A DNA stretch of 40,867 bases, taken from assembly GCA_034190605.1 (NCBI GenBank), contig JAXINT010000063.1, positions 1 through 40,867 of the forward strand, read 5' to 3'. The position numbers and the translations under genes were made by a program. This document shows positions 1 to 40,867 of this stretch, one piece after another. The notes under the pieces were generated by a model. That model was not told the origin of the DNA. It saw nothing but the letters and a program-made list of their open reading frames with translations, and did not search any database. Each line of letters begins with the position of its first letter. The stretch's first letter is position 1. This DNA comes from Candidatus Asbonarchaeaceae archaeon. Its GTDB lineage: Archaea > Nanohalarchaeota > Nanosalinia > Nanosalinales > Nanoanaerosalinaceae.

Positions 1-45
1 GCTCCCTGCATGTGCGTGCTGGTCGTATCCGTCTCTCTCTTTATG
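1..45. repeat. Left copy of imperfect terminal direct repeat
   Basis: Bases 1-45 match 40823-40867 at 43 of 45 positions (mismatches at repeat positions 14 and 33). Both copies lie in the same minus-strand reading frame (..IKR[E/D]TDTTST[H/N]MQGA..). Confidence 0.9.
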
Positions 46-3000
46 TCTCGAAGCCGCTCTGTCAGCCGTAGAGGCCTGTTGGCGAGGTGCAGTACAGTTC
101 CTTCGGCTCCGGATGCACGGTTGATGTCCATTCCTACGACTCTGAACTCGTTGTTGACGTCCATCGCTGTCAGGTCTTTCGCGGTTACAGTGTCGCCGAG
201 CTCGATCTCTTTCGTGGTTCGTGGATCAGTAGGCTTAATCTGGACTCTGAAGATGTCCTGCCGCCGATCCTTCAGTTCGTTGTCAGCAACTTTCTCCAGA
301 GTTGACTTGTTGATGATGGTTCTGTCGGTGACTTTTTCCTCCCTGACTCCGTAGGTGTCGATGCTTGAACCTGCTTCCGCACCGCTTTTCGTAGGCTTGA
401 ATGGGCCGATACCCTGCGTCACGTTTTCCTGAAGCCAGACCTGAATACTCTTGTAATGCGTGATTACCTCGGTGCTGTTCCCGTTGTAGTCGTTCGCACC
501 TCTGCTGGAGATGTCGACCTGGTTGTTCGTGACGTCTAAAGTGCCTTCTATGACTTCCGTACCGACTCTCACATGGACTGTGTCACCGTCGGCTCCGAGC
601 TGAGAGGCATCCTTTACGTCTAAGCTCGTGGTGTCTGTGTCTTTCAGTCTTTCTGCCGTGACTGTCCTATGTGTCGAGGCTGCAAAGACGTGAGCCTCTA
701 ACTGGTTGACACCATCTCCACGGCCCAGCATCGTAATATCGTTTGCGACATGCTCCGTATCCTTATTTCTCTCCACCATTCTGGCGTTGTTCCCGATGTC
801 GTACGTCTTCTGGCTGGTCGAGCTTCCTTTCCGCGCCACGAAGTTAAGGTAGTCCTTATCGTAGCCCTCCGATTTTTTCTGAGAGATGTACCAGTCGTAG
901 CCTACAGCGTTCGCTGTACCTGCTATCGCCCGAAGTTTGTTGTCGTGGTCGAACCGGAGGCTGGCTACAGGAGCGTTTTCAATCGTTCCTTCCTGCATTA
1001 TCTCGGTCGTAACAAGCTGTTTGACGATGTCGTCCGCTCCGGTATTGTTGTACTCGACCCGCGGAGTTTTCCTGTTAAGTAGCTTCACCTCCATTCCGAA
1101 GCCTTCGCACTTCGCCTTGAAGTTCGACTCGTACTCGACGTTGTTGAGACGGCCTTTAAACAAGAGGTTGTCGGTTCCCTCGAATATTTCGACCGTCGCG
1201 CCCTCTTGGAGAAGTGCTCGGTCGTTGCTGTCCTCGATGAAGGCCTCGAACTCGATATCGTTCATCTCGTTCAACCGTTTCTTGACCTTGATGTTGGCGT
1301 ATTTCTTGTACTCGGTGCCGTCGATGTAGACTGTGACCGCTCCAGGTCTTCCGTGAGCGATGTACGTGTCTTCGACGAAGTTCTGGTCGGTACGGCTTTT
1401 TACAACGGTGTCTACGGTATAAGTGACTTCGAGGCCTGAATCCTGTATTGCTGTATCCCATGCCCCTGTGGCTTCGACATCCAGTGTTTCGAGCACGGTG
1501 TCGAAGGTTGCTGCGGCTTCCTGATTTTCAGCCTTTAAAACAGTGTCATGAGTGGTATTGACCTCGATGTCCGCATCCTGAACCACTGAGTCGATGTTCA
1601 GCGAGGTCTCCTTATCCAGCTTCTTCAGCGCTGCGTCAACTACAGCGTTTTTCTCCGCATCAAGATTCTCAAGAACAGTGTCATGTGTGGTTGAAACCTC
1701 TGACTGTTTCATTATAACAGCGTCCTCAGTCAGAGAGGCTTCAAGATCGCTGTTCTGAATCGCTGTATCTATCGTAGCTTGAGTCTCTGCGTCAAGATTT
1801 TTCAAGACTACGTCATGTGTTGTCTGCGTCTTCAGATCGGCTTGTAGAACAGCGTCATGTATTGACTGCACCTCGACGTCTCTGTTCTGAATCACTGCGT
1901 CCTCTGTAGCTGCGGTCTCTTTGTCCTCTACTTGGATTGCTGCGTCGTGAGCCGTAGCTGTTTCAGCACCTAGGTTCTTTAATACGGCGTCGTGAGTCGA
2001 AGAAACTGTTTTTATCTTGACAGCCGCCTGCTGACTGAAGAATGTGTGCCCGCCGAGCGGCGAGGCTTCATATCTGGCCGTAATCTCGTCCTGTGTAAGT
2101 TCTGAAGTCCAGAACTGCCACATATCCATGTCTCCTTGATGCGGCCCTAAAACATCTGCATCGGCTGTTCCGTCCGCAAATCCCATCAGTCCGAGCGGAT
2201 TTGAGTTCCATGCTGATACCGAAGGGTCGTAAGAAGCTGTGCTGGCCGAAGGCGACTGTTCTGTACCGTCAATATAGAGTTTTAGATCGCCGCTCCAGTT
2301 CAGGACGACTGTTATCATGTGCCAGTTGCCGTCAAATACCCCGGTGTTATCATAGGTTTCAGAATACCTGTCACTGAAGTTTCCTGTGTCGTCGGTTATT
2401 GTAAGACCTATAGAGCCTGAAGAAGAGGTAACATTTACGGTGTCGTGGTTTGAACGAACATCTATCCTGTTGGTAGAGTTGCCGCTCTCTCTACGCCCTA
2501 TTTGCCAGTTGTTGCTGGATTCAGTTGTTTTTATGAAGTAGTTGAACGTCCAAGCCGTATAGTTATCAGGGTTTATTCCTCCGTAGTTCGTGGCTTGTAT
2601 CCAGTCGTCAGTTCCGTCGGCGCTGTGGCCTTCGCCTATCTGCCCCGCGACTTCTCTTGTGATTCCTACTCCGTCGCCGTCGTAATTGTTGCCTGAGTAG
2701 TCGACGACAGGGTCGGAGGCCTCGTTATGGAAGAAAGTCTGATGGTTGTCCGTCTCGTTCGAGAATACTGTGGTTGTCTGCCTGTCGGTATTGGCAGAGT
2801 TGTTTCCGTAGGCAACTCTTATCTGTTCTGAGCCGTCTCTGACGTAGGAGCTGTAGACGTGTATGTAGACTGAGTTCGTGGTGCCTATGTCTTCAGGGTT
2901 TTCGATCTGGTAAGGTGCTAGCTGCCACCCGCCGGAGCCGTCAGGCTCATAGACTCCAATGTCCTGTGCATCAGCACATATTGATTCGTCATAGCCCCAT

Positions 3001-3131
3001 GCGCCCGTACCTGTAGTTGATTCGGCGACAGAAGGGTCTAGTTCTATAGTAAGAGTCCTGTTTATCGTTGGAGAACCTGACTTGCTTGTTACATCTCCGT
3101 CTTTGTACTTGTCATAGTCTGTGTACGGCAT
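1..3131 (-). CDS. Tail hub/fibre multidomain protein (LamG-like lectin domain, 14-15 aa repeat rod, Tal/prophage-tail-like domain); 3' end open at left window edge
   Basis: ATG at 3131..3129 abuts the stop of 3132..3494 and has GGAGGGAG 6-7 nt upstream. My hand translation finds no stop down to base 1, which explains its absence from the ORF track. 'GNWHMITVVLNWSGDLKLYIDGTEQ...DMWQFWTSELTQDEITARYE' is a LamG/ConA-like signature. Later segments ('LLFKGRLNNVEYES', 'AVGYDWYISQ', 'ITMLGRGDG', 'FRVVGMDINR') resemble siphovirus Tal / prophage-tail N-terminal domains. Confidence 0.8.
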   Translation of the reverse strand, partial: MPYTDYDKYKDGDVTSKSGSPTINRTLTIELDPSVAESTTGTGAWGYDESICADAQDIGVYEPDGSGGWQLAPYQIENPEDIGTTNSVYIHVYSSYVRDGSEQIRVAYGNNSANTDRQTTTVFSNETDNHQTFFHNEASDPVVDYSGNNYDGDGVGITREVAGQIGEGHSADGTDDWIQATNYGGINPDNYTAWTFNYFIKTTESSNNWQIGRRESGNSTNRIDVRSNHDTVNVTSSSGSIGLTITDDTGNFSDRYSETYDNTGVFDGNWHMITVVLNWSGDLKLYIDGTEQSPSASTASYDPSVSAWNSNPLGLMGFADGTADADVLGPHQGDMDMWQFWTSELTQDEITARYEASPLGGHTFFSQQAAVKIKTVSSTHDAVLKNLGAETATAHDAAIQVEDKETAATEDAVIQNRDVEVQSIHDAVLQADLKTQTTHDVVLKNLDAETQATIDTAIQNSDLEASLTEDAVIMKQSEVSTTHDTVLENLDAEKNAVVDAALKKLDKETSLNIDSVVQDADIEVNTTHDTVLKAENQEAAATFDTVLETLDVEATGAWDTAIQDSGLEVTYTVDTVVKSRTDQNFVEDTYIAHGRPGAVTVYIDGTEYKKYANIKVKKRLNEMNDIEFEAFIEDSNDRALLQEGATVEIFEGTDNLLFKGRLNNVEYESNFKAKCEGFGMEVKLLNRKTPRVEYNNTGADDIVKQLVTTEIMQEGTIENAPVASLRFDHDNKLRAIAGTANAVGYDWYISQKKSEGYDKDYLNFVARKGSSTSQKTYDIGNNARMVERNKDTEHVANDITMLGRGDGVNQLEAHVFAASTHRTVTAERLKDTDTTSLDVKDASQLGADGDTVHVRVGTEVIEGTLDVTNNQVDISSRGANDYNGNSTEVITHYKSIQVWLQENVTQGIGPFKPTKSGAEAGSSIDTYGVREEKVTDRTIINKSTLEKVADNELKDRRQDIFRVQIKPTDPRTTKEIELGDTVTAKDLTAMDVNNEFRVVGMDINRASGAEGTVLHLANRPLRLTERLRDIKRETDTTSTHMQG
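1425..2010 (-). repeat. About 13 tandem 42-45 bp (14-15 aa) repeats inside the fibre ORF
   Basis: The translated repeat has the pattern T-H/x-D-x-V/A-L/I-x-N/x-L/x-D-x-E-x-x-x, e.g. THDVVLKNLDAETQA / TIDTAIQNSDLEASL / TEDAVIMKQSEVST / THDTVLENLDAEKNA. The recurring forward-strand string gtcatg / gtcgtg is spaced 42, 132 and 135 nt apart. Confidence 0.8.
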
Positions 3132-3494
3132 TTAGACTCCCTCCGGTACGCTGCCGCCGCTGTTTTCGTAGTTCCATACGCAGTGTGCGTCAGGTTTTTG
3201 GTCATGGTTACATTCATGCCATCGGACTCTCCACCATGAGAAATCTTTGGAGAGCTCCTTCTCGATCTGATCCGTTAAATCCTTTTTCGTCTTCGATTTG
3301 TCTTTCTCAGTTAGCGAGACGATGAACTCTCCTCTGTAGTGTTCTGTGCTCCCTGAAAGGTCTGTCCGGTCGAAGGGTGCGTTCTGCTTCGGTAATTTCT
3401 CCCCGTACTTGGATTTAAGCCCGGATATTTTGTTCTTCACTTTCTGCTGAGGGCCGTCTGTAGAGCTTACTATTTCGATGCGGTGAACGGTCAC
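3132..3494 (-). CDS. Hypothetical tail-tip module protein (120 aa)
   Basis: Complete ORF. The GTG start overlaps the upstream stop (GTGA) and its stop abuts the fibre ATG, so it is tightly coupled within the late operon. Confidence 0.6.
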   Translation of the reverse strand: MTVHRIEIVSSTDGPQQKVKNKISGLKSKYGEKLPKQNAPFDRTDLSGSTEHYRGEFIVSLTEKDKSKTKKDLTDQIEKELSKDFSWWRVRWHECNHDQKPDAHCVWNYENSGGSVPEGV

Positions 3495-4018
3495 TGGTAC
3501 TCACCTCGAAACTTTTCAGCCCGTCTCTTCGTGAATTTCCGTTTGTAGGTTTCCATGTCGAGCTCCGAGTCGTCCGAGACTAGGATTTCGTCTTCTTCGT
3601 CAAGCGTGTCTAAGTCCGCTATGTAGCAGTATTTGTCGTTTCTGCGGATGACGTAGCAGATTCGTCTGACTGTTCCTGCGTACGCGATCAACTGGCTGTA
3701 TCCTCGGCGAAACAGCTCTGCATCAAGACTGCCTGAGTCGGTTCGAGTGCCGACTGTCGCCTTCCGACCGTCACTAGGAACCCAGTAAAGCCCGACAAGT
3801 TCGTCTCTATCGGCAAGCTCACGTACTTCAGAGTATTCTCGTTCGTTGCCCTTGCCATCGTACTGGCAGATGTAGTCTCCGCTGTCAGTTTCAGCTACCC
3901 AGAAGTAGTCGAGCTCCATCTGATCTTGCTCCGAAGCCTGTGAAAAGTGGTTTCTAAAGCTGTCACTAGGTTCGTCGAACGTGTCGAATACAGTTCCTTC
4001 TAACTTGGTCGTGTCCAT
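3491..4018 (-). CDS. Hypothetical tail-tip module protein (175 aa)
   Basis: Complete acidic ORF with AGGTGG about 8 nt upstream of the ATG. A small hairpin (gccgctgaaacggc) lies in the upstream spacer. Confidence 0.6.
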   Translation of the reverse strand: MDTTKLEGTVFDTFDEPSDSFRNHFSQASEQDQMELDYFWVAETDSGDYICQYDGKGNEREYSEVRELADRDELVGLYWVPSDGRKATVGTRTDSGSLDAELFRRGYSQLIAYAGTVRRICYVIRRNDKYCYIADLDTLDEEDEILVSDDSELDMETYKRKFTKRRAEKFRGEYQ

Positions 4019-4055
4019 GATGCTTTTCCACCTGTTCTAAGCCGTTTCAGCGGCT

Positions 4056-4628
4056 TTAAATCTCGTCGTATCGGAACGTGAAGGTCTCGTCCGACTGAAT
4101 CCCTGATGTTGCGTCAGTGTCAACGTCTGTCTGAAGAACGACAGCCTTCGTCGAAGTCGAAGTCGTGTAAGTGTTCGAGTCGATTGTTGCTGGACTCGAA
4201 GATGTGTCGTTCGTGACGTTGACCTCTGGTGTTGACTGTCCGCTGTAGTAGCTGTGGTTCGCTCCCAAGTCGTCTCCCGTGGTACCGATTGTTCCTGTTG
4301 CTACGTTGTAGTTGGCTTCTGGGCATCCTTCGTCGCCTGTGTCTCTGGCGCCTCTAACCACTTGTCCATTCGTTCCTAGGCTCCATCCGATTGAGCCGTC
4401 GGTGTAGAAACGGATGTTTGAGACTTCGTCGAAAGTACCTGAGATTGCCAGTGCGACGTGCTGCCAGAACGAGTAGTTGATACCCGAATCCGGGATAATC
4501 AGCGGGTTAGATGTGTCTATAAGGTCAGGGTTGTCGTCAGTTCTGAATCTGAGCGTGCTCGCCGTTGTCTTGTTCGGTGAGCCGTCAGACCCTCCGCTCC
4601 AAAACTCTATATTAACTGTTGCGGCCAT
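4056..4628 (-). CDS. Hypothetical virion protein (190 aa), Thr/Ser/Asp-rich C-terminal half
   Basis: Complete ORF with its own TATA box 22 nt upstream. Located in the tail module downstream of the tape measure gene. Confidence 0.6.
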   Translation of the reverse strand: MAATVNIEFWSGGSDGSPNKTTASTLRFRTDDNPDLIDTSNPLIIPDSGINYSFWQHVALAISGTFDEVSNIRFYTDGSIGWSLGTNGQVVRGARDTGDEGCPEANYNVATGTIGTTGDDLGANHSYYSGQSTPEVNVTNDTSSSPATIDSNTYTTSTSTKAVVLQTDVDTDATSGIQSDETFTFRYDEI

Positions 4629-4649
4629 AGTTTCACCTGCGTAATATTC

Positions 4650-4658
4650 GTTTAAAAG
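4650..4658 (-). promoter_or_regulatory. TATA box for leaderless transcript of 4056..4628
   Basis: Coding-strand CTTTTAAAC ends 22 nt upstream of the ATG at 4628. Confidence 0.5.
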
Positions 4659-4659
4659 G

Positions 4660-5118
4660 TTACGAGGTCATCGGCACCGACTTCAGGAAAGTGATGTTGT
4701 ACTGGTAGACCGATGCGTCCGAGTTCGGGTTGTGCTTCTCGTTCTTGTTCACCATGTAGCCTTCAATCGTCTTGTCGCCTTCGCTGCCGTCCTGCTGCGT
4801 GATAATCAAGCGTAGATGGTCTCCGGATTTATACATGGTGTCGAGCTTGTTCACCATCTCCTCGACCGAAGCGTAGTTGTTGAGGCCTTCAGCGATCTCG
4901 TCGTTGATCTTCGTCTTCAGCTTCCAGGTCTCCTTTATCTGGTTCAGGTTGAGAGCTCTTCTCTCAGGGTTGCCACCCTGCTGGTCAGGCTTCGCAAAGC
5001 TCGACAGCTTGTTCTGCTGGTCACGAGTGATCTCGCCGGATACACCCATCTCTATAACTTCTCCGGACGCAGGGTTCTTCAGTTCTACCGTTTTCGGGTG
5101 TGATTCTGGTTTGACCAT
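4660..5118 (-). CDS. Hypothetical tail protein (152 aa), distal-tail-protein position
   Basis: Complete ORF that starts 2 nt after the tape-measure stop. The call rests on position only. Confidence 0.55.
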   Translation of the reverse strand: MVKPESHPKTVELKNPASGEVIEMGVSGEITRDQQNKLSSFAKPDQQGGNPERRALNLNQIKETWKLKTKINDEIAEGLNNYASVEEMVNKLDTMYKSGDHLRLIITQQDGSEGDKTIEGYMVNKNEKHNPNSDASVYQYNITFLKSVPMTS

Positions 5119-5119
5119 T

Positions 5120-6478
5120 CTATATCAAGCTCCTCGATCTTTGATCCTGTTCAAGTCTTCTTTCGATTTCGTCTATAAGGCTTTCGACGTCGACGTCGTT
5201 GTTCAGTTCAGGGTTTTCGATGGTGATGCTGACCTGTCCGCCTCCGCCACCTAGTGCCTGCGGGTTCTCTGTTCCTATAATTGTGTCCTGTGCGGAAGGC
5301 TGAATTATTTTTCCGTCGCTTGTAACTACGAAGTCGTTGGCGGAGATGATGTCTGTAATGTTGCCGACTAGGTCTCCTGCAAAGTTCGATACTCCTTTGG
5401 CGGCTGATGCCAGAGGCCCTGGTAGCACGTTCCAGAAAGCGTTCGCTATCATCGAACCCATCGACTTAATACCTTGTATTACTCCGTCTACTAGGTCTTT
5501 ACCGAACTGTTTGCCTGCGTTGATGACTGTGGAGCCCGCGTTCTTAATCCAGCTAACAACGCCGCCTACAATATTCTTTATTCCGTTCCAGGCGGCTGCG
5601 AACGCTCCTCCTATAAAGTCGACCACGCCTTGAAGAGCAGATATTATCTGGTTCTTGAAGTTCCAGATGATTGCCAAGGCCGCTCCTACAGCTACAGCGA
5701 TTCCTACGGGCACGGATGCTACTGCTGCTATAACGGCTCCGATTGCTATAAGCACTGCTCCGACCACGAGGCCTACCGTTTTCCCGAACAGCATGAAAGC
5801 TCCATGTACTATGCCGAACGCTGACACGACTATGGCTGCTAGTGTCGATATGACTGCTATCATGCCTTTAAGTGATAGCATGGCGAAGCTGCCTACCGCA
5901 GCCCACGCCTGGAAAGCTGTTATTACCGTTCCTATAATCCCTATGACCGACATGATGAGGCTGCCGATGTTCAGTATGGCCATCGAAAGCACGCCAAACA
6001 GTGTGAGAACTACGGCAAGAATCGTTCCGAGGATCACTATTTTCGAGAAAAGTTTTCTCGTCGACTTGTCCATGTTTAGGAACGCTTTCTGAGCTTTCAT
6101 AATGTGAGGCATCAGCATACGTGTCGCCGGTATAAGAGCGGTAGAAATCGCTCCGGCAAGACCTCTCAGAGCTCCGCCGAGGCCAGGTGTCAGCGACAGT
6201 ATCATGCCGAACATGAATGCAAGGTTCATACCTGTAAACATGATGCCGAGCATCCGCATATTCAGGGCTTGCATCGACCGTGAAAGGCTTCTGGCGGAAA
6301 CCTCGCTCTGAGCAAATCTTCTCTGAAGCAGACCCATTCTAGCTGTCAGGCCACCGATTCTTCCCTGAGCTCTTGTCGAGAATTTAGAGATACGTCTCTG
6401 TGCAACTCTCAAGGCGGCCAGTTCCTTGATGTCTACGTTGACCTTCAGGAAGATGTCGAGCGTGTTTCCAAGTACCAT
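5120..6478 (-). CDS. Tape measure protein (452 aa)
   Basis: Lies immediately downstream of the chaperone G/GT pair. It has an N-terminal helical region and then long Gly/Ala/Ile/Val-rich hydrophobic stretches ('GAVLIAIGAVIAAVASVPVGIAVAVGAALAII'), as is typical of tape measure proteins. Confidence 0.75.
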   Translation of the reverse strand: MVLGNTLDIFLKVNVDIKELAALRVAQRRISKFSTRAQGRIGGLTARMGLLQRRFAQSEVSARSLSRSMQALNMRMLGIMFTGMNLAFMFGMILSLTPGLGGALRGLAGAISTALIPATRMLMPHIMKAQKAFLNMDKSTRKLFSKIVILGTILAVVLTLFGVLSMAILNIGSLIMSVIGIIGTVITAFQAWAAVGSFAMLSLKGMIAVISTLAAIVVSAFGIVHGAFMLFGKTVGLVVGAVLIAIGAVIAAVASVPVGIAVAVGAALAIIWNFKNQIISALQGVVDFIGGAFAAAWNGIKNIVGGVVSWIKNAGSTVINAGKQFGKDLVDGVIQGIKSMGSMIANAFWNVLPGPLASAAKGVSNFAGDLVGNITDIISANDFVVTSDGKIIQPSAQDTIIGTENPQALGGGGGQVSITIENPELNNDVDVESLIDEIERRLEQDQRSRSLI

Positions 6479-6483
6479 GGGTT

Positions 6484-6768
6484 TTATGCCTTGCGTTCAG
6501 CTTTCCGTTGTTTTCGTTCCATCTCTTTCTGCTTCTTCCTCTTCCTCTCTGCTTCTTCTTCGAGGCGTTCAAGCGTGTAGGAGGTTCTGATGAACTTTTC
6601 GTCCATTACTTCTTGCCAGGTATAGTCAAGTTTCCGGACTAACTGGTAGAAGGCTTCGTCGAGACCGACTTCCTTCTTGTCGCCAGCGGTTCCGGAGTCT
6701 CGAAACTTTTGCTTGATTGAGTCTATACCTAGCTGTTCATCATTTCTTCGAGCTCCTCCTCGGAAAAA
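6484..6768 (-). CDS. -1 frame extension (T part) of the tail assembly chaperone, giving a GT fusion of about 196 aa
   Basis: The -1 frame relative to 6729..7073 is open from 6828 to the TAA at 6486..6484. It has no canonical start before an internal ATG. The run GAT TTT TCC (T5 at 6764-6768) could support a slip. The product '..IDSIKQKFRDSGTAGDKKEVGLDEAFYQLVRKLDYTWQEVMDEKF..' looks protein-like and ends 5 nt before the tape-measure ATG. Confidence 0.55.
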   Translation of the reverse strand, partial: FFRGGARRNDEQLGIDSIKQKFRDSGTAGDKKEVGLDEAFYQLVRKLDYTWQEVMDEKFIRTSYTLERLEEEAERKRKKQKEMERKQRKAERKA

Positions 6769-7073
6769 TCGAGGCCGTTCACCTCCTGCACAGTGTTCAT
6801 CATCGGTAAAAGGTTTCCTTTCGACTTCTTAACCTCTTCTGCCGTGACATCAAAGCCTTCGTTCTTGCTGATAGTCATGGCGATCAGTTCGAGGATGAAG
6901 TCAAAGTCGTCTTGACCTTTTCTTTCCGCCTTCACCGCTGATTTCAGGATTTTTTCGTTGTCGAGTGGTTCAAACGTCAGCTCCACGTCGTTGATAGTGA
7001 GCGTGGATGCTTCCGGAACCAGCTTTTCCATGTCCGATTTTTCGGACTTGTTCTTTTCTGCCATAGTGTTCAC
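6729..7073 (-). CDS. Tail assembly chaperone (G-like, 114 aa)
   Basis: Small acidic ORF directly upstream of the tape measure gene, with an ATGA overlap with 7070..7411 and an open -1 frame downstream. Confidence 0.6.
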   Translation of the reverse strand: MNTMAEKNKSEKSDMEKLVPEASTLTINDVELTFEPLDNEKILKSAVKAERKGQDDFDFILELIAMTISKNEGFDVTAEEVKKSKGNLLPMMNTVQEVNGLDFSEEELEEMMNS

Positions 7074-7411
7074 CCGATAGTATCTAGTCCGTCATTATCG
7101 TCTTCCTCTGCCTCGTTAATAAGGCTGTTGAGCTGCTGCTCCAGTTTCTCCACCCTTTGCTGTAGCTCGGAGAAAAGGGAGTGCATCTCGTCTCTGACGT
7201 TTTCACGCTCCCAGAGGAAGGTTATCGCCATTCCGTAGTCTCCTGCAAAGTTTTCGTCCGCGAAGTCTTTGATCTCGCTGGAGACGTCTCTTGGAAGACG
7301 GTTGACGTGGAAGTCAACCGGGTCTGGTTTTCCTTCAAACTTGTCTTTGATGTCGTCGATGTCGGCTTCGTCGCCGACTGTTCTTTTGTTCTGTTCTGTC
7401 ATGCTTATCAC
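7070..7411 (-). CDS. Hypothetical small acidic tail-module protein (113 aa)
   Basis: Complete ORF between the major tail protein and the chaperone. It has a coiled-coil-like C-terminus. Confidence 0.55.
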   Translation of the reverse strand: MISMTEQNKRTVGDEADIDDIKDKFEGKPDPVDFHVNRLPRDVSSEIKDFADENFAGDYGMAITFLWERENVRDEMHSLFSELQQRVEKLEQQLNSLINEAEEDDNDGLDTIG

Positions 7412-7445
7412 GTAGTAAAATATAGAAGGAGAGGAGGGTGCAGCT

Positions 7446-8051
7446 TTAGTAGCTGCTGAGTGCGTCCAGCTTCTCTGAGCTGTCGCCTGTGTACTCCTGC
7501 TCCCTGACGTTTGAGTTCGCCGAGTCGTCGAACGGCGACGCCACGAAAGTTACTTCCACTTCGAGCACCTTGTCGTCGAAGTTCGGCTCGTACTCTGTAA
7601 GCTGTGCGTCCTCCATTATCCATCTGTACGCCTGGACTGAGGAGTCAGCGCCTACAGAGCCGCTTGCCGATGTGACGTTCGAGTCGTTGGTGAAGAGCAC
7701 GGCGATTCTGAAGTCGTCTCTGGCGTGACTTGTCTTGAACTCGTACACCGTTGACTTGGTGCTTTGGTCGCTTGAGCCGTGGAACCACTCGCCGATTCCT
7801 GTTCCTTCTGCCGTGGAGACTCCTGTAATGTAGAGTGTTCCTGTGAACTCGAAGTCTTCCTGTGCGGATCGTTCTCTCATCCGTCCGCCGTTCAGGAGCG
7901 GTGTGCCTTCGACGTCCTTGGCTCCGCCCGTCCATCCGATCTCGCTGAGGTTAGCTTCAAACTGTACCTCGGTTCCGCCTTTCGGCGTTACGGATACCAG
8001 GGCTTTTTCCTGCCAAGATGCGTCTTGCAGGACTGATGGGCCTGTTGCCAT
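7446..8051 (-). CDS. Major tail protein (201 aa)
   Basis: Its position (neck genes, this ORF, chaperones, tape measure) fits the siphovirus order. A strong SD (GGAGGTGAC) lies about 9 nt upstream of the ATG. Confidence 0.6.
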   Translation of the reverse strand: MATGPSVLQDASWQEKALVSVTPKGGTEVQFEANLSEIGWTGGAKDVEGTPLLNGGRMRERSAQEDFEFTGTLYITGVSTAEGTGIGEWFHGSSDQSTKSTVYEFKTSHARDDFRIAVLFTNDSNVTSASGSVGADSSVQAYRWIMEDAQLTEYEPNFDDKVLEVEVTFVASPFDDSANSNVREQEYTGDSSEKLDALSSY

Positions 8052-8123
8052 AGTTAGTTGTCACCTCCTGTAGTGTTTTTTCTAGGTTTTAGGTGCTCTT
8101 CCGTGGTTTCTGTTCGCTTCCGC

Positions 8124-8156
8124 GACTCGTTGTTTTGTCGAGTCATAATATAGTTT
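8124..8156 (-). promoter_or_regulatory. Hairpin plus TATA-like element in the neck / major-tail spacer
   Basis: Minus strand reads AAACTATATTATGAC followed by GACTCG-acaaaacaa-CGAGTC (6-bp stem, 8124-8144), just after the stop at 8157. Confidence 0.3.
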
Positions 8157-8615
8157 TTACAACCTCGTCTTCCTCTTTATTTTAACTGTGGCTTTTTCGT
8201 CCGCCGTCTTCATCAACGGTCTAAACGCTCCGTTGATCCATGGATTCGGCCTGGTACCAGTTTCTTCGATTGCTTTCGCAAGCAGGTTGGGTGGGATGCC
8301 TCTGCTTTCCGCCCAGACGATCAATCGGTTGTTGAGAGGTGGCCGATGTGGTCTCGTACCTGTGTCTACGAACTTCAGGTATTTCATGCCGAGGAGGCTG
8401 TATTCGTAGGTTCCGGTTTGCTGAACTGTCAGGCTGTGAATACCTTGGCTGGTTCCTATGCTTCCTTGACGCCTCAAGGCTCTCTGAGCTCTGTCCTTGG
8501 CGTCTTCTGCTATGTCTCTAACTACTTCGTCGCTGACACCTCTCACTTCTTTGTGTATCTTCTTTAGACCTCTTATTGCTTCTGAGACGTCGGATTCAAG
8601 GTCTATCAGAGACAT
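8157..8615 (-). CDS. HK97 gp10-like neck / tail-completion protein (152 aa)
   Basis: I prefer the ATG at 8615, 2 nt after the upstream stop. The track's longer N-terminus overlaps 8618..9118 and is Arg/Gln-rich junk. 'KYLKFVDTGTRPHRPP...WAESRGIPP' resembles the HK97 gp10 family. Confidence 0.55.
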   Translation of the reverse strand: MSLIDLESDVSEAIRGLKKIHKEVRGVSDEVVRDIAEDAKDRAQRALRRQGSIGTSQGIHSLTVQQTGTYEYSLLGMKYLKFVDTGTRPHRPPLNNRLIVWAESRGIPPNLLAKAIEETGTRPNPWINGAFRPLMKTADEKATVKIKRKTRL

Positions 8616-8617
8616 GG

Positions 8618-9118
8618 TTATCCGAAGTTGATCTGGGCTCTGAATGAGACTTCGATCTCTCTTCTGATGATTCGCTGTCCGTCTTCTGTGACGCCAGTAG
8701 CCCTTGTGTTTCTGTCTATGCTGGGTTTTCCGAACTTGTTCTCTCCGAGGGTCTGCCTCGCACCTTCTGATGCTGGACTGCTGAAAAGACTGGTGACTGA
8801 GTCGCTGAGGGTGTCGAACCACTGCTTGTATTTAGGGCCGTTGTCCAGTGTCTCGATATGGATTTCAGCGGATACGTCGACCCATGCGTTGTAGCCGTTC
8901 AAGGTTTCTTCCTCGGCATCTCGTGTGAAGTTGTAGTCTTCGAGAACGATAAGCGGGTAGTCTTCCGCTCCCAGGTCTGCGGTTAAGGGCTGAGACTGGT
9001 AGATGAGCTGGCGTTTCTCTACGTTGGAAGGGTCAGAAATAGTTTCGAGTGCAGCGGTTACGGTCTGCTGCACTGCTTCGTGCATTTTCCCTTTCTGTAG
9101 CTGTGTGTAGCTTGCCAT
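8618..9118 (-). CDS. Head-tail adaptor / head-closure protein (166 aa)
   Basis: Complete ORF in the connector block between the gp6-like and gp10-like genes. The call rests on position. Confidence 0.5.
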   Translation of the reverse strand: MASYTQLQKGKMHEAVQQTVTAALETISDPSNVEKRQLIYQSQPLTADLGAEDYPLIVLEDYNFTRDAEEETLNGYNAWVDVSAEIHIETLDNGPKYKQWFDTLSDSVTSLFSSPASEGARQTLGENKFGKPSIDRNTRATGVTEDGQRIIRREIEVSFRAQINFG

Positions 9119-9179
9119 TTCGTGTTCGACCTCGCAAGGTCATCTCTCTGCCGCCCACTCCCGCAGGACTGGGCTGTGG

Positions 9180-10019
9180 TCAGACCGTCGAGTATTTTTC
9201 GACGGAGTACCTATCAAAGATGTCCTCAAGGTCGTTTAAAAAGCCGCCCTTTATGTTCGGGTTGAAGTCGTCTCTGCCTTCAATTCCTTCCTCTATCACG
9301 TTGTTCTGGAAGAACTTCTTGATGACGAGTCCTATGCAGAGCTCCTTGATTTCGTCAGGGATGTTGGTGAAGCCGTAGTCATACGTGACTTCGATGTTCT
9401 CAGGTTCTTTCTCGGCTGCTACAGAAGAAGAAGTGAACCTGAAACCGATGTTGTCTTCCTGTATGAAGTCGGCGGCACGTCCTTCTGTCAAGGTCTCGAA
9501 GTCGTCTGCGTCTCCTAGATCGGCACGGTTGACTTTCAAAGATTGTATGTTGTCGACAGGCCGTTTCTCAAGCGGGTAGAAGGCGGTTCCAGTGCCTTTG
9601 CCGTCCAGAACTTCTGTGTAACCTGTTTCAAGTCCGTCGAAAGTTGTTTCTGTCCTGTTGTCGATCCTGCTTGAAGCCTGCCGGATGAAGTCGACGACCC
9701 TTCTGTTCGGTATCTTGACTGGAGGAACCTTGTAACGTACCGTAGGGTCGATAGTGGTTCCGCCGTTCCAGGTGATGACTCCGTCTCTCAGGTCGACCGA
9801 ATAGTCAGAAGTGGACTGGATGTTGCCGTTCGAGTCGAGGACGATGACATCTTGGTCGCTTGAGAAGCTGTTGTCTGCCGCTGGAAATGCTTTTCCGATT
9901 AAATTTTTTTCAGCGAGGTCGATGTCCTCTCCATCGCTGATGCCTGTGAAGTCCTCGGATTTGTCCTGTGCGGCTCCGAGTGCTTCCCAGACTTCCAGCG
10001 GTGTGCAGTATTTTGCCAT
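9180..10019 (-). CDS. Head-tail connector-like protein (279 aa)
   Basis: The N-terminus 'MAKYCTPLEVWEALG' resembles the start of gp6-like head-tail connector proteins. Lies downstream of the capsid genes. Confidence 0.45.
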   Translation of the reverse strand: MAKYCTPLEVWEALGAAQDKSEDFTGISDGEDIDLAEKNLIGKAFPAADNSFSSDQDVIVLDSNGNIQSTSDYSVDLRDGVITWNGGTTIDPTVRYKVPPVKIPNRRVVDFIRQASSRIDNRTETTFDGLETGYTEVLDGKGTGTAFYPLEKRPVDNIQSLKVNRADLGDADDFETLTEGRAADFIQEDNIGFRFTSSSVAAEKEPENIEVTYDYGFTNIPDEIKELCIGLVIKKFFQNNVIEEGIEGRDDFNPNIKGGFLNDLEDIFDRYSVEKYSTV

Positions 10020-10657
10020 TATCTATCACGAGGGTCTTTTGAGTGTTGGTCGATCCTGTCGCGGTACTCCATGCGTTTGTCAAGCCTGTCGTCCGGCCTG
10101 GCGTACGGGTGGTGGCCGAATACTATTTGTTCTGTGGAGACGCGCTTCAATTGAGCTATGGATTTGCTTCCTTTAAAAAGTGCGTCTTTCTCCTTGTAGT
10201 ACCAGTCGTGCTCCGGTTTGAAGATAACCGATCTCTGTCTCTCGGTGTCGACCGTGTCAGGGTCTTTGTAGTTCTTCATCTTGGCGATGATAACGTCTTC
10301 ATCACGGTCTAACTGGCTGGTGTCGAACTTTTCGATTTCTTCGTCGCCGTCTATACGGAGCGCCCACCAGCCCTGCGGCACGGCTGAGAGAAGAGCGTTC
10401 CTTTTATGTGCTTCTCCTTTCCACGGAGAGTCCATATCGCATCTCAGGAATATGTCTGCTTCTCTCTTCGCCAGCTCGTAGGTACCGTCGGTGCTCTGCG
10501 CCCAGTCGTGCGGAAACTTTTCGTAGGCGCCGTCAGCAATTATTATTAGCTCTGGTTCTACCTTCTCCTTCAGGGATTCAAGCGTCCGTTCTAGGAACTG
10601 TGCGTCGTTGTAGACGTTTATGATGGCGGCGATTTTACAGTCGTTCGAGGAGGTCAT
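10019..10657 (-). CDS. GT-A fold (family-2-like) glycosyltransferase (212 aa)
   Basis: 'IAAIINVYNDAQFLERTLESL' matches the N-terminal GT2 strand-helix. 'KGEAHKRNALLSAVPQGWWALRIDGDEEI' matches the GT2 segment ending in a DxD-type motif (DGD). Confidence 0.6.
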   Translation of the reverse strand: MTSSNDCKIAAIINVYNDAQFLERTLESLKEKVEPELIIIADGAYEKFPHDWAQSTDGTYELAKREADIFLRCDMDSPWKGEAHKRNALLSAVPQGWWALRIDGDEEIEKFDTSQLDRDEDVIIAKMKNYKDPDTVDTERQRSVIFKPEHDWYYKEKDALFKGSKSIAQLKRVSTEQIVFGHHPYARPDDRLDKRMEYRDRIDQHSKDPRDR

Positions 10658-11036
10658 CTCTCAAATCCTCCTTTGACTGGCTGCCGTCGACGTCGTCGAA
10701 CTGCTGGGCGCACTCCTGTAGCTGCCGATAGTCGTCTTCGTCCTCGACGTCTTCTGCTGTGAGCTCTGTAGAAACCTGTTCCTCAGTTTCTTCCTCCGTC
10801 GAAGTTCCCGTGTCGGTGCTTTCTCTGACACCGATTTTTTCGTCTGCTTCACGCTCAAGGACTTCGTAAGGGTTGCTTGCTCCTTCAGCTTCCACGTCGA
10901 AGAAGTTGATTATCTTGTTTGCGAGGTCGAGAGGCACTTGGATGATGTCGCCTTCCTCGAACTCGTACTGTGTGTTTCTGATCTGGGTTTCCCAGTCTTC
11001 GAGTAGCCGGACGTCTTTGAAATGCTCTGTTGGCAT
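10635..11036 (-). CDS. Hypothetical very acidic protein (133 aa)
   Basis: Complete ORF with its own TATA box 22 nt upstream. Lies between the MCP and the glycosyltransferase. Confidence 0.55.
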   Translation of the reverse strand: MPTEHFKDVRLLEDWETQIRNTQYEFEEGDIIQVPLDLANKIINFFDVEAEGASNPYEVLEREADEKIGVRESTDTGTSTEEETEEQVSTELTAEDVEDEDDYRQLQECAQQFDDVDGSQSKEDLRDDLLERL

Positions 11037-11057
11037 GTGGACAGATGCGTCTTAATG

Positions 11058-11067
11058 CCTTATAAAC
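11058..11067 (-). promoter_or_regulatory. TATA box for leaderless 10635..11036
   Basis: Coding-strand GTTTATAAGG ends 22 nt upstream of the ATG at 11036. Confidence 0.5.
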
Positions 11068-11126
11068 TTGTTGGAATAGAAGAGAAAGAAAGGAAGAAAC
11101 GTGGCGAGAAGCCACAGACAGCAGTT

Positions 11127-11996
11127 TTAGTTCACTACGTGTCCGATGGCCTTCTCGTTGATTACACCGTGACCGAAACGCATGGTTCCGACGATCTGCC
11201 ATCTGTCGTAGTCCGGCTCTCGCTCGGTTTCGACAGTTGGTGATCTCTTGATGACGGTGTCGAAGGCGTGATCTGAGTCAAGCATGACAGCGACGACATC
11301 TCCAGACGTTGAGCTTGCTCCGTTAGCAGCTCTTGTCATGTAGACGGTCATTCCCAAGACTGATCCGAACTCTCCTGTGTCAGCGCCTTTCTCATCGCTG
11401 TAGTCGTTGTCGATGACCTTGTTATCGTTCAGGAGGTCGGCTTCAAAGTCTGGGTGCACAATCACTGCGTCCGGATCGTAGCCGTCTGAGTGCAGCTTCG
11501 CTCTGAGCTGGTTCAGGTCTGTGTACTGAACCTTTCCGTCAGTGGCGTTGTCCTGCGTGTTCACGTTGGTTAGTGCAGTGTTTGCTACGGTGTTGTAGGC
11601 TTCTTGGTCTTCCTTGTCAGCCAGGGCTACGCCCAGCTCAGTCTGGATTTCCTCAGCCTGCGTACCCATTCCGTCTTCCTCACCTTCCGTGGTGAGTGTG
11701 GTACGCTTACCGTACTTGGACACTGTGATGTCCGTTGTGGAGTGGCTGATGTCTTCACTGGTGATCTGAGTGTTCTCGGACTGGCTTGCTGCATCCAGAC
11801 TTCCTCTGGATCGGGCCTTGTAGGTGTCGGTCGGTGCGTCAGCGATGTTCACGACTTGGCGTGAAAGCTGCCGCATGACACGGTTCCTTCTGGCCTCTGT
11901 ATCGACCATGTCCGAAAGAACAGGGTCATCCCAGGCGTTGACATTTGCCTTGTCGACTGCCTTAGCTTCGTATGCCTGACTCTTTGCTTCAGACAT
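11127..11996 (-). CDS. Major capsid protein, HK97-fold by position and size (289 aa)
   Basis: Lies immediately after the protease/scaffold gene (ATGTCTGA overlap). GAGGTGAT SD sits 7 nt upstream. Size and gene order are typical for an MCP. Confidence 0.7.
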   Translation of the reverse strand: MSEAKSQAYEAKAVDKANVNAWDDPVLSDMVDTEARRNRVMRQLSRQVVNIADAPTDTYKARSRGSLDAASQSENTQITSEDISHSTTDITVSKYGKRTTLTTEGEEDGMGTQAEEIQTELGVALADKEDQEAYNTVANTALTNVNTQDNATDGKVQYTDLNQLRAKLHSDGYDPDAVIVHPDFEADLLNDNKVIDNDYSDEKGADTGEFGSVLGMTVYMTRAANGASSTSGDVVAVMLDSDHAFDTVIKRSPTVETEREPDYDRWQIVGTMRFGHGVINEKAIGHVVN

Positions 11997-13500
11997 GTTG
12001 CATCACCTCTTCTTCGTCTACTCCGTACTTGTCAGCGAGAACGGATTTGTTCTCCTCTGCGTACTCCCTTGGATCGGAAGCAGCGTTTATCTCGCGTTCA
12101 AGCCTGGATGTTTCAGATTTTGTCTCTTCCATGCGCTGTTCGTCTTCGTCAGAAACAGGTTCATCCGAAGGCGAAGCAGATTTGACTTCTTCCTTGAGGT
12201 CGTCGAGCTCGCTTCTAACGTCTTCAATCTCTTCAAAGTCTTCTTCGACTTCGTCGAGCTTGTTGCGGAGCTCCTCGTTTTCTTCTTCTAGCTCAGATTT
12301 CGCTTCTCTGAGCTTTTCGTTCTCTGACTTAACCTCTTCGACGGCCGACCTTAATTCCTCTACGTCGTCGGCCACGGACTTTACTTCTTCCTGTGTCTCG
12401 TCCGCTGACTCATCTGCTTCGGCGGCCTCGGATTTGGCCTCTTCCTGTTGTGAGTCTTGTTCTGTCACGGCATTATCACCGTTAATATTATTTCGTGCCT
12501 CGTCATCTCCTTCTTCGTCGAAGGAGATAGGCGGATTCTCAAATTCGTCGTTTAATGCTTTCAGTTTACGCTTCAGTTCGTCTTCGTCTACTCCGCCTCT
12601 GGCACCTAGCTGGTGTGCGGCTTCTACGTTGCCGCTTCTCAAGTTGTGGTTCGCATCCACTACAGGGTAGCTGGACTCTGTTTTAGTGTCTGCTGGGAAC
12701 AGGTAGTGGTGCTCAAATATTTCGTTGGAAATCTCTGATTCGTCGAGCTCTCCGTCCATGGTGTCTGTGAAGGCTACACCTGCTTCACGTTTAACTCCTG
12801 AGTCCGGAAGCTCGTTTCTGATCTGTTCGTCCGCTAGCTGGCTTCTGATCTCTGCTGCGGTCATCAGGGTGTTAGGGTTCTTCGGCTGCGCGGTCAGCCC
12901 TGCACCTGTGACGTCCAGGTCTTTAATCTTTCGGACGACTTTGTCTCCGGCTCTGACCAGTTTGTCTTTCGCGTTCTTGAACTCTATAGAGAAAGCTGAA
13001 AGTATGCCTTCCTTGATGTTTGATTTGACGGCTTCTACGGTGTCATCAGGCAGTGCATGCTCTCTGATCTCCGCCTTGACTTTGACGCCTCTGCCGTCGT
13101 ACTCTGCGTCCTTGAGCTCTACTGCTGGCACTGTCCGTGTGTCGATCAGTTTGGGGAAGAGCTCTTTGAAGGCTGGCGAGTTCTGGTGCTCTATGTTGCC
13201 TGTAATGGTTTCTGCGTCTTGCGGCTCTGGGAATTTGACGTCCATCATGTTTTCCTGTGCTTCGTTGATTTGCTGTGCGGCGCTTCTGAGAGCTTCTTCT
13301 GTGAGCTGCTCTTCATCCCATTTCTTGCCTGCCATCTTGTAGCTGTCTTTTGTGGCTATGTAGCCTTCGACGTAGCTGTTGGCGTCTTCTGCGGCTGCTG
13401 ACTTTACCTCGAACCCGTTTTCGGGGCCGATGGTGTGGCAGATAGTGCCGTCGCTTGAGTCGAATGCTGCAACTGAACGCAATTCTTCTTCCGCAGGCAT
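11989..13500 (-). CDS. Prohead protease fused to an acidic coiled-coil scaffold (503 aa)
   Basis: I prefer the ATG at 13500 (MPAEEELRS..), with a TATA box 22 nt upstream; the track start at 13581 is TTG. 'GILSAFSIEFKNA...KIKDLDVTGAGLTAQPKNPNT' resembles HK97-family prohead protease motifs. The C-terminal ~150 aa are Glu/Lys heptad-like ('EELRSAVEEVKSENEKLREAKSELEEENEELRNKLDEVEED'). Confidence 0.7.
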   Translation of the reverse strand: MPAEEELRSVAAFDSSDGTICHTIGPENGFEVKSAAAEDANSYVEGYIATKDSYKMAGKKWDEEQLTEEALRSAAQQINEAQENMMDVKFPEPQDAETITGNIEHQNSPAFKELFPKLIDTRTVPAVELKDAEYDGRGVKVKAEIREHALPDDTVEAVKSNIKEGILSAFSIEFKNAKDKLVRAGDKVVRKIKDLDVTGAGLTAQPKNPNTLMTAAEIRSQLADEQIRNELPDSGVKREAGVAFTDTMDGELDESEISNEIFEHHYLFPADTKTESSYPVVDANHNLRSGNVEAAHQLGARGGVDEDELKRKLKALNDEFENPPISFDEEGDDEARNNINGDNAVTEQDSQQEEAKSEAAEADESADETQEEVKSVADDVEELRSAVEEVKSENEKLREAKSELEEENEELRNKLDEVEEDFEEIEDVRSELDDLKEEVKSASPSDEPVSDEDEQRMEETKSETSRLEREINAASDPREYAEENKSVLADKYGVDEEEVMQHV

Positions 13501-13521
13501 AGGTAAACGTAAAACTAGGTT

Positions 13522-13530
13522 GTTTAAAAA
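13522..13530 (-). promoter_or_regulatory. TATA box for the protease/scaffold-MCP transcript
   Basis: Coding-strand TTTTTAAAC ends 22 nt upstream of the ATG at 13500. Confidence 0.5.
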
Positions 13531-13562
13531 GGATCGGGCTGTCTGAGGTGCATCCGGCAACC

Positions 13563-14090
13563 CTAAAAACGGTTCCGCCAACCTTCAGTTCCGAGAACAG
13601 CGTCCTTGTAGTTCGCAGCGAGCTCCCGTGCAGCACGCTTTGACAAGTCCTCAGAATCCTCTAGGTCGGAAACCGCTTCAGAAAAACTGCCGCCGACCGA
13701 CTCCCAGAAATCAAGTAAATCCCTTCTACTCCAGTCTTCAGGCTTATTACCTGCGTTCTCGTTGCTGACTGCTGCCAGGGCGCTGCCTGTCGTGTTACCG
13801 CCTTTCTTCAAGGTGGTGTTTTTGAGGTCGGCTCCGCGGTAGACGGCGCTTCTACCTCCGAAACCTACGACATAAACAGTTTCACCGTCCGAGACCTCGA
13901 TCTTTTTGTCGTCGCCTTCCTGCGGAAAAGTAAACGAAGAGCCTTTCTGAGCGATAATCACTCCTGTTCCGGAAGGTGTGGCAACCACGTCTCCGCTGTC
14001 GAAGTCGCTGGTGCGAGCTCTCAACTCCTCGATGGATTCTATTATAGCCGAGCGAAGCTCCAGTTTAGCTTGTTTCACCATTTTCACCAT
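13563..14090 (-). CDS. Hypothetical head-morphogenesis-position protein (~175 aa)
   Basis: ORF between portal and protease. The start is uncertain (ATGs at 14090 or 14081, overlapping the portal end). The upstream part of the track ORF lies inside the portal gene. Confidence 0.55.
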   Translation of the reverse strand: MVKMVKQAKLELRSAIIESIEELRARTSDFDSGDVVATPSGTGVIIAQKGSSFTFPQEGDDKKIEVSDGETVYVVGFGGRSAVYRGADLKNTTLKKGGNTTGSALAAVSNENAGNKPEDWSRRDLLDFWESVGGSFSEAVSDLEDSEDLSKRAARELAANYKDAVLGTEGWRNRF

Positions 14091-15588
14091 TCGCCATAGC
14101 CTGTGCATCCGCCGCTTCTGCATCAGCAGCGGTGTCGCGGTTTATGGTTTCGTCGTCGATCAAGTTGTTCTTGCTGGAAGACAGGTCTGCCGCGATCTGC
14201 ATGTACTCTTCTTCGCTGACATCTCCCAAGTCTGGGCCTTCGTAGTCGTTGACTCCCATGTAGTCCTTGACAGCTTCTCTATCCCAGATTCCGAGCGCCA
14301 CCATGTTTCTGGCGACTTCGAGTTTACGCATGTCTCTGTCGGCTTTCCTGATCTCTCTTTTGATGTTCGGTGCCTCGAACTTGATCCGGCAGTTGAACTC
14401 CGGCTCGAACAGTTCGTCGTTGAGAAGGCTTTGCAGCTTGTCTTGAAGCCGTGAAATCCTTTTGAAGTATCCCTCGTGGGTCAGCGAGGATGTACGGGCT
14501 CCTGAATCGCCGCCTATCGGCATACCGATTCTTGTCGGTGGCACGCCCCACGCCATTACTATTACTTTTGTTATGTAGGTGGCGAGCTCTTGGAAGTCCA
14601 TGTCGCTCATGTCGTTTAGGTCTTCTATCTCCATTTCGCCGGTCAGGACGAGGTCTTGGTGCTTGTTCTTCAATTTGCGGAACTTTTTCAGCGTCTTCTT
14701 GACCAGTTTGTAGTTGGCGTCTTCCGGCCCTGCGTTCGGCATCTTCACGACCTTGTTGACGATACCTGCGTTCTCGAAGAATTGGCCGTTGTGATCCTTT
14801 GCCTCGGCCAGCATCGTCAACTCGGAGATAATAGACCTTGCAGGTGTGAATCCGTAAGTCTTCCCGTTCAGCCTCATGTAGTTCATGTGGATTACTTTGT
14901 CAGGCGGCAGATCGGCTTCCGCGGTTCCGACTTCCTGGTGGAAGTTGGTTATGTCGCCGTACTTGTTGATGTCGTGCTCTACAGTGGATGCAGGCACCAT
15001 CTGAAGTTTCCGTGTGGAGAAAAGGTCTTCGTCTCTTGCCCGTAGCTCTTCGACGACTTTGGAGGCCGCCAAGTCGGCGCTGGATCGAAAGTTGAAGTCA
15101 TGGTTTTCCCTGATCTTGTCTTTCAGGATTGACCTGGCTTCTGTTTCTCCTATCTTTCTTTTGTAGAGGTAGCCGTCTCCGACGATGAGAAGGTCGAGAA
15201 GGAAGTCGGCGACGCTTTCCTTGGCGCCGCTGTTCCAGAACTCTTTGCAGTCTCGGATACGTCTTTCGCCTGATGAATTGCCGAGGTACTTGAAGTTCGG
15301 GTCGTCGCCGCCTATGACGTCGTCGACTATCGCCTGCATAATGCTGAGTGCTTCAGGCGATTTTTTTATCAGGTTGAAAAGCATCTCTGTGTTGTAGCCG
15401 TCTGTTCCGCCTCTGGGTTCTTCCAGTCCTTCGACGTTTGCTGCGATACCTGTTTCATTGGCTAGAGGTTCGTTCTCTGTCTCTATTGCTTTGGCTTCCT
15501 CCGTGGAGCTTTTAGCTTCGGCAGAACTACCAGTTTCACCTGAAATTACAAGTCCGGCGGAGGAATCCCAGTTGGCGTCGTCAGGCAT
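14065..15588 (-). CDS. Portal protein (507 aa)
   Basis: Roughly 500-aa ORF directly after terL and before the protease. It has its own TATA box 24 nt upstream and an acidic C-terminal tail. Confidence 0.75.
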   Translation of the reverse strand: MPDDANWDSSAGLVISGETGSSAEAKSSTEEAKAIETENEPLANETGIAANVEGLEEPRGGTDGYNTEMLFNLIKKSPEALSIMQAIVDDVIGGDDPNFKYLGNSSGERRIRDCKEFWNSGAKESVADFLLDLLIVGDGYLYKRKIGETEARSILKDKIRENHDFNFRSSADLAASKVVEELRARDEDLFSTRKLQMVPASTVEHDINKYGDITNFHQEVGTAEADLPPDKVIHMNYMRLNGKTYGFTPARSIISELTMLAEAKDHNGQFFENAGIVNKVVKMPNAGPEDANYKLVKKTLKKFRKLKNKHQDLVLTGEMEIEDLNDMSDMDFQELATYITKVIVMAWGVPPTRIGMPIGGDSGARTSSLTHEGYFKRISRLQDKLQSLLNDELFEPEFNCRIKFEAPNIKREIRKADRDMRKLEVARNMVALGIWDREAVKDYMGVNDYEGPDLGDVSEEEYMQIAADLSSSKNNLIDDETINRDTAADAEAADAQAMANGENGETS

Positions 15589-15611
15589 ACTGGAAATTGA
15601 GGTCTGCTTCG

Positions 15612-15620
15612 TTTTTAAAG
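15612..15620 (-). promoter_or_regulatory. TATA box for the portal transcript
   Basis: Coding-strand CTTTAAAAA ends 24 nt upstream of the ATG at 15588. Confidence 0.5.
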
Positions 15621-15660
15621 TTGTTCAGAAACGGCGAAAATTAGCATATTTTAGAAAAAT

Positions 15661-17259
15661 CTAGGCTATTTCGACAATCCCTGTCTCTTTTTCGAGGTCT
15701 GAAAACTCTTCCTCGTCTTCGTTTAGATCGATTTCCTCGGCTTCTTCACTGATAAGTGACAAAGTACCCTGTACTCCTTCAGTGTCCTCGTAGGCGTGCC
15801 AGGCTATCGCCAAACTCATAACGATGTCGTCCTTATCCTTGCCTTCCAGCTTGCCGCTCTTCGACCTGTGGAAGTTCCTCATCTCCTCCATCAAGTCTTC
15901 GTCGTCGTGAAGCACAAGGTCGCCTCTGTCCAGCGCGGCCTGAAGCTGCGAAAGGATCGTCGGCCGTGTCTTCCTAGTAGTGTCGAACGCTTCTATACGG
16001 CCTGAAGTCTGTATCTGCTTGTCGATGGTCTTCCAGGTTCCGGTTCCTATAGCGTTTTTCTCGATGTAGCCGTAGTTGAAACGGTACTTCCTGTCGAGAG
16101 ACATGACTTTCTTCGCTATCTCGGCCGGGCCCATACCCTGCTTCCTGATCTTGTTCGAGTACCACGCCCTTTTATCAGGGTCGATACCGAGAACCGTGAA
16201 AACTGTGTAGTCAGCTTCTTTCTTGTCGCTCATAGCGATGTCGACGCCGAGATACCAGTTCCAATCGCTGTATTCTTCCTTGTTAGGGTTTGCTAGGTAG
16301 TGTGATTCGCCGATATTGGTGTCGAGGTTCGGCTGCACCATTTCTTCCTTGAAGAACCGTTCGTCGACGCTCATCGGGTTGCACATGTACTCGCGTGCGA
16401 ACCTGCTGCTTCCGATCTCGGCTTTTTTCGCCATCAAGCCGTCGTAATCCCATTTGAACGGCCACAGCGGTTCCTCTGTCTCAGGGTCGTAGGCCTGGAA
16501 ACGCCGCGTATAATAGTTGTCTTTCTCCATCAACTCCATCATCAGGTCGTCGTGTTTCTGCGGAGTTCCGACGATCTGAAGTGTTCCGCGGCTGTTCTCC
16601 GCAATCGGAGATATTACGTTGTAGAAAAGGTCTTTCTCCTGTTCTGTTGACTTGCTCCCGGCGGAGTCGTCGGTGAGGAGGTCGTCGCAGAAAACGTAGT
16701 CAACGTGCTTCGACCTGATGCTTGGCGAGAACGTCTTCGTCTTCACTCTGACATCGGTTGTTGTGTGGATGCTTTCGCGGGCCCAGACGGTCTCCGTGGA
16801 GTCGATGTCAAGCATTTCCTCGTTTTCGCTGACGTAGTCACTGTCCGGTTCTAAATGCTTCAGGACGTCGTTCCTGATGATGATACGCTTGATGTTCTCC
16901 AGAATATCAGTAGACTGGCCCTGAGAGGCGGCCACGATCAGTATTTCTTTGCTGGTCTCCTTGAAGCATCGCCAGAGCGTCTGCCCGACCGTAAGAGTGA
17001 ACGTCTTTGAGTGGCCTCTCGGCGCCATAAACGCGATTTTTGTAGCATTATTTTCCGGTTGCTCCGGCGGGTTCTGTATCACGTCGATAGCTTCCTGGAT
17101 CAACGGGCTGTCGACGTTGTAACCTAGAATGTGTTCTAGGAAGAACTCGTAGTTCTTCACCGCTAAGGCTTTGATGGTTTCTTTGTCGTCGATTCCGCAG
17201 CTTTCCTTGATCTCCTCCCATGTTCGTTCTTCGTCGAACTGCTGCGAGTCGGAGCCCAT
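15661..17259 (-). CDS. terL: Terminase large subunit (532 aa)
   Basis: Walker-A-like 'FMAPRGHSKT', Walker-B-like 'VDYVFCDDLLTDD', and a C-terminal RNaseH-like nuclease segment ('YLGVDIAMS..ADYTVF'). Lies upstream of the portal. Confidence 0.85.
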   Translation of the reverse strand: MGSDSQQFDEERTWEEIKESCGIDDKETIKALAVKNYEFFLEHILGYNVDSPLIQEAIDVIQNPPEQPENNATKIAFMAPRGHSKTFTLTVGQTLWRCFKETSKEILIVAASQGQSTDILENIKRIIIRNDVLKHLEPDSDYVSENEEMLDIDSTETVWARESIHTTTDVRVKTKTFSPSIRSKHVDYVFCDDLLTDDSAGSKSTEQEKDLFYNVISPIAENSRGTLQIVGTPQKHDDLMMELMEKDNYYTRRFQAYDPETEEPLWPFKWDYDGLMAKKAEIGSSRFAREYMCNPMSVDERFFKEEMVQPNLDTNIGESHYLANPNKEEYSDWNWYLGVDIAMSDKKEADYTVFTVLGIDPDKRAWYSNKIRKQGMGPAEIAKKVMSLDRKYRFNYGYIEKNAIGTGTWKTIDKQIQTSGRIEAFDTTRKTRPTILSQLQAALDRGDLVLHDDEDLMEEMRNFHRSKSGKLEGKDKDDIVMSLAIAWHAYEDTEGVQGTLSLISEEAEEIDLNEDEEEFSDLEKETGIVEIA

Positions 17260-17280
17260 AGTACAGTGTCAGGGCTGCTC

Positions 17281-17288
17281 TTTTAAAG
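17281..17288 (-). promoter_or_regulatory. TATA box for leaderless terL
   Basis: Coding-strand CTTTAAAA ends 22 nt upstream of the ATG at 17259. Confidence 0.5.
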
Positions 17289-17313
17289 AAGCTGAGGTAG
17301 GTCAACGTCTTTG

Positions 17314-17330
17314 ACATAAAAAAACCCTTT
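17314..17330 (-). terminator. Oligo-T terminator after the membrane ORF
   Basis: Minus strand reads AAAGGGTTTTTTTATG, with the T7 tract (17318-17324) starting 6 nt after the stop at 17331-17333. This is the archaeal oligo-T terminator type. Confidence 0.5.
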
Positions 17331-17690
17331 TCAAAGGAGAGGCGTTATGAAGCCGTAGAGGTGCTGTGCGGCGTATAGAGCTGTGATTCCGAACCAGAAG
17401 TATATTGCTTCTCTGGTTACGTCTTTTGGAGGTTCGACCTCGAACGGTATGACTTTAGTGATTCCCTTCCTAGCGGTCTTGCTGTTCCCTGCGAGTAGCA
17501 ACACCGCTATTGCTAGAGCCAATTTTTGTAGCGGCACCCCGACACCAGGAACAGTCAAACCGTGAACCGCTCCAAGATAAGTCGGCATGAACCCATAACC
17601 GATGCTGTGGGCCTCTCGCGGCCTAGAAATAAACTGTCTGACCACGTTTTTCTGTTTCTCGGCTCTGCTATCGCCGTTTTCCGAGCTCAT
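17331..17690 (-). CDS. Small membrane protein (~119 aa, about 3 TM segments)
   Basis: I prefer the ATG at 17690, with a TATA box 23 nt upstream; the track start at 17699 is TTG. Hydrophobic segments include 'LALAIAVLLLAG' and 'AIYFWFGITALYAAQHLYGFI'. Confidence 0.6.
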   Translation of the reverse strand: MSSENGDSRAEKQKNVVRQFISRPREAHSIGYGFMPTYLGAVHGLTVPGVGVPLQKLALAIAVLLLAGNSKTARKGITKVIPFEVEPPKDVTREAIYFWFGITALYAAQHLYGFITPLL

Positions 17691-17712
17691 CAAATTCAAA
17701 TTTTCGACGCCT

Positions 17713-17722
17713 GTTTTTAAAG
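17713..17722 (-). promoter_or_regulatory. TATA box for 17331..17690
   Basis: Coding-strand CTTTAAAAAC ends 23 nt upstream of the ATG at 17690. Confidence 0.5.
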
Positions 17723-17800
17723 TAACGGATTATTCGGCGCCACAGCGAAGATTTGCGGGAGTCGTAGTCAAGCATAGAATTTGTGTGAAGAAGAGTCAAG

Positions 17801-18361
17801 CTAGCGCTGTGCTTCAGGTTTTCGCTCGATAACAAAGTTCTCGACTTCTGGGTCGTCCTGTAGCTGTTTGACGACGTCCTCTTTCTCCTCTTTCGGCAGG
17901 TGTTGGACGACAGTAGTAAAGTTCTGCTGAATGTACTCTTCCGACTTGTTGATGTTGATGATGTTGTCGGCTTTCTGCGTCTTCTTGTCGAGCTCGCCGA
18001 TGAGCTCGCCGATCTGGTTCGTAATCTTCAACACGTTTTTAAAGGCCTCGTTGGTGGTTTTGCCGTGGCCCTCACTTTTAAGGTCTTCAATCCATTCTCT
18101 GAGTTCTTCTTTCATCTCTGTGAGGTCGTCGAGCAGGTCTTGCTTCGTGATCTCGGTGCGTTTCTCCCTGACCTGTTTCTCCAGCTCTACCTTTTCCTGC
18201 GTGTCTTCCGCGTCGAGAAACTCTTCAACCGTTTCCTCGCGGATCGGCTTGCCCTGGTTGTACGAGAGCATGTGGCTGATCTCTGCGGCGTCGTAGCCTC
18301 TAACCGCTCTGTCGATTATGAATTTCTGGTCGTCTTCGGAAAGGCTGGCGACTCCGCTCAT
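17801..18361 (-). CDS. Putative terminase small subunit (186 aa)
   Basis: N-terminal HTH-like segment ('RGYDAAEISHMLSYNQG') followed by a long charged coiled coil. Lies upstream of terL and has its own TATA box. Confidence 0.5.
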   Translation of the reverse strand: MSGVASLSEDDQKFIIDRAVRGYDAAEISHMLSYNQGKPIREETVEEFLDAEDTQEKVELEKQVREKRTEITKQDLLDDLTEMKEELREWIEDLKSEGHGKTTNEAFKNVLKITNQIGELIGELDKKTQKADNIININKSEEYIQQNFTTVVQHLPKEEKEDVVKQLQDDPEVENFVIERKPEAQR

Positions 18362-18383
18362 ACAGGTAGATACGGTTCGGATC

Positions 18384-18393
18384 GTTTAAAAAG
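18384..18393 (-). promoter_or_regulatory. TATA box for the putative terS
   Basis: Coding-strand CTTTTTAAAC ends 23 nt upstream of the ATG at 18361. Confidence 0.5.
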
Positions 18394-18449
18394 TGGTTGG
18401 TATGTCGCCTTCGGCGAACAGCGCTAAAAGAGAAAACCGGGCCGCTCCG

Positions 18450-18737
18450 CTAACGCTCCGCTTCCTGGTACTGCGTCCTGTAGCGCTGCCAGCGCTCACG
18501 GTACTCCTCAAGCAAGACGTCGAGCACCACCATTTCCTCCGGTTCGCGGTCTTCTTTGGTTTCTAGGCGGCGGTAAATCTTGTACGGATGCAGCGGAAAC
18601 TCTTTCTCCATGTTCTCATCAAACGGCTGCCGGAGCTCGCCGTGTTCTTTGATAAGAGAGTCGAGTTCGGAGTAATAAAGGTCGTCACGGAGTTTATCGC
18701 TTTTCTCACGGTCAACTTGAAACAACTGGTCAGACAC
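18450..18737 (-). CDS. Hypothetical acidic protein (~95 aa)
   Basis: The acidic, protein-like part of track ORF 18450..18854 begins near the GTG at 18737 (VSDQLFQVDREKSDKLRDD..). TATA-like elements lie at 18751-18760 and 18775-18787. The upstream part of the track ORF is Cys/Ser/Phe-rich. The start is uncertain. Confidence 0.45.
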   Translation of the reverse strand: MSDQLFQVDREKSDKLRDDLYYSELDSLIKEHGELRQPFDENMEKEFPLHPYKIYRRLETKEDREPEEMVVLDVLLEEYRERWQRYRTQYQEAER

Positions 18738-18889
18738 GAGGTGGATCGCCTCGTATAAAGTTGCACTTGACACCAGTATAAATAACTTTGGACGAAAACA
18801 CGAAGAAGTCTCCAATCCCTGATACGCGCACACGCCGCGATTTCTGAGAAGCAAAACCGGCTAGAAATTGTGAGACGGGTAGCGATACG

Positions 18890-18922
18890 TTTCAAAAAAG
18901 AGAGGGGAACCACCCAGGGCCT
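18890..18922 (-). terminator. Oligo-T terminator closing the GC-rich gene trio
   Basis: Minus strand after the stop at 18923-18925 reads aggccctgggtggttCCCCTCTCTTTTTTGAA (T6 at 18894-18899). Confidence 0.45.
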
Positions 18923-19090
18923 TCACGCGTCGGCGATCCGGCCGCGGTCGCTGGGGGTCAGGACGGTTTCGATGTCGTCGACCGTGAGGTCTGAGAGCTC
19001 GGATGCACGGGTGCCACGTTGCAGCACCACGAGGTTCGACCCGATCTCTACGGCCGGGTACCTGGTGACAGGGTCGAGTGTCGGTTTCAT
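18923..19090 (-). CDS. Hypothetical small protein (55 aa) in the GC-rich island
   Basis: The ATG at 19090 overlaps the upstream stop (ATGA). Product is MKPTLDPVTRYPAVEIGSNLVVLQRG... The longer track version (start 19144) overlaps the upstream gene. Confidence 0.45.
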   Translation of the reverse strand: MKPTLDPVTRYPAVEIGSNLVVLQRGTRASELSDLTVDDIETVLTPSDRGRIADA

Positions 19091-19541
19091 GCTTCTGCAC
19101 CCTCGGTTGCCGTGCCCAGTTCTTCGGGTTTGTCGCTTAACCACTCGCTTTCGATCTTGTCGATAGTCGGCCGTCCATGCGAGAGTTCGTGAGGGTATGA
19201 GTTGCGGCCTCGGTTGTAGCTCTTGCCCTTGCGGTTGCGGTCGCTGTCGACTTTCTGCTTCTTGGCGTTGAGATAGACGATGTTGAGGTCGTGGCGTCTC
19301 GCGGCCTTTTCCAGGATGGTCAGGTGTTGCGTGGTGCTGACGCTGTAGCCTTCCCAGTCGCGGAATAGGATCATGTTGTCACGTATTCGGACGGCGTAGC
19401 AGGCCCGACCGTAGCCCATCACGGCGGCCGGACGGTCGCCGGTCGGCGGCTTGTAGGTCATGTTTGTACCTGAGAGCGGCCGCTGTCGGGCCTCGGTGTC
19501 GCTGCCGCATAGTCGGTTGGCCACGTCTTGGTGTGATGTCA
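19087..19541 (-). CDS. Hypothetical protein (151 aa) in the GC-rich island
   Basis: The ATG at 19541 lies directly after the stop of 19542..19955. I recognise no motif. The C-terminal half is basic. Confidence 0.55.
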
Positions 19542-19955
19542 TTACTCGCTCACCTCGCGGCCGCACATAGGGCAGAGGCCTGACTCAGTCGGTTGGTACT
19601 CCGTGACTTCGAGGTCGCATGCAGGGCACGCGTCTTTTACTCTGTAGTCTTGGCTGTACTTTTCCAAGGCTGCGGCCAGGTCTTTGTATCTGAGCTCTGC
19701 GGCTGTGCCATCGTACGCGGTACACAATACCTTAAGGAATGTGAGCTTGCTTTCTGCGTCCATTTTGTGAATGTGTCTTCCGTGTTTGAAGCGTTCGGCC
19801 CAGGTCAGTGCGTAACCGTCATCTGCTTCGGGGAATCTTTCGGCCATGAAAGCTGCGTAGCGGTCGCGTTGTAGTGCTGACCCGCTCGCATCGGCCTTGT
19901 TGTAGATTTTTCGGAACTTTTGGCGTGTTTCGTGGTCTTGTTGTGGTTCTGTCAT
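19542..19955 (-). CDS. Hypothetical protein with a C-terminal zinc ribbon (137 aa)
   Basis: 'CPACDLEVTEYQPTESGLCPMCG' forms a CxxC...CxxC ribbon. It is the first gene downstream of a class-2 promoter cassette. Confidence 0.6.
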   Translation of the reverse strand: MTEPQQDHETRQKFRKIYNKADASGSALQRDRYAAFMAERFPEADDGYALTWAERFKHGRHIHKMDAESKLTFLKVLCTAYDGTAAELRYKDLAAALEKYSQDYRVKDACPACDLEVTEYQPTESGLCPMCGREVSE

Positions 19956-19998
19956 CTTATCGACCTATAGACGTTAACGTCTCGAAGCCTTTTAAGTG
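19956..19998 (-). promoter_or_regulatory. Class-2 promoter/leader cassette (copy a)
   Basis: Coding strand: CACTTAAAAGGCTTCGAGACGTTAACGTCTATAGGTCGATAAG-ATG. It contains a TATA box, the perfect palindrome GACGTTAACGTC (19970-19981) and the TATAGGTCGATA leader. Confidence 0.6.
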
Positions 19999-20058
19999 TT
20001 TCGACATAGCGGCCGCTCCGGCTCTGGCTCGCTGAAAGCTGCCTCTCATTCGGTAGAT

Positions 20059-20079
20059 TTAGGCCTTATCAGGGCCTAA
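20059..20079. other. Inverted repeat TTAGGCC-ttatcag-GGCCTAA
   Basis: Perfect 7-bp stem with a 7-nt loop inside the 0.8-kb non-coding region. Confidence 0.6.
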
Positions 20080-20210
20080 CGACCGGTTTCTTTATAAAGT
20101 TAAAGACAAAACCGTCACTAACCGGCAGCTCAGGCCTACAACGAGGGCGTGAGAGGCACGCAGCCGTATTTAAGGCCGCCGAGCCGCCGCACAAGGCCTA
20201 AAACCCTTCT

Positions 20211-20241
20211 GTACCCACTAAAATAAGTGTACCCACTAAAA
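20211..20241 (+). repeat. Two tandem copies of GTACCCACTAAAA (18-nt period)
   Basis: gtacccactaaaa at 20211-20223 and again at 20229-20241. Related copies are GTACCCACT at 20678-20686 and GTACCCGCT at 20731-20739. All four have the same orientation. Confidence 0.8.
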
Positions 20242-20369
20242 GGCCGATTGACAGATCAAGACAAAAACTGCTAAAGTGTCAAAGGCCGCTCCACGGTCGC
20301 GCCAACATAGAAAAAACCGCTTCAGCATAGCTCCAGTCGGAAAAAATCGGGGAACGAGCAGATACCTAA

Positions 20370-20414
20370 ACACTACTTTGCTGCCTTGTAGACGGAACCG
20401 TCTCTTAGTAGTGT
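20370..20414. other. Nested inverted repeat ACACTACT..AGACGG-aa-CCGTCT..AGTAGTGT
   Basis: Outer 8-bp arms at 20370-20377 and 20407-20414. The inner 6-bp hairpin is centred on GACGGAACCGTC (20391-20402). An AT-rich tract (ctaaattaattaattactg) follows at 20438-20457. Confidence 0.7.
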
Positions 20415-20517
20415 AAAGAAAGAGAAGGTATATGTGTCTAAATTAATTAATTACTGTCCAGTAACAACGGTTTTTGGGGGTTTTCTGCATATTTTGGTGT
20501 ATATGCTTCGTCTCTCT

Positions 20518-20553
20518 CTTTATACTACTTTTTGACGGTTTTGTCCATAAGCC
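20518..20553 (+). promoter_or_regulatory. Plus-strand copy of the class-2 cassette
   Basis: CTTTATACTACTTTTTGACGGTTTTGTCCATAAGCC-ATG (ATG at 20554). It is the mirror image of the cassette at 25968..26011. The downstream 51-codon ORF (20554..20709) is basic and may not be translated. Confidence 0.4.
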
Positions 20554-20677
20554 ATGATTCTCCACGTACTCCGGTCGAGACGCTCCAGTGACGGGTTTCG
20601 GATGGTTGAAAAACCTCGAAAATCGGCGATTTCTCAGGTTCTTTATTCTGTACTGTCAGCGTCTCTCTATTCCAAGC

Positions 20678-20739
20678 GTACCCACTTCCCTATACTTTAT
20701 AAAGAATAGGCCGAAACTAAAAACAGAAGTGTACCCGCT
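20678..20739 (+). promoter_or_regulatory. Promoter of 20740..21153, flanked by GTACCCRCT sites
   Basis: GTACCCACT (20678-20686), then TATA CTTTATAAAG (20695-20704), then GTACCCGCT (20731-20739) directly before the ATG. Confidence 0.5.
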
Positions 20740-21153
20740 ATGAGCAAGGACTCGTTTACAAGACAGCTCGACCAGGTAGAGGCGCCGGAAAGCGTCAAAA
20801 AAGCACTAAAAAACCAGCAAGGAGTAAAACGGAGAATCGACCCGAAGACAGAGGCCATGCTTCAGGCGATGATGCACAGGATAGAGAAGATAGAAGAGAC
20901 CGACGGCGAGAAACTGAAGGACTTTCGCCGACGCGGCAGCGGCATCACTGCCAACCAGATAATCAACAAGGCGCTGGAGATCATGGTTACAAGCACGCAC
21001 GTCCTGTTCGATGAAGAGCGAACAGAAGAAGAGTTAACAGATGCAGAAGTGGCCTCTCACAAATTGATGGATGAAGGGAAAGAAAGCGAGTTTATAAAAG
21101 AGCATCAGATAGCTATGCTGGATGTAGCAAGCGAGGAAATAAAAGAAGATTAG
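20740..21153 (+). CDS. Putative transcription regulator (137 aa); the only plus-strand gene in this region
   Basis: Complete ATG ORF. 'GITANQIINKALEIMV' resembles the second helix of ribbon-helix-helix/CopG-like proteins (weak evidence). It is transcribed divergently from the 19955 operon, and repeated sites flank its promoter. Confidence 0.6.
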   Translation: MSKDSFTRQLDQVEAPESVKKALKNQQGVKRRIDPKTEAMLQAMMHRIEKIEETDGEKLKDFRRRGSGITANQIINKALEIMVTSTHVLFDEERTEEELTDAEVASHKLMDEGKESEFIKEHQIAMLDVASEEIKED

Positions 21154-21335
21154 AACGCGGCGCGTCTCAGCGCCACGAAAGGATCGACGGCCAGCGCCAG
21201 CTCAAAATTGATGTCGTCGATCTTCGACCTCGCCTCTTCTTTTTCTTCACTGCCGAGTAACATGTCAGCACCACCTCTGGCTCTGGTACCTGTCTTTTTC
21301 TTCCTGTCGGCCAGGTTTCTCGGGCTCGCACTCGA

Positions 21336-21476
21336 TCACGGTCTCTCACCGAACGCAACAGACGTGAGAGGCATCACGTCGTAGTTGGTTTCTTCGATGT
21401 TGTCGACTCCGAGCTCTTCGAGCACAGTTTCCTGCTTCTCTTCAGATAGGTCGCTGAAGTAAATGTCTACAGTCAT
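21336..21476 (-). CDS. Hypothetical small acidic protein (46 aa)
   Basis: The ATG overlaps the stop of 21473..22225 (ATGA). Product is MTVDIYFSDLSEEKQETVLEELGVDNIEETNYDVMPLTSVAFGERP. It is below the track's size cutoff. Confidence 0.45.
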   Translation of the reverse strand: MTVDIYFSDLSEEKQETVLEELGVDNIEETNYDVMPLTSVAFGERP

Positions 21477-22225
21477 CGGTTCGCCGACACCTCCATTCCT
21501 GAGCCTTCGACTTCTATGTCGTCGCCGCTCACGGCATCGAGCATCTCGCCGACTTTCGCGACCAGGTCGTTGTAGTCCTCGAAGTTGTCGGTGAGCTCTT
21601 CGAGGTCTCGCGTTTCGTAGTAGTTTCCTTCGTCCGAGACCTCTACCTCGAACCCAAGCTCTTCAAGCATGTCGAGCATCGCCACGACAGACATTTGGGC
21701 CTTTACGAAGTCGTTCGCGTACTGAGTTTTCGTGAAAGAGCGTCCGACCCATGTTTCTTCCCCTCTCTTCCTTCCAAGGGTCAAGATAAACGGCTCGCAT
21801 CCTTCCATGACGTAGACGGGCAGAACCATAGCCTCCCAGTCTTCGGCCACTTCCTCGTTTCCTGGCAGCGACCGCATCTTCACGCGGCCGCTGTCGTAGC
21901 CCGAAGCGTCTCGATCTTCTGGATGTTCGTCGTACCACTGGCTCTCGGACGGCATCCTGTACTGAGTGCCGTTCACTCCGGAGAGCGACGTACAGGCCGC
22001 CTTCTTATGATACTCATAGAGTGTCGGTCTGTCGTTGCTGTCGGGGCCGAGACCGTAGCCAGACTCGTTTTCGAGCGTTCCGACCTCGTACGTCAGTGGT
22101 GACGCTATCGGAGAACTCGGAGCGTCCATCCGGGTCTCGATGGCTTTATTAAAGGTTTTCAGTTTTTCTCGCAGCTCTTCGCGGCTGCCTCGGTATTTGA
22201 AGTTGTAGTGTATTGTCAGTCCCAT
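21473..22225 (-). CDS. Hypothetical protein (250 aa)
   Basis: Complete ATG ORF and first gene after class-2 cassette copy b. I recognise no motif. Confidence 0.65.
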   Translation of the reverse strand: MGLTIHYNFKYRGSREELREKLKTFNKAIETRMDAPSSPIASPLTYEVGTLENESGYGLGPDSNDRPTLYEYHKKAACTSLSGVNGTQYRMPSESQWYDEHPEDRDASGYDSGRVKMRSLPGNEEVAEDWEAMVLPVYVMEGCEPFILTLGRKRGEETWVGRSFTKTQYANDFVKAQMSVVAMLDMLEELGFEVEVSDEGNYYETRDLEELTDNFEDYNDLVAKVGEMLDAVSGDDIEVEGSGMEVSANR

Positions 22226-22267
22226 GCTATCGACCTATAGACGTTTTTGTCCTCAACCTTTATGTAC
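22226..22267 (-). promoter_or_regulatory. Class-2 promoter/leader cassette (copy b)
   Basis: Coding strand: ACATAAAGGTTGAGGACAAAAACGTCTATAGGTCGATAGC-ATG. Confidence 0.6.
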
Positions 22268-22717
22268 TTATGGACTATTCCGTCCAGAAGTGTGTTCTTT
22301 GATCGTCTCCGCTATCGACCTCTCCATGTCGCCGCGATCTCCTTCCTCTCCAGCAGAGTACAGAATCTCGTCAGTGCTGTCCGAGCTCTCTCGGAAGCTC
22401 TCAGGATCGACCACTTCTCTCAGAGCGTAGAGGTCTGTGGTCGACGTGGAAAGCTCCACCTTTCGGCTGCCCTTGTCGGTCTCGGCAGCGATCCGAACTG
22501 AGTAACCGTCAAACTCTACCTCCAGGCTGTTGAGTGTCTGGTGCTGTTCCTCAAGCTGCTCTTTCCCATGGTTCAGTTCGGCGGCCAGCTTATTCAGATC
22601 GTCTTCGAGTCGGCCATCGAAGGAGACGGTCGAAGCGTTGTGTTTCTTCACCCAGTCGTGGTTCGAGATCGAGTGCAGAAATCTCAGGATTAATCCCATC
22701 CTAACACCTCTCTGCAC
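22268..22717 (-). CDS. Hypothetical protein (143-149 aa)
   Basis: Complete ORF ending at the cassette. The start is either 22717 or the ATG at 22699. Coiled-coil-like middle region. Confidence 0.55.
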   Translation of the reverse strand: MQRGVRMGLILRFLHSISNHDWVKKHNASTVSFDGRLEDDLNKLAAELNHGKEQLEEQHQTLNSLEVEFDGYSVRIAAETDKGSRKVELSTSTTDLYALREVVDPESFRESSDSTDEILYSAGEEGDRGDMERSIAETIKEHTSGRNSP

Positions 22718-22980
22718 TCTTCGCAGTCGATTTTGTCTCTGTCGACCTCGCCGCGGCTCTTCGCTATGTCTTCCTCGACTATCAGGTCTTCCTGGCAGAG
22801 TGCCTTGAACTGGTTGAAGCCGTACTCGCGTCCTGCGTGGGTCGTCTCGTCGATTTCTACGCTGTGGTAGTATGTGGCGCAGTAGTCGCAGAACGGGTCG
22901 TAAGGCTCGCCATCGCTTTTGTGGCTCAGGTGCTCCTCTTTCGCCGCGTGGGCTTTACTCATCGCTCCTATCATCACCAC
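22690..22980 (-). CDS. Small zinc-binding protein (96 aa)
   Basis: 'CDYCATYYH' and 'CEECREVL' form Cys pairs. Confidence 0.55.
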   Translation of the reverse strand: MVMIGAMSKAHAAKEEHLSHKSDGEPYDPFCDYCATYYHSVEIDETTHAGREYGFNQFKALCQEDLIVEEDIAKSRGEVDRDKIDCEECREVLGWD

Positions 22981-23197
22981 CTTCTGTTAATAGATTGAAA
23001 ATTCCGTCTCGCAGCTTCACACCGGCTTTTACTGTCACCTCTCCACTCTTGTAGAATATGATGCCTGTTGTGGAGAGCTCCTCCTTCTCTGTGCTGTAGA
23101 GGCTGTCTTCGACGTGATCATACCAGAACGCGGCACTCATGAAGTAAAAGGTGGGTACCAGCCAGGCCAGCACCCACGGATTGCTGTCGCAGCTCAT
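22955..23197 (-). CDS. Small membrane protein (80 aa)
   Basis: The N-terminal segment 'PWVLAWLVPTFYFMSAAFWY' is hydrophobic. Confidence 0.5.
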   Translation of the reverse strand: MSCDSNPWVLAWLVPTFYFMSAAFWYDHVEDSLYSTEKEELSTTGIIFYKSGEVTVKAGVKLRDGIFNLLTEGGDDRSDE

Positions 23198-23541
23198 GCT
23201 CTGACACCGTCGAACCGTCCTGGCTCGCTCTTATCCCATAGAATCTTGACGTTATCGAAGTTCTCCTTCAGATATTCCTTCACGTCGTTGTTGATGTAGT
23301 GGACGGCGTTCTGGAAATCCCAGAAAGGCCTGTTGATTTCATAATCAATAGGCTCGAAACCTTCTTCGGTCTTTCTGAAGACTGAGACGCCGTACTGAGT
23401 GTGGTCTCGCGTGTCTCTGCTGCGTGCGAGCTCTATAACTATTTCTTCTTCTCGCGTCTCGGCCTCTCTGAGCTCTTCGATTTTTGGAGTCATAAAGTTG
23501 TAGTTGTCTTCGTGCCATTCTTTGTAGTCGTGTAGGTTCAT
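23194..23541 (-). CDS. Hypothetical protein (115 aa)
   Basis: Complete ATG ORF and first gene after class-2 cassette copy c. Confidence 0.6.
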   Translation of the reverse strand: MNLHDYKEWHEDNYNFMTPKIEELREAETREEEIVIELARSRDTRDHTQYGVSVFRKTEEGFEPIDYEINRPFWDFQNAVHYINNDVKEYLKENFDNVKILWDKSEPGRFDGVRA

Positions 23542-23585
23542 GTTATCGACCTATAGACATGTTCGTCCTTAAACCTTAAATACCT
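23542..23585 (-). promoter_or_regulatory. Class-2 promoter/leader cassette (copy c)
   Basis: Coding strand: GTCGATAGGTATTTAAGGTTTAAGGACGAACATGTCTATAGGTCGATAAC-ATG. Confidence 0.6.
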
Positions 23586-23610
23586 ATCGACACACCTGTC
23601 CACAAACTTC

Positions 23611-23655
23611 GAGAAAGGGAAAAAGAAAAGAGATACGCGTTTTAAGGCCGCGCCA
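23611..23655 (-). terminator. Hairpin plus T-rich terminator
   Basis: Minus strand after the stop at 23661 reads GGCGCGgccttaaaaCGCGtATCTCTTTTCTTTTTCCCTTTCTC. Confidence 0.5.
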
Positions 23656-23660
23656 GCCCT

Positions 23661-23921
23661 TCAATAATGCTTCACTCCGACCTTGTATTTCAGCTTGACG
23701 TGTGGGCCATAACGCGACGACAAGCCTCGGCCGCTCTTCACCACGACCTGTGTGTAAAGCCTCATCTTCCAGATCGTGAGCTCCGCGGACATCCAAGCAT
23801 CGTTCTCGTTCCTGACTAGCTTCAGGACGCCTCCGAGCGGCCCTACTTTGCTGCTATACTTCTCCACTGTTTCTCCACACCTCTTCTTCTTTAAGGCGGG
23901 CAACCTCATCGTAGTTTTCAA
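23661..23921 (-). CDS. Small basic protein (68-86 aa)
   Basis: Track ORF. A GTG at 23867 (VEKYSSKVGPLGG..) would remove the overlap with the 53-codon ORF upstream, so the start is uncertain. Confidence 0.45.
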   Translation of the reverse strand: MKTTMRLPALKKKRCGETVEKYSSKVGPLGGVLKLVRNENDAWMSAELTIWKMRLYTQVVVKSGRGLSSRYGPHVKLKYKVGVKHY

Positions 23922-24015
23922 GCGCCGCCTCCACGATTTCTTCTTCTGAGGCTGCGGAGAGCGAGACGACTGTTCCGGTGCCGTCGTCGTTCCTGAAGTG
24001 GTAGAGCGTTGTCAC
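23854..24015 (-). CDS. Hypothetical small acidic protein (53 aa)
   Basis: The GTG start overlaps the upstream stop (GTGA). Product is VTTLYHFRNDDGTGTVVSLSAASEEEIVEAALENYDEVARLKEEE... It fills an otherwise empty gap in a tightly packed operon. Confidence 0.35.
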   Translation of the reverse strand: MTTLYHFRNDDGTGTVVSLSAASEEEIVEAALENYDEVARLKEEEVWRNSGEV

Positions 24016-24134
24016 TGTTTCCACCTTTTAAGCCGCGGCAGCAGGTCGTCTGCCAGCGCCGACTTCTCTTCTTCCGTCAGGTTTTTGTCGGCGTTTTCAA
24101 CCGCCTGTATCAGCTTCAGTCGTGCTTCATTCAT
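24012..24134 (-). CDS. Hypothetical small protein (40 aa)
   Basis: The ATG at 24134 overlaps the end of 24127..24375. Product is MNEARLKLIQAVENADKNLTEEEKSALADDLLPRLKRWKQ. Confidence 0.35.
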   Translation of the reverse strand: MNEARLKLIQAVENADKNLTEEEKSALADDLLPRLKRWKQ

Positions 24135-24375
24135 TCTTGAACACCTCCTCGTAGCTCTCAACTAATCGGCCTATGAAGTACAGCGGAACTGCTGCGCATA
24201 TAACTAGCACGTTTACAGGCCAAGCCGCAACAGCTATCACGAAATAAAGACCGCGGATCACCGTATCTACCCTGTCCTCTTTGTAAGGCCAGTTGTAGAG
24301 GTCGAAGTAAATCCTCATGGCATCGTAGACGACTATGCCGATAGCTGCATAAGCTATAGCGTACGAGACATTCAT
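24127..24375 (-). CDS. Small membrane protein (82 aa, 2-3 TM segments)
   Basis: Hydrophobic segments 'YAIAYAAIGIVVY' and 'LYFVIAVAAWPVNVLVICAAVPLYFI'. Confidence 0.55.
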   Translation of the reverse strand: MNVSYAIAYAAIGIVVYDAMRIYFDLYNWPYKEDRVDTVIRGLYFVIAVAAWPVNVLVICAAVPLYFIGRLVESYEEVFKNE

Positions 24376-24587
24376 TCTTCATCCCTCCAGTCTGAGTTCA
24401 TCTCTGGGTCGACCATGACCAGCACCAGAGAGCTCTCCCAGGTTTCCAGGATTTCGAGCGGTTCCTCGCAGACGGGGCAGACCTGTAATTGGTCGGTTAT
24501 GACGCCTTCGTCAGCGATTCCTTCGACGTGGTTTTTCGGGCACTCGTAGTAGCAGAGTTTGACCGGCGGCTCAAGCGATTCGTGCAT
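24372..24587 (-). CDS. Small zinc-ribbon protein (71 aa)
   Basis: 'CYYECPKNH...CPVCEE'. ATGA-type overlaps on both sides. Confidence 0.5.
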   Translation of the reverse strand: MHESLEPPVKLCYYECPKNHVEGIADEGVITDQLQVCPVCEEPLEILETWESSLVLVMVDPEMNSDWRDEE

Positions 24588-24922
24588 TATTGCTTCACCC
24601 TTTCTGGCCTGTAATAGATACTAAAAGTTAAGACGACTCTGAAAGGCTCGTAACTTCGTCTCAATATGGCGTAGTCAGGCATTATTACATCTGGCGTGGC
24701 TGATTCTAGCTCAGAAATTGCTTCTTCCATACTTTGCCTCTCTATATTCGCTACACCTTTTATTCCGAAGTGAACGTGTCGAGATTCATCGTCGCCAGAG
24801 TATCCTAAAAGTCTGAGCCCGTCGCAACACGATTCTACTAATTCAGCGACTTTTTCATTTTTTATTGTGTCTACACACAGCTCTTCACGAACTCTGTTTT
24901 CTAGATTCTCTTTTTTCGTCAT
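24587..24922 (-). CDS. Hypothetical protein (111 aa)
   Basis: Complete ORF, translationally coupled to its neighbours. Confidence 0.55.
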   Translation of the reverse strand: MTKKENLENRVREELCVDTIKNEKVAELVESCCDGLRLLGYSGDDESRHVHFGIKGVANIERQSMEEAISELESATPDVIMPDYAILRRSYEPFRVVLTFSIYYRPERVKQ

Positions 24923-25224
24923 TCTTCCACCTGTATGTCGATTTGATCCTGCTGCCGCAACGCTTGGACGACCTTGTCGCGAGCCTTGGCGCCGAGCTGC
25001 TTCGTTGTCTCTTCGATGACGTCTATGACTTCGTCGTTGATCTCGCCGTCTTCGTCGACTAATTGTTTGTGGTTGTCTAGGGTGCCGCTGGCTACGAAGA
25101 CTTGTGCGGTCGCTGATTCGTAGTCTCCGAGGTTGAGTTTTCTCTCCATTTTGACGGAGACGAGCGGTGCTTTGCGTTCGTCCTCGAATGAGACATCAGC
25201 TTCTATATCGTCTTCTTCACTCAT
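24919..25224 (-). CDS. Hypothetical acidic protein (101 aa)
   Basis: Complete ORF, translationally coupled to its neighbours. Confidence 0.55.
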   Translation of the reverse strand: MSEEDDIEADVSFEDERKAPLVSVKMERKLNLGDYESATAQVFVASGTLDNHKQLVDEDGEINDEVIDVIEETTKQLGAKARDKVVQALRQQDQIDIQVEE

Positions 25225-25537
25225 TTCTAACCACTACTCCGAATGAGATGTAGGCTGCGTAAGGGGGTTTGTGTTGTCTGAAAATGTGAAATTCTGGCTT
25301 GATGTTTTTTGAGGTCTCTATGTTTATTCGCTGCTTGATTTCTCTGATTTTTGACTCGTATAGCTCCACAGTCTGTTTGAAGTGGAATTCGGAGTGTCTT
25401 CTTTCAGAGTCTTGGGTTCTCCTAAAGAGCTCTAACTCGTTCTTTGTCTCTTCTCGCACTATTTCCTCTATCCGTTCATGAGTTATTGTCTCTTCAGAAA
25501 GTTCGTCCGTATGATCTGTCTCTACTTCTTCACTCAT
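25217..25537 (-). CDS. Hypothetical protein (106 aa)
   Basis: Complete ORF, translationally coupled to its neighbours. Confidence 0.55.
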   Translation of the reverse strand: MSEEVETDHTDELSEETITHERIEEIVREETKNELELFRRTQDSERRHSEFHFKQTVELYESKIREIKQRINIETSKNIKPEFHIFRQHKPPYAAYISFGVVVRNE

Positions 25538-25967
25538 CGTTTTCCTCCTCCGCGGTCTCTGTAGAGGCTGTTGCTTTGAAGTCGAACTTCGGCCAGACCT
25601 TGAGCGTGCCGGTCGTGTAGTATCTGATGAACAGTTTGACGCTCTCGCTGTTTTCGTGCACGAGCTCGGCTTTGCGGCCTCCGAAGCTGTCGACTTTGCT
25701 GAGTCGGTCGTTGTCTTCTGTCTCTTCGATCTCGAAGCCGTATTCTTGTGCGAGAGAAATTGCTTCGTTCCAGACGCTTTTCCATTCGGTCGGCTTGTCG
25801 AGGTCGATATGGTGGTCGCTTTTCCGCCCTGAGCCTCTGTCTTCGACTGCGGTAGCCTTTATGGTGTATTCGGCTGTTTCAAGGTTTTTGAGTTCGTCGA
25901 TTAGCTGTCCGACGTGTTCGCCGAACTGGCTCATAAAGCCTTCGTAGTCGTTGTAGTCGAGTGTCAT
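25530..25967 (-). CDS. Hypothetical acidic protein (145 aa)
   Basis: Complete ATG ORF and first gene after class-2 cassette copy d. Confidence 0.6.
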   Translation of the reverse strand: MTLDYNDYEGFMSQFGEHVGQLIDELKNLETAEYTIKATAVEDRGSGRKSDHHIDLDKPTEWKSVWNEAISLAQEYGFEIEETEDNDRLSKVDSFGGRKAELVHENSESVKLFIRYYTTGTLKVWPKFDFKATASTETAEEENDE

Positions 25968-26011
25968 GTTTATCTCCTTATGGACATATTCGTCTTTAAC
26001 CTTTTTATACC
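25968..26011 (-). promoter_or_regulatory. Class-2 promoter/leader cassette (copy d)
   Basis: Coding strand: GTCGATAGGTATAAAAAGGTTAAAGACGAATATGTCCATAAGGAGATAAAC-ATG. Here the leader carries an AAGGAG SD. Confidence 0.6.
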
Positions 26012-26056
26012 TATCGACATCTCCGTCCGGAAGACTTGAAGACGGAACCGTCCAAA

Positions 26057-26067
26057 GATATATAAGG
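26057..26067 (+). promoter_or_regulatory. Plus-strand TATA box (GATATATAAGG) of the divergent control region
   Basis: Lies 4 nt after GACGGAACCGTC (26041-26052). It would place a transcription start near 26088, about 325 nt upstream of the first plus-strand ATG (26414). Confidence 0.45.
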
Positions 26068-26089
26068 TCGTGACCGAAACACTACACTG

Positions 26090-26404
26090 TAAACGGTGCA
26101 GGAAACCTAGCGCGCCCTAGGCTCAATAGGTGCCGGAAATAGGCCGAGAACCGGCGGGCGCGACATGCAGGCTCGAAACGAGTCGTGCATGGGCAGACAC
26201 ATCGAACCACCTAGCACCGCGGATTGTGGGGGAGGGGAGTACCCTCTTCTCTCTGAGAAGACGGGTTCGAGAAGAGCTCTGCTCTTCGATACTCGAACCG
26301 GCGATCCCGACCTGGAGCTGGCACGACCTGCCGCTCCAGGCATCTACGTATGAAACCACAATCAAAACCCTCAGACAGCCGTTTAGGCGACTTCTCGCAA
26401 GAGA
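26090..26404 (+). ncRNA. GC-rich, hairpin-dense element: candidate ncRNA, long structured leader or replication origin
   Basis: Stems seen by eye: cgcgccc/gggcgcg (26111-26162); a 12-bp hairpin with one bulge (26164-26191); GAGGG/CCCTC (26232-26246); TCTTCTC/GAGAAGA (26245-26261); GGTTCGAG..AAGAGC-tct-GCTCTT..CTCGAACC (26264-26299); CCTGGAGC..GGCA-cgacc-TGCC..GCTCCAGG (26311-26340). ORFs here are Arg/Pro/Ser-rich and overlap on both strands. Confidence 0.4.
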
Positions 26405-26413
26405 GTGAAAACG

Positions 26414-26671
26414 ATGACGACAAAGATACCGATTCCGGTACCGCCGAAGAAAGCACAGGAAATAATTGAAGCTCTGGAGAACGGCGGCGCCGTGGAAATC
26501 GAGTTCGCACCTGAAGAAGTACGCGAACATGAAGACCTCCTGCGAGACATAGCCAAGCTACACCACCCTGAAAAATCTATTAGAGAAAGAGCTGAAGAGC
26601 TTCGAGACGAAGCTTATCAGGCCGAGCCTGACGACTTCAGCGACGAAATAGAGGTCGAAGAATATGACTGA
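26414..26671 (+). CDS. Hypothetical acidic protein (85 aa)
   Basis: The ATG at 26414 has GAGAGTGA 7 nt upstream; the track start is a GTG at 26405. It is the first gene of the plus-strand operon. Confidence 0.55.
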   Translation: MTTKIPIPVPPKKAQEIIEALENGGAVEIEFAPEEVREHEDLLRDIAKLHHPEKSIRERAEELRDEAYQAEPDDFSDEIEVEEYD

Positions 26672-26813
26672 CTGGTTCGTCGAAGCAGAGCTCTACGAAG
26701 AGGAAGAAAAAGCCGAAAAATTCAACAGCGTCTACTCTCGCGGCATAAACGACGAAGAAGAATTAGAGAAATTTCTTGAGGCGCTGGAAGAAGAGCTAAG
26801 GAAAACTCTATGA
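26664..26813 (+). CDS. Hypothetical small acidic protein (49 aa)
   Basis: ATGACTGA overlap with the upstream gene and ATGA overlap with the downstream gene. Product is MTDWFVEAELYEEEEKAEKFNSVYSRGINDEEELEKFLEALEEELRKTL. Confidence 0.45.
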   Translation: MTDWFVEAELYEEEEKAEKFNSVYSRGINDEEELEKFLEALEEELRKTL

Positions 26814-27088
26814 TTAAAGTGACTGAAGACCACTGGGAGCTCGCCAGAGGCCAGGACGGCATCAAAGAAACACAGGAAGAAGGTCTCTTCGTACTGGAAG
26901 GCGTACAGAAGCTCCGCGCCAAGAAAGCCGAGTGTTGGTACATCGACCTCAGAAATGACACCTTCAACTTCTACGGCTACACGGCGGACGGCGATCCTGT
27001 AGAGCCGCCGATAACTCCAAAACCTGTTAAAGAGCTCAAGTCGCATATCCGAGCCGATGGAAGCAGCGACCTCAACCAGTTCGTGTAA
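26810..27088 (+). CDS. Hypothetical protein (92 aa)
   Basis: Complete ATG ORF, coupled to its neighbours. Confidence 0.55.
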   Translation: MIKVTEDHWELARGQDGIKETQEEGLFVLEGVQKLRAKKAECWYIDLRNDTFNFYGYTADGDPVEPPITPKPVKELKSHIRADGSSDLNQFV

Positions 27089-27092
27089 ACTA

Positions 27093-27263
27093 TGGAAGAC
27101 AGAGAGCTCGTCTACGTACCGCTTCTACTCGAACCTGAAGACTACGAAGCGCTTAAAAGCCAGTTAGACGGCGAGACAGGAGAGAAGGAGATAACTGTGA
27201 ACCTGCCGTTTGAAGGAGTCGAGAAATTGAAGAGACGGTTCAGAGGTGATAGCGGTGCCTAGA
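27093..27263 (+). CDS. Hypothetical small protein (56 aa)
   Basis: The ATG lies 4 nt after the previous stop. Product is MEDRELVYVPLLLEPEDYEALKSQLDGETGEKEITVNLPFEGVEKLKRRFRGDSGA. Confidence 0.4.
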
Positions 27264-27392
27264 GAGGAGTGCGGCGGCCTGTACTGTAATGGTAAACTAC
27301 AGAAAACTCAGACTCTTTCCGGAGACGTCGAATGGGTCTGCGGAAAATGCGGGAAAAGATACGATAGTCACGGGGCGAGAATAAATGGCTAG
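27246..27392 (+). CDS. Mini zinc-ribbon protein (48 aa)
   Basis: GTG start. 'ECGGLYCNGKL...WVCGKCGKRY' is a four-Cys ribbon. It overlaps both neighbouring genes. Confidence 0.4.
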   Translation: MIAVPREECGGLYCNGKLQKTQTLSGDVEWVCGKCGKRYDSHGARING

Positions 27393-27996
27393 TTTCTCAG
27401 TAAGCCAGAAAACCAGGGAGAAGCACGAACCTGAAGTCGTGCAGAAAGGCTCTGGAACCGACTTCGAGGACATCGACTTCGTCCAGAAGCTAGCTGACGC
27501 TATAGGTGTGCTACGCAGCGAGGCCGAAGAACAAGTTAGGAAAGTAAAGGACGAATACCAAGGCCTAGTCACACTGGATTCCTCTGCCGCCATACTTGCA
27601 GCACGGAACCATGGTGAAGAAATACTCGACGACCCAGAAATGGATACCGAGCTGGAGATCGCGAACGTGGTTCCGGGTATGAGCAGCATCGACATCCGAG
27701 CCACAGTCGTCAAGATAATGAGCGAGAATACGTTTGACGGCGGCCGAGTCCGGAGCTGCGACATAGAAGACTCGTCAGGGAAGACGCAGCTCACGTTCTG
27801 GAATGAAGACTGCGACGCTTTAGATCATTTAAGCCGCGGAGACAATATCAAGGTTGTCAACGCATACACGAAAGAAGAAGTGTCGGACTGGCAGCAGAAG
27901 CATTATGATAGTATTCCTGCAATCCAGCTCGGCGATGATGCGAAAGTTATCGCTATGAAGGAAGGAGAAGAAGTAGAGGTTGTTGAGGCGGAGTAG
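27385..27996 (+). CDS. RPA-like OB-fold single-stranded DNA-binding protein (203 aa)
   Basis: 'IDIRATVVKIMSENTFDGGRVRSCDIEDSSGKTQLTFWNEDCDALDHLSRGDNIKVVNAYTKE' matches the archaeal RPA OB-fold pattern (..DetG.i.ltlW.e.a..l..Gd.v.i.na..). Confidence 0.65.
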   Translation: MASFSVSQKTREKHEPEVVQKGSGTDFEDIDFVQKLADAIGVLRSEAEEQVRKVKDEYQGLVTLDSSAAILAARNHGEEILDDPEMDTELEIANVVPGMSSIDIRATVVKIMSENTFDGGRVRSCDIEDSSGKTQLTFWNEDCDALDHLSRGDNIKVVNAYTKEEVSDWQQKHYDSIPAIQLGDDAKVIAMKEGEEVEVVEAE

Positions 27997-28209
27997 TTAC
28001 TCTATCCATTCGACGTCGTCTTCGCCGGTCTCAGGCTTTTCTTCGACATCTTCGCCCTCTTCCAGAGGTTTTTCTTCCTCCGGCAGCTCTGTGATTCTGA
28101 TGTCTCGCGCTAGTTCTTCGCTGACGCCGCGGCTCCGCAAAACCTGTTTAGAGATTTCTGCCTGACCGTTCTCTTTGATGCGGCGCAGTGCTTCAGCCCA
28201 GAGATTCAT
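27997..28209 (-). CDS. Hypothetical small acidic protein (70 aa)
   Basis: Complete ORF. Its stop codon directly abuts the stop of the convergent RPA gene. Confidence 0.5.
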   Translation of the reverse strand: MNLWAEALRRIKENGQAEISKQVLRSRGVSEELARDIRITELPEEEKPLEEGEDVEEKPETGEDDVEWIE

Positions 28210-28477
28210 TGTCCTCCGCCTGTTCTAAAGCGGTCGTGTTAGTCTCGATTTCCTTCACAAACGCTTTCAGCACGTTTCTCACGGTGCCTTCTTTGACTCT
28301 AACCTTGTCCTCGATTCCTTTCACGAGCTGGTCATACATGACGTCGTCTTCCTTCAGTGCTTCGATTCCTGATGCGAGGTCTCTGTACGCTAGGTACTTC
28401 TGCACCATTTTCGAGTTCAGGATTTCTTCGAGCTGGTCTTCGTCGAGGTCTTCAAGATTCGTCGGCATTTTCGTCAC
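28193..28477 (-). CDS. Hypothetical protein (94 aa)
   Basis: Complete ORF coupled to its neighbours. Confidence 0.5.
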   Translation of the reverse strand: MTKMPTNLEDLDEDQLEEILNSKMVQKYLAYRDLASGIEALKEDDVMYDQLVKGIEDKVRVKEGTVRNVLKAFVKEIETNTTALEQAEDNESLG

Positions 28478-28994
28478 CTCCGAAGTATTTCTGGACGCCG
28501 TCGAGAACGCCTTCCATGCTCTGAGTGGCTTTCGGCATTTCGATGTCGCGGTTGGATGCGACTATTTTCTGAACCATCGGCCACAGGTCTTGAAGGTCTT
28601 TTTTAAGGTCTTCAAGGTCGTCTTCGAGGTTCTCTTTCTTGCTCTGGTATTGCTGGACTTCGACGTAGTCGGTGATGGCGCCTTCAGGGAGGCTGTTCAC
28701 GAGACCTGGTTTGAAGTCGTCGATGACTTCTGTGCTGTCTTGTTCTTGGCTCTGGTCTAGTACGTGCATAAGTTCCATTTCTCCGTCGTAGCCTTCGAGC
28801 CTGTCCTGTATCTCGCTGTTGAGGTTCGAGGCTTGGTTAATCATCTGGCGGTATTTGTGCACTTTCTGCTCGAACATCTGGACAAAGCCTTTCTCGGAGA
28901 CTTCTTCTTCGTGGCTTGTGGAGATTTTGACTTGTCCGTCTTCACGGTTGATCTTGCGGTCTGCGATAGAACTCTGGTAATCGTCTTCAGGCAT
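28452..28994 (-). CDS. Hypothetical acidic protein (180 aa)
   Basis: Complete ATG ORF and first gene after class-2 cassette copy h. Confidence 0.6.
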   Translation of the reverse strand: MPEDDYQSSIADRKINREDGQVKISTSHEEEVSEKGFVQMFEQKVHKYRQMINQASNLNSEIQDRLEGYDGEMELMHVLDQSQEQDSTEVIDDFKPGLVNSLPEGAITDYVEVQQYQSKKENLEDDLEDLKKDLQDLWPMVQKIVASNRDIEMPKATQSMEGVLDGVQKYFGGDENADES

Positions 28995-29025
28995 GTAGAC
29001 TTTTTCGTCTCGAAGTCTTAAAATA
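28995..29025 (-). promoter_or_regulatory. Class-2 promoter cassette, leaderless form (copy h)
   Basis: Coding strand: TATTTTAAGACTTCGAGACGAAAAAGTCTAC-ATG. TATA box ends 23 nt upstream of the ATG. Confidence 0.6.
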
Positions 29026-29299
29026 GTTGTGTTAGAACAAAGGTGAGCAAAGCGATATGCGAAGCAACCAGAATCGCGAATCCCATCGGCCCCTCTTCCA
29101 GCATCGCAAACACAAATCTCAGGTACGACTCAAAGATTCTGAACCCTGCCACGATCAAGCTCGCGGTTAAAGAAGCCAGAAACCGTGCCCACGCCTTATT
29201 TCCAAGGTAACGCTTCTCTACCTGTCGACCGGCCTCTCCATCCTTATTGAGCCACCCTAAACGCTCCAGATGTCGGTGGAAACGGCTACTCTTCGACAT
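29018..29299 (-). CDS. Small membrane protein (93 aa)
   Basis: Hydrophobic segments 'FLASLTASLIVAGF' and 'GFAILVASHIALLTFVLTQLF'. Confidence 0.55.
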   Translation of the reverse strand: MSKSSRFHRHLERLGWLNKDGEAGRQVEKRYLGNKAWARFLASLTASLIVAGFRIFESYLRFVFAMLEEGPMGFAILVASHIALLTFVLTQLF

Positions 29300-29657
29300 A
29301 CTCTACCTCAGAAATCATTATCCAGCACTCTTCGTTGTCTGGGTCGCGCATCGTGCCGTAGTAAATCACTTTTCCCTTCGCGTCATCCTTGTACTGAGCA
29401 TCTTCTTCGTTGACGCAGTGGTTCGACTGATACTCCTCGTCGATCTCAGACATCATTTCGAGGAACTTCATCTGTCTCTCCATATCTGGTTCGCCAGGTT
29501 CGAGAGCATGAGCCATGGAGACAAGTTCGCCGTCTTTCACTCCGAGCTCTTCACGTCTTTCTTCAGGAGTGTCGTACTGCTGCGCCAAGTAGTCGAGTAT
29601 TTCGTCTGCTTCCCAGTCGGGTACTCTCGGCGCCTGCGGCTTCTGCGAAACGCTCAT
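29286..29657 (-). CDS. Hypothetical protein (123 aa)
   Basis: I prefer the ATG at 29657 (MSVSQKPQ..), with a TATA box 21 nt upstream. Confidence 0.55.
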   Translation of the reverse strand: MSVSQKPQAPRVPDWEADEILDYLAQQYDTPEERREELGVKDGELVSMAHALEPGEPDMERQMKFLEMMSEIDEEYQSNHCVNEEDAQYKDDAKGKVIYYGTMRDPDNEECWIMISEVEYVEE

Positions 29658-29677
29658 AGTACCGGCTTCTCCGGTTC

Positions 29678-29687
29678 GTTTAAAAAA
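29678..29687 (-). promoter_or_regulatory. TATA box for 29286..29657
   Basis: Coding-strand TTTTTTAAAC ends 21 nt upstream of the ATG at 29657. Confidence 0.45.
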
Positions 29688-29688
29688 G

Positions 29689-30021
29689 TTAGTCCTCAAG
29701 GACTCTGGAGCCGATCATATCCCAGTCCGTATCCTCGAAGAACTCTTCCGCACGCTCGATCTGCTTCCTAGCGTACAGCATGTCGCCGTGAGAAGTCTTA
29801 ACCTCCTTGTAAAACGCCAGTTGGTCGTCGTAATTCACTAATAGGACGTCGAACTCGCCTACACAGTTGCCTTTATCCTGTGGATGCGGCCCTGCCGGAG
29901 AGTTATCGTTTTCAAAGTATTCTGTTTCCCTGAAGGCGTCATCCCAGTAGCCTTCGTCGAGAGAGTTCTCCGCCGCCAGGTAATGCTTCGTGACGGCTTC
30001 GCTGTGATCCACAGCTATCAC
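29689..30021 (-). CDS. Possible PD-(D/E)XK-type nuclease (110 aa)
   Basis: 'GEFDVLLVNYDDQLAFYKEVKTS' fits a D...(E)xK core like those of Hjc/VRR-NUC-type nucleases. The motif match is weak. Confidence 0.35.
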   Translation of the reverse strand: MIAVDHSEAVTKHYLAAENSLDEGYWDDAFRETEYFENDNSPAGPHPQDKGNCVGEFDVLLVNYDDQLAFYKEVKTSHGDMLYARKQIERAEEFFEDTDWDMIGSRVLED

Positions 30022-30332
30022 ATCTCCAGGGCGAGCTCTACCTCTGTGTAAGCATCCGTGTCGTAGTTTCCGGTGTCGTAGATGTGCTGGCTCTGCTTCT
30101 CGACGAAGCCGAGCTCTTCAAGGCCTTCGAGTACACGCCTAGCGTAGCTTTCCGCTACTCCGTTCCACGGCTCTAGTATATCCTGTCCAGTTTCCTGAGC
30201 TATCTCTCTAGGCGAAGTATGAATCCGTGTTTCAAGTATAGCGTCTCCGACCTCTTCATGGTAGCTGTTCAGGAAGCCGTAGGTTCGTTCGTCGTCGTGC
30301 TTCATGTCGAGAACTTCTATAGCTGTCTTCAT
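30018..30332 (-). CDS. Hypothetical protein (104 aa), possible winged helix
   Basis: Complete ORF coupled on both sides. 'SYARRVLEGLEELGFVEKQ' looks like a wHTH. Confidence 0.5.
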   Translation of the reverse strand: MKTAIEVLDMKHDDERTYGFLNSYHEEVGDAILETRIHTSPREIAQETGQDILEPWNGVAESYARRVLEGLEELGFVEKQSQHIYDTGNYDTDAYTEVELALEM

Positions 30333-31414
30333 GCTCTCTCACCGTCACCCTCCAGCATTTTGGAGATGTCGTCGCTTGAAAGGTCGGATTCACCTTCTAT
30401 CGGATACATGACGCGGTTGGTCTGCCAGCTTCGGATGTCGCCATCCTCGACTTCCATGTCTACGATCCAGCCTCCGGCCTTCGGTTTGATTCCTTTACGT
30501 TCTAGGAAAGGTGTCGGGCCTTGCCATGCTCCGGCGTAGAGCACCTGGCTTCCCTCCGTCTCGGCGTTCAAGAATTGGTGGAGGTGCCCGAAGACAGTGA
30601 TGTCGGCTTTCTGCTCGTCTGGTTTGTCTCGCAGCCACGTCTGGGCTCGATAGCCTAGTGTATATGGTGCGCCTCCTGATGGATGAACTAAATCCATGTC
30701 GACTTCGCCGAGGTCGATGTTGGCGTAGGAGTCTCCCAGGAAATGCAGGTCGTCTCTTTCGGCGTCTAGCTGCTCTCCGAATCTTATTCCTGTGTTTTTG
30801 AAGAGCTGGTGGTCGTGGTTTCCTTCGATGAACAGGGTGTCGATGCCGTCTCGCTCCGGATAGTTTTCTACCACGTAGTTCTTGAGGCGATCCCAGCCGA
30901 TTGCTTCTGGCTGTAAATGGTTGCTGTGGCCTCTGTAGACGCCTCTACCGTTATTTTTGACTGTTCCGTCGCTGATGTCTCCTGCGTGGAAGACTACGTC
31001 TATGTCTTCGTCCTCAAGTCTGTCGTAGAAATCGTTAAGCGAGTCAAGCTGCTCTCCTGTGGAGCCGAGGTGTGTATCTGATATTACTGCGAAGTTGTAG
31101 TGGCCGTCTTCGTTGACCCAGCGCCAAGTGTCGTCGACCTCGTCCTCGATTTGATACATTTTCGTGCCGTATTGGTCAACTGTTTTCTCGGAGATGTCTC
31201 TTCCGGTGGCGCGGAGCTCTTCTACCACTGATCTGGCTTTGTCGCGGCTCCAGTCGTATTCTTCGGAGAAATCGTCATACGTCATTCCAGATTTTAGGTC
31301 ATCTACAAGTCCGTCTGGTATTTCATCGTCAGGCATAGAGTGGTGCCCTAGAAAAAGGTTTCGACGGGCTGCACTTAAAAGGTCAGGCATGTTCGTTTTG
31401 ACGCTTGTGTTCAA
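30329..31414 (-). CDS. Calcineurin-like metallophosphoesterase resembling the PolD small subunit (DP1) / B-subunit family (361 aa)
   Basis: Phosphoesterase motifs 'VISDTHLGS', 'HAGDISDGT..GRGVY', 'IEGNHD', 'VFGHLH'. The C-terminal 'YAGAWQGPTPFLERKGIKPKAGGWIVDME' matches the DP1 pattern 'N.gtWQ.qT.FQk..ni.P.P..v.vvd'. The start may lie at an internal Met. Confidence 0.55.
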   Translation of the reverse strand: MNTSVKTNMPDLLSAARRNLFLGHHSMPDDEIPDGLVDDLKSGMTYDDFSEEYDWSRDKARSVVEELRATGRDISEKTVDQYGTKMYQIEDEVDDTWRWVNEDGHYNFAVISDTHLGSTGEQLDSLNDFYDRLEDEDIDVVFHAGDISDGTVKNNGRGVYRGHSNHLQPEAIGWDRLKNYVVENYPERDGIDTLFIEGNHDHQLFKNTGIRFGEQLDAERDDLHFLGDSYANIDLGEVDMDLVHPSGGAPYTLGYRAQTWLRDKPDEQKADITVFGHLHQFLNAETEGSQVLYAGAWQGPTPFLERKGIKPKAGGWIVDMEVEDGDIRSWQTNRVMYPIEGESDLSSDDISKMLEGDGERA

Positions 31415-32126
31415 CCCACCGATGTCTCAGCCTGTTGTAAACCTCTGTCTTGTTCTCTCCACCGGTTTCCTGTCTGACACTGTTTTCGTCGGCTCTGAGA
31501 CCCTGGTGCTCGACTTCTGCGTCTTCGACGTGTTTGATGTCGTAGCCTGCTGAGTCGGCTCTCCATCCGAACTCGGCGCCTTCTCCCACCTGGTGCCGCT
31601 GGTCGAACAACGGGTGTAGGCCGCCGAGCTTGAAGAACAGTTTACGCGGTATGGATATGTTGGCCGTCCACATCAGTCTGGGTGTGTCTGTTGCGGCGTG
31701 TACTGGGTGTCGGTCGCCTTTTTCACCGGTTTCCGGGTCTATGAACTGTATAGGGCCGAACATCGGTTTGCTTGGCTCGAAGGCGTTCCAGTATGCTTCT
31801 AGCCAGCCTTTTTCGGGTATGCAGTCGTCGTCGAGGAAGATTAATTGGTCGTAGTGGCTGGCTCCTGCGGCGACGTTCCGCAGCATGGAGGGTCGGAAGT
31901 GTTTGTGAGGTATATGGATGACTTCGAGGTTCGATATGGCGAATTCAGGTAGTTCGTAGCCTGAGCCGTCGACTACTACGAAGACCTCGAACTTGTCTCC
32001 GATTCCTGCTCGGCCTGCTTCCTCGATGACTTTGTTGAGGGTTTCTTTCACCATTTCTTCTCTGTTGCGGGTCGGTATTACGACTGTGACGCCGCGTTCT
32101 CCGGATGCGAACGGTTCCTCAGTCAT
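31383..32126 (-). CDS. Family-2 glycosyltransferase (247 aa)
   Basis: 'TVVIPTRNREEMVKETLNKV', 'VVVDGSG' and 'RPSMLRNVAAGASHYDQLIFLDDDCIP' (DxD) are classic GT2 signatures. Confidence 0.7.
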   Translation of the reverse strand: MTEEPFASGERGVTVVIPTRNREEMVKETLNKVIEEAGRAGIGDKFEVFVVVDGSGYELPEFAISNLEVIHIPHKHFRPSMLRNVAAGASHYDQLIFLDDDCIPEKGWLEAYWNAFEPSKPMFGPIQFIDPETGEKGDRHPVHAATDTPRLMWTANISIPRKLFFKLGGLHPLFDQRHQVGEGAEFGWRADSAGYDIKHVEDAEVEHQGLRADENSVRQETGGENKTEVYNRLRHRWVEHKRQNEHA

Positions 32127-33166
32127 ATATAACCCATTTCCTCAAGTTTCTGTTTTATTTCTTCTTCGTCGCCTCTGACTTGGCTGTCTGGCCGTTCTTC
32201 TCCGATCCAATCGTCGTCAAAGCCTAGTTGGCAGCTAATTTGAAAAGCTACGTCCTGAGTCTTGAGTTTTTGTCTCTTTGGCTCTACAGTTAGTGAGTCA
32301 GGGGCAAAGCTGGATATGAAAACTCCTTTGCGGTCGTGCCGTTTCTCGTGCATCTGAAACCCGTGGTCGGAGACAATAATCCAGTGCTCGGGCTTTAAGT
32401 TCTCTATAAGGTATCTGCATGTCTCACCCATTTCCTTGTAGATTTCCCGTGTGTACGGGCCTTCAGGTTGTAGGCCTTCGACGTGTCCGGCTTTGTCGAC
32501 TCCGTGAGTTCCGAACCATGCTACGTCAGGGCTTTCTTTCCGCGCCATAGCTGTGAACTGGCCGCATTTATCCTGTTCTATCTCGCAGGCTCTTTCGATT
32601 ACTTCTTGTATTTCTTCTTCAGTCATGTTCTGGCCCCAGGGTGCGAGGCTGCGGATGTCGTCTCTCGGAAGCTCGTCTTTTATCTGGATTATGTTTCTAG
32701 GTATTTCGGCGAACTTCTTCACTGACTCGGTTCTATGATTGGCGTGAGGGCCGACATGGTAGGTCTCTGAAGTGCCAAGTGGTGAAGGGAACCCGCTTAT
32801 TGACCACCCGTTTCCGATCTGAGGAGCTGGATACGTAACTGGCATAGAATAGATTGCTTGCCGTAGCCCTTCCTCGTCGATCTTCTCGAAGATTGTCTTC
32901 TTCTGGATGTTCGAGTAGTCGAGATGCTCTTTTTTCCAGCCGTGAGAGGTTATACCGTGTTCTTCCGGCATGACGCCTGTGTACATGCTGCTCCATTCGA
33001 CGCCTGTATGTGGTGTTCCGTGTTCGTCGATGCTGTGCAGCGTCTCTTTGTAGGCTTCTCCGTTTTCGATTTGTTGGAAGAGCCAGTTCCAGGTGTCATA
33101 GTCTTCGAGGTATTGGTCGAAGAACTCGCTGGAGAAGGCGTCAATACCGATTACTAGCAACTTCAT
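32123..33166 (-). CDS. Alkaline-phosphatase-superfamily enzyme (type I phosphodiesterase / nucleotide pyrophosphatase-like, 347 aa)
   Basis: 'MKLLVIGIDAFSSEF', 'GTPHTGVEWSSMYTGVMPEEHGI' (nucleophile Thr region) and 'IIVSDHGF' match the PF01663-type pattern as I remember it. Confidence 0.6.
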   Translation of the reverse strand: MKLLVIGIDAFSSEFFDQYLEDYDTWNWLFQQIENGEAYKETLHSIDEHGTPHTGVEWSSMYTGVMPEEHGITSHGWKKEHLDYSNIQKKTIFEKIDEEGLRQAIYSMPVTYPAPQIGNGWSISGFPSPLGTSETYHVGPHANHRTESVKKFAEIPRNIIQIKDELPRDDIRSLAPWGQNMTEEEIQEVIERACEIEQDKCGQFTAMARKESPDVAWFGTHGVDKAGHVEGLQPEGPYTREIYKEMGETCRYLIENLKPEHWIIVSDHGFQMHEKRHDRKGVFISSFAPDSLTVEPKRQKLKTQDVAFQISCQLGFDDDWIGEERPDSQVRGDEEEIKQKLEEMGYI

Positions 33167-33372
33167 TCTTTCTCACCAGTCGCTTGGAATCTTATCCATT
33201 CTTCTTCCTTGTAGTGAGAGCTTTTCTTCGCCCCCTCAATTCTGTCCGGAAAGTCTTTCGACTCTTTATAGTATATGAGAAGGCACCCGTTTTCCTCCAC
33301 TTCAAAAGATTCTACATCTGTGTGGTGTGTCGGTGTTTTAGGGCTGCTATCAGGCCAAACCCGCAGTTCCAT
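33163..33372 (-). CDS. Hypothetical small protein (69 aa)
   Basis: Complete ORF coupled to the downstream gene. Confidence 0.45.
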   Translation of the reverse strand: MELRVWPDSSPKTPTHHTDVESFEVEENGCLLIYYKESKDFPDRIEGAKKSSHYKEEEWIRFQATGEKE

Positions 33373-33379
33373 TTTTTAA

Positions 33380-33685
33380 TCACTCTCCGTAGATTACGTC
33401 AATCATTTCTTCGTAAAGTTCGTAGACTTTGACGCCTCTTTCTGTGAGGGAGAGCTTGACCATGCCTCCGTTGCCGCCTCTCTCCGTGTCGATCAGTTCG
33501 AGTTCGCGGAGTGTGGATTTGGCTCTCTGGAAGGCTTTCTTGTTTACAAATTCGGTTTCTTCTGTTAGCTGTCTCTGGTTGAGCAGCTCCATTTCGTCGT
33601 CGTCTAGCCGCGGCTGGTTTTCTCGTCCTACGGCTAGGAGAACTTTGATTTCGTTCTCTGTGAAGTATGGGATGTCTTCGTTCAT
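33380..33685 (-). CDS. Winged-helix (MarR/TrmB-like) DNA-binding protein (101 aa)
   Basis: 'EIKVLLAVGRE...LTEETEFVNKKAFQRAKSTLRELELIDTERGGNGGMVKLSLTERG' shows a helix-turn-helix plus wing pattern. It is the first gene after cassette copy g. Confidence 0.55.
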   Translation of the reverse strand: MNEDIPYFTENEIKVLLAVGRENQPRLDDDEMELLNQRQLTEETEFVNKKAFQRAKSTLRELELIDTERGGNGGMVKLSLTERGVKVYELYEEMIDVIYGE

Positions 33686-33716
33686 AACGACATGTTCGTC
33701 TCGAAGTCTTAAAAAG
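33686..33716 (-). promoter_or_regulatory. Class-2 promoter cassette, leaderless form (copy g)
   Basis: Coding strand: CTTTTTAAGACTTCGAGACGAACATGTCGTT-ATG. It shares the 18-mer TTAAGACTTCGAGACGAA with copy h. Confidence 0.6.
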
Positions 33717-33724
33717 ATTGTTAG

Positions 33725-34072
33725 TCAGTAACCCAGCTTCTTCCTTTGTGGATCGACCTCGCAGTGGCACTCCTTGCAGAGAACTACTAGGTCGCATCCC
33801 GCCTCGAAATCCTCTAAATTGGCGTAGAAGGCCTGCCAGCCACCGAGTTTTCTTTTAGGGTCTCCGCCGCCGTTTTCGTGGTGCAGCTCTAGCTCGTTCC
33901 ACCGTTTTATTTCCAGGCAGCGCTCACACCACAAAAGTTTATCGAGAAGAAGTCCGTGAAGCCTCGGCAACCTGTCAGTGTTACTTCGTAATACTCTGTA
34001 GAGCAGCCATTTTCTCCTGTCTTCGTAGTACGGTATCGTGCTCGGCTGCGTCATGGTTTGTGCCTCTGACAT
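33725..34072 (-). CDS. HNH endonuclease (115 aa)
   Basis: 'CERCLEIKRWNELELHHENGGG...VVLCKECHCEV' shows a CxxC...HH..N...CxxCH HNH/zinc architecture. Confidence 0.75.
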   Translation of the reverse strand: MSEAQTMTQPSTIPYYEDRRKWLLYRVLRSNTDRLPRLHGLLLDKLLWCERCLEIKRWNELELHHENGGGDPKRKLGGWQAFYANLEDFEAGCDLVVLCKECHCEVDPQRKKLGY

Positions 34073-34077
34073 GTGGA

Positions 34078-34261
34078 TGCGCCCGCCAGGATTTGAACCT
34101 GGGTCTCCAACGCTTCTCGGCTACCGGCGCTTTTTTATCGCGCTACGGCTCGCCTGTACGACCCCGCCGAGGCAACACCGCGTGCCTAGGAGCTTTCGCC
34201 CCCCATTACCTCGATTGTCGATGGATCTGCGTAGCGTCGTTGGCCGCTGGACTACGGGCGC
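34078..34261 (-). tRNA. tRNA-like gene carrying about 100 nt of extra sequence (putative intron(s)); anticodon unresolved
   Basis: On the minus strand: a perfect 7-bp acceptor stem GCGCCCG (34261-34255) / CGGGCGC (34085-34079); UA; a D-arm GUC-CAGCGGCCAAC-GAC; a T-arm CCAGG-UUCAAAU-CCUGG (34102-34086); discriminator A. A 6-bp helix GCUACG/CGUAGC encloses 82 nt where the anticodon arm should be, and 40 nt separate it from the T-arm. I could not find a canonical U33 loop or a bulge-helix-bulge motif. Confidence 0.5.
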
Positions 34262-34435
34262 AAGAGTATGTAACGGGGTACCACGCCTCTCGGCTGCACT
34301 CCCCGTGGCGTTTTACGAGGATGCCAAGCTCGCTCATCGAAGGCCCGACCGCCTGTCGTTCCCGGCTGGGTCTGCGGTACGGTCGTTTAACCCGTTTCGA
34401 GTACCTTCGATAGAGAGATAGAAGCGAGAGGAGGG
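34262..34435 (-). ncRNA. GC-rich structured segment upstream of the tRNA-like gene (leader or separate small RNA)
   Basis: No plausible ORF. Stems seen by eye: TCGAAGG..CCTTCGA (long range), GGTACTCG..CGAcCGTACC, ACGGGG..CCCCGT, CGCC..GGCG. GC content is clearly above that of the flanking genes. Confidence 0.35.
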
Positions 34436-35056
34436 TTACTCCTCTGCCTCTGGGTCTTCCTCAAGGTTGACGACCTTGGCGACAGTCGAATACTCATCTT
34501 TCTCAGGATTGTCGCGGTTACTGTTCCTGACTTCGTACTCGATTCTCATGCCGACCAAGTTCTCCCTGAGATAGTTGGCGAAGTCCTTGTTCTGCTGCTC
34601 GTTACTGTCTTCAGGGTCAACAGGGCTGACTTCTTCGCCGTGCCGATCTTTCAGGACGACGTCTGTGTCGCCTGAAGGCTCGGCCAGACCTAGCTTCTTC
34701 AAGGTGTCGTACAGCTTCGAGTTGCTGTACTCGCTTGAAGCACCTCTCGTGATCTTCGCAGTGAGGAAGAAAGGCAGCTCGATCTTGTCTGTCGGTACGT
34801 CTTCATCTCTGCGTTCGTTCTCTTCTTCCAAGTATTCCTGTAGAGCTTCCTTGTCTTCGTCGCTGATGTCTAGGTCGTCGATCTCTGATCGGACGTCAAT
34901 CCTGATCTGCTCTTTCTTGCCGTCACCCTGGTACTCATCGACTTCGCGGACTTCTCCGACGTTAGCGATGGTTCCTTTGTGTCGGCTTTCGTGGCCTAGA
35001 TCGACTCTGATGGGTTCTTGGTTGTCGAATCCAATTTGAACCATGTAGTTGTTCAC
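34436..35056 (-). CDS. Hypothetical acidic protein (206 aa)
   Basis: Complete ATG ORF downstream of the zinc-ribbon and TFB-like genes. I recognise no motif. Confidence 0.6.
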   Translation of the reverse strand: MNNYMVQIGFDNQEPIRVDLGHESRHKGTIANVGEVREVDEYQGDGKKEQIRIDVRSEIDDLDISDEDKEALQEYLEEENERRDEDVPTDKIELPFFLTAKITRGASSEYSNSKLYDTLKKLGLAEPSGDTDVVLKDRHGEEVSPVDPEDSNEQQNKDFANYLRENLVGMRIEYEVRNSNRDNPEKDEYSTVAKVVNLEEDPEAEE

Positions 35057-35061
35057 CTCCG

Positions 35062-35382
35062 TTAGTTAGACACGCTGAACGGCTTTCTGCCAGAGTTGGC
35101 TTGTTCGCCGCTTTCGGTGCCGTCTTCTGATTTTGAAAAAGAGTATTCTACTATAGTATCGTTTTCTAGGTTGTCTTTGTCCTTCATTTCGTGGAGCTGG
35201 AGTTCGTCGCAGTTATCGCACCAAGTGAAGCATAGGTCTTGAACCTTCTTCGGTGTGAATATGACGTTTTCAGGGTTGTTCTCCATCGAGTCTATCAGTG
35301 ATTCGACGTCGATGGCTCTGCCGCACTGTGGGCATACCATGGCTTTGTCGCCGTAGTTTTGTCGTAGTCCGTCTAACTTCAT
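35062..35382 (-). CDS. Zinc-ribbon protein (106 aa)
   Basis: 'CPQCGRAIDV...CFTWCDNCDEL'. ATGA-type overlap with the TFB-like gene upstream. Confidence 0.6.
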   Translation of the reverse strand: MKLDGLRQNYGDKAMVCPQCGRAIDVESLIDSMENNPENVIFTPKKVQDLCFTWCDNCDELQLHEMKDKDNLENDTIVEYSFSKSEDGTESGEQANSGRKPFSVSN

Positions 35383-36050
35383 TCTCTCCCTCTTAAGACC
35401 TGATTTGTGTCAGTCATAAACTCTTTTCCAAGTAGTTGCTCAAAGTCTTCGATGTTATCTCTAATTACCACTGGAGTAGTCCCGATAGAATTAGCCACTT
35501 CTTTTTGAGTGCGCACATGCCTGATCGCAGAATTATGCTCCTGTCCGGCATAAATAGATGCTAGATACACTATTGCAGCTGCCCTGCCGGAATTTGGTCT
35601 TGCATGCTCCGGAGTTTCTCCGGACTCAATCAGTTTGGCGAGAGATTTTGCCTTCCTTTCCACTTTGGGAGGTGTTGTGTAGGGATAAAGTGTGTCTAGG
35701 CACCTTGTAACCCACGGATTCAGACCGATTTCAGTGTAATTTATCTCTTCTTTCTCTATAGAACGGAATATCTTTTTGGCGGTTCTGTTGGTAGTTTGAG
35801 GCGCCACACGAAATATTTCGGCGATTTCCGACGGCTTCACAGGGTGGTTTAAGTTCTTAATAACTAAAAGTAGGCTGCCGGATGCTAAAGCTTCTATGCC
35901 GTCGTTTTTCGACACTTCCGCTTCGTCTATCAGCTCCTCTGTTTTCTCTACCACGAAATCAAAATCGGCGTTGTCGCTTTTTTCCACGTATTTTTCTACT
36001 ATGGTTCCGGATATGCAGTTTTTTATGATTCTCTGTGTTCTCATCCTCAT
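35379..36050 (-). CDS. tfb: TFB (TFIIB)-like transcription factor core with two cyclin-fold repeats and no N-terminal zinc ribbon (223 aa)
   Basis: Repeat 1: 'ALASGSLLLVIKNLNHPVKPSEIAEIFRVAPQTTNRTAKKIF'. Repeat 2: 'NPWVTRCLDTL...SGRAAAIVYLASIYAGQ...RTQKEVANSIGTTPVVIRDNIEDF'. These match the TFB core pattern (..P.dyv.Rf...L...sGrsP..vAAAaiYiAs.....TQkevA.vagVTevTiRnryke). Confidence 0.65.
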   Translation of the reverse strand: MRMRTQRIIKNCISGTIVEKYVEKSDNADFDFVVEKTEELIDEAEVSKNDGIEALASGSLLLVIKNLNHPVKPSEIAEIFRVAPQTTNRTAKKIFRSIEKEEINYTEIGLNPWVTRCLDTLYPYTTPPKVERKAKSLAKLIESGETPEHARPNSGRAAAIVYLASIYAGQEHNSAIRHVRTQKEVANSIGTTPVVIRDNIEDFEQLLGKEFMTDTNQVLRGRE

Positions 36051-36093
36051 CCCATCGACCTATTGACTTATTCGTCTGGAAGTCTTTTATATC
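36051..36093 (-). promoter_or_regulatory. Class-2 promoter/leader cassette (copy e)
   Basis: Coding strand: ATCGAAGGATATAAAAGACTTCCAGACGAATAAGTCAATAGGTCGATGGG-ATG. Confidence 0.6.
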
Positions 36094-36104
36094 CTTCGAT
36101 GATT

Positions 36105-37049
36105 TCACTCCGCTACAACACTCTCAAACTTCTCACCACCGTTCTCAGCCGCTATATCATGCCAGTACGGGTAATAGCCGCCCTCAACCTTTACGATGAC
36201 ATCCGCCTTCAACAAGATATTCAGCTTCATCGACAGGCTTCGAGCATCAGTCTCCAAGTCCTCTGTAGTCGATCCTGGCTCCTCTCTAATCTGTTCGTAC
36301 AGCTTTCGCTCCTCGTCAGGCAGGTAATGGACACGGCTAGGCAACGTCATCTCGTCCAAGTCCACACTACTGCTCCACGACCCTACTATCATCTCGAAGA
36401 TATGCCGTGCCGACTCGTAATCCTTCTCACGTACCTCGAACTCGTCACGATCCTCGATCAACGTATTAGCCTTCGCCAAGCCAGCAACTACATTCTGGAT
36501 GTGGTGGTCGTAGCGACCTTCATAAAGCCGTACGAAGTCCGCAGGAACCATGCGCTTCACATCATCGTGAATCTGCTCCACACGGTCATAGTCAACATCT
36601 ACACGTATATCCTCTCGCAGAGTGTCGACCAGGGAGACGAAGTCAGCGTCGAAGTCTGGGAACGCGTCTTCCTCGTTTTCGTACTCCTTCTTCACCTTCT
36701 TCTTGTTGTCGTTGATGTACTCGATGTGGCTGTCAAGCTGGTCGTAAAGGATGCAACGCCCCATGAAAGCAGGGTCGAGCTTCTCAACCGCCTGCATCAT
36801 GTTCTTGATGCCGTAACTAGGGTTGCCTGTCGCCATCATGTTACCCTGCATCTGGCCTCTGATACTGCCGTTACCGGAGCTGAAAGTCCTGTCCTTGTGC
36901 TCAAGTAGTTCAAGCAGCGGTCTGAACACGTCCTGCTGCGTCTGGTTATTGTTTTTAGTCGAGTTCTGAAGCAAGTTCATAAACTCGTCGACCAGCGCCA
37001 ACCTCTGAGATTCTAGGAGGTGGCCTTCGTTCGGCCTTAAAACTCGGTG
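36105..37049 (-). CDS. mcm: MCM-like AAA+ helicase, C-terminal part (Walker B, sensor, Arg finger, winged helix) in the +1 frame
   Basis: This frame is open from 37049. 'RPNEGHLLESQRLALVDEF' parallels MCM '..GE..LEAGALVLAD.G...IDEFDK'. 'LLELLEHKDRTFSSGNGSI..QMQGNMMATGNPSYG' parallels 'alhEaMEQQtisiaKAGi...L.ar.svlAAaNP..GrY'. 'LDPAFMGRCIL' parallels 'SRFDL'. The track start at 37001 is a TTG inside the Walker B strand. Confidence 0.65.
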   Translation of the reverse strand, partial: HRVLRPNEGHLLESQRLALVDEFMNLLQNSTKNNNQTQQDVFRPLLELLEHKDRTFSSGNGSIRGQMQGNMMATGNPSYGIKNMMQAVEKLDPAFMGRCILYDQLDSHIEYINDNKKKVKKEYENEEDAFPDFDADFVSLVDTLREDIRVDVDYDRVEQIHDDVKRMVPADFVRLYEGRYDHHIQNVVAGLAKANTLIEDRDEFEVREKDYESARHIFEMIVGSWSSSVDLDEMTLPSRVHYLPDEERKLYEQIREEPGSTTEDLETDARSLSMKLNILLKADVIVKVEGGYYPYWHDIAAENGGEKFESVVAE

Positions 37050-38115
37050 TCAAACCTTTCACAGTCGAGCCTGTACCTGAGTAGATGCCCGCCGGACAGT
37101 CCATAGCCTTGTTAAGTCCTTGAAGCCAGAAGCTCTTTCCGGTCGATGTAGGGCCGAACCAGAAAAGGTGGGAAGGCCAGCCAAAATCCTCATTCACGAA
37201 AATAAGAGCTTGCGTCAGTCTCTCGAACCATGTAGGATGTCTGAAACCGCCGTGCAGCTTCTCTGCAAGGTAGTCATGGTCAGCTTTCTCCTTCCAGGCG
37301 TCGAGCTCTTCCTCCGGAATCTTCGTGATCGCGGGCTCGACGTCCTTCACAAAGATTACATCCTGATTTGTCGGTAGCGTCCGGTTCTCTCCGATCTCTG
37401 TCCGGTCGTTGATCTTGAAGTGGGTGCCTGTGATACGGCAACGCATCGGAGACAGCTTTTCACGGCTGAACAGCAGGTATTCGACGTTCTCCTGCTTGAA
37501 CTTGTAGACGAAGAAGCCTTCTGTATGCGCTTCTTTGACGTTGTAGCCTTTGTTGGGCACGCTCTGGCCGAAGTGGCGGTAGTGGAGCTCGCCGTTCGAG
37601 TCTTCGTAAACTTTGAAGACCTCGAATTTCTGCCGTGTATCGGATAATTCGACGCTGATACGGCCGTTCCACTGTTTCTGGGCTGATACGACGAAAAGTT
37701 TCTTGCCGTACGTGTCGTAGATGTCTTCTTCGAGTTCCCAGAGGTCGTCTATACGGACGCTTTTGTCGGTGTAGGCGATAGCTTCCTGCCCGTCAAGGCT
37801 CTTCGCTTTCAGCTTGAGGGCTTGGTACGTGGATTTCGGTATGTCGCCGATTAAGTCTTCGTCGTCGGTTTCTAGGACGTCTTCTTCGTCCATGGTTTCG
37901 ACGAAGTCTCTCATTTCTTTGAGCTGGATGTCGAGCTCTTCTTCTTTTTCCTCTATGAAGTCGCCGAGCTCTCCCCAGTCTTCGCTTGATACTATGCCGT
38001 AGAGACGTTCTTCGACTTTGTCGAGGCTTTCTGCGTAGCCTTCGATGTGTGCTACACTGCTTCTGTAGCTTTGGACGAGGAAGTTGAGCATTTCCTTGTC
38101 GAAGTCCTCGGCCAA
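36955..38115 (-). CDS. mcm: MCM-like AAA+ helicase, N-terminal part (OB-like domain plus Walker A)
   Basis: 'LFWFGPTSTGKSFWLQGL' is a Walker A motif. 'YSGTGSTVKGLTPSF' parallels MCM 'y.sGkGsSaAGLTAAV'. After that point this frame gives a non-homologous Arg/Pro tail, and the continuation is in the overlapping frame. Confidence 0.65.
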   Translation of the reverse strand: MAEDFDKEMLNFLVQSYRSSVAHIEGYAESLDKVEERLYGIVSSEDWGELGDFIEEKEEELDIQLKEMRDFVETMDEEDVLETDDEDLIGDIPKSTYQALKLKAKSLDGQEAIAYTDKSVRIDDLWELEEDIYDTYGKKLFVVSAQKQWNGRISVELSDTRQKFEVFKVYEDSNGELHYRHFGQSVPNKGYNVKEAHTEGFFVYKFKQENVEYLLFSREKLSPMRCRITGTHFKINDRTEIGENRTLPTNQDVIFVKDVEPAITKIPEEELDAWKEKADHDYLAEKLHGGFRHPTWFERLTQALIFVNEDFGWPSHLFWFGPTSTGKSFWLQGLNKAMDCPAGIYSGTGSTVKGLTPSFKAERRPPPRISEVGAGRRVYELASELD

Positions 38116-38118
38116 GAG

Positions 38119-38541
38119 CTACTCACCTCTCAGAGCTTCTACTATTTCTTCTTTCGTCTCGCCGTAGTCGCGCTCCAGCTTGGTTTCAGGCTCTTTTATT
38201 ATTTCTCCGTCTTCTTCTCTGTGTATTATTTCGTCTGCCAGCCTGTCGACAAGTTTGTGTACGTCGGCCCGACTGAGCTCTCTTATAAGAATTTTAGTGT
38301 TCTTGGAGAAGTTTTTTGCCAGTCGCTCCTCGAAGTGGTTTTCCTCTAGGCTTTCTGGCTGGTCTTCTTTCCGCCAGATTCCGAGATGGTAGCCGTATTT
38401 TTCGCTGTGCAGTAGTCCTGCCTCGGTTTCTACTTGTTCTTGGAATCCGCAGATGTCAGCCCATTCAGAAGGTATTGTATGTTGTAGAGATGTGGAGCGT
38501 TTCTGGACTTTGAATGTTTCTTTGTCTAGTATCTCGACCAT
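38119..38541 (-). CDS. Possible AbrB/SpoVT-type DNA-binding protein (140 aa)
   Basis: 'KRSTSLQHTIPSEWADICGFQEQVE' resembles the swapped-hairpin AbrB/MazE motif (..l.vtIP.e.a...gl..gd.v). It lies directly upstream of the MCM gene and has its own TATA box. Confidence 0.4.
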   Translation of the reverse strand: MVEILDKETFKVQKRSTSLQHTIPSEWADICGFQEQVETEAGLLHSEKYGYHLGIWRKEDQPESLEENHFEERLAKNFSKNTKILIRELSRADVHKLVDRLADEIIHREEDGEIIKEPETKLERDYGETKEEIVEALRGE

Positions 38542-38563
38542 GGTGATGGTTATGGTATTGCCA

Positions 38564-38572
38564 CTTATATAC
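38564..38572 (-). promoter_or_regulatory. TATA box for the 38541 / MCM operon
   Basis: Coding-strand GTATATAAG ends 23 nt upstream of the ATG at 38541. GACGGTTGCGTC (38578-38589) lies just upstream. Confidence 0.5.
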
Positions 38573-38604
38573 TTTCGGACGCAACCGTCTTTCCATCACA
38601 AGGT

Positions 38605-39024
38605 TCAAAAAAAGGTCGGCTTCACCTTGCCGTCAAACAAGGAGCTGCGGGTGTAACTAGCCGAATTACAGATAAAATAGAGATGGAGCCACGGGCCGCC
38701 CGTACCGGAGCGGATGTTAAAAGACACGTTATCACTGTCCTTGACGCCTTTGATGTATGCGTCGACCTGACCCTCTTTCACTGCTCGCTGCTTCGCGTAC
38801 TCCCCCAGAACCTTAATCGTAAAAAGAGGTGTGAAAGTAGTGAAGAAAAGCAAGAACGTGTCTGAAACAGGTATGCCTGTTATCACATGCGCGGAGATAG
38901 AGCCGGTTCCCGATCCTAAAGCGGCAAGGGCGCCGTTCAGAGCTATACCGAGATAATCGACCTCGTAGATGTTTTCCGCTATCTTCTCTAGTTTTTCCCT
39001 TTTGTCGATATGATCTTCGGGCAT
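38605..39024 (-). CDS. Membrane protein (139 aa, about 2 TM segments)
   Basis: 'LGIALNGALAALGSGTGSISAHVITGI' and 'FLLFFTTFTPLFTIKVL'. It has its own TATA box, and a T7 run overlaps the stop codon. Confidence 0.6.
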   Translation of the reverse strand: MPEDHIDKREKLEKIAENIYEVDYLGIALNGALAALGSGTGSISAHVITGIPVSDTFLLFFTTFTPLFTIKVLGEYAKQRAVKEGQVDAYIKGVKDSDNVSFNIRSGTGGPWLHLYFICNSASYTRSSLFDGKVKPTFF

Positions 39025-39045
39025 AAAAGACGGTTTCGTCGCCTT

Positions 39046-39055
39046 GTTTTTAAAT
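39046..39055 (-). promoter_or_regulatory. TATA box for 38605..39024
   Basis: Coding-strand ATTTAAAAAC ends 22 nt upstream of the ATG at 39024. Confidence 0.5.
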
Positions 39056-39060
39056 CCGGT

Positions 39061-39198
39061 CTATGGGAAGCACGCTGGCACAAATAGCTCTCTGTATAGG
39101 CTGGTTGCGAAATTTTCTAGGCCGAGGCCTATTGCTATACCTGTGAAAAAAATTGCTGTGGCTGCTGCGCCAGTCTTCCAGTCAAATTCTGTGGACAT
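39061..39198 (-). CDS. Mini membrane protein (45 aa, 1 TM segment)
   Basis: Product is MSTEFDWKTGAAATAIFFTGIAIGLGLENFATSLYRELFVPACFP. A cassette-type promoter sits 23 nt upstream. It is below the track's size cutoff. Confidence 0.4.
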   Translation of the reverse strand: MSTEFDWKTGAAATAIFFTGIAIGLGLENFATSLYRELFVPACFP

Positions 39199-39231
39199 AT
39201 TCGTCTATTTGTCCTCAAGGCTATATTAAAG
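39199..39231 (-). promoter_or_regulatory. Class-2 promoter cassette (copy i) overlapping the fibre stop codon
   Basis: Coding strand: GTCGAAACTTTAATATAGCCTTGAGGACAAATAGACGAAT-ATG. GACGAATATGTC spans the start codon. Confidence 0.45.
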
Positions 39232-40867
39232 TTTCGACTCCACAAACACCTTCGAGAACAACGAACCATTCAAACGGCACCTAGACAAACCGAGCTTCAC
39301 ATTATCAGTCCAGTGAACCATACTCGAACTTGTGCCACCAAGACTAGCACCGTTCTGGTTATCCACAGTCACGCGCGAAACTTGGTTCGTGCTGTTCAGA
39401 GGGAAAGGCCCGTACGTCCTAGTCTCGTCAGAGTCGCTGTCATACCAGTCGACCGTAAACGTGTTCTTCGCATTATTCAACCGGACAGTGAACTTCCTCC
39501 AAACCTGGTAATTCTTGCTCCAAGGCATAGGCCCAGCGTTACCGCCGTACTCAAAACCGTTACCGCTGAAAATCTGGAGCTCAGGGTTGTCAACACCGAC
39601 GAAGAGTAGTCTTTTACCGTTCGCATCCTTCAGGCTCATACCTCCACCCGTACTGTTTGAAGTCTCACGGTACCAGAACGAGAACTCCTCCACGTCCGTA
39701 TCTGCCGAAAGATTGTGGTAGGCCTGAGTGCCGTCGCTGACGTTCGACCCTCCACTGTCATGCAAGAAGCTGACGCTTCCATTCTGAGCGTAAGCCGTAT
39801 CAGCCTCTCCTTTCAGATCAGACGTGTCAGTCCAGTTTGTAGGGTAGCTTCCATCGGAAAGACCCTCGAAGCTGTCCTTGAACGTGTTACCTACAGGCTT
39901 CAGTTCGAGTTCGTGCCAGCTTCCGGCAACAGGGTCGGATAAGTAGGTCTTCAAGTCTATCTTCGAGCTCGTACCTAACACACCTAGATCAGTGATCCTT
40001 GTAACCTTGCTGCCGTCCACGAACACGTCTACATCCACTTTCGGCTCCGTATCAGGAGAGAATAGGCCGTAAGCTGGTTCCCCTGAATTACTTGACGACT
40101 CCGAAACCGTGTTCCCTAGAGCTGTAGTGGAGGTCTCTGTAGTTCCTAGAGCGCTTGTTGAAGTGTCTGAGATTGAGACGTCGTGCGTGTGCTGTCCGAC
40201 CTGCAAGATGTTAAGTGAAACCGTCATGTCTTCAGCTTCATCACTGTTGTTGTCGAGTGTAGCTGAAATCTGGTCGTTGTCGAGTATGGCTGTCTCTCGG
40301 AACTGTACAGTTACAGGGCCTTTCTCACTACCAGCGATTATATCAGTATCACTGTATAATGTGGTTCCCTCGTCGTCGTTGGTAACGGTCAAATCCCATC
40401 CGTTCGTCGACGAAGTGGAGTTGGTAGTATAAATGGTGACAGTTATTAGTGCGTAGTCTTGGCTAAATGTTACATCTAGATTTGACCGGCTTATTGTCGT
40501 GGTGAGGCTTCCTCCAGAAGAGATAAATCCATAGTCGTTGGATGTTGCCCAGTTCGTTGAGACGTCGGACGCAGTTGAGGTCGTGCTGTCAGATACGTCG
40601 TGACTGTGTGACGGATGGGTTACATCGTGACTGTGTGACGGGTGGGTTACATCTACTGTGTGGCTGTGAGGCTCATTCCTGACATAACCTCTGAACTCAT
40701 CTCTCGACAGATTAAGCTCCAATTTGTTCACAGCTACAGCATCTTCAGGGACGTAGAACTGCGTTGTCAGTGGGTGGTCGTCATCCGCGTTATCGACAAA
40801 GTTCTGCGAGTCGATGTTCGTAGCTCCCTGCATGTTCGTGCTGGTCGTATCCGTATCTCTCTTTATG
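39226..40867 (-). CDS. Tail fibre C-terminal part: HxH-repeat shaft and beta-sandwich (ConA/LamG-like) tip; reading frame open at the right window edge
   Basis: The frame has no stop between 40867 and the TAA at 39228..39226. The track start (ATG 40833) is an internal Met of the sequence repeated at bases 1-45. HxH motifs: 'HSHTVDVTHPSHSHDVTHPSHSHDV' and 'GQHTHDV'. The C-terminal ~200 aa ('EEFSFWYRETSNSTGGGMSLKDANGKRLLFVGV...WRKFTVRLNNAKNTFTVDWYD') look like a jelly-roll lectin. Confidence 0.75.
   Translation of the reverse strand, partial: IKRDTDTTSTNMQGATNIDSQNFVDNADDDHPLTTQFYVPEDAVAVNKLELNLSRDEFRGYVRNEPHSHTVDVTHPSHSHDVTHPSHSHDVSDSTTSTASDVSTNWATSNDYGFISSGGSLTTTISRSNLDVTFSQDYALITVTIYTTNSTSSTNGWDLTVTNDDEGTTLYSDTDIIAGSEKGPVTVQFRETAILDNDQISATLDNNSDEAEDMTVSLNILQVGQHTHDVSISDTSTSALGTTETSTTALGNTVSESSSNSGEPAYGLFSPDTEPKVDVDVFVDGSKVTRITDLGVLGTSSKIDLKTYLSDPVAGSWHELELKPVGNTFKDSFEGLSDGSYPTNWTDTSDLKGEADTAYAQNGSVSFLHDSGGSNVSDGTQAYHNLSADTDVEEFSFWYRETSNSTGGGMSLKDANGKRLLFVGVDNPELQIFSGNGFEYGGNAGPMPWSKNYQVWRKFTVRLNNAKNTFTVDWYDSDSDETRTYGPFPLNSTNQVSRVTVDNQNGASLGGTSSSMVHWTDNVKLGLSRCRLNGSLFSKVFVESKL
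40595..40675 (-). repeat. Three tandem 27-bp repeats encoding HxH(xH) motifs
   Basis: acgtcgtgactgtgtgacggatgggtt / acatcgtgactgtgtgacgggtgggtt / acatctactgtgtggctgtgaggctca. The translated units are HSHDVTHPS-type. Confidence 0.85.
40823..40867. repeat. Right copy of imperfect terminal direct repeat
   Basis: 43/45 identical to bases 1-45, and in the same reading frame on the minus strand. Confidence 0.9.

Follow-up and report, generated by a model that had tools for sequence, protein, structure and literature searches.

A repeated promoter cassette with a palindromic, probably regulatory site in the genome of a tailed virus of halophilic archaea

The closest described counterparts of the promoters reported here are the intergenic-repeat promoters of halovirus HF2, the early-gene regulatory sequences of SIRV2 and the F55 operators of SSV1. 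The F55 repeats at the T5, T6 and Tind promoters of SSV1, like the repressor sites of phiH1 and phiCh1, are operators of lysogeny or early genes, and the repressors concerned block polymerase recruitment. T4-type PeSL elements, for which a role as mobile, module-shuffling cassettes has been proposed, as well as mycobacteriophage stoperators and start-associated sequences, resemble the present case in that a short promoter, leader or operator element occurs in many copies genome-wide. All of them belong to sigma-70 or repressor systems of bacteria; PeSLs include a true stem-loop, start-associated sequences exert their effect at the ribosome-binding site and, to our knowledge, none of the three has TATA/TFB geometry. 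For the HF2 repeats, promoter activity has been proven by experiment, and close relatives carry them in conserved positions (PMC8707807, which also cites the phiH1 repressor system). SIRV2-type sequences are under the control of Aca8-type repressors (Nat Commun 2024, PMC11065993), and their flanks vary between viruses, which has been taken to reflect different regulators, with inverted repeats proposed as repressor sites (PMC11065993).

The DNA analysed here (40,867 nucleotides in full; hereafter the window) is the complete ~40.8 kb genome of an uncultured tailed virus of halophilic archaea, the hosts of which are probably nanohaloarchaea. One core-promoter cassette recurs in it and is predicted to open at least 10 of the virus's transcription units, and a palindromic site in the cassette's TATA-to-start interval is probably the docking site of a regulator. 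Because HF2 and Sulfolobus viruses already show this design, the cassettes are a clear further example of it and not a new principle. In gene direction, the cassette comprises a TATA box, 7-8 nt that begin with a G-R-Y-T-T-like stretch, the 14-bp pseudo-palindrome rGAC-N6-GTCy with an A/T-rich spacer (hereafter the dyad) and then the ATG or a leader, while a CGAAA-type BRE precedes the TATA box in some copies, not all. In the leaderless form 3-4 nt separate dyad and ATG; in the leadered form a 14-15 nt leader carries a Shine-Dalgarno-like AGGTCGAT or AAGGAG. The first-pass annotation had described a shared module at eight minus-strand ATGs (19955, 22225, 23541, 25967, 28994, 33685, 36050 and 39198) and in one plus-strand copy (20518-20553), and had missed that the GAC/GTC pair forms a dyad, with 18 sites in the window.

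11037-11066, minus strand: cassette k, leaderless (family D5); TATA box TTTATAA (11060-11066), 8 nt, dyad GACGCATCTGTC (11040-11051), 3 nt, ATG at 11036.
19956-20005, minus strand: cassette a; BRE-like GTCGAAA (19999-20005), TATA box TTAAAA (19990-19995), 8 nt, dyad GACGTTAACGTC (19970-19981), 14-nt leader TATAGGTCGATAAG, ATG at 19955.
20090-20116, no strand assigned: orphan dyad GACAAAACCGTC (20105-20116) adjoining the palindromic TATA CTTTATAAAG, inside a 598-bp divergent control region.
20382-20425, minus strand: p', inverted copy of cassette p, with which it forms inverted repeat I1 (44 nt, 75% complementary); dyad GACGGAACCGTC (20391-20402), no ORF directly after.
20511-20553, plus strand: cassette p, a weak member; TTTATA (20520-20525), 8 nt, dyad GACGGTTTTGTC (20534-20545), CATAAGCC, ATG at 20554.
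22226-22284, minus strand: cassette b (D3); leader, dyad (22240-22251), TATA box (22259-22265), second dyad GACGGAATAGTC (22273-22284).
23542-23600, minus strand: cassette c (D3); leader, dyad (23556-23567), TATA box (23576-23582), second dyad GACAGGTGTGTC (23589-23600).
25968-26027, minus strand: cassette d (D3); AAGGAG leader, dyad (25983-25994), TATA box (26002-26009), second dyad GACGGAGATGTC (26016-26027).
26041-26065, plus strand: third dyad of the 25968-26404 control region, GACGGAACCGTC (26041-26052), just upstream of a plus-strand TATA, ATATATAA (26058-26065).
28995-29025, minus strand: cassette g, leaderless (D5); TATA box (29018-29025), 8 nt, dyad GACGAAAAAGTC (28998-29009), 3 nt, ATG at 28994.
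33686-33715, minus strand: cassette h, leaderless (D5); TATA box (33709-33715), 8 nt, dyad GACGAACATGTC (33689-33700), 3 nt, ATG at 33685.
36051-36092, minus strand: cassette i; TATA box (36085-36092), 8 nt, dyad GACGAATAAGTC (36065-36076), 14-nt leader AATAGGTCGATGGG, ATG at 36050.
38565-38589, minus strand: dyad GACGGTTGCGTC (38578-38589) directly upstream of CGAAAG plus TATATAA (38565-38577), the putative promoter of the gene at 38119-38541.
39025-39055, minus strand: cassette l, a weak member; TATA box (39047-39055), 6 nt, dyad GACGAAACCGTC (39029-39040), 4 nt, ATG at 39024.
39194-39238, minus strand: cassette j, degenerate (D1); GTCGAAA (39232-39238), TATA box (39222-39230), in-register GAC-N6-ACG (39202-39213); a perfect GACGAATATGTC (39194-39205) overlaps the ATG at 39198 of a 45-codon ORF.

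All eight minus-strand starts carry the module as described, and the palindrome noted in copy a is present, although the in-register site of copy j is degenerate and the plus-strand copy is weak (leave-one-out PWM score 3.8 bits), sharing only the layout of TATA, 8 nt, GAC-N6-GTC and CATAAG. The word common to copies g and h is a 20-mer, TTTTAAGACTTCGAGACGAA, rather than the 18-mer reported, and the tally of nine starts had overlooked a full cassette at ATG 11036 (16.1 bits) and a weaker one at ATG 39024 (10.1 bits). Cassettes a, b, c, d, g, h, i and k score 16-26 bits in the same leave-one-out test.

The copies form a sequence family whose occurrence is not random. Scanning against shuffled controls, as the annotation had proposed, GAC-N6-GTC-NATARG occurs nine times in the whole window versus 0.04 expected (100 dinucleotide shuffles, maximum one), each time in an intergenic gap or at the 3' edge of an ORF, and GACRWWNANGTC occurs 10 times versus 1.07 expected. 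A 23-nt PWM yields 19 matches of at least 15 bits in the window versus 0-1 in random sequences (20 first-order Markov sequences with the window's dinucleotide transition frequencies), and a blind repeat search of the whole window returned the cassettes as its top direct repeats, namely families D1, D2, D3 and D5, which are 36-67 nt long with three to five copies each. An equal motif density in coding DNA, which would have spoken against a promoter element, was not seen: GAC-N6-GTC occurs at 4.8 per kb in non-coding DNA (3,567 nt) versus 0.9 per kb in coding DNA. Counting against an operator, the half-sites span only 3-4 bp and, because GAC and GTC are frequent codons here, the bare dyad is also found 34 times in coding DNA.

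The window resembles HF2 in several respects: that virus too is a tailed haloarchaeal virus with multi-copy intergenic repeats (29-58 bp), each consisting of a BRE/TATA and a conserved start-site block and pointing to downstream operons, with two promoter classes that virus-encoded factors have been proposed to read as a means of temporal control, with remaining promoters that have no extended pattern, and with a tRNA-like element in the genome. Several gene-oriented intergenic repeats of at least 30 nt, combining a TATA box with a putative start-site block, are likewise present in the window (families D1-D3 and D5 and alignment A2). However, a comparison with the HF2 alpha, beta and gamma motifs gave no homology, with only CGTCTAT and AAGACTT in common with IR4; the terL genes are unrelated, the best deposited phage terL being at most 28% identical to that of the window; the core of the window's cassette is a dyad that is found ahead of TATA and at orphan sites as well; and half of the window's copies, whose promoter role is read from sequence, are leaderless. 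SIRV2 and other crenarchaeal viruses resemble the window in having a 30-75 bp consensus around a near-identical TATA/BRE core at many genes of one virus (PMC11065993), but they belong to another virus realm with hosts of another phylum, their motifs mark immediate-early anti-defence genes whereas one window cassette would drive a structural operon, and no Aca8 homologue was detected in the window virus. The window shares with F55, phiH1 and phiCh1 short repeated or dyad sites that overlap the interval from TATA to start in several promoters, divergent regions included, although those systems have few sites in one switch region and the window has 18 over about 12 promoters.

The geometry of the cassettes supports reading them as archaeal-type promoters at operon starts. 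In the leaderless cassettes g, h, k and l the AT-run ends 22-23 nt short of the ATG, which fits the haloarchaeal TATA position reported from primer extensions in HF2 (PMC8707807) and the general haloarchaeal pattern, in which an AT-rich TATA element ends ~22-26 nt before the start and many mRNAs are leaderless. At spacer positions 2-3 the dyad has mostly A/T; if a leaderless ATG is taken as +1, these positions would fall at -11/-10, so that the A/T-rich spacer would sit where haloarchaeal promoters carry the -10/-11 WW element. Upstream of the TATA box, BRE-like sequences vary by copy (GTCGAAA in a and j, ATCGAAGG in i, CGAAAG at the 38541 gene), and no purine-rich BRE was found there in g, h or k. 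The annotation's interpretation of GTCGA(A/T)A as a BRE holds at best for a and j, as in b, c and d the BRE position is occupied by the second dyad and 'GTC(G/C)ATA' is the 3' half of that GAC-N6-GTC.

A possible, though rather doubtful, alternative sees the cassette as nothing more than a strong basal promoter that includes an initiator and a leader, has spread by duplication and is served by no dedicated regulator. GAC/GTC and GTCTATAGG would then be a promoter-proximal or initiator region read by host TBP, TFB and RNA polymerase, conserved through copying and selection for high expression. HF2 class I intergenic repeats are indeed active in Haloferax without viral genes, and mutating their conserved start-site block abolishes promoter activity (PMC8707807), so part of the cassette's conservation may be basal. 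In addition, CGTCTATTAGAG of HF2 IR4, ~11 nt past TATA, resembles CGTCTATAGG of the window, the A/T spacer pair matches the WW element in most copies, and the TATA-GGTTT part of the cassette is generic, because promoters of the relatives described below, including those of their early regions, have it too. However, the window's own non-cassette promoters (portal, terL and the 18361, 4628 and 38541 genes) place the AT-run about as g, h, k and l do and keep the same geometry without GAC or GTC, and a basal promoter leaves unexplained the dyads ahead of TATA boxes, the orphan dyads that lack a promoter context and the different palindromes that relatives have at this position.

Conservation within the cassette is highest in the GAC and GTC columns, not in the TATA box. 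An alignment of 12 sequences, built without using the GAC/GTC pattern, has only five invariant columns, three of them GAC, and its GTC columns are at least 90% conserved, while spacer and TATA sequence vary. Conservation of GAC and GTC around a variable A/T-rich spacer is the trace expected of a sequence-specific factor acting between TATA and start. The base before GAC is a purine at 16 of the 18 sites and the base after GTC a pyrimidine at 13, so two-fold symmetry extends beyond the pattern used for finding sites. The half-sites are nevertheless short and partly asymmetric, with GACG(A/G)A and GTCyAT following gene orientation, an asymmetry that could also stem from common descent of the copies. 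Dyads also lie apart from the cassette proper, flanking core promoters or independent of the promoter repeat: four are upstream of a TATA box (b, c, d and 38578) and three are orphans (20105, 20391 and 26041) within the two largest divergent intergenic regions. The second dyad of b, c and d is exactly 33 bp upstream of the first, so that the TATA box is flanked, although this spacing could be inherited because all three belong to one 67-nt repeat family (D3).

Analogous cassettes occur in relatives. Of seven distant relatives (with terL identities of about 50-55%, none closer having been found for phylogenetic footprinting), which have only structural genes and a few others in common with the window, six hold repeated TATA-to-ATG cassettes of their own, and at least three carry a different palindrome at the same position. 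L007 has ATCCCA-N4-TGGGAT at seven sites, which lie either in the TATA-to-ATG interval or immediately before TATA; the same operator type occurs twice in L215, L009 has TGGTAACCA four times, and L214, L006 and L003 also have repeated cassettes. Conservation of repeats in sequence and position, as among HF2 relatives, was not found, the only window-type copy in these genomes being in an L007/L008 promoter that has its own palindrome upstream of TATA and, on the downstream side of TATA, a window-type GGAC-N6-GTCC (21.2 bits). The annotation's proposal of a factor acting between TATA and start is thus strengthened by the conserved columns, by dyads standing alone and by relatives' differing palindromes in the same place.

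On balance, we lean towards the cassettes being co-regulated promoters with a virus-specific operator for a dimeric, sequence-specific regulator, which most probably would be virus-encoded. The dyad would be the operator bound by this protein and, with a leaderless ATG as +1, would cover about -16 to -3, so that, once TBP and TFB are in place, a bound protein would keep RNA polymerase from being recruited or the DNA from opening, suggesting repression rather than activation. Archaeal repressors usually act at just these steps. About 12 promoters would be switched together as a regulon, and the 33-bp dyad pairs, the dyad upstream of TATA at 38541 and the dyad-only sites in control regions would fit cooperative binding or position-dependent action. 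Candidate DNA-binding proteins are encoded behind cassettes, with matches below cut-off.

33380-33685, minus strand: candidate regulator of 101 aa with weak winged-helix signals, first gene behind cassette h.
38119-38541, minus strand: candidate regulator of 140 aa, AbrB-like in the first-pass annotation, with a dyad upstream of TATA in its promoter.
35379-36050, minus strand: TFB/TFIIB core-like protein of 223 aa, first gene behind cassette i.

Domain searches of the window's proteins for a regulator of the dyad gave only below-threshold matches, both structure models were poor, and no integrase or repressor was identified in this virus. The 33380-33685 protein matches HypR, Rrf2 and TbsP HTH families (E 0.01-0.02; with the 30018-30332 protein, HTH matches span E 0.0015-0.04, all below cut-offs), and its AlphaFold model is uninformative (pLDDT 50). 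The 38119-38541 protein has no Pfam match and one weak NCBIfam match (YeiL, E 0.012, far below cut-off), and in its low-confidence model (pLDDT 44) the N-terminus shows a beta-beta-alpha-beta-beta-beta pattern. The 35379-36050 protein raises the improbable alternative that the cassettes are a promoter class read by this truncated TFB-like protein, which would take the place of host TFB, or compete with it, at TBP-bound cassettes, for instance via G-R-Y-T-T downstream of TATA (a BREd-like position) or GTCGAWA upstream. Its match to the two-cyclin core of TFB/TFIIB, its position behind cassette i and the semi-conserved bases flanking TATA among the cassettes are in line with this idea, but all its family scores are below curated cut-offs (NCBIfam PRK00423, E 6e-8 over positions 163-304 of 312, 32 bits versus a cut-off of 384; Pfam TFIIB, E 0.005; PDB TFIIB core, E 0.05). 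Its sole detected homologue is one cellular TFB (E 4e-4), a genuine 348-aa protein with a Zn ribbon at 28-67, to residues 170-314 of which it is 29% identical. The alignment begins at residue 170, and by sequence and alignment the viral protein has neither the Zn-ribbon, its N-terminus having no Cys-X2-Cys pair because only one cysteine precedes residue 45, nor the B-reader/B-linker, parts needed for polymerase recruitment and start-site setting. Moreover, GGTTT follows TATA in relatives' early regions, where a tblastn search using the proteins of the window turned up no TFB-like gene.

It is very unlikely that the repeats are mainly recombination substrates, that is, mobile promoter cassettes that shuffle gene modules within or between viruses, with regulation secondary. 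The cassettes do stand at the borders of small gene blocks, most without homologues in relatives, and the hybrid L007/L008 promoter joins two operator types; this role would be compatible with an operator and does not exclude one. However, no close relatives show mosaic joints at cassettes, and conservation peaks at two short symmetric triplets rather than running evenly along the repeat, as a substrate needs. Nor do the cassettes have the PeSL order of an early promoter followed by a stable stem-loop: with arms of only 3-4 bp the dyad does not amount to a real stem-loop, and the arms lie upstream of the predicted start.

A co-regulated promoter set may also have temporal meaning, as the annotation had suggested in separating early/middle cassette operons from structural genes without cassette elements. 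That division is not clean, as cassette k, a full cassette within the structural block, heads the operon immediately downstream of the capsid gene, and the dyad upstream of TATA at the 38541 gene also counts against it. The 'further leader' TATAGGTCGATA noted in five copies is present and can most simply be read as a short 5' UTR that holds a Shine-Dalgarno-like AGGT(C)GAT, in place of which copy d has AAGGAG; the window's internal genes use GGAGGTGA-type sites.

The promoter cassettes described in the first-pass annotation are real: all nine listed copies are present in the window, and two further promoters join them, a full cassette at ATG 11036 and a weaker one at ATG 39024. The cassette has a fixed geometry: a TATA run, a 7-8 nt stretch that in most copies starts with G-R-Y-T-T, a GAC-N6-GTC pair (the dyad) and ATG.

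Cassettes in the window, by letter
ATG 19955, minus strand: a
ATG 22225, minus strand: b
ATG 23541, minus strand: c
ATG 25967, minus strand: d
ATG 28994, minus strand: g
ATG 33685, minus strand: h
ATG 36050, minus strand: i
ATG 39198, minus strand: j
20511-20553, plus strand, ATG 20554: p
ATG 11036: k
ATG 39024: l

The cassettes were the leading families (D1-D3 and D5; 36-67 nt, 3-5 copies each) of a blind whole-window repeat search. GAC-N6-GTC-NATARG occurs nine times against 0.04 expected, always at an intergenic gap or the 3' edge of an ORF, and a 23-nt position weight matrix found 19 matches of at least 15 bits in the window versus 0-1 in random sequences, with leave-one-out scores of 16-26 bits for eight copies. 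Rather than being equally frequent in coding DNA, the bare dyad is five times denser in non-coding sequence (17 sites in 3,567 nt versus 34 in 37,300 nt of coding sequence), so the refuting condition named in the first-pass annotation did not hold. Some details needed amendment: p is present but only a weak member (3.8 bits, leave-one-out), j is present yet out of register, a perfect GACGAATATGTC overlapping its ATG, and the exact word common to g and h is a 20-mer, not an 18-mer. Structural promoters had been described as free of cassette elements, which is not wholly correct, as the full cassette k comes immediately after the capsid gene; its position at the head of a structural operon makes the proposed temporal programme appear less likely. 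Rfam and tRNA scans gave no match in the cassettes.

In a pattern-independent alignment, GAC supplied three of only five invariant columns and GTC was at least 90% conserved, while the six-base dyad spacer and the TATA sequence varied. The consensus over 18 sites is r-GAC-G-r-a-w-n-y-GTC-y-A-T, with a purine before GAC at 16 sites and a pyrimidine after GTC at 13, so that the dyad is a 14-bp pseudo-palindrome, partly asymmetric in gene orientation. The distance from dyad to ATG is 3-4 nt for g, h, k and l (short form) and 14-15 nt for a, b, c, d and i (long form). Short-form cassettes have 22-23 nt between the end of the AT-run and the ATG, about the same distance as in the non-cassette promoters of portal, terL, 18361, 4628 and 38541, and in agreement with the haloarchaeal promoter geometry mapped for HF2 (PMC8707807); short-form mRNAs are therefore predicted to be leaderless. 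With such an ATG as +1, the dyad would cover about -16 to -3, its A/T-rich spacer lying over -11/-10. The long form has an extra 11-12 nt with AGGTCGAT (AAGGAG in d) 6-8 nt before the ATG. The window's internal genes have Shine-Dalgarno sites of GGAGGTGA type, and the simplest reading of the 'leader' is therefore a short 5' UTR that includes a ribosome-binding site. T-rich tracts ahead of several cassettes (e.g. upstream of c and k) fit separate transcription units. Two other readings of the dyad were rejected: its spacer as the true TATA, by analogy with the HF2 beta motif, would place starts within ORFs and is also opposed by the upstream AT-run-to-ATG distance, which is that of non-cassette promoters; and an RNA hairpin or terminator is opposed by arms of 3-4 bp lying upstream of the predicted start.

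The main alternative to a regulator site would assign GAC/GTC and GTCTATAGG to the basal promoter, as initiator or promoter-proximal elements. In HF2, mutation of a conserved start-site block abolished promoter activity without any viral factor (PMC8707807), and HF2 IR4 carries a similar CGTCTATTAGAG. Such elements would, however, leave unexplained the dyads found upstream of TATA and those standing alone. Cassettes b, c and d each have an additional dyad (22273, 23589 and 26016, respectively) placed exactly 33 bp upstream of the first, so that the TATA box is bracketed; the 'GTC(G/C)ATA' assigned to the BRE position in these copies proved to be the upstream dyad's half-site plus flank. The promoter of gene 38541 has a dyad just upstream of CGAAAG-TATATAA, and dyad-only sites at 20105, 20391 and 26041 fall within the two largest divergent intergenic regions. 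One of these regions looks like a control region from its sequence features, and could serve as a switch, as a replication origin or as both.

Features of the divergent intergenic region
19956-20553: the region itself, 598 bp, with four dyads
Within 19956-20553: two p-type cassettes in inverted orientation, separated by an AT-rich stretch of 85 bp
20040-20066 and 20132-20158: 27-nt inverted repeat enclosing a palindromic TATA
Within 19956-20553: GTACCCRCT, four copies
20210 and 20228: exact direct repeats TGTACCCACTAAAA, two copies, with related copies at 20674 and 20727 (20674-20739)

The window ends (1-45 and 40823-40867) were identified by repeat search as a 45-nt repeat of each other, 96% identical, indicating a complete genome of ~40.8 kb, circular or terminally redundant. 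The minus strand carries nearly all genes, which include a large terminase subunit (terL), portal and an HK97-type capsid protein, and the encoded proteins are strongly acidic. No near-identical or similar DNA was found in a phage database, and tblastn of terL against deposited phages gave nothing above 28% identity, the matches being bacterial phages only. A terL profile recovered no provirus among species-representative genomes, only remote bacterial prophage terminases, which leaves the host call to the proteome, the NCBI bin label (terL is listed there under a 'Candidatus Nanohaloarchaea archaeon' MAG) and the archaeal-type promoters; the host called on these grounds is a halophilic archaeon, probably a nanohaloarchaeon. 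Metagenomes contain about 50 terL relatives (47-58% identity).

Seven loci surrounding such relatives (terL about 50-55% identical; GC 37-51%) were compared with the window, with which they have in common the structural module and a few further genes. One of the seven lies in an assembly that was recovered from sequencing run SRR402046 as well. Six of the seven carry their own repeated TATA-to-ATG cassettes upstream of terL; none was seen in L213.

Repeated elements in the relatives' loci
L009, 4758-8861: TTTATAAA-tga-TGGTAACCA-ACTAGTA..TAGGTGTTTGAAAAATG, four copies
L006, 5453-6218: 48-nt cassette, two copies
L003, 3339-5894: TATATAAGT.TTGGGT....TAACA.TCACACCATG, two copies
L214, 3796-6595: TATA..TGACA-N5-GGGATGAGACGATG, four copies
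L215, 1650-2910: TATA-GTTG-ATC(C/A)CAATTA(A/T)G(G/T)GAT-AGAACC-ATG, two copies
L007/L008, L007 2711-6207: palindrome ATCCCA-N4-TGGGAT, seven sites, between TATA and ATG or just upstream of TATA

L007, L215 and L009 have a palindrome between TATA and the predicted start, and its sequence varies from virus to virus, except that L007 and L215 belong to one type, ATC(C/A)CA-N4-TG(G/T)GAT. These differing palindromes are likewise left unexplained by basal elements. Between the two L215 copies, both arms are changed symmetrically (CCC/GGG versus CAC/GTG). In one L007/L008 promoter the locus's own palindrome precedes TATA and a window-type GGAC-N6-GTCC follows it, with window-like spacing (21.2 bits; ~0.1 expected over the seven loci). 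TATA followed by GGTTT also occurs in non-cassette promoters of L006 and L007 and is therefore generic promoter context, not cassette-specific. Cassette DNA-pattern scans of public viral contigs and metagenomes returned only single chance matches; one contig match (TATA, GAC-N6-GTC and TATAGGTCGATA) was rejected as lying inside a glycosyltransferase-like ORF on a non-halophile-looking contig of 38% GC, and the 13-mer AGGTCGATAGCAT, found in the b leader and upstream of a TATA in L215, was set aside because chance predicts about as many.

On this sequence evidence, we lean towards a virus-specific operator set in a duplicated strong promoter, which would join about 12 promoters in one regulon. 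The symmetric half-sites are better conserved than the TATA box, the spacer is variable, sites also occur away from the TATA-to-start position, and virus-specific palindromes recur at a fixed position across the clade, all of which favour an operator. Archaeal proteins that bind between TATA and the start block polymerase recruitment; a dimeric regulator would sit on the dyad and stop recruitment there.

Among candidate regulators, the small proteins at 33380-33685 and 30018-30332 gave only sub-threshold helix-turn-helix matches, and AlphaFold models of the candidates at 33380-33685 and 38119-38541 were uninformative and too poor for a fold search (pLDDT 50 and 44). L007 and L215, which have the ATCCCA-N4-TGGGAT operator in common, uniquely also have in common two small proteins of 54-59 and 76-77 aa, with no recognisable DNA-binding features. 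The 223-aa product of 35379-36050 (minus strand) resembles the two-cyclin core of TFB/TFIIB, without Zn-ribbon or B-reader. A protein-guided search of viral contigs found no relatives of its gene, a word search found none either, and exhaustive HMMER over 1.8 billion representatives gave one cellular TFB only (E 4e-4). This truncated basal factor could compete with host TFB; a role at the cassettes is possible but weakly supported, given an orphan protein that retains the cyclin core only. It is improbable, in our judgement, that the cassettes and this protein together constitute a virus-encoded rewiring of basal transcription, including promoter-class switching with a dyad-binding partner. 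The truncated core would then dock on TBP-bound cassettes, reading the conserved TATA-flanking bases, and with its partner would turn the whole promoter class on or off. If true, this would be an archaeal counterpart, in a nanohaloarchaeal virus, of phage sigma/anti-sigma appropriation, and the clade's operator types would be immunity-like specificity groups.

An operator within a repeated promoter has precedents. The closest are the HF2 class I/II intergenic repeats, proven promoters of 29-58 bp with a conserved start-site block, which their authors read as sites for virus-encoded temporal regulators (PMC8707807). SIRV2 and other crenarchaeal viruses have virus-specific early-gene regulatory sequences, with inverted repeats proposed as sites for Aca8-type repressors (PMC11065993). 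The window cassettes share the design of these sequences but no homology with them, and the window virus is unrelated to HF2. The principle of virus-specific conserved promoter cassettes with regulator sites is thus established; beyond it go the TATA box enclosed by paired dyads at 33 bp, the change of operator sequence across the clade while the geometry stays constant, and the occurrence in what is probably a group of nanohaloarchaeal viruses. The literature searched yielded no study of promoters or regulation in such viruses, and the one in-depth paper found on them does not mention promoters or motifs. The window and its relatives provide a ready set of predicted promoters in which the operator changes per virus and the geometry is fixed, opening to test which small viral proteins act as regulators, whether groups of immunity or exclusion are defined by operator type, which sets of genes are expressed together (a route to early and anti-defence genes, as for SIRV2) and what form the nanohaloarchaeal (DPANN) core promoter takes.

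Several other elements of the window were recorded. A 363-nt GC-rich non-coding gap (34073-34435, minus strand; overall structure not unusual, z -0.59) has at its end, just before ATG 34072, a tRNA-like element (34078-34130) with acceptor and T arms and no anticodon arm, scoring just below the gathering score of Rfam tRNA (27.8 bits, E 0.0014); ARAGORN found nothing there. Some 125 nt farther upstream, the 7-nt GCGCCCG is perfectly complementary to the 3' acceptor strand and is followed by a D-arm-like GUAGUCCAGCGG, so that the element may be a tRNA-like gene with an insert or the remnant of an att site. HF2 has a tRNA-like gene of similarly low score that is thought to be attP; no integrase was recognised in the window. 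In L009 a T-arm-like sequence of this sort stands immediately before ATG 3394. Directly downstream of the window's element, 33725-34072 (minus strand) encodes 115 aa with CxxC pairs and an HHENG motif, HNH endonuclease-like by eye, with no Pfam match at E up to 1. The 110-aa product of 29689-30021 (minus strand) occurs in all four relatives compared by tblastn (32-64% identity), its gene being the only one outside the terS-to-tail block conserved in those four; it has a PD-(D/E)xK-like motif by eye (EFDVLL...YKEVK), and its L214 homologue a faint Hjc match. The operon behind cassette h (30329-33166, minus strand) encodes a metallophosphoesterase, a family-2 glycosyltransferase and a type I phosphodiesterase/nucleotide pyrophosphatase, enzymes that may modify DNA or the cell surface.

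Follow-up and report, generated by a model that had tools for sequence, protein, structure and literature searches.

The t-elements upstream of the 5S rRNA of Haloferax volcanii are tRNA-like and are cut by RNase P and tRNase Z, as stated in a passage of PMC4326828 that cites Holzle 2008 and 2012, and plant mitochondria use t-elements to define mRNA ends (PMC1920247). The known t-elements have a non-canonical cloverleaf with an acceptor stem and a T-arm (GGTTCRANYCC), are tRNA-sized or smaller, lie inside longer transcripts and do not decode, and a few nucleotides separate the end of the element from the start of the adjacent gene. Other tRNA-shaped by-products and scaffolds are MALAT1 mascRNA, the tRNA-miRNA RNAs of MHV68 and engineered tRNA scaffolds. 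The top half of these RNAs is used for RNase P/Z processing and stability, with no decoding, and in the engineered scaffolds the cargo is put at the anticodon stem. To our knowledge, the tRNA-end machinery is documented as transcript punctuation for haloarchaeal rRNA and organelles, not for archaeal viruses, and we know of no described natural insertion of cargo at the anticodon position in an archaeal virus.

We analysed a tRNA-Gly-like element of 184 nt (34078–34261, minus strand, RNA 5' end at 34261) within the window, by which we mean the whole 40,867-nt stretch of DNA under analysis. Like the known t-elements, it has a non-canonical cloverleaf with an acceptor stem and a T-arm, would lie inside a longer transcript and is followed by a gene that starts a few nucleotides from its end; the setting in Haloferax is likewise haloarchaeal. 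Unlike them, it stands in a viral genome, has a clear tRNA-Gly origin, retains a D-arm and a variable loop and carries a 128-nt insert, and its cleavage is a prediction. It differs from mascRNA, the MHV68 RNAs and the engineered scaffolds, which are eukaryotic, herpesviral or artificial, in being archaeal-viral, and its insert is placed as the cargo is in the engineered scaffolds. Given that haloarchaea and plant mitochondria use t-elements, and given the context of the locus, we propose that the element may be a viral t-element, a tRNA-like signal without decoding function at which RNase P and tRNase Z would cut a polycistronic transcript. This is our preferred explanation, which we consider quite possible and hold tentatively.

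The window represents a tailed virus, with genes for a portal protein (14065–15588), an HK97-type capsid protein (11127–11996) and a large terminase (15661–17259). The sole relative of the capsid protein among GenBank phages was that of the haloarchaeal virus HGTV-1, an ORF at 35379–36050 resembled archaeal TFB, and the proteome was acidic (median pI 4.7); these several lines point to a halophilic archaeon as the host. Nearly all genes, as well as the element, lie on the minus strand, and the element is co-oriented with both flanking genes. The neighbour 5' of the element is an SSB-like ORF of 206 aa with an acidic tail. Its AlphaFold model was of low confidence (pLDDT 60) with weak SSB/OB-fold matches, and no match was obtained in Pfam, PDB or NCBIfam, so the idea that it is an RNA-binding partner is unsupported. 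Searches of the 43 window ORFs against Pfam, NCBIfam and PHROGs yielded no integrase, RNA ligase or splicing endonuclease family.

In RNA sense, the element reads GCGCCCG-UA-GUCC-AGCGGCCAA-CGAC, 128 nt of insert, then GAGAC-CCAGG-UUCAAAU-CCUGG-CGGGCGC-A; positions marked r are counted from the RNA 5' end (r1 = window position 34261). The 5' strand of the acceptor stem, GCGCCCG (34255–34261, r1–7), forms 7/7 pairs with the 3' strand CGGGCGC (34085–34079, r177–183), which is followed by the discriminator A at 34078; CCA is not encoded at the 3' end. The T-arm CCAGG-UUCAAAU-CCUGG (34086–34102) has 5/5 pairs, and thus acceptor, discriminator and T-arm with a GTTCRANYC-type loop are those of a canonical tRNA. 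Pair probabilities of the acceptor stem and T-arm in the unconstrained fold were 0.95–1.0, with 0.5 for the outermost T-stem pair. Ahead of the T-arm stands a variable-loop-like GAGAC with C48 at its end (34103–34107); its counterpart in the related locus L001 is UGAC, as in archaeal tRNA-Gly. The D-arm GUCC-AGCGGCCAA-CGAC (34236–34252) carries GG in its loop and has three Watson-Crick pairs and a C·C mismatch at 13:22, and its stem competes with other pairings, namely a 7-bp UCCAGCG/CGUUGGA helix.

The anticodon arm is replaced by the insert (34108–34235), which lacks an anticodon loop and has 62% G+C, against 51% for the genome. A helix of GCUACG (r27–32) with CGUAGC (r115–120) encloses 82 nt, including the hairpin GGGGC-GAAA-GCUCC with a GNRA tetraloop (34189–34202). 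Further 3' lies a hairpin that we call hairpin C, GCCG-UA-GCGC-GAUAAAAAA-GCGC-CGGU (34123–34149); L001 retains it, and one pair differs by a compensatory change from G-C to A-U. These features agree with an earlier note on the locus, which had given the 184-nt length, the 7/7 acceptor stem, the T-arm with its UUCAAAU loop, the helix around 82 nt, the GNRA hairpin and the GCGC-GAUAAAAAA-GCGC segment. The same note had called the D-arm textbook, which holds for the GG and is slightly generous for the stem. It had also pointed to a near-duplicate of the 5' end; this copy is present (GCGCCGGUAG, 34130–34121), and it is probably better explained as the 3' strand of hairpin C. In window and L001, the two sequences from which it is known, hairpin C takes the form GCCG-UA-GC[G/A]C, an A-rich loop of 9–10 nt and G[C/U]GC-CGGU.

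Standard detectors did not recognise the element as a tRNA. ARAGORN in default mode called no tRNA in the whole window, and Rfam gave no match at gathering thresholds. In sensitive mode the Rfam tRNA model scored 27.8 bits (gathering score 29; E = 0.0011 in a 551-nt search), in an alignment confined to an internal 53 nt, in which the 3' end pairs with the internal 5'-end copy and all sequence upstream is skipped. Two runs of ARAGORN in intron mode disagreed, one calling Phe(aaa) with an intron of 98 nt, the other Ser(aga) with A33 and an intron of 110 nt, and the calls were rejected for this inconsistency. tRNA finders thus miss such loci or, in intron mode, give contradictory tRNAs (Phe, Ser, Ala), so calls of a viral 'tRNA with long intron' need a check of the anticodon loop.

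The origin of the element was traced through its 3' end. A scan of representative genomes with GGTTCRAATCCNGGCGGGCGCA returned at least 120 loci, with about 110 tRNAs among the matches listed. Among these listed matches, ARAGORN assigned at least 66 to tRNA-Gly (UCC 57, CCC 5, GCC 4), and the non-Gly calls were mainly bacterial; archaeal tRNAs sharing the 3' end of the element were, among the matches listed, overwhelmingly tRNA-Gly. Archaeal tRNA-Gly, such as that of Nanoarchaeum, is also matched by the first 18 nt of the element and by its xGAC variable loop. As judged from the shared 3' end, the 5' 18 nt and the variable loop, the element is a derivative of archaeal tRNA-Gly.

We then considered decoding. 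The element has no uninterrupted 5-bp stem that closes a 7-nt loop with U33, and a scan of the window element for the heptamer Y-U-NCC-R-N was negative, which bears out the statement of the earlier note that neither an anticodon loop nor U33 could be placed. The sole contiguous candidate for an anticodon arm, GCGCG-AUAAAAA-AGCGC, has 4/5 pairs and is really a 4-bp stem with a 9-nt loop. The element cannot decode, since unrelated sequence of about 130 nt stands where the anticodon arm would be. Among the matches listed, the heptamer was contiguous in 20/20 genomic intron-bearing archaeal tRNA-Gly genes, mainly as CUUCCAA.

It could still be supposed that the element is a genuine multi-intron or disrupted pre-tRNA, from which host endonuclease and ligase would make a decoding tRNA-Gly. 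Multi-intron tRNA-Gly genes with introns of 20–100 nt are known in DPANN and Asgard archaea (L009, L012, L024, L045, L089, L093); they resemble the element in acceptor, T-arm and variable-loop sequences, are also heavily interrupted at the anticodon arm or D-loop and measure 93–174 nt overall. They differ from it in having an intact CUUCCAA-type loop and mostly bulge-helix-bulge (BHB) junctions that lead to a perfect cloverleaf, neither of which the virus element has. For the BHB search, the coded geometry consisted of an outer helix, a 4-bp helix and two 3-nt bulges on opposite strands, with the cut after the second bulge nucleotide, and it reproduced the canonical 37/38 introns of control genes. 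One BHB-like motif was found, CGC-UACG-[CAG]-AUCC...GGGU-CGUA-[CAG]-GCG (r26–39 / r98–111; flanks 34223–34236 and 34151–34164), with helices of 3, 4 and 4 bp and two CAG bulges, bounding a 73-nt segment (34155–34227). The earlier note had been unable to place such a motif; one exists, and its quality is at chance level, as dinucleotide shuffles yielded an equally strong or stronger motif in 17–30%. The fold constrained to this BHB lay 6.7 kcal/mol above the MFE, the motif was not found in the close relative L001, and excision of the 73 nt leaves a 9-nt loop without U33, about 40 nt ahead of the T-arm.

A broader search gave the same outcome. We scanned for strict and relaxed BHB motifs and removed up to three introns breadth-first, using as positive controls DPANN and Asgard tRNA-Gly genes with one to three introns (93–174 nt, from the GGTTCRAATCCNGGCGGGCGCA scan). 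The best path scored 19/25 for the window and 20 for L001, compared with a perfect cloverleaf (25/25) for the controls L093 and L045 and a correct tRNA-Gly for L009, L012 and L024. As the search recovered a canonical tRNA for 5/8 real genes and missed three (L089, L106, L110), this negative is strong, not absolute. Brute-force assembly of three exons, with no constraint, produced an arm with anticodon GCC (CGGUG-UUGCCAG-CGUUG), which together with the single BHB-like motif and the ARAGORN intron-mode calls speaks for a pre-tRNA. However, the junctions of this assembly had no BHB, shuffled controls gave NCC arms in 41% by the same free assembly, the window no more often, the contiguous heptamer of the real genes is absent, and the intron-mode calls conflict. 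The multi-intron tRNA that the earlier note had offered as one option is not supported, and we consider a spliceable tRNA-Gly very unlikely.

Homologues of the 206-aa protein were found at 4–5 loci in public assemblies (L001–L005). Three related virus loci (window, L001/L002 and L003) together hold four elements, in the same slot between the SSB-like and HNH-like genes. At L001 the element measures 167 nt and agrees with that of the window in acceptor stem and T-arm, not in its middle; L001 is identical to L002 over the element, and its protein identity is 94%. A tandem of two elements is present at L003 (78% identity): L003a, of 145 nt, with a different acceptor stem (GCGGUGG), and L003b, of 100 nt, with the GCGCCCG acceptor, a hairpin insertion in the D-loop and a short hairpin where the anticodon arm is expected. 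At L004 the HNH-like ORF follows directly after the upstream gene with no element, and no element was seen in about 250 nt downstream of the upstream gene at L005; absence from these more distant loci indicates that the element is dispensable. It was also absent from contigs L134–L137. Searches of IMG/VR by protein and by DNA pattern, and of GenBank phages and PLSDB by blastn, revealed no further members, and JGI metagenomes yielded only unrelated bacterial-type tRNAs.

Across the four elements, the acceptor stem (7/7) and the T-stem (5/5) were fully paired in all, an anticodon loop was found in none, and lesions occurred only in the anticodon arm, apart from the D-loop hairpin of L003b. In the alignment of the top halves, 95.3% of cells were paired and 7 pairs were changed on both sides, a result reached by 0/500 shuffles; this covariation count rests on four elements from three loci and would be inflated if L003a came from a different tRNA, as it perhaps does. 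Between window and L001, the flanking genes were 92% and 84% identical in DNA and the last 78 nt of the element 83%. The last 28 nt of the element and the 5-nt trailer (UCCAC) were identical, 33 nt in all (28 nt by BLAST plus alignment), and the 5' 110 nt of the element and the spacer were unalignable. With flanks so similar beside it, this unalignable stretch means that the middle was exchanged, not merely mutated. The intact top half in 4/4 elements and the confinement of damage to the anticodon region speak for a tRNA-like element that is maintained, though it does not decode, rather than for random decay. The tRNA parts that appear to be under selection are those read by RNase P, tRNase Z and the CCA-adding enzyme, not the decoding part.

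The genomic context is in accordance with processing out of a longer transcript. The element shows an acceptor stem and T-arm within a non-canonical cloverleaf, co-oriented flanking genes and no TATA-like box at −25 to −30 of its 5' end. The non-coding spacer on its 5' side (34262–34435, minus strand, 174 nt) is GC-rich (59%), lacks a promoter-like TATA near the RNA 5' end and is perhaps transcribed together with the element as one non-coding region. In both L001 and L003a the upstream gene ends in a T-rich tract, against which the 5' end of the element lies directly. An ATG-initiated ORF begins 5–7 nt past the discriminator in 3/4 elements: window (34072), L001 (1088) and L003b (5113). Taken together, the lack of a promoter box of its own, the T-rich tract and the nearby ATG support such processing. 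In the window this ORF is the HNH-like gene (33725–34072, minus strand), whose first ATG lies 5 nt past the discriminator. A second ATG at 34054 has GAGG about 9 nt upstream; as a possible start it makes the short-leader argument weaker.

We propose the following course of events for the viral t-element. The virus would encode a tRNA-Gly derivative that has kept the determinants of end processing, namely the 7-bp acceptor stem, the discriminator A, the T-arm and the D-loop/T-loop elbow, with the anticodon arm swapped for a lineage-variable insert. The element would be transcribed within a minus-strand polycistronic unit, without a promoter of its own. Host RNase P is predicted to cut at G1 (34261) and tRNase Z after A73 (34078), and with these cuts the SSB-like message upstream would become separate from the one downstream. 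The downstream ORF would be left with a leader of 5 nt, or of 23 nt from the second ATG, and a stable 184-nt tRNA-shaped RNA, probably CCA-tailed, would be released; the element may serve in addition as scaffold of a structured, variable RNA. Short-leader mRNAs translate well in halophilic archaea. If the element is processed as proposed, archaeal viruses recruit the host tRNA-end machinery for punctuation and for making short-leader mRNAs.

The inserts raise the question of a further role. The middles of the four elements are non-homologous, and insert G+C was 55–62%, against 50–52% for the respective genomes. The L001 and L003a inserts had z = −3.75 and −3.49, with 0/200 shuffles as stable and an MFE equal to the centroid, and each folds into two or three hairpins closed by a long helix of 8–9 bp where the anticodon stem would be; this significant structure hints at a function beyond punctuation. 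A processing signal alone needs no 128-nt GC-rich insert, which counts against a t-element, as do the competition of the window D-stem with an alternative helix, the fact that the window insert folds no better than shuffles and the dispensability of the element at L004 and L005. Since a t-element does not explain inserts that are large and twice strongly structured, we keep as its main rival a functional non-coding RNA scaffolded on the tRNA, in which the top half would give defined, stable, CCA-tailed ends and the fast-evolving insert would be active as a decoy, protein sponge or regulatory RNA. The two are compatible, not exclusive. Besides the GC enrichment and the folding of the L001 and L003a inserts, GAAA tetraloop hairpins in window and L001, the hairpin C that both share with one compensatory change, and the swapping of inserts between flanks of 84–92% identity, as of a cassette under diversifying pressure, argue for this scaffold. 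On the other hand, the window insert (z = −0.25) and the L003b middle (z = +0.9) were not unusually stable, L003b is nearly insert-free, no motif is common to all inserts, no insert matched an Rfam family, complementarity of the insert to the viral genome was not above chance, and no target or partner was found. We therefore regard the scaffold as possible though doubtful. The broader idea that halophilic archaeal tailed viruses encode a family of tRNA-scaffolded RNAs, acting as decoy or regulator of a host factor, is distinctly less likely. If real, such a family would give the engineered 'tRNA scaffold' a counterpart in nature and add, in archaeal viruses, an analogue of tRNA-like effector RNAs; the variable structured inserts may offer a way into virus-host RNA interactions.

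A serious rival of a different kind is that the element is a decaying or rearranged pseudo-tRNA: a captured host tRNA-Gly, maybe with introns, that was wrecked by recombination in a hypervariable hotspot near a homing-type HNH gene and is functionless now. Pseudo-tRNAs are common in haloviruses (PMC13532342), and the slot behaves as a hotspot: it is empty in L004, L003 has two elements in it, and window and L001 have one each, L001 with an extra ORF besides. The C·C mismatch in the window D-stem, the lack of a proper anticodon stem, the unstructured insert and three repeats resembling a tRNA 5' end (GCGCCCGUAG, GAGCCGUAG and GCGCCGGUAG), which look like recombination scars, are also consistent with decay. 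However, the acceptor and T-stems are perfect in 4/4 elements and lesions never fall in those helices, the T-stem shows a compensatory change (A-U to C-G) between window and L003b, and a decoding tRNA was found in the slot of no relative. In addition, the 33 identical 3' positions of window and L001 contrast with neighbouring DNA of about 88% identity, for which our own arithmetic gives 0.88^33 ~ 0.015. The earlier note had listed both a tRNA-derived scaffold and a decayed or rearranged tRNA; both are compatible with the data, and the relatives favour a maintained element over random decay. We judge a functionless pseudo-tRNA to be unlikely, if worth serious attention. The element could also be an attP, a tRNA-like DNA site at which a viral integrase recombines with host tRNA-Gly, as with HrrHF2_450 of halovirus HF2, a tRNA-like attP gene with an adjacent integrase (PMC8707807). 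Haloviral tRNA-like genes scoring just under tRNA thresholds are attP sites (PMC8707807; Infernal 28.2 there, 27.8 bits here), and the directly repeated copies of the tRNA 5' end might serve as recombination cores. The HF2 element, however, is tRNA-sized or truncated, adjoins the integrase and matches host tRNA 3' ends, whereas here no integrase was found among the 43 ORFs of the 40.9-kb window and both tRNA ends surround a large insert in place of a truncated 3' portion. Furthermore, L003 has two different tandem elements, the locus lies among genes that share its orientation and are syntenic in relatives, and JGI metagenome contigs contained no archaeal tRNA-Gly gene with the exact 23-nt 3' end. 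The missing integrase, the presence of both tRNA ends and the absence of an exact 3' match in those metagenomes make an attP highly improbable.

Several other RNA classes were compared with the element. In tmRNA, too, a large insertion takes the place of the anticodon arm beside a tRNA-like acceptor stem and T-arm; the element, by contrast, lacks a G3:U70 pair, a conserved tag ORF and the pseudoknot architecture. ARAGORN and Rfam gave no tmRNA match in the window, and the Rfam tmRNA match in L003a was fragmentary, covering the T-arm only (17.7 bits vs a threshold of 47). We know of no trans-translation in archaea. Candidate tmRNA-like tag ORFs, judged by eye, were rejected, as their 14–19 codons are of chance length. 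A MITE or other repeat was rejected because the insert is single-copy, with no further copies in the window or the related loci. By eye, CUGA and UGAUGA in L001 suggested a C/D box or K-turn and were rejected, not being conserved in the window, and a hammerhead was rejected with CUGAUGA and GAAA seen in L001 only. A permuted or split tRNA was also rejected: hairpin C looks like an acceptor stem with an A-rich linker closing it, and there is no second T-arm. mascRNA (MALAT1) gave a weak Rfam match of 18.1 bits.

The element, a 184-nt tRNA-Gly-like RNA gene without an anticodon loop, is followed by a small HNH-like ORF (window 33725–34072, minus strand) that carries a CxxC...HH...CxxH motif. A Pfam search with this ORF itself returned no match, and its homologue in L003, a related virus contig with such elements in the same slot, matched Pfam HNH (E = 0.003). 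Because the HNH-like ORF borders the hypervariable slot, homing-type recombination could account for the exchange of inserts, the lineage-variable middles that replace the anticodon arm. The slot is bounded upstream by a gene (34436–35056, minus strand) for an acidic protein of 206 aa whose acidic C-terminal tail is conserved. The AlphaFold model of this protein was of low confidence (pLDDT 60), and its top PDB matches were SSB/OB-fold proteins (PrgE, DUF2815 and the phage Enc34 SSB), with E values of at least 0.015.

In L003, we found two differing anticodon-less tRNA-like elements in tandem, at 4735–4879 (+) and 5007–5106 (+), separated by a gap of 127 nt. The second scored 30.1 bits, above the Rfam tRNA threshold, from its acceptor stem and T-arm only. 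In the window, a non-coding spacer of 174 nt (34262–34435, minus strand; 59% G+C) separates the upstream ORF from the element, and its folding energy was −62.7 kcal/mol (z = −1.3). L001, another related contig, lacks this spacer, and its element begins about 27 nt past the stop codon. The spacer could be the leftover of a second element resembling the first of the L003 pair, or a portion of the element's non-coding RNA.

Additional small ORFs begin 6–7 nt past tRNA-like elements in L001 (1088–1396, plus strand; 102 aa) and L003 (5113–5337, plus strand), the latter encoding about 74 aa with two hydrophobic segments and having been missed by gene calling. The window contains no equivalent of either ORF. 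An overlapping pair of plus-strand ORFs (127 and 117 aa) runs antisense across the element and spacer at 34038–34421; both are almost certainly spurious, a product of the structured, GC-rich sequence there.

Elsewhere in the window, an ORF at 35379–36050 (−) resembled the cyclin repeats of archaeal transcription factor B/TFIIB (NCBIfam E = 6e-8) and may encode a TFB-like regulator of the virus. A three-gene block at 30329–33166 (−) encodes an AlkP-type phosphodiesterase, a family-2 glycosyltransferase and a calcineurin-like metallophosphoesterase, an unusual set for a replication-proximal module; L003 has all three genes, and L001 has the phosphodiesterase and metallophosphoesterase. The genome is otherwise minus-strand, and at about 26000–28800 the AT skew flips and plus-strand ORFs occur, including one at 27385–27996 with a weak OB-fold (tRNA_anti-codon) match.

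What the first reader, a model, noticed from the sequence alone, without database searches (positions are those of the whole stretch)
35062..36050. Virus-encoded TFB (TFIIB)-like core domain without a zinc ribbon, followed by a separate zinc-ribbon ORF
The 223-aa product has two cyclin-fold-like repeats. The second ends in a TFB-style HTH ('RTQKEVANSIGTTPVVIRDNIEDF'), which in cellular TFB reads the BRE. The N-terminal zinc ribbon and B-reader that contact RNA polymerase are missing. The next, translationally coupled ORF (35062..35382) carries CxxC...CxxC motifs. A viral TFB paralog could redirect host RNAP/TBP to the virus-specific promoter class, whose BRE position holds GTCGAWA, or could act as a decoy. 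A split TFB (core plus ribbon as two polypeptides) would be unusual.
Basis: partly seen in the sequence, partly recalled or inferred. Interest (0 to 1): 0.7.

Follow-up and report, generated by a model that had tools for sequence, protein, structure and literature searches.

The report
Ribbon-less TFB core in archaeal virus
A tailed virus of salt-loving archaea carries a cut-down copy of the host's basal transcription factor TFB that keeps the promoter-binding half but lacks the half that recruits RNA polymerase, so it most likely blocks or re-tunes transcription rather than starting it.

Summary
ORF1 (35379-36050, minus strand, 223 aa) is a real but very divergent homolog of the archaeal TFB / eukaryotic TFIIB core: two cyclin repeats ending in the BRE-reading HTH. 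Support: NCBIfam TFB E=6e-8; hhalign 96%, E=3e-9; 39.5 bits against at most 9.4 for 2000 shuffles; Foldseek top hit Pyrococcus TFBc.

The Zn ribbon, B-reader and B-linker are absent. An in-frame stop lies 10 nt upstream of the ATG, and no ORF in the genome matches the TFB N-terminal half.

The contig is a complete-looking archaeal tailed-virus genome from a hypersaline MAG.

The "split TFB" idea is not supported. ORF2 is a generic CxxC...CxxC protein that does not match the TFIIB ribbon. In the only related contig, ORF2 and the next gene are conserved but the TFB-like gene is not upstream.

GTCGAWA at the "BRE position" contains the canonical haloarchaeal BRE (CGAAA). ORF1 is itself driven by that repeated promoter cassette.

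Full-length viral TFBs are already known, and all four examined here have the ribbon. Engineered TFBΔN is dominant-negative in Sulfolobus. Best reading: a natural TFBΔN that competes with host TFB. This is a new variant of a known kind, and the protein is a database singleton.

The parts
36053..36100 (-). Promoter cassette in front of ORF1. It has a BRE-like ATCGAAG (36100-36094), the TATA box TATAAAAG (36091-36084), and a conserved 24-mer GACGAATAAGTCAATAGGTCGATG (36076-36053) ending 2 nt before the ATG.
   Evidence: The 24-mer core occurs 5 times with at most 3 mismatches, against 0 expected. Alignment with four other cassettes shows the same register of BRE, TATA, core and ATG. The sequence was read.
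35379..36050 (-). ORF1, 223 aa: a TFB/TFIIB core-only homolog with two cyclin repeats and no Zn ribbon, B-reader or B-linker.
35751..36050 (-). Cyclin repeat 1 (about residues 1-100; model helices 2-22, 30-43, 52-66, 73-80, 84-97). The TFB-invariant GRS loop is replaced by N49-D50-G51. The position of TFIIB's TBP-contact Arg is K65.
   Evidence: AF2 secondary structure, alignment and conservation table, and human TFIIB alignment.
35427..35729 (-). Cyclin repeat 2 (about residues 108-208; model helices 111-121, 128-143, 153-171, 182-189, 193-207). This is the better conserved half.
   Evidence: (PF00382 partial match, residues 127-172).
35442..35510 (-). C-terminal HTH (residues 181-203, TQKEVANSIGTTPVVIRDNIEDF). 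It is equivalent to the BRE-recognition HTH of TFB/TFIIB, and T181, Q182, V194, I196 and R197 are identical to TFB invariants.
   Evidence: Pfam HTH_Crp_2 E=1e-3 over residues 173-204.
35379..35382 (-). ATGA overlap between the ORF1 stop codon and the ORF2 start codon.
35062..35382 (-). ORF2, 106 aa: a small acidic Cys-rich protein (C17-x2-C20 ... C51-x3-C55-x2-C58) with a variable acidic linker and a conserved C-terminal tail. It is not a TFIIB-type ribbon.
34436..35056 (-). Acidic ORFan of 206 aa (202 aa if it starts at ATG 35044, which has a GGAGGTG Shine-Dalgarno-like sequence upstream). It is the conserved downstream partner of ORF2 and probably shares a transcript with it.
   Evidence: L001 carries ORF2 and this gene at 88-92% nucleotide identity. 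No family hits.

Best explanation
ORF1 is a virus-encoded, naturally N-terminally truncated paralog of archaeal transcription factor B, that is, a TFB core only.

Shown:
- It is homologous to the TFB/TFIIB core over both cyclin repeats.
- It keeps the residues of the BRE-reading HTH.
- It lacks the Zn ribbon, B-reader and B-linker.
- It has its own BRE/TATA promoter cassette and heads a short operon with ORF2 and the 206-aa gene.
- It sits in the non-structural part of a tailed-virus genome.

Inferred:
- Like engineered TFB-deltaN proteins, it binds the TBP-bent BRE/TATA region of promoters.
- It cannot dock RNA polymerase or help open the DNA.
- It therefore competes with full-length host TFB.
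- The outcome would be host transcription shut-off, or timed damping of promoters with a strong BRE, possibly including the virus's own cassette promoters.

The altered first-repeat loop (GRS to NDG) suggests its contact with DNA downstream of the TATA box has changed. This may bias which promoters it occupies.

ORF2 is a separate small zinc-binding protein of unknown role that belongs with the downstream gene.
For: Homology and architecture:
- Searches support the TFB-core assignment.
- The truncation is genuine. There is an in-frame stop at 36062-36060, and the promoter cassette ends 2 nt before the ATG in the same register as four other cassettes.
- No TFB N-terminal half exists anywhere in the six-frame translation (best E=0.21).
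- HTH residues are kept.
- The position of the conserved TFIIB Arg that pairs with TBP's stirrup glutamate is a Lys, K65.
- The cassette's BRE position holds a near-canonical haloarchaeal BRE, so a TFB-type HTH has a plausible target.

Functional precedent:
- The four archaeal-virus TFBs examined here (HRTV-DL1, YNP1, YNP2, ARV3) all retain the ribbon. Loss of the ribbon is therefore specific to this gene, not a general feature of viral TFBs.
Against: - Nothing functional was tested.
- The protein is a singleton: no homolog closer than 29-39% identity exists among about 15 billion proteins. Purifying selection therefore cannot be assessed.
- Only 33 of 74 strongly conserved TFB-core positions are kept.
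- The GRS loop is lost. It aligns with human G153/R154, which contact BREd (PMC4529316).
- The position of the conserved Thr/Ser TBP contact is a Lys, K72. TBP and DNA binding could be weakened or lost.
- The AF2 model was built from an alignment of TFBs, so it is not an independent test. Only 1 of 5 models reached pLDDT 70.
- Host and host TBP are unknown.
- A virus that depends on host TBP/TFB for its own promoters would also inhibit itself unless the effect is timed or selective.
Confidence: 0.5

Rival explanations
1. Split TFB. ORF1 (core) and ORF2 (ribbon) assemble into a two-polypeptide TFB that recruits host RNAP to viral promoters.
For: The genes are adjacent and overlap by ATGA. ORF2 has two Cys pairs, and its N-terminal CPQCG resembles the first knuckle of the TFB ribbon.
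Against: - ORF2 has no PF08271 hit at E<=10.
- hhalign gives 9% probability.
- ORF2's score lies within its shuffle distribution.
- The spacing between Cys pairs is 34 residues, against about 14 in TFBs.
- There is no B-reader or B-linker anywhere in the genome.
- In L001, ORF2 and the next gene are conserved behind an unrelated upstream gene.
- The ORF2 model was unusable, pLDDT 48.
Confidence: 0.06
2. Positive promoter-specificity factor. ORF1 binds TBP-DNA at the viral cassette promoters and stimulates initiation. It could do this by stabilising TBP or by working with host TFB/TFE or another viral adaptor, in the way Sulfolobus TFB3 acts in trans.
For: - There is a repeated virus-specific cassette with conserved sequence downstream of the TATA box.
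- ORF1's DNA-contact loop in repeat 1 is altered.
- Authors of other viral TFBs propose RNAP recruitment (PMC10544981).
- Another cassette-driven ORF (19542-19955) ends in CPAC-x14-CPMCG, which is ribbon-like spacing.
Against: - ORF1 and a full-length TFB would occupy the same TBP/BRE surface, so they should compete, not cooperate.
- The ribbon-like ORF is not significant against the TFB N-terminal HMM (E=0.21).
- There is no precedent for activation by a TFB core alone.
Confidence: 0.15
3. Exapted DNA-binding or protein-binding regulator. The cyclin/HTH scaffold is used without TBP, either as an ordinary repressor on a viral operator such as the GTCKATA repeats, or as a cyclin-like binder of another host protein.
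For: - More than half of the conserved TFB positions are lost, including the GRS loop and the PRS motif.
- The HTH also scores with generic HTH families (HTH_Crp_2, MarR_2).
- GTCGAWA-like words flank the TATA box and the start site in the cassettes, as operator sites would.
Against: The best conserved residues are exactly those of the TFB HTH and the repeat-2 core. The nearest structural neighbours are TFB/TFIIB in TBP-DNA complexes, and cyclins rank lower.
Confidence: 0.2
4. Non-functional remnant. ORF1 is a decaying fragment of a captured cellular TFB gene, or an assembly artefact of a MAG contig.
For: - It is a singleton.
- It is strongly diverged.
- The neighbouring ATPase gene looks frameshifted, so the contig may contain errors or pseudogenes.
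- ORF1 is absent from the one related contig.
Against: - The 223-codon ORF is intact and starts precisely at the domain boundary.
- It has its own complete promoter cassette in the correct register.
- It overlaps the next gene's start codon.
- The predicted fold is complete, with 5+5 helices.
Confidence: 0.09

Closest known systems
Cellular archaeal TFB (NCBIfam NF001658; Pfam PF08271 + 2x PF00382). The nearest is P0002, with its clade P0003-P0005, from hypersaline metagenomes.
   Same: Both have two cyclin repeats and the C-terminal BRE-reading HTH. Identity is 29-39% over residues 45-203. ORF1 shares a short extension after the HTH with the P0002 clade.
   Different: ORF1 lacks about 125 N-terminal residues: the Zn ribbon, B-reader and B-linker. 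It keeps only 33 of 74 conserved core positions. GRS has become NDG and PRS has become PVK.
Virus-encoded full-length TFB homologs: Halorubrum tailed virus DL1 ORF43, Sulfolobales viruses YNP1 and YNP2, rudiviruses ARV3, SSRV1 and MRV1, Asgard wyrdviruses, and Tebi-SV1 VP3.
   Same: All are TFB-family genes carried by archaeal viruses, none functionally characterised. HRTV-DL1 is also a haloarchaeal tailed virus.
   Different: All four checked here have the Pfam TFIIB zinc ribbon plus both repeats. ORF1 shows no detectable pairwise similarity to HRTV-DL1 ORF43, which implies an independent acquisition. Published proposals for those proteins are RNAP recruitment, which ORF1 cannot do by the known route.
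Engineered N-terminally truncated TFB/TFIIB: TFBc as used for the crystal structures 1AIS and 1D3U, and Sulfolobus TFB2-deltaN.
   Same: The domain content is the same (core only). Foldseek's top hit is the P. woesei TFBc chain from the TBP-DNA complex. TFB2-deltaN binds promoters, cannot recruit RNAP, and is dominant-negative in vivo.
   Different: Those proteins are laboratory constructs with unaltered core sequences. ORF1 is a natural gene with a strongly diverged core.
Sulfolobus TFB3
   Same: It is a naturally truncated TFB paralog that acts as a regulator, not as a general factor (literature titles; details from established knowledge).
   Different: The truncation is the opposite one. 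TFB3 keeps the N-terminal ribbon region and lacks the DNA/TBP-binding core.
Short TFIIB-like proteins of giant viruses (e.g. Tupanvirus 223 aa, Pithovirus 193-246 aa, Cedratvirus 186 aa).
   Same: They are virus-encoded, consist mainly of TFIIB cyclin repeats, and are of similar length. They are structural matches at Foldseek E of 1e-4 to 3e-2.
   Different: They belong to viruses of eukaryotes that bring their own RNA polymerase and often their own TBP (PMC7221094). Identity to ORF1 is only 10-18%. Whether they have ribbons was not examined here.

Membership tests
TFB/TFIIB family (core domain) | Two tandem cyclin-fold repeats homologous to PF00382 / NF001658 | tested here: met
   NF001658 E=6.3e-8 over residues 49-205. 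hhalign 96.2%, E=2.7e-9. TFB-core HMM 39.5 bits against at most 9.4 for shuffles. AF2 model with 5+5 helices, and Foldseek top 25 all TFB/TFIIB/Brf. Pfam PF00382 alone is below threshold: E=0.005, 17.3 bits against a cut-off of 23.6.
TFB/TFIIB family (core domain) | C-terminal HTH with the BRE-contacting Val/Arg of the recognition helix (human V283/R286; numbering from my own knowledge) | tested here: met
   V194, I196 and R197, plus T181 and Q182, are identical to columns invariant in 24 TFBs. Human VTIR aligns with VVIR. Actual DNA binding was not tested.
TFB/TFIIB family (core domain) | Conserved Arg and Thr of repeat 1 that pair with the two TBP stirrup glutamates (PMC7221094) | tested here: inconclusive
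   The aligned positions are K65 (Arg to Lys) and K72 (Thr/Ser to Lys). Positive charge is kept, but the residues differ. The identification of these as human R169 and T176 rests on my own knowledge.
TFB/TFIIB family (core domain) | Gly-Arg recognition loop of repeat 1 that contacts DNA downstream of the TATA box (human G153/R154, BREd) | tested here: not met
   The TFB-invariant G174-R175-S176 (P0002 numbering) aligns with N49-D50-G51. The loop's function is taken from PMC4529316.
Full-length general transcription factor TFB | N-terminal TFIIB-type zinc ribbon (PF08271) that docks on RNAP | tested here: not met
   ORF1 starts at repeat 1 and has only two Cys, at positions 12 and 117. There is a stop codon upstream. 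No six-frame hit to the TFB N-terminal HMM.
Full-length general transcription factor TFB | B-reader and B-linker needed for start-site selection and DNA opening | tested here: not met
   There are no aligned residues for P0002 positions 55-124, and none elsewhere in the genome.
Split TFB (ORF2 as the detached TFIIB ribbon) | ORF2 is homologous to the TFIIB zinc ribbon | tested here: not met
   No PF08271 hit at E<=10. hhalign probability 9%. 4.2 bits, rank 57 of 2001 among shuffles. Cys-pair spacing of 34 against about 14 residues.
Split TFB (ORF2 as the detached TFIIB ribbon) | Conserved co-occurrence of the two genes | tested here: not met
   L001 has ORF2 and the downstream gene at 88-92% nucleotide identity, but an unrelated gene upstream. 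The homology breakpoint lies at the ORF2 ATG. This rests on a single comparison contig.
Split TFB (ORF2 as the detached TFIIB ribbon) | Physical interaction of ORF1 with ORF2, and of ORF2 with RNAP | not testable with these tools
   No complex prediction is available. The ORF2 monomer model had pLDDT 48.
Archaeal tailed virus (Caudoviricetes) | HK97-type capsid protein, portal and large terminase on the same molecule | tested here: met
   Portal E=1.2e-20, Terminase_6C E=1.3e-10, Phage_capsid_4 E=4.5e-10. The contig ends overlap by 45 nt. The acidic proteome fits a halophile.

The most novel reading that the evidence does not exclude
The virus runs a bipartite initiation factor. In this reading the ribbon-less TFB core, with its altered downstream-DNA loop, selects the virus's own promoter cassettes together with host TBP. 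A separate small viral zinc-ribbon protein would then supply the RNA-polymerase contact. Candidates are ORF2, or the cassette-driven 137-aa ORF at 19542-19955 with CPxC-x14-CPxCG. This would be a split TFB that reprograms host RNAP in the manner of a phage sigma factor.
Probability: 0.07. Interest if true: 0.85.

Novelty: new variant of a known kind. Interest (0 to 1): 0.55.

Why it matters
Archaeal viruses depend entirely on host RNA polymerase, and very few viral factors that act on the basal machinery are known. ATV RIP is the main example.

TFB homologs have been noted in several archaeal viruses, but none has been studied, and those checked here are full-length. A natural core-only TFB would be a ready-made competitive inhibitor of TBP/TFB promoter complexes. 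That is a new way for a virus to shut off or time transcription.

It would also be a useful probe of how much of TFB's promoter selectivity lies in the core. It shows that viruses can capture and trim general transcription factors as well as specific regulators.

Its value is limited because it is a single sequence from a MAG with no identified host.

Tried and rejected
- Nucleotide search of the region against 50,697 phage records found no match. tblastn of ORF1 found only a spurious portal-protein fragment.
- The word-indexed protein search for ORF1 returned only itself.
- IMG/VR scans with ORF1 and with the 206-aa gene found nothing. The terminase found one 53%-identical contig fragment that gives no context for this region.
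- A metagenome scan with the 202-aa gene found nothing.
- The cassette 20-mer found nothing in IMG/VR and one chance hit, L010, with no other similarity to the window.
- Two genome-collection scans failed to name the organism of the P0002/P0005 TFB clade. LKMJ turned out to be an unbinned soda-lake metagenome. Cluster look-up gave no names. The host therefore remains unresolved.
- The ORF2 structure prediction was too poor to use, so I ran no fold search on it.
- Rfam found nothing in the window, and there are no tRNAs.
- A conceptual fusion of the 386-aa and 298-aa ORFs gave no Pfam or PDB match. The MCM-like impression is unverified.
- No TBP or second TFB was found among the ORFs scanned.
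- I considered and rejected reading GTCGAWA as a virus-specific BRE, because it contains the canonical CGAAA.
Full report
**What the window is.** The 40,867-bp window is a whole contig deposited as part of a MAG labelled Candidatus Nanohaloarchaea. The ORF1 product is MDY6788845.1, locus tag SVV03_02670. Nearly all genes lie on the minus strand. The contig encodes a portal (14065-15588), a large terminase (15661-17259) and an HK97-type major capsid protein (11127-11996). Its proteome is strongly acidic. Its first 45 nt repeat its last 45 nt with 2 mismatches. It is therefore best read as a complete or nearly complete genome of an archaeal tailed virus from a hypersaline habitat. It has no nucleotide match among 50,697 phage records and almost no relatives in IMG/VR. 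Whether the host is a nanohaloarchaeon or a haloarchaeon could not be settled.

**Checking the observation.** ORF1 (35379-36050, minus strand, 223 aa) and ORF2 (35062-35382, minus strand, 106 aa) exist and overlap by ATGA.
- Pfam alone gives only sub-threshold hints for ORF1: TFIIB repeat E=0.005 and HTH_Crp_2 E=1e-3.
- NCBIfam's archaeal TFB model matches residues 49-205 to profile positions 163-304 of 312, at E=6.3e-8.
- The best PDB sequence hits are all TFIIB core domains.
- An exhaustive HMMER scan of 1.84 billion representative proteins returned, apart from the protein itself, one sequence: P0002, a canonical 348-aa TFB with ribbon, at E=3.8e-4 for the whole library.
- BLASTP against P0002 gives E=4e-13.
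- hhalign of ORF1 against 24 TFBs gives 96.2% probability and E=2.7e-9 over residues 45-208.
- An HMM of the TFB core scores ORF1 at 39.5 bits, while 2000 shuffles reach at most 9.4 bits.
- An AF2 model built with the TFB alignment has pLDDT 70.5 and pTM 0.54, with five plus five helices and a short C-terminal helix.
- Foldseek's top 25 PDB matches for that model are all TFB/TFIIB/Brf, led by the Pyrococcus woesei TFB core from the TBP-DNA complex (1ais_B, E=5.6e-6). Cyclins come only lower down the list.
- The model is not independent of the alignment, and only one of five models was confident, so I treat it as corroboration only.
T181, Q182, V194, I196 and R197 are identical to TFB-invariant columns.

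**The truncation is real.**
- In the alignment, ORF1 begins where cyclin repeat 1 begins. About 125 residues of TFB (ribbon, B-reader, B-linker) have no counterpart.
- An in-frame TAG lies at 36062-36060.
- The 54-nt gap to the upstream gene is filled by a promoter cassette whose conserved core ends 2 nt before the ATG. This is the same register as in four other copies. It also favours ATG 36050 as the start, not the second ATG used in the deposited annotation.
- An HMM of the TFB N-terminal half finds nothing in the six-frame translation of the whole genome (best E=0.21). The core HMM finds only ORF1.
- No TBP was seen among the ORFs scanned.

**How diverged the core is.** ORF1 keeps 33 of the 74 core columns that are at least 90% conserved in TFBs, and retention is better in repeat 2.
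- The invariant GRS loop of repeat 1 is N49-D50-G51. The equivalent human residues, G153 and R154, contact the promoter downstream of the TATA box (PMC4529316).
- The positions aligned with the conserved Arg and Thr that pair with TBP's two stirrup glutamates (PMC7221094) are K65 and K72. The residue numbering for human TFIIB rests on my own knowledge.
- The BRE-reading surface therefore looks intact, the TBP contact is uncertain, and the downstream-DNA contact has changed.

**ORF2 and the split-TFB idea.** ORF2 has Cys at positions 17, 20, 51, 55 and 58. It draws only weak generic zinc-finger hits.
- It has no hit to the TFIIB ribbon family.
- hhalign against TFBs gives 9% probability, covering only the CPxCG knuckle.
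- Its score against the TFB N-terminal HMM falls inside its own shuffle distribution.
- Its Cys pairs are 34 residues apart, against about 14 in TFBs.
- Its structure prediction was unusable.
- ORF2 has one homolog, P0123, on a 1.8-kb contig, L001. There, 88-92% nucleotide identity to the window begins exactly at the ORF2 start codon and continues through the 206-aa gene. The gene upstream is unrelated to ORF1 and also overlaps the ORF2 start.
- ORF2 therefore belongs with the downstream gene. The TFB-core gene, with its own promoter, behaves as a separable accessory unit. This rests on a single comparison contig, but together with the profile tests it makes a split TFB unlikely.

**The promoter claim.** A repeated cassette is real. 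It consists of GTCGAWA, a TATA box, and then a conserved 24-mer (GACGAAnATGTCYATAGGTCGATA) just before the ATG. The 24-mer occurs five times, against none expected by chance, and one copy lies in front of ORF1. However, GTCGAAA contains CGAAA, the published haloarchaeal BRE consensus (PMC2151090, PMC4983044). The BRE position is therefore host-like. The virus-specific part is the sequence between the TATA box and the start codon.

**Mechanism.** A core-only TFB has the parts that bind TBP-bent BRE/TATA DNA. It lacks every part known to dock RNAP and open the DNA. An engineered TFB2-deltaN in Sulfolobus is described as promoter-binding, unable to recruit RNAP, and dominant-negative in vivo (bioRxiv 10.64898/2026.09.06.749720). 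The most likely function is therefore competitive occupation of promoters against host TFB. That would give host shut-off or timed damping, possibly with altered promoter preference because of the changed repeat-1 loop. This step is inferred, not shown. The rivals are:
- a positive specificity factor using another adaptor;
- a TBP-independent regulator built on the same scaffold;
- a decaying gene fragment;
- the split TFB.

**Comparison with what is known.** TFB homologs are already recorded in several archaeal viruses:
- rudiviruses;
- Asgard wyrdviruses;
- Halorubrum tailed virus DL1, where the protein was found in virions and proposed to recruit RNAP (PMC10544981);
- Tebi-SV1;
- Sulfolobales viruses YNP1 and YNP2.

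The four I could examine all have the TFIIB zinc ribbon plus both repeats. ORF1 has no detectable pairwise similarity to the HRTV-DL1 protein and is closest to a clade of cellular-looking TFBs from hypersaline metagenomes. This suggests a separate capture from a cell followed by loss of the N-terminus. Short TFIIB-like proteins also occur in giant viruses, but those viruses carry their own polymerase. I found no description of a natural ribbon-less TFB in an archaeal virus in the searchable literature. That is an absence of evidence within this library only.

**Verdict.** This is a new variant of a known kind. Interest is moderate (0.55), limited by singleton status and an unknown host.

Noticed in passing
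window 19958-19981, 22228-22251, 23544-23567, 25971-25994, 36053-36076 (all minus strand), with upstream TATA boxes and GTCGAWA words: A promoter cassette of about 60 nt is repeated in front of at least five minus-strand genes. It runs GTCGAWA (contains the canonical BRE CGAAA), 2-3 nt, TATA box, then GACGAAnATGTCYATAGGTCGATA ending 2 nt before the ATG. GTCKATA-like words recur at the BRE position and twice around the predicted start site, which resembles operator sites for a virus regulator. A looser copy lies near 39170-39240.
   Followed up: partly
window 1-45 and 40823-40867: The contig ends repeat each other (45 nt, 2 mismatches). This suggests a circular or terminally redundant complete genome of about 40.8 kb. 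The mismatches may reflect population variants or an assembly artefact.
   Followed up: partly
window 36105-38115 (minus strand): The 386-aa ORF (Walker A GPTSTGKS, then GIYSGTGSTVKGLTPS) and the overlapping 298-aa ORF look like one AAA+ ATPase of about 670 aa, MCM-like in motif order, interrupted by a frameshift near 37030. The second ORF's frame reads EGHLLESQRLALVDEF, which is Walker-B-like. A conceptual fusion gave no Pfam or PDB hit, so this is unverified.
   Followed up: partly
window 19542-19955 (minus strand): This cassette-driven 137-aa ORF ends in CPAC-x14-CPMCG. That zinc-ribbon spacing matches the TFB ribbon better than ORF2's does. It was the best but non-significant hit (E=0.21) of the TFB N-terminal HMM.
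   Followed up: partly
window 34073-34435: A stretch of about 360 nt has no convincing minus-strand ORF. It lies between the 206-aa gene and an HNH-like ORF (33725-34072). Its 34073-34149 end is 83% identical in L001. There is no Rfam hit.
   Followed up: no
window 30329-33166 (minus strand): A cluster of a metallophosphoesterase, a family-2 glycosyltransferase and a type I phosphodiesterase/nucleotide pyrophosphatase, plus a second GT2-like ORF at 10019-10657 next to the capsid genes. This may be a virion or host-surface glycan modification module.
   Followed up: no
L002 5549-8314 (soda-lake metagenome contig LKMJ01000260.1): A 921-aa protein with TFIIB zinc-ribbon and TFIIB-repeat hits lies two genes upstream of the P0005 TFB, in a cellular-looking context. 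This is unusually large for a TFB-family protein.
   Followed up: no
BFVD hit R4TG19 (Haloarcula hispanica tailed virus 2, 94 aa): A small halovirus protein matches about half of the ORF1 model (target-normalised TM 0.66, 26% identity, E=0.27). It may be a single cyclin/HTH-like module in another haloarchaeal tailed virus. The match is not significant.
   Followed up: no
window 35062-35382 and P0123: ORF2 and its homolog are nearly identical over residues 1-66 and over the last 20 or so residues (GEQANSGRKPFSVSN). They differ by a 31-residue acidic insertion in the linker. This suggests a zinc module plus a conserved C-terminal peptide motif joined by a disordered spacer.
   Followed up: no
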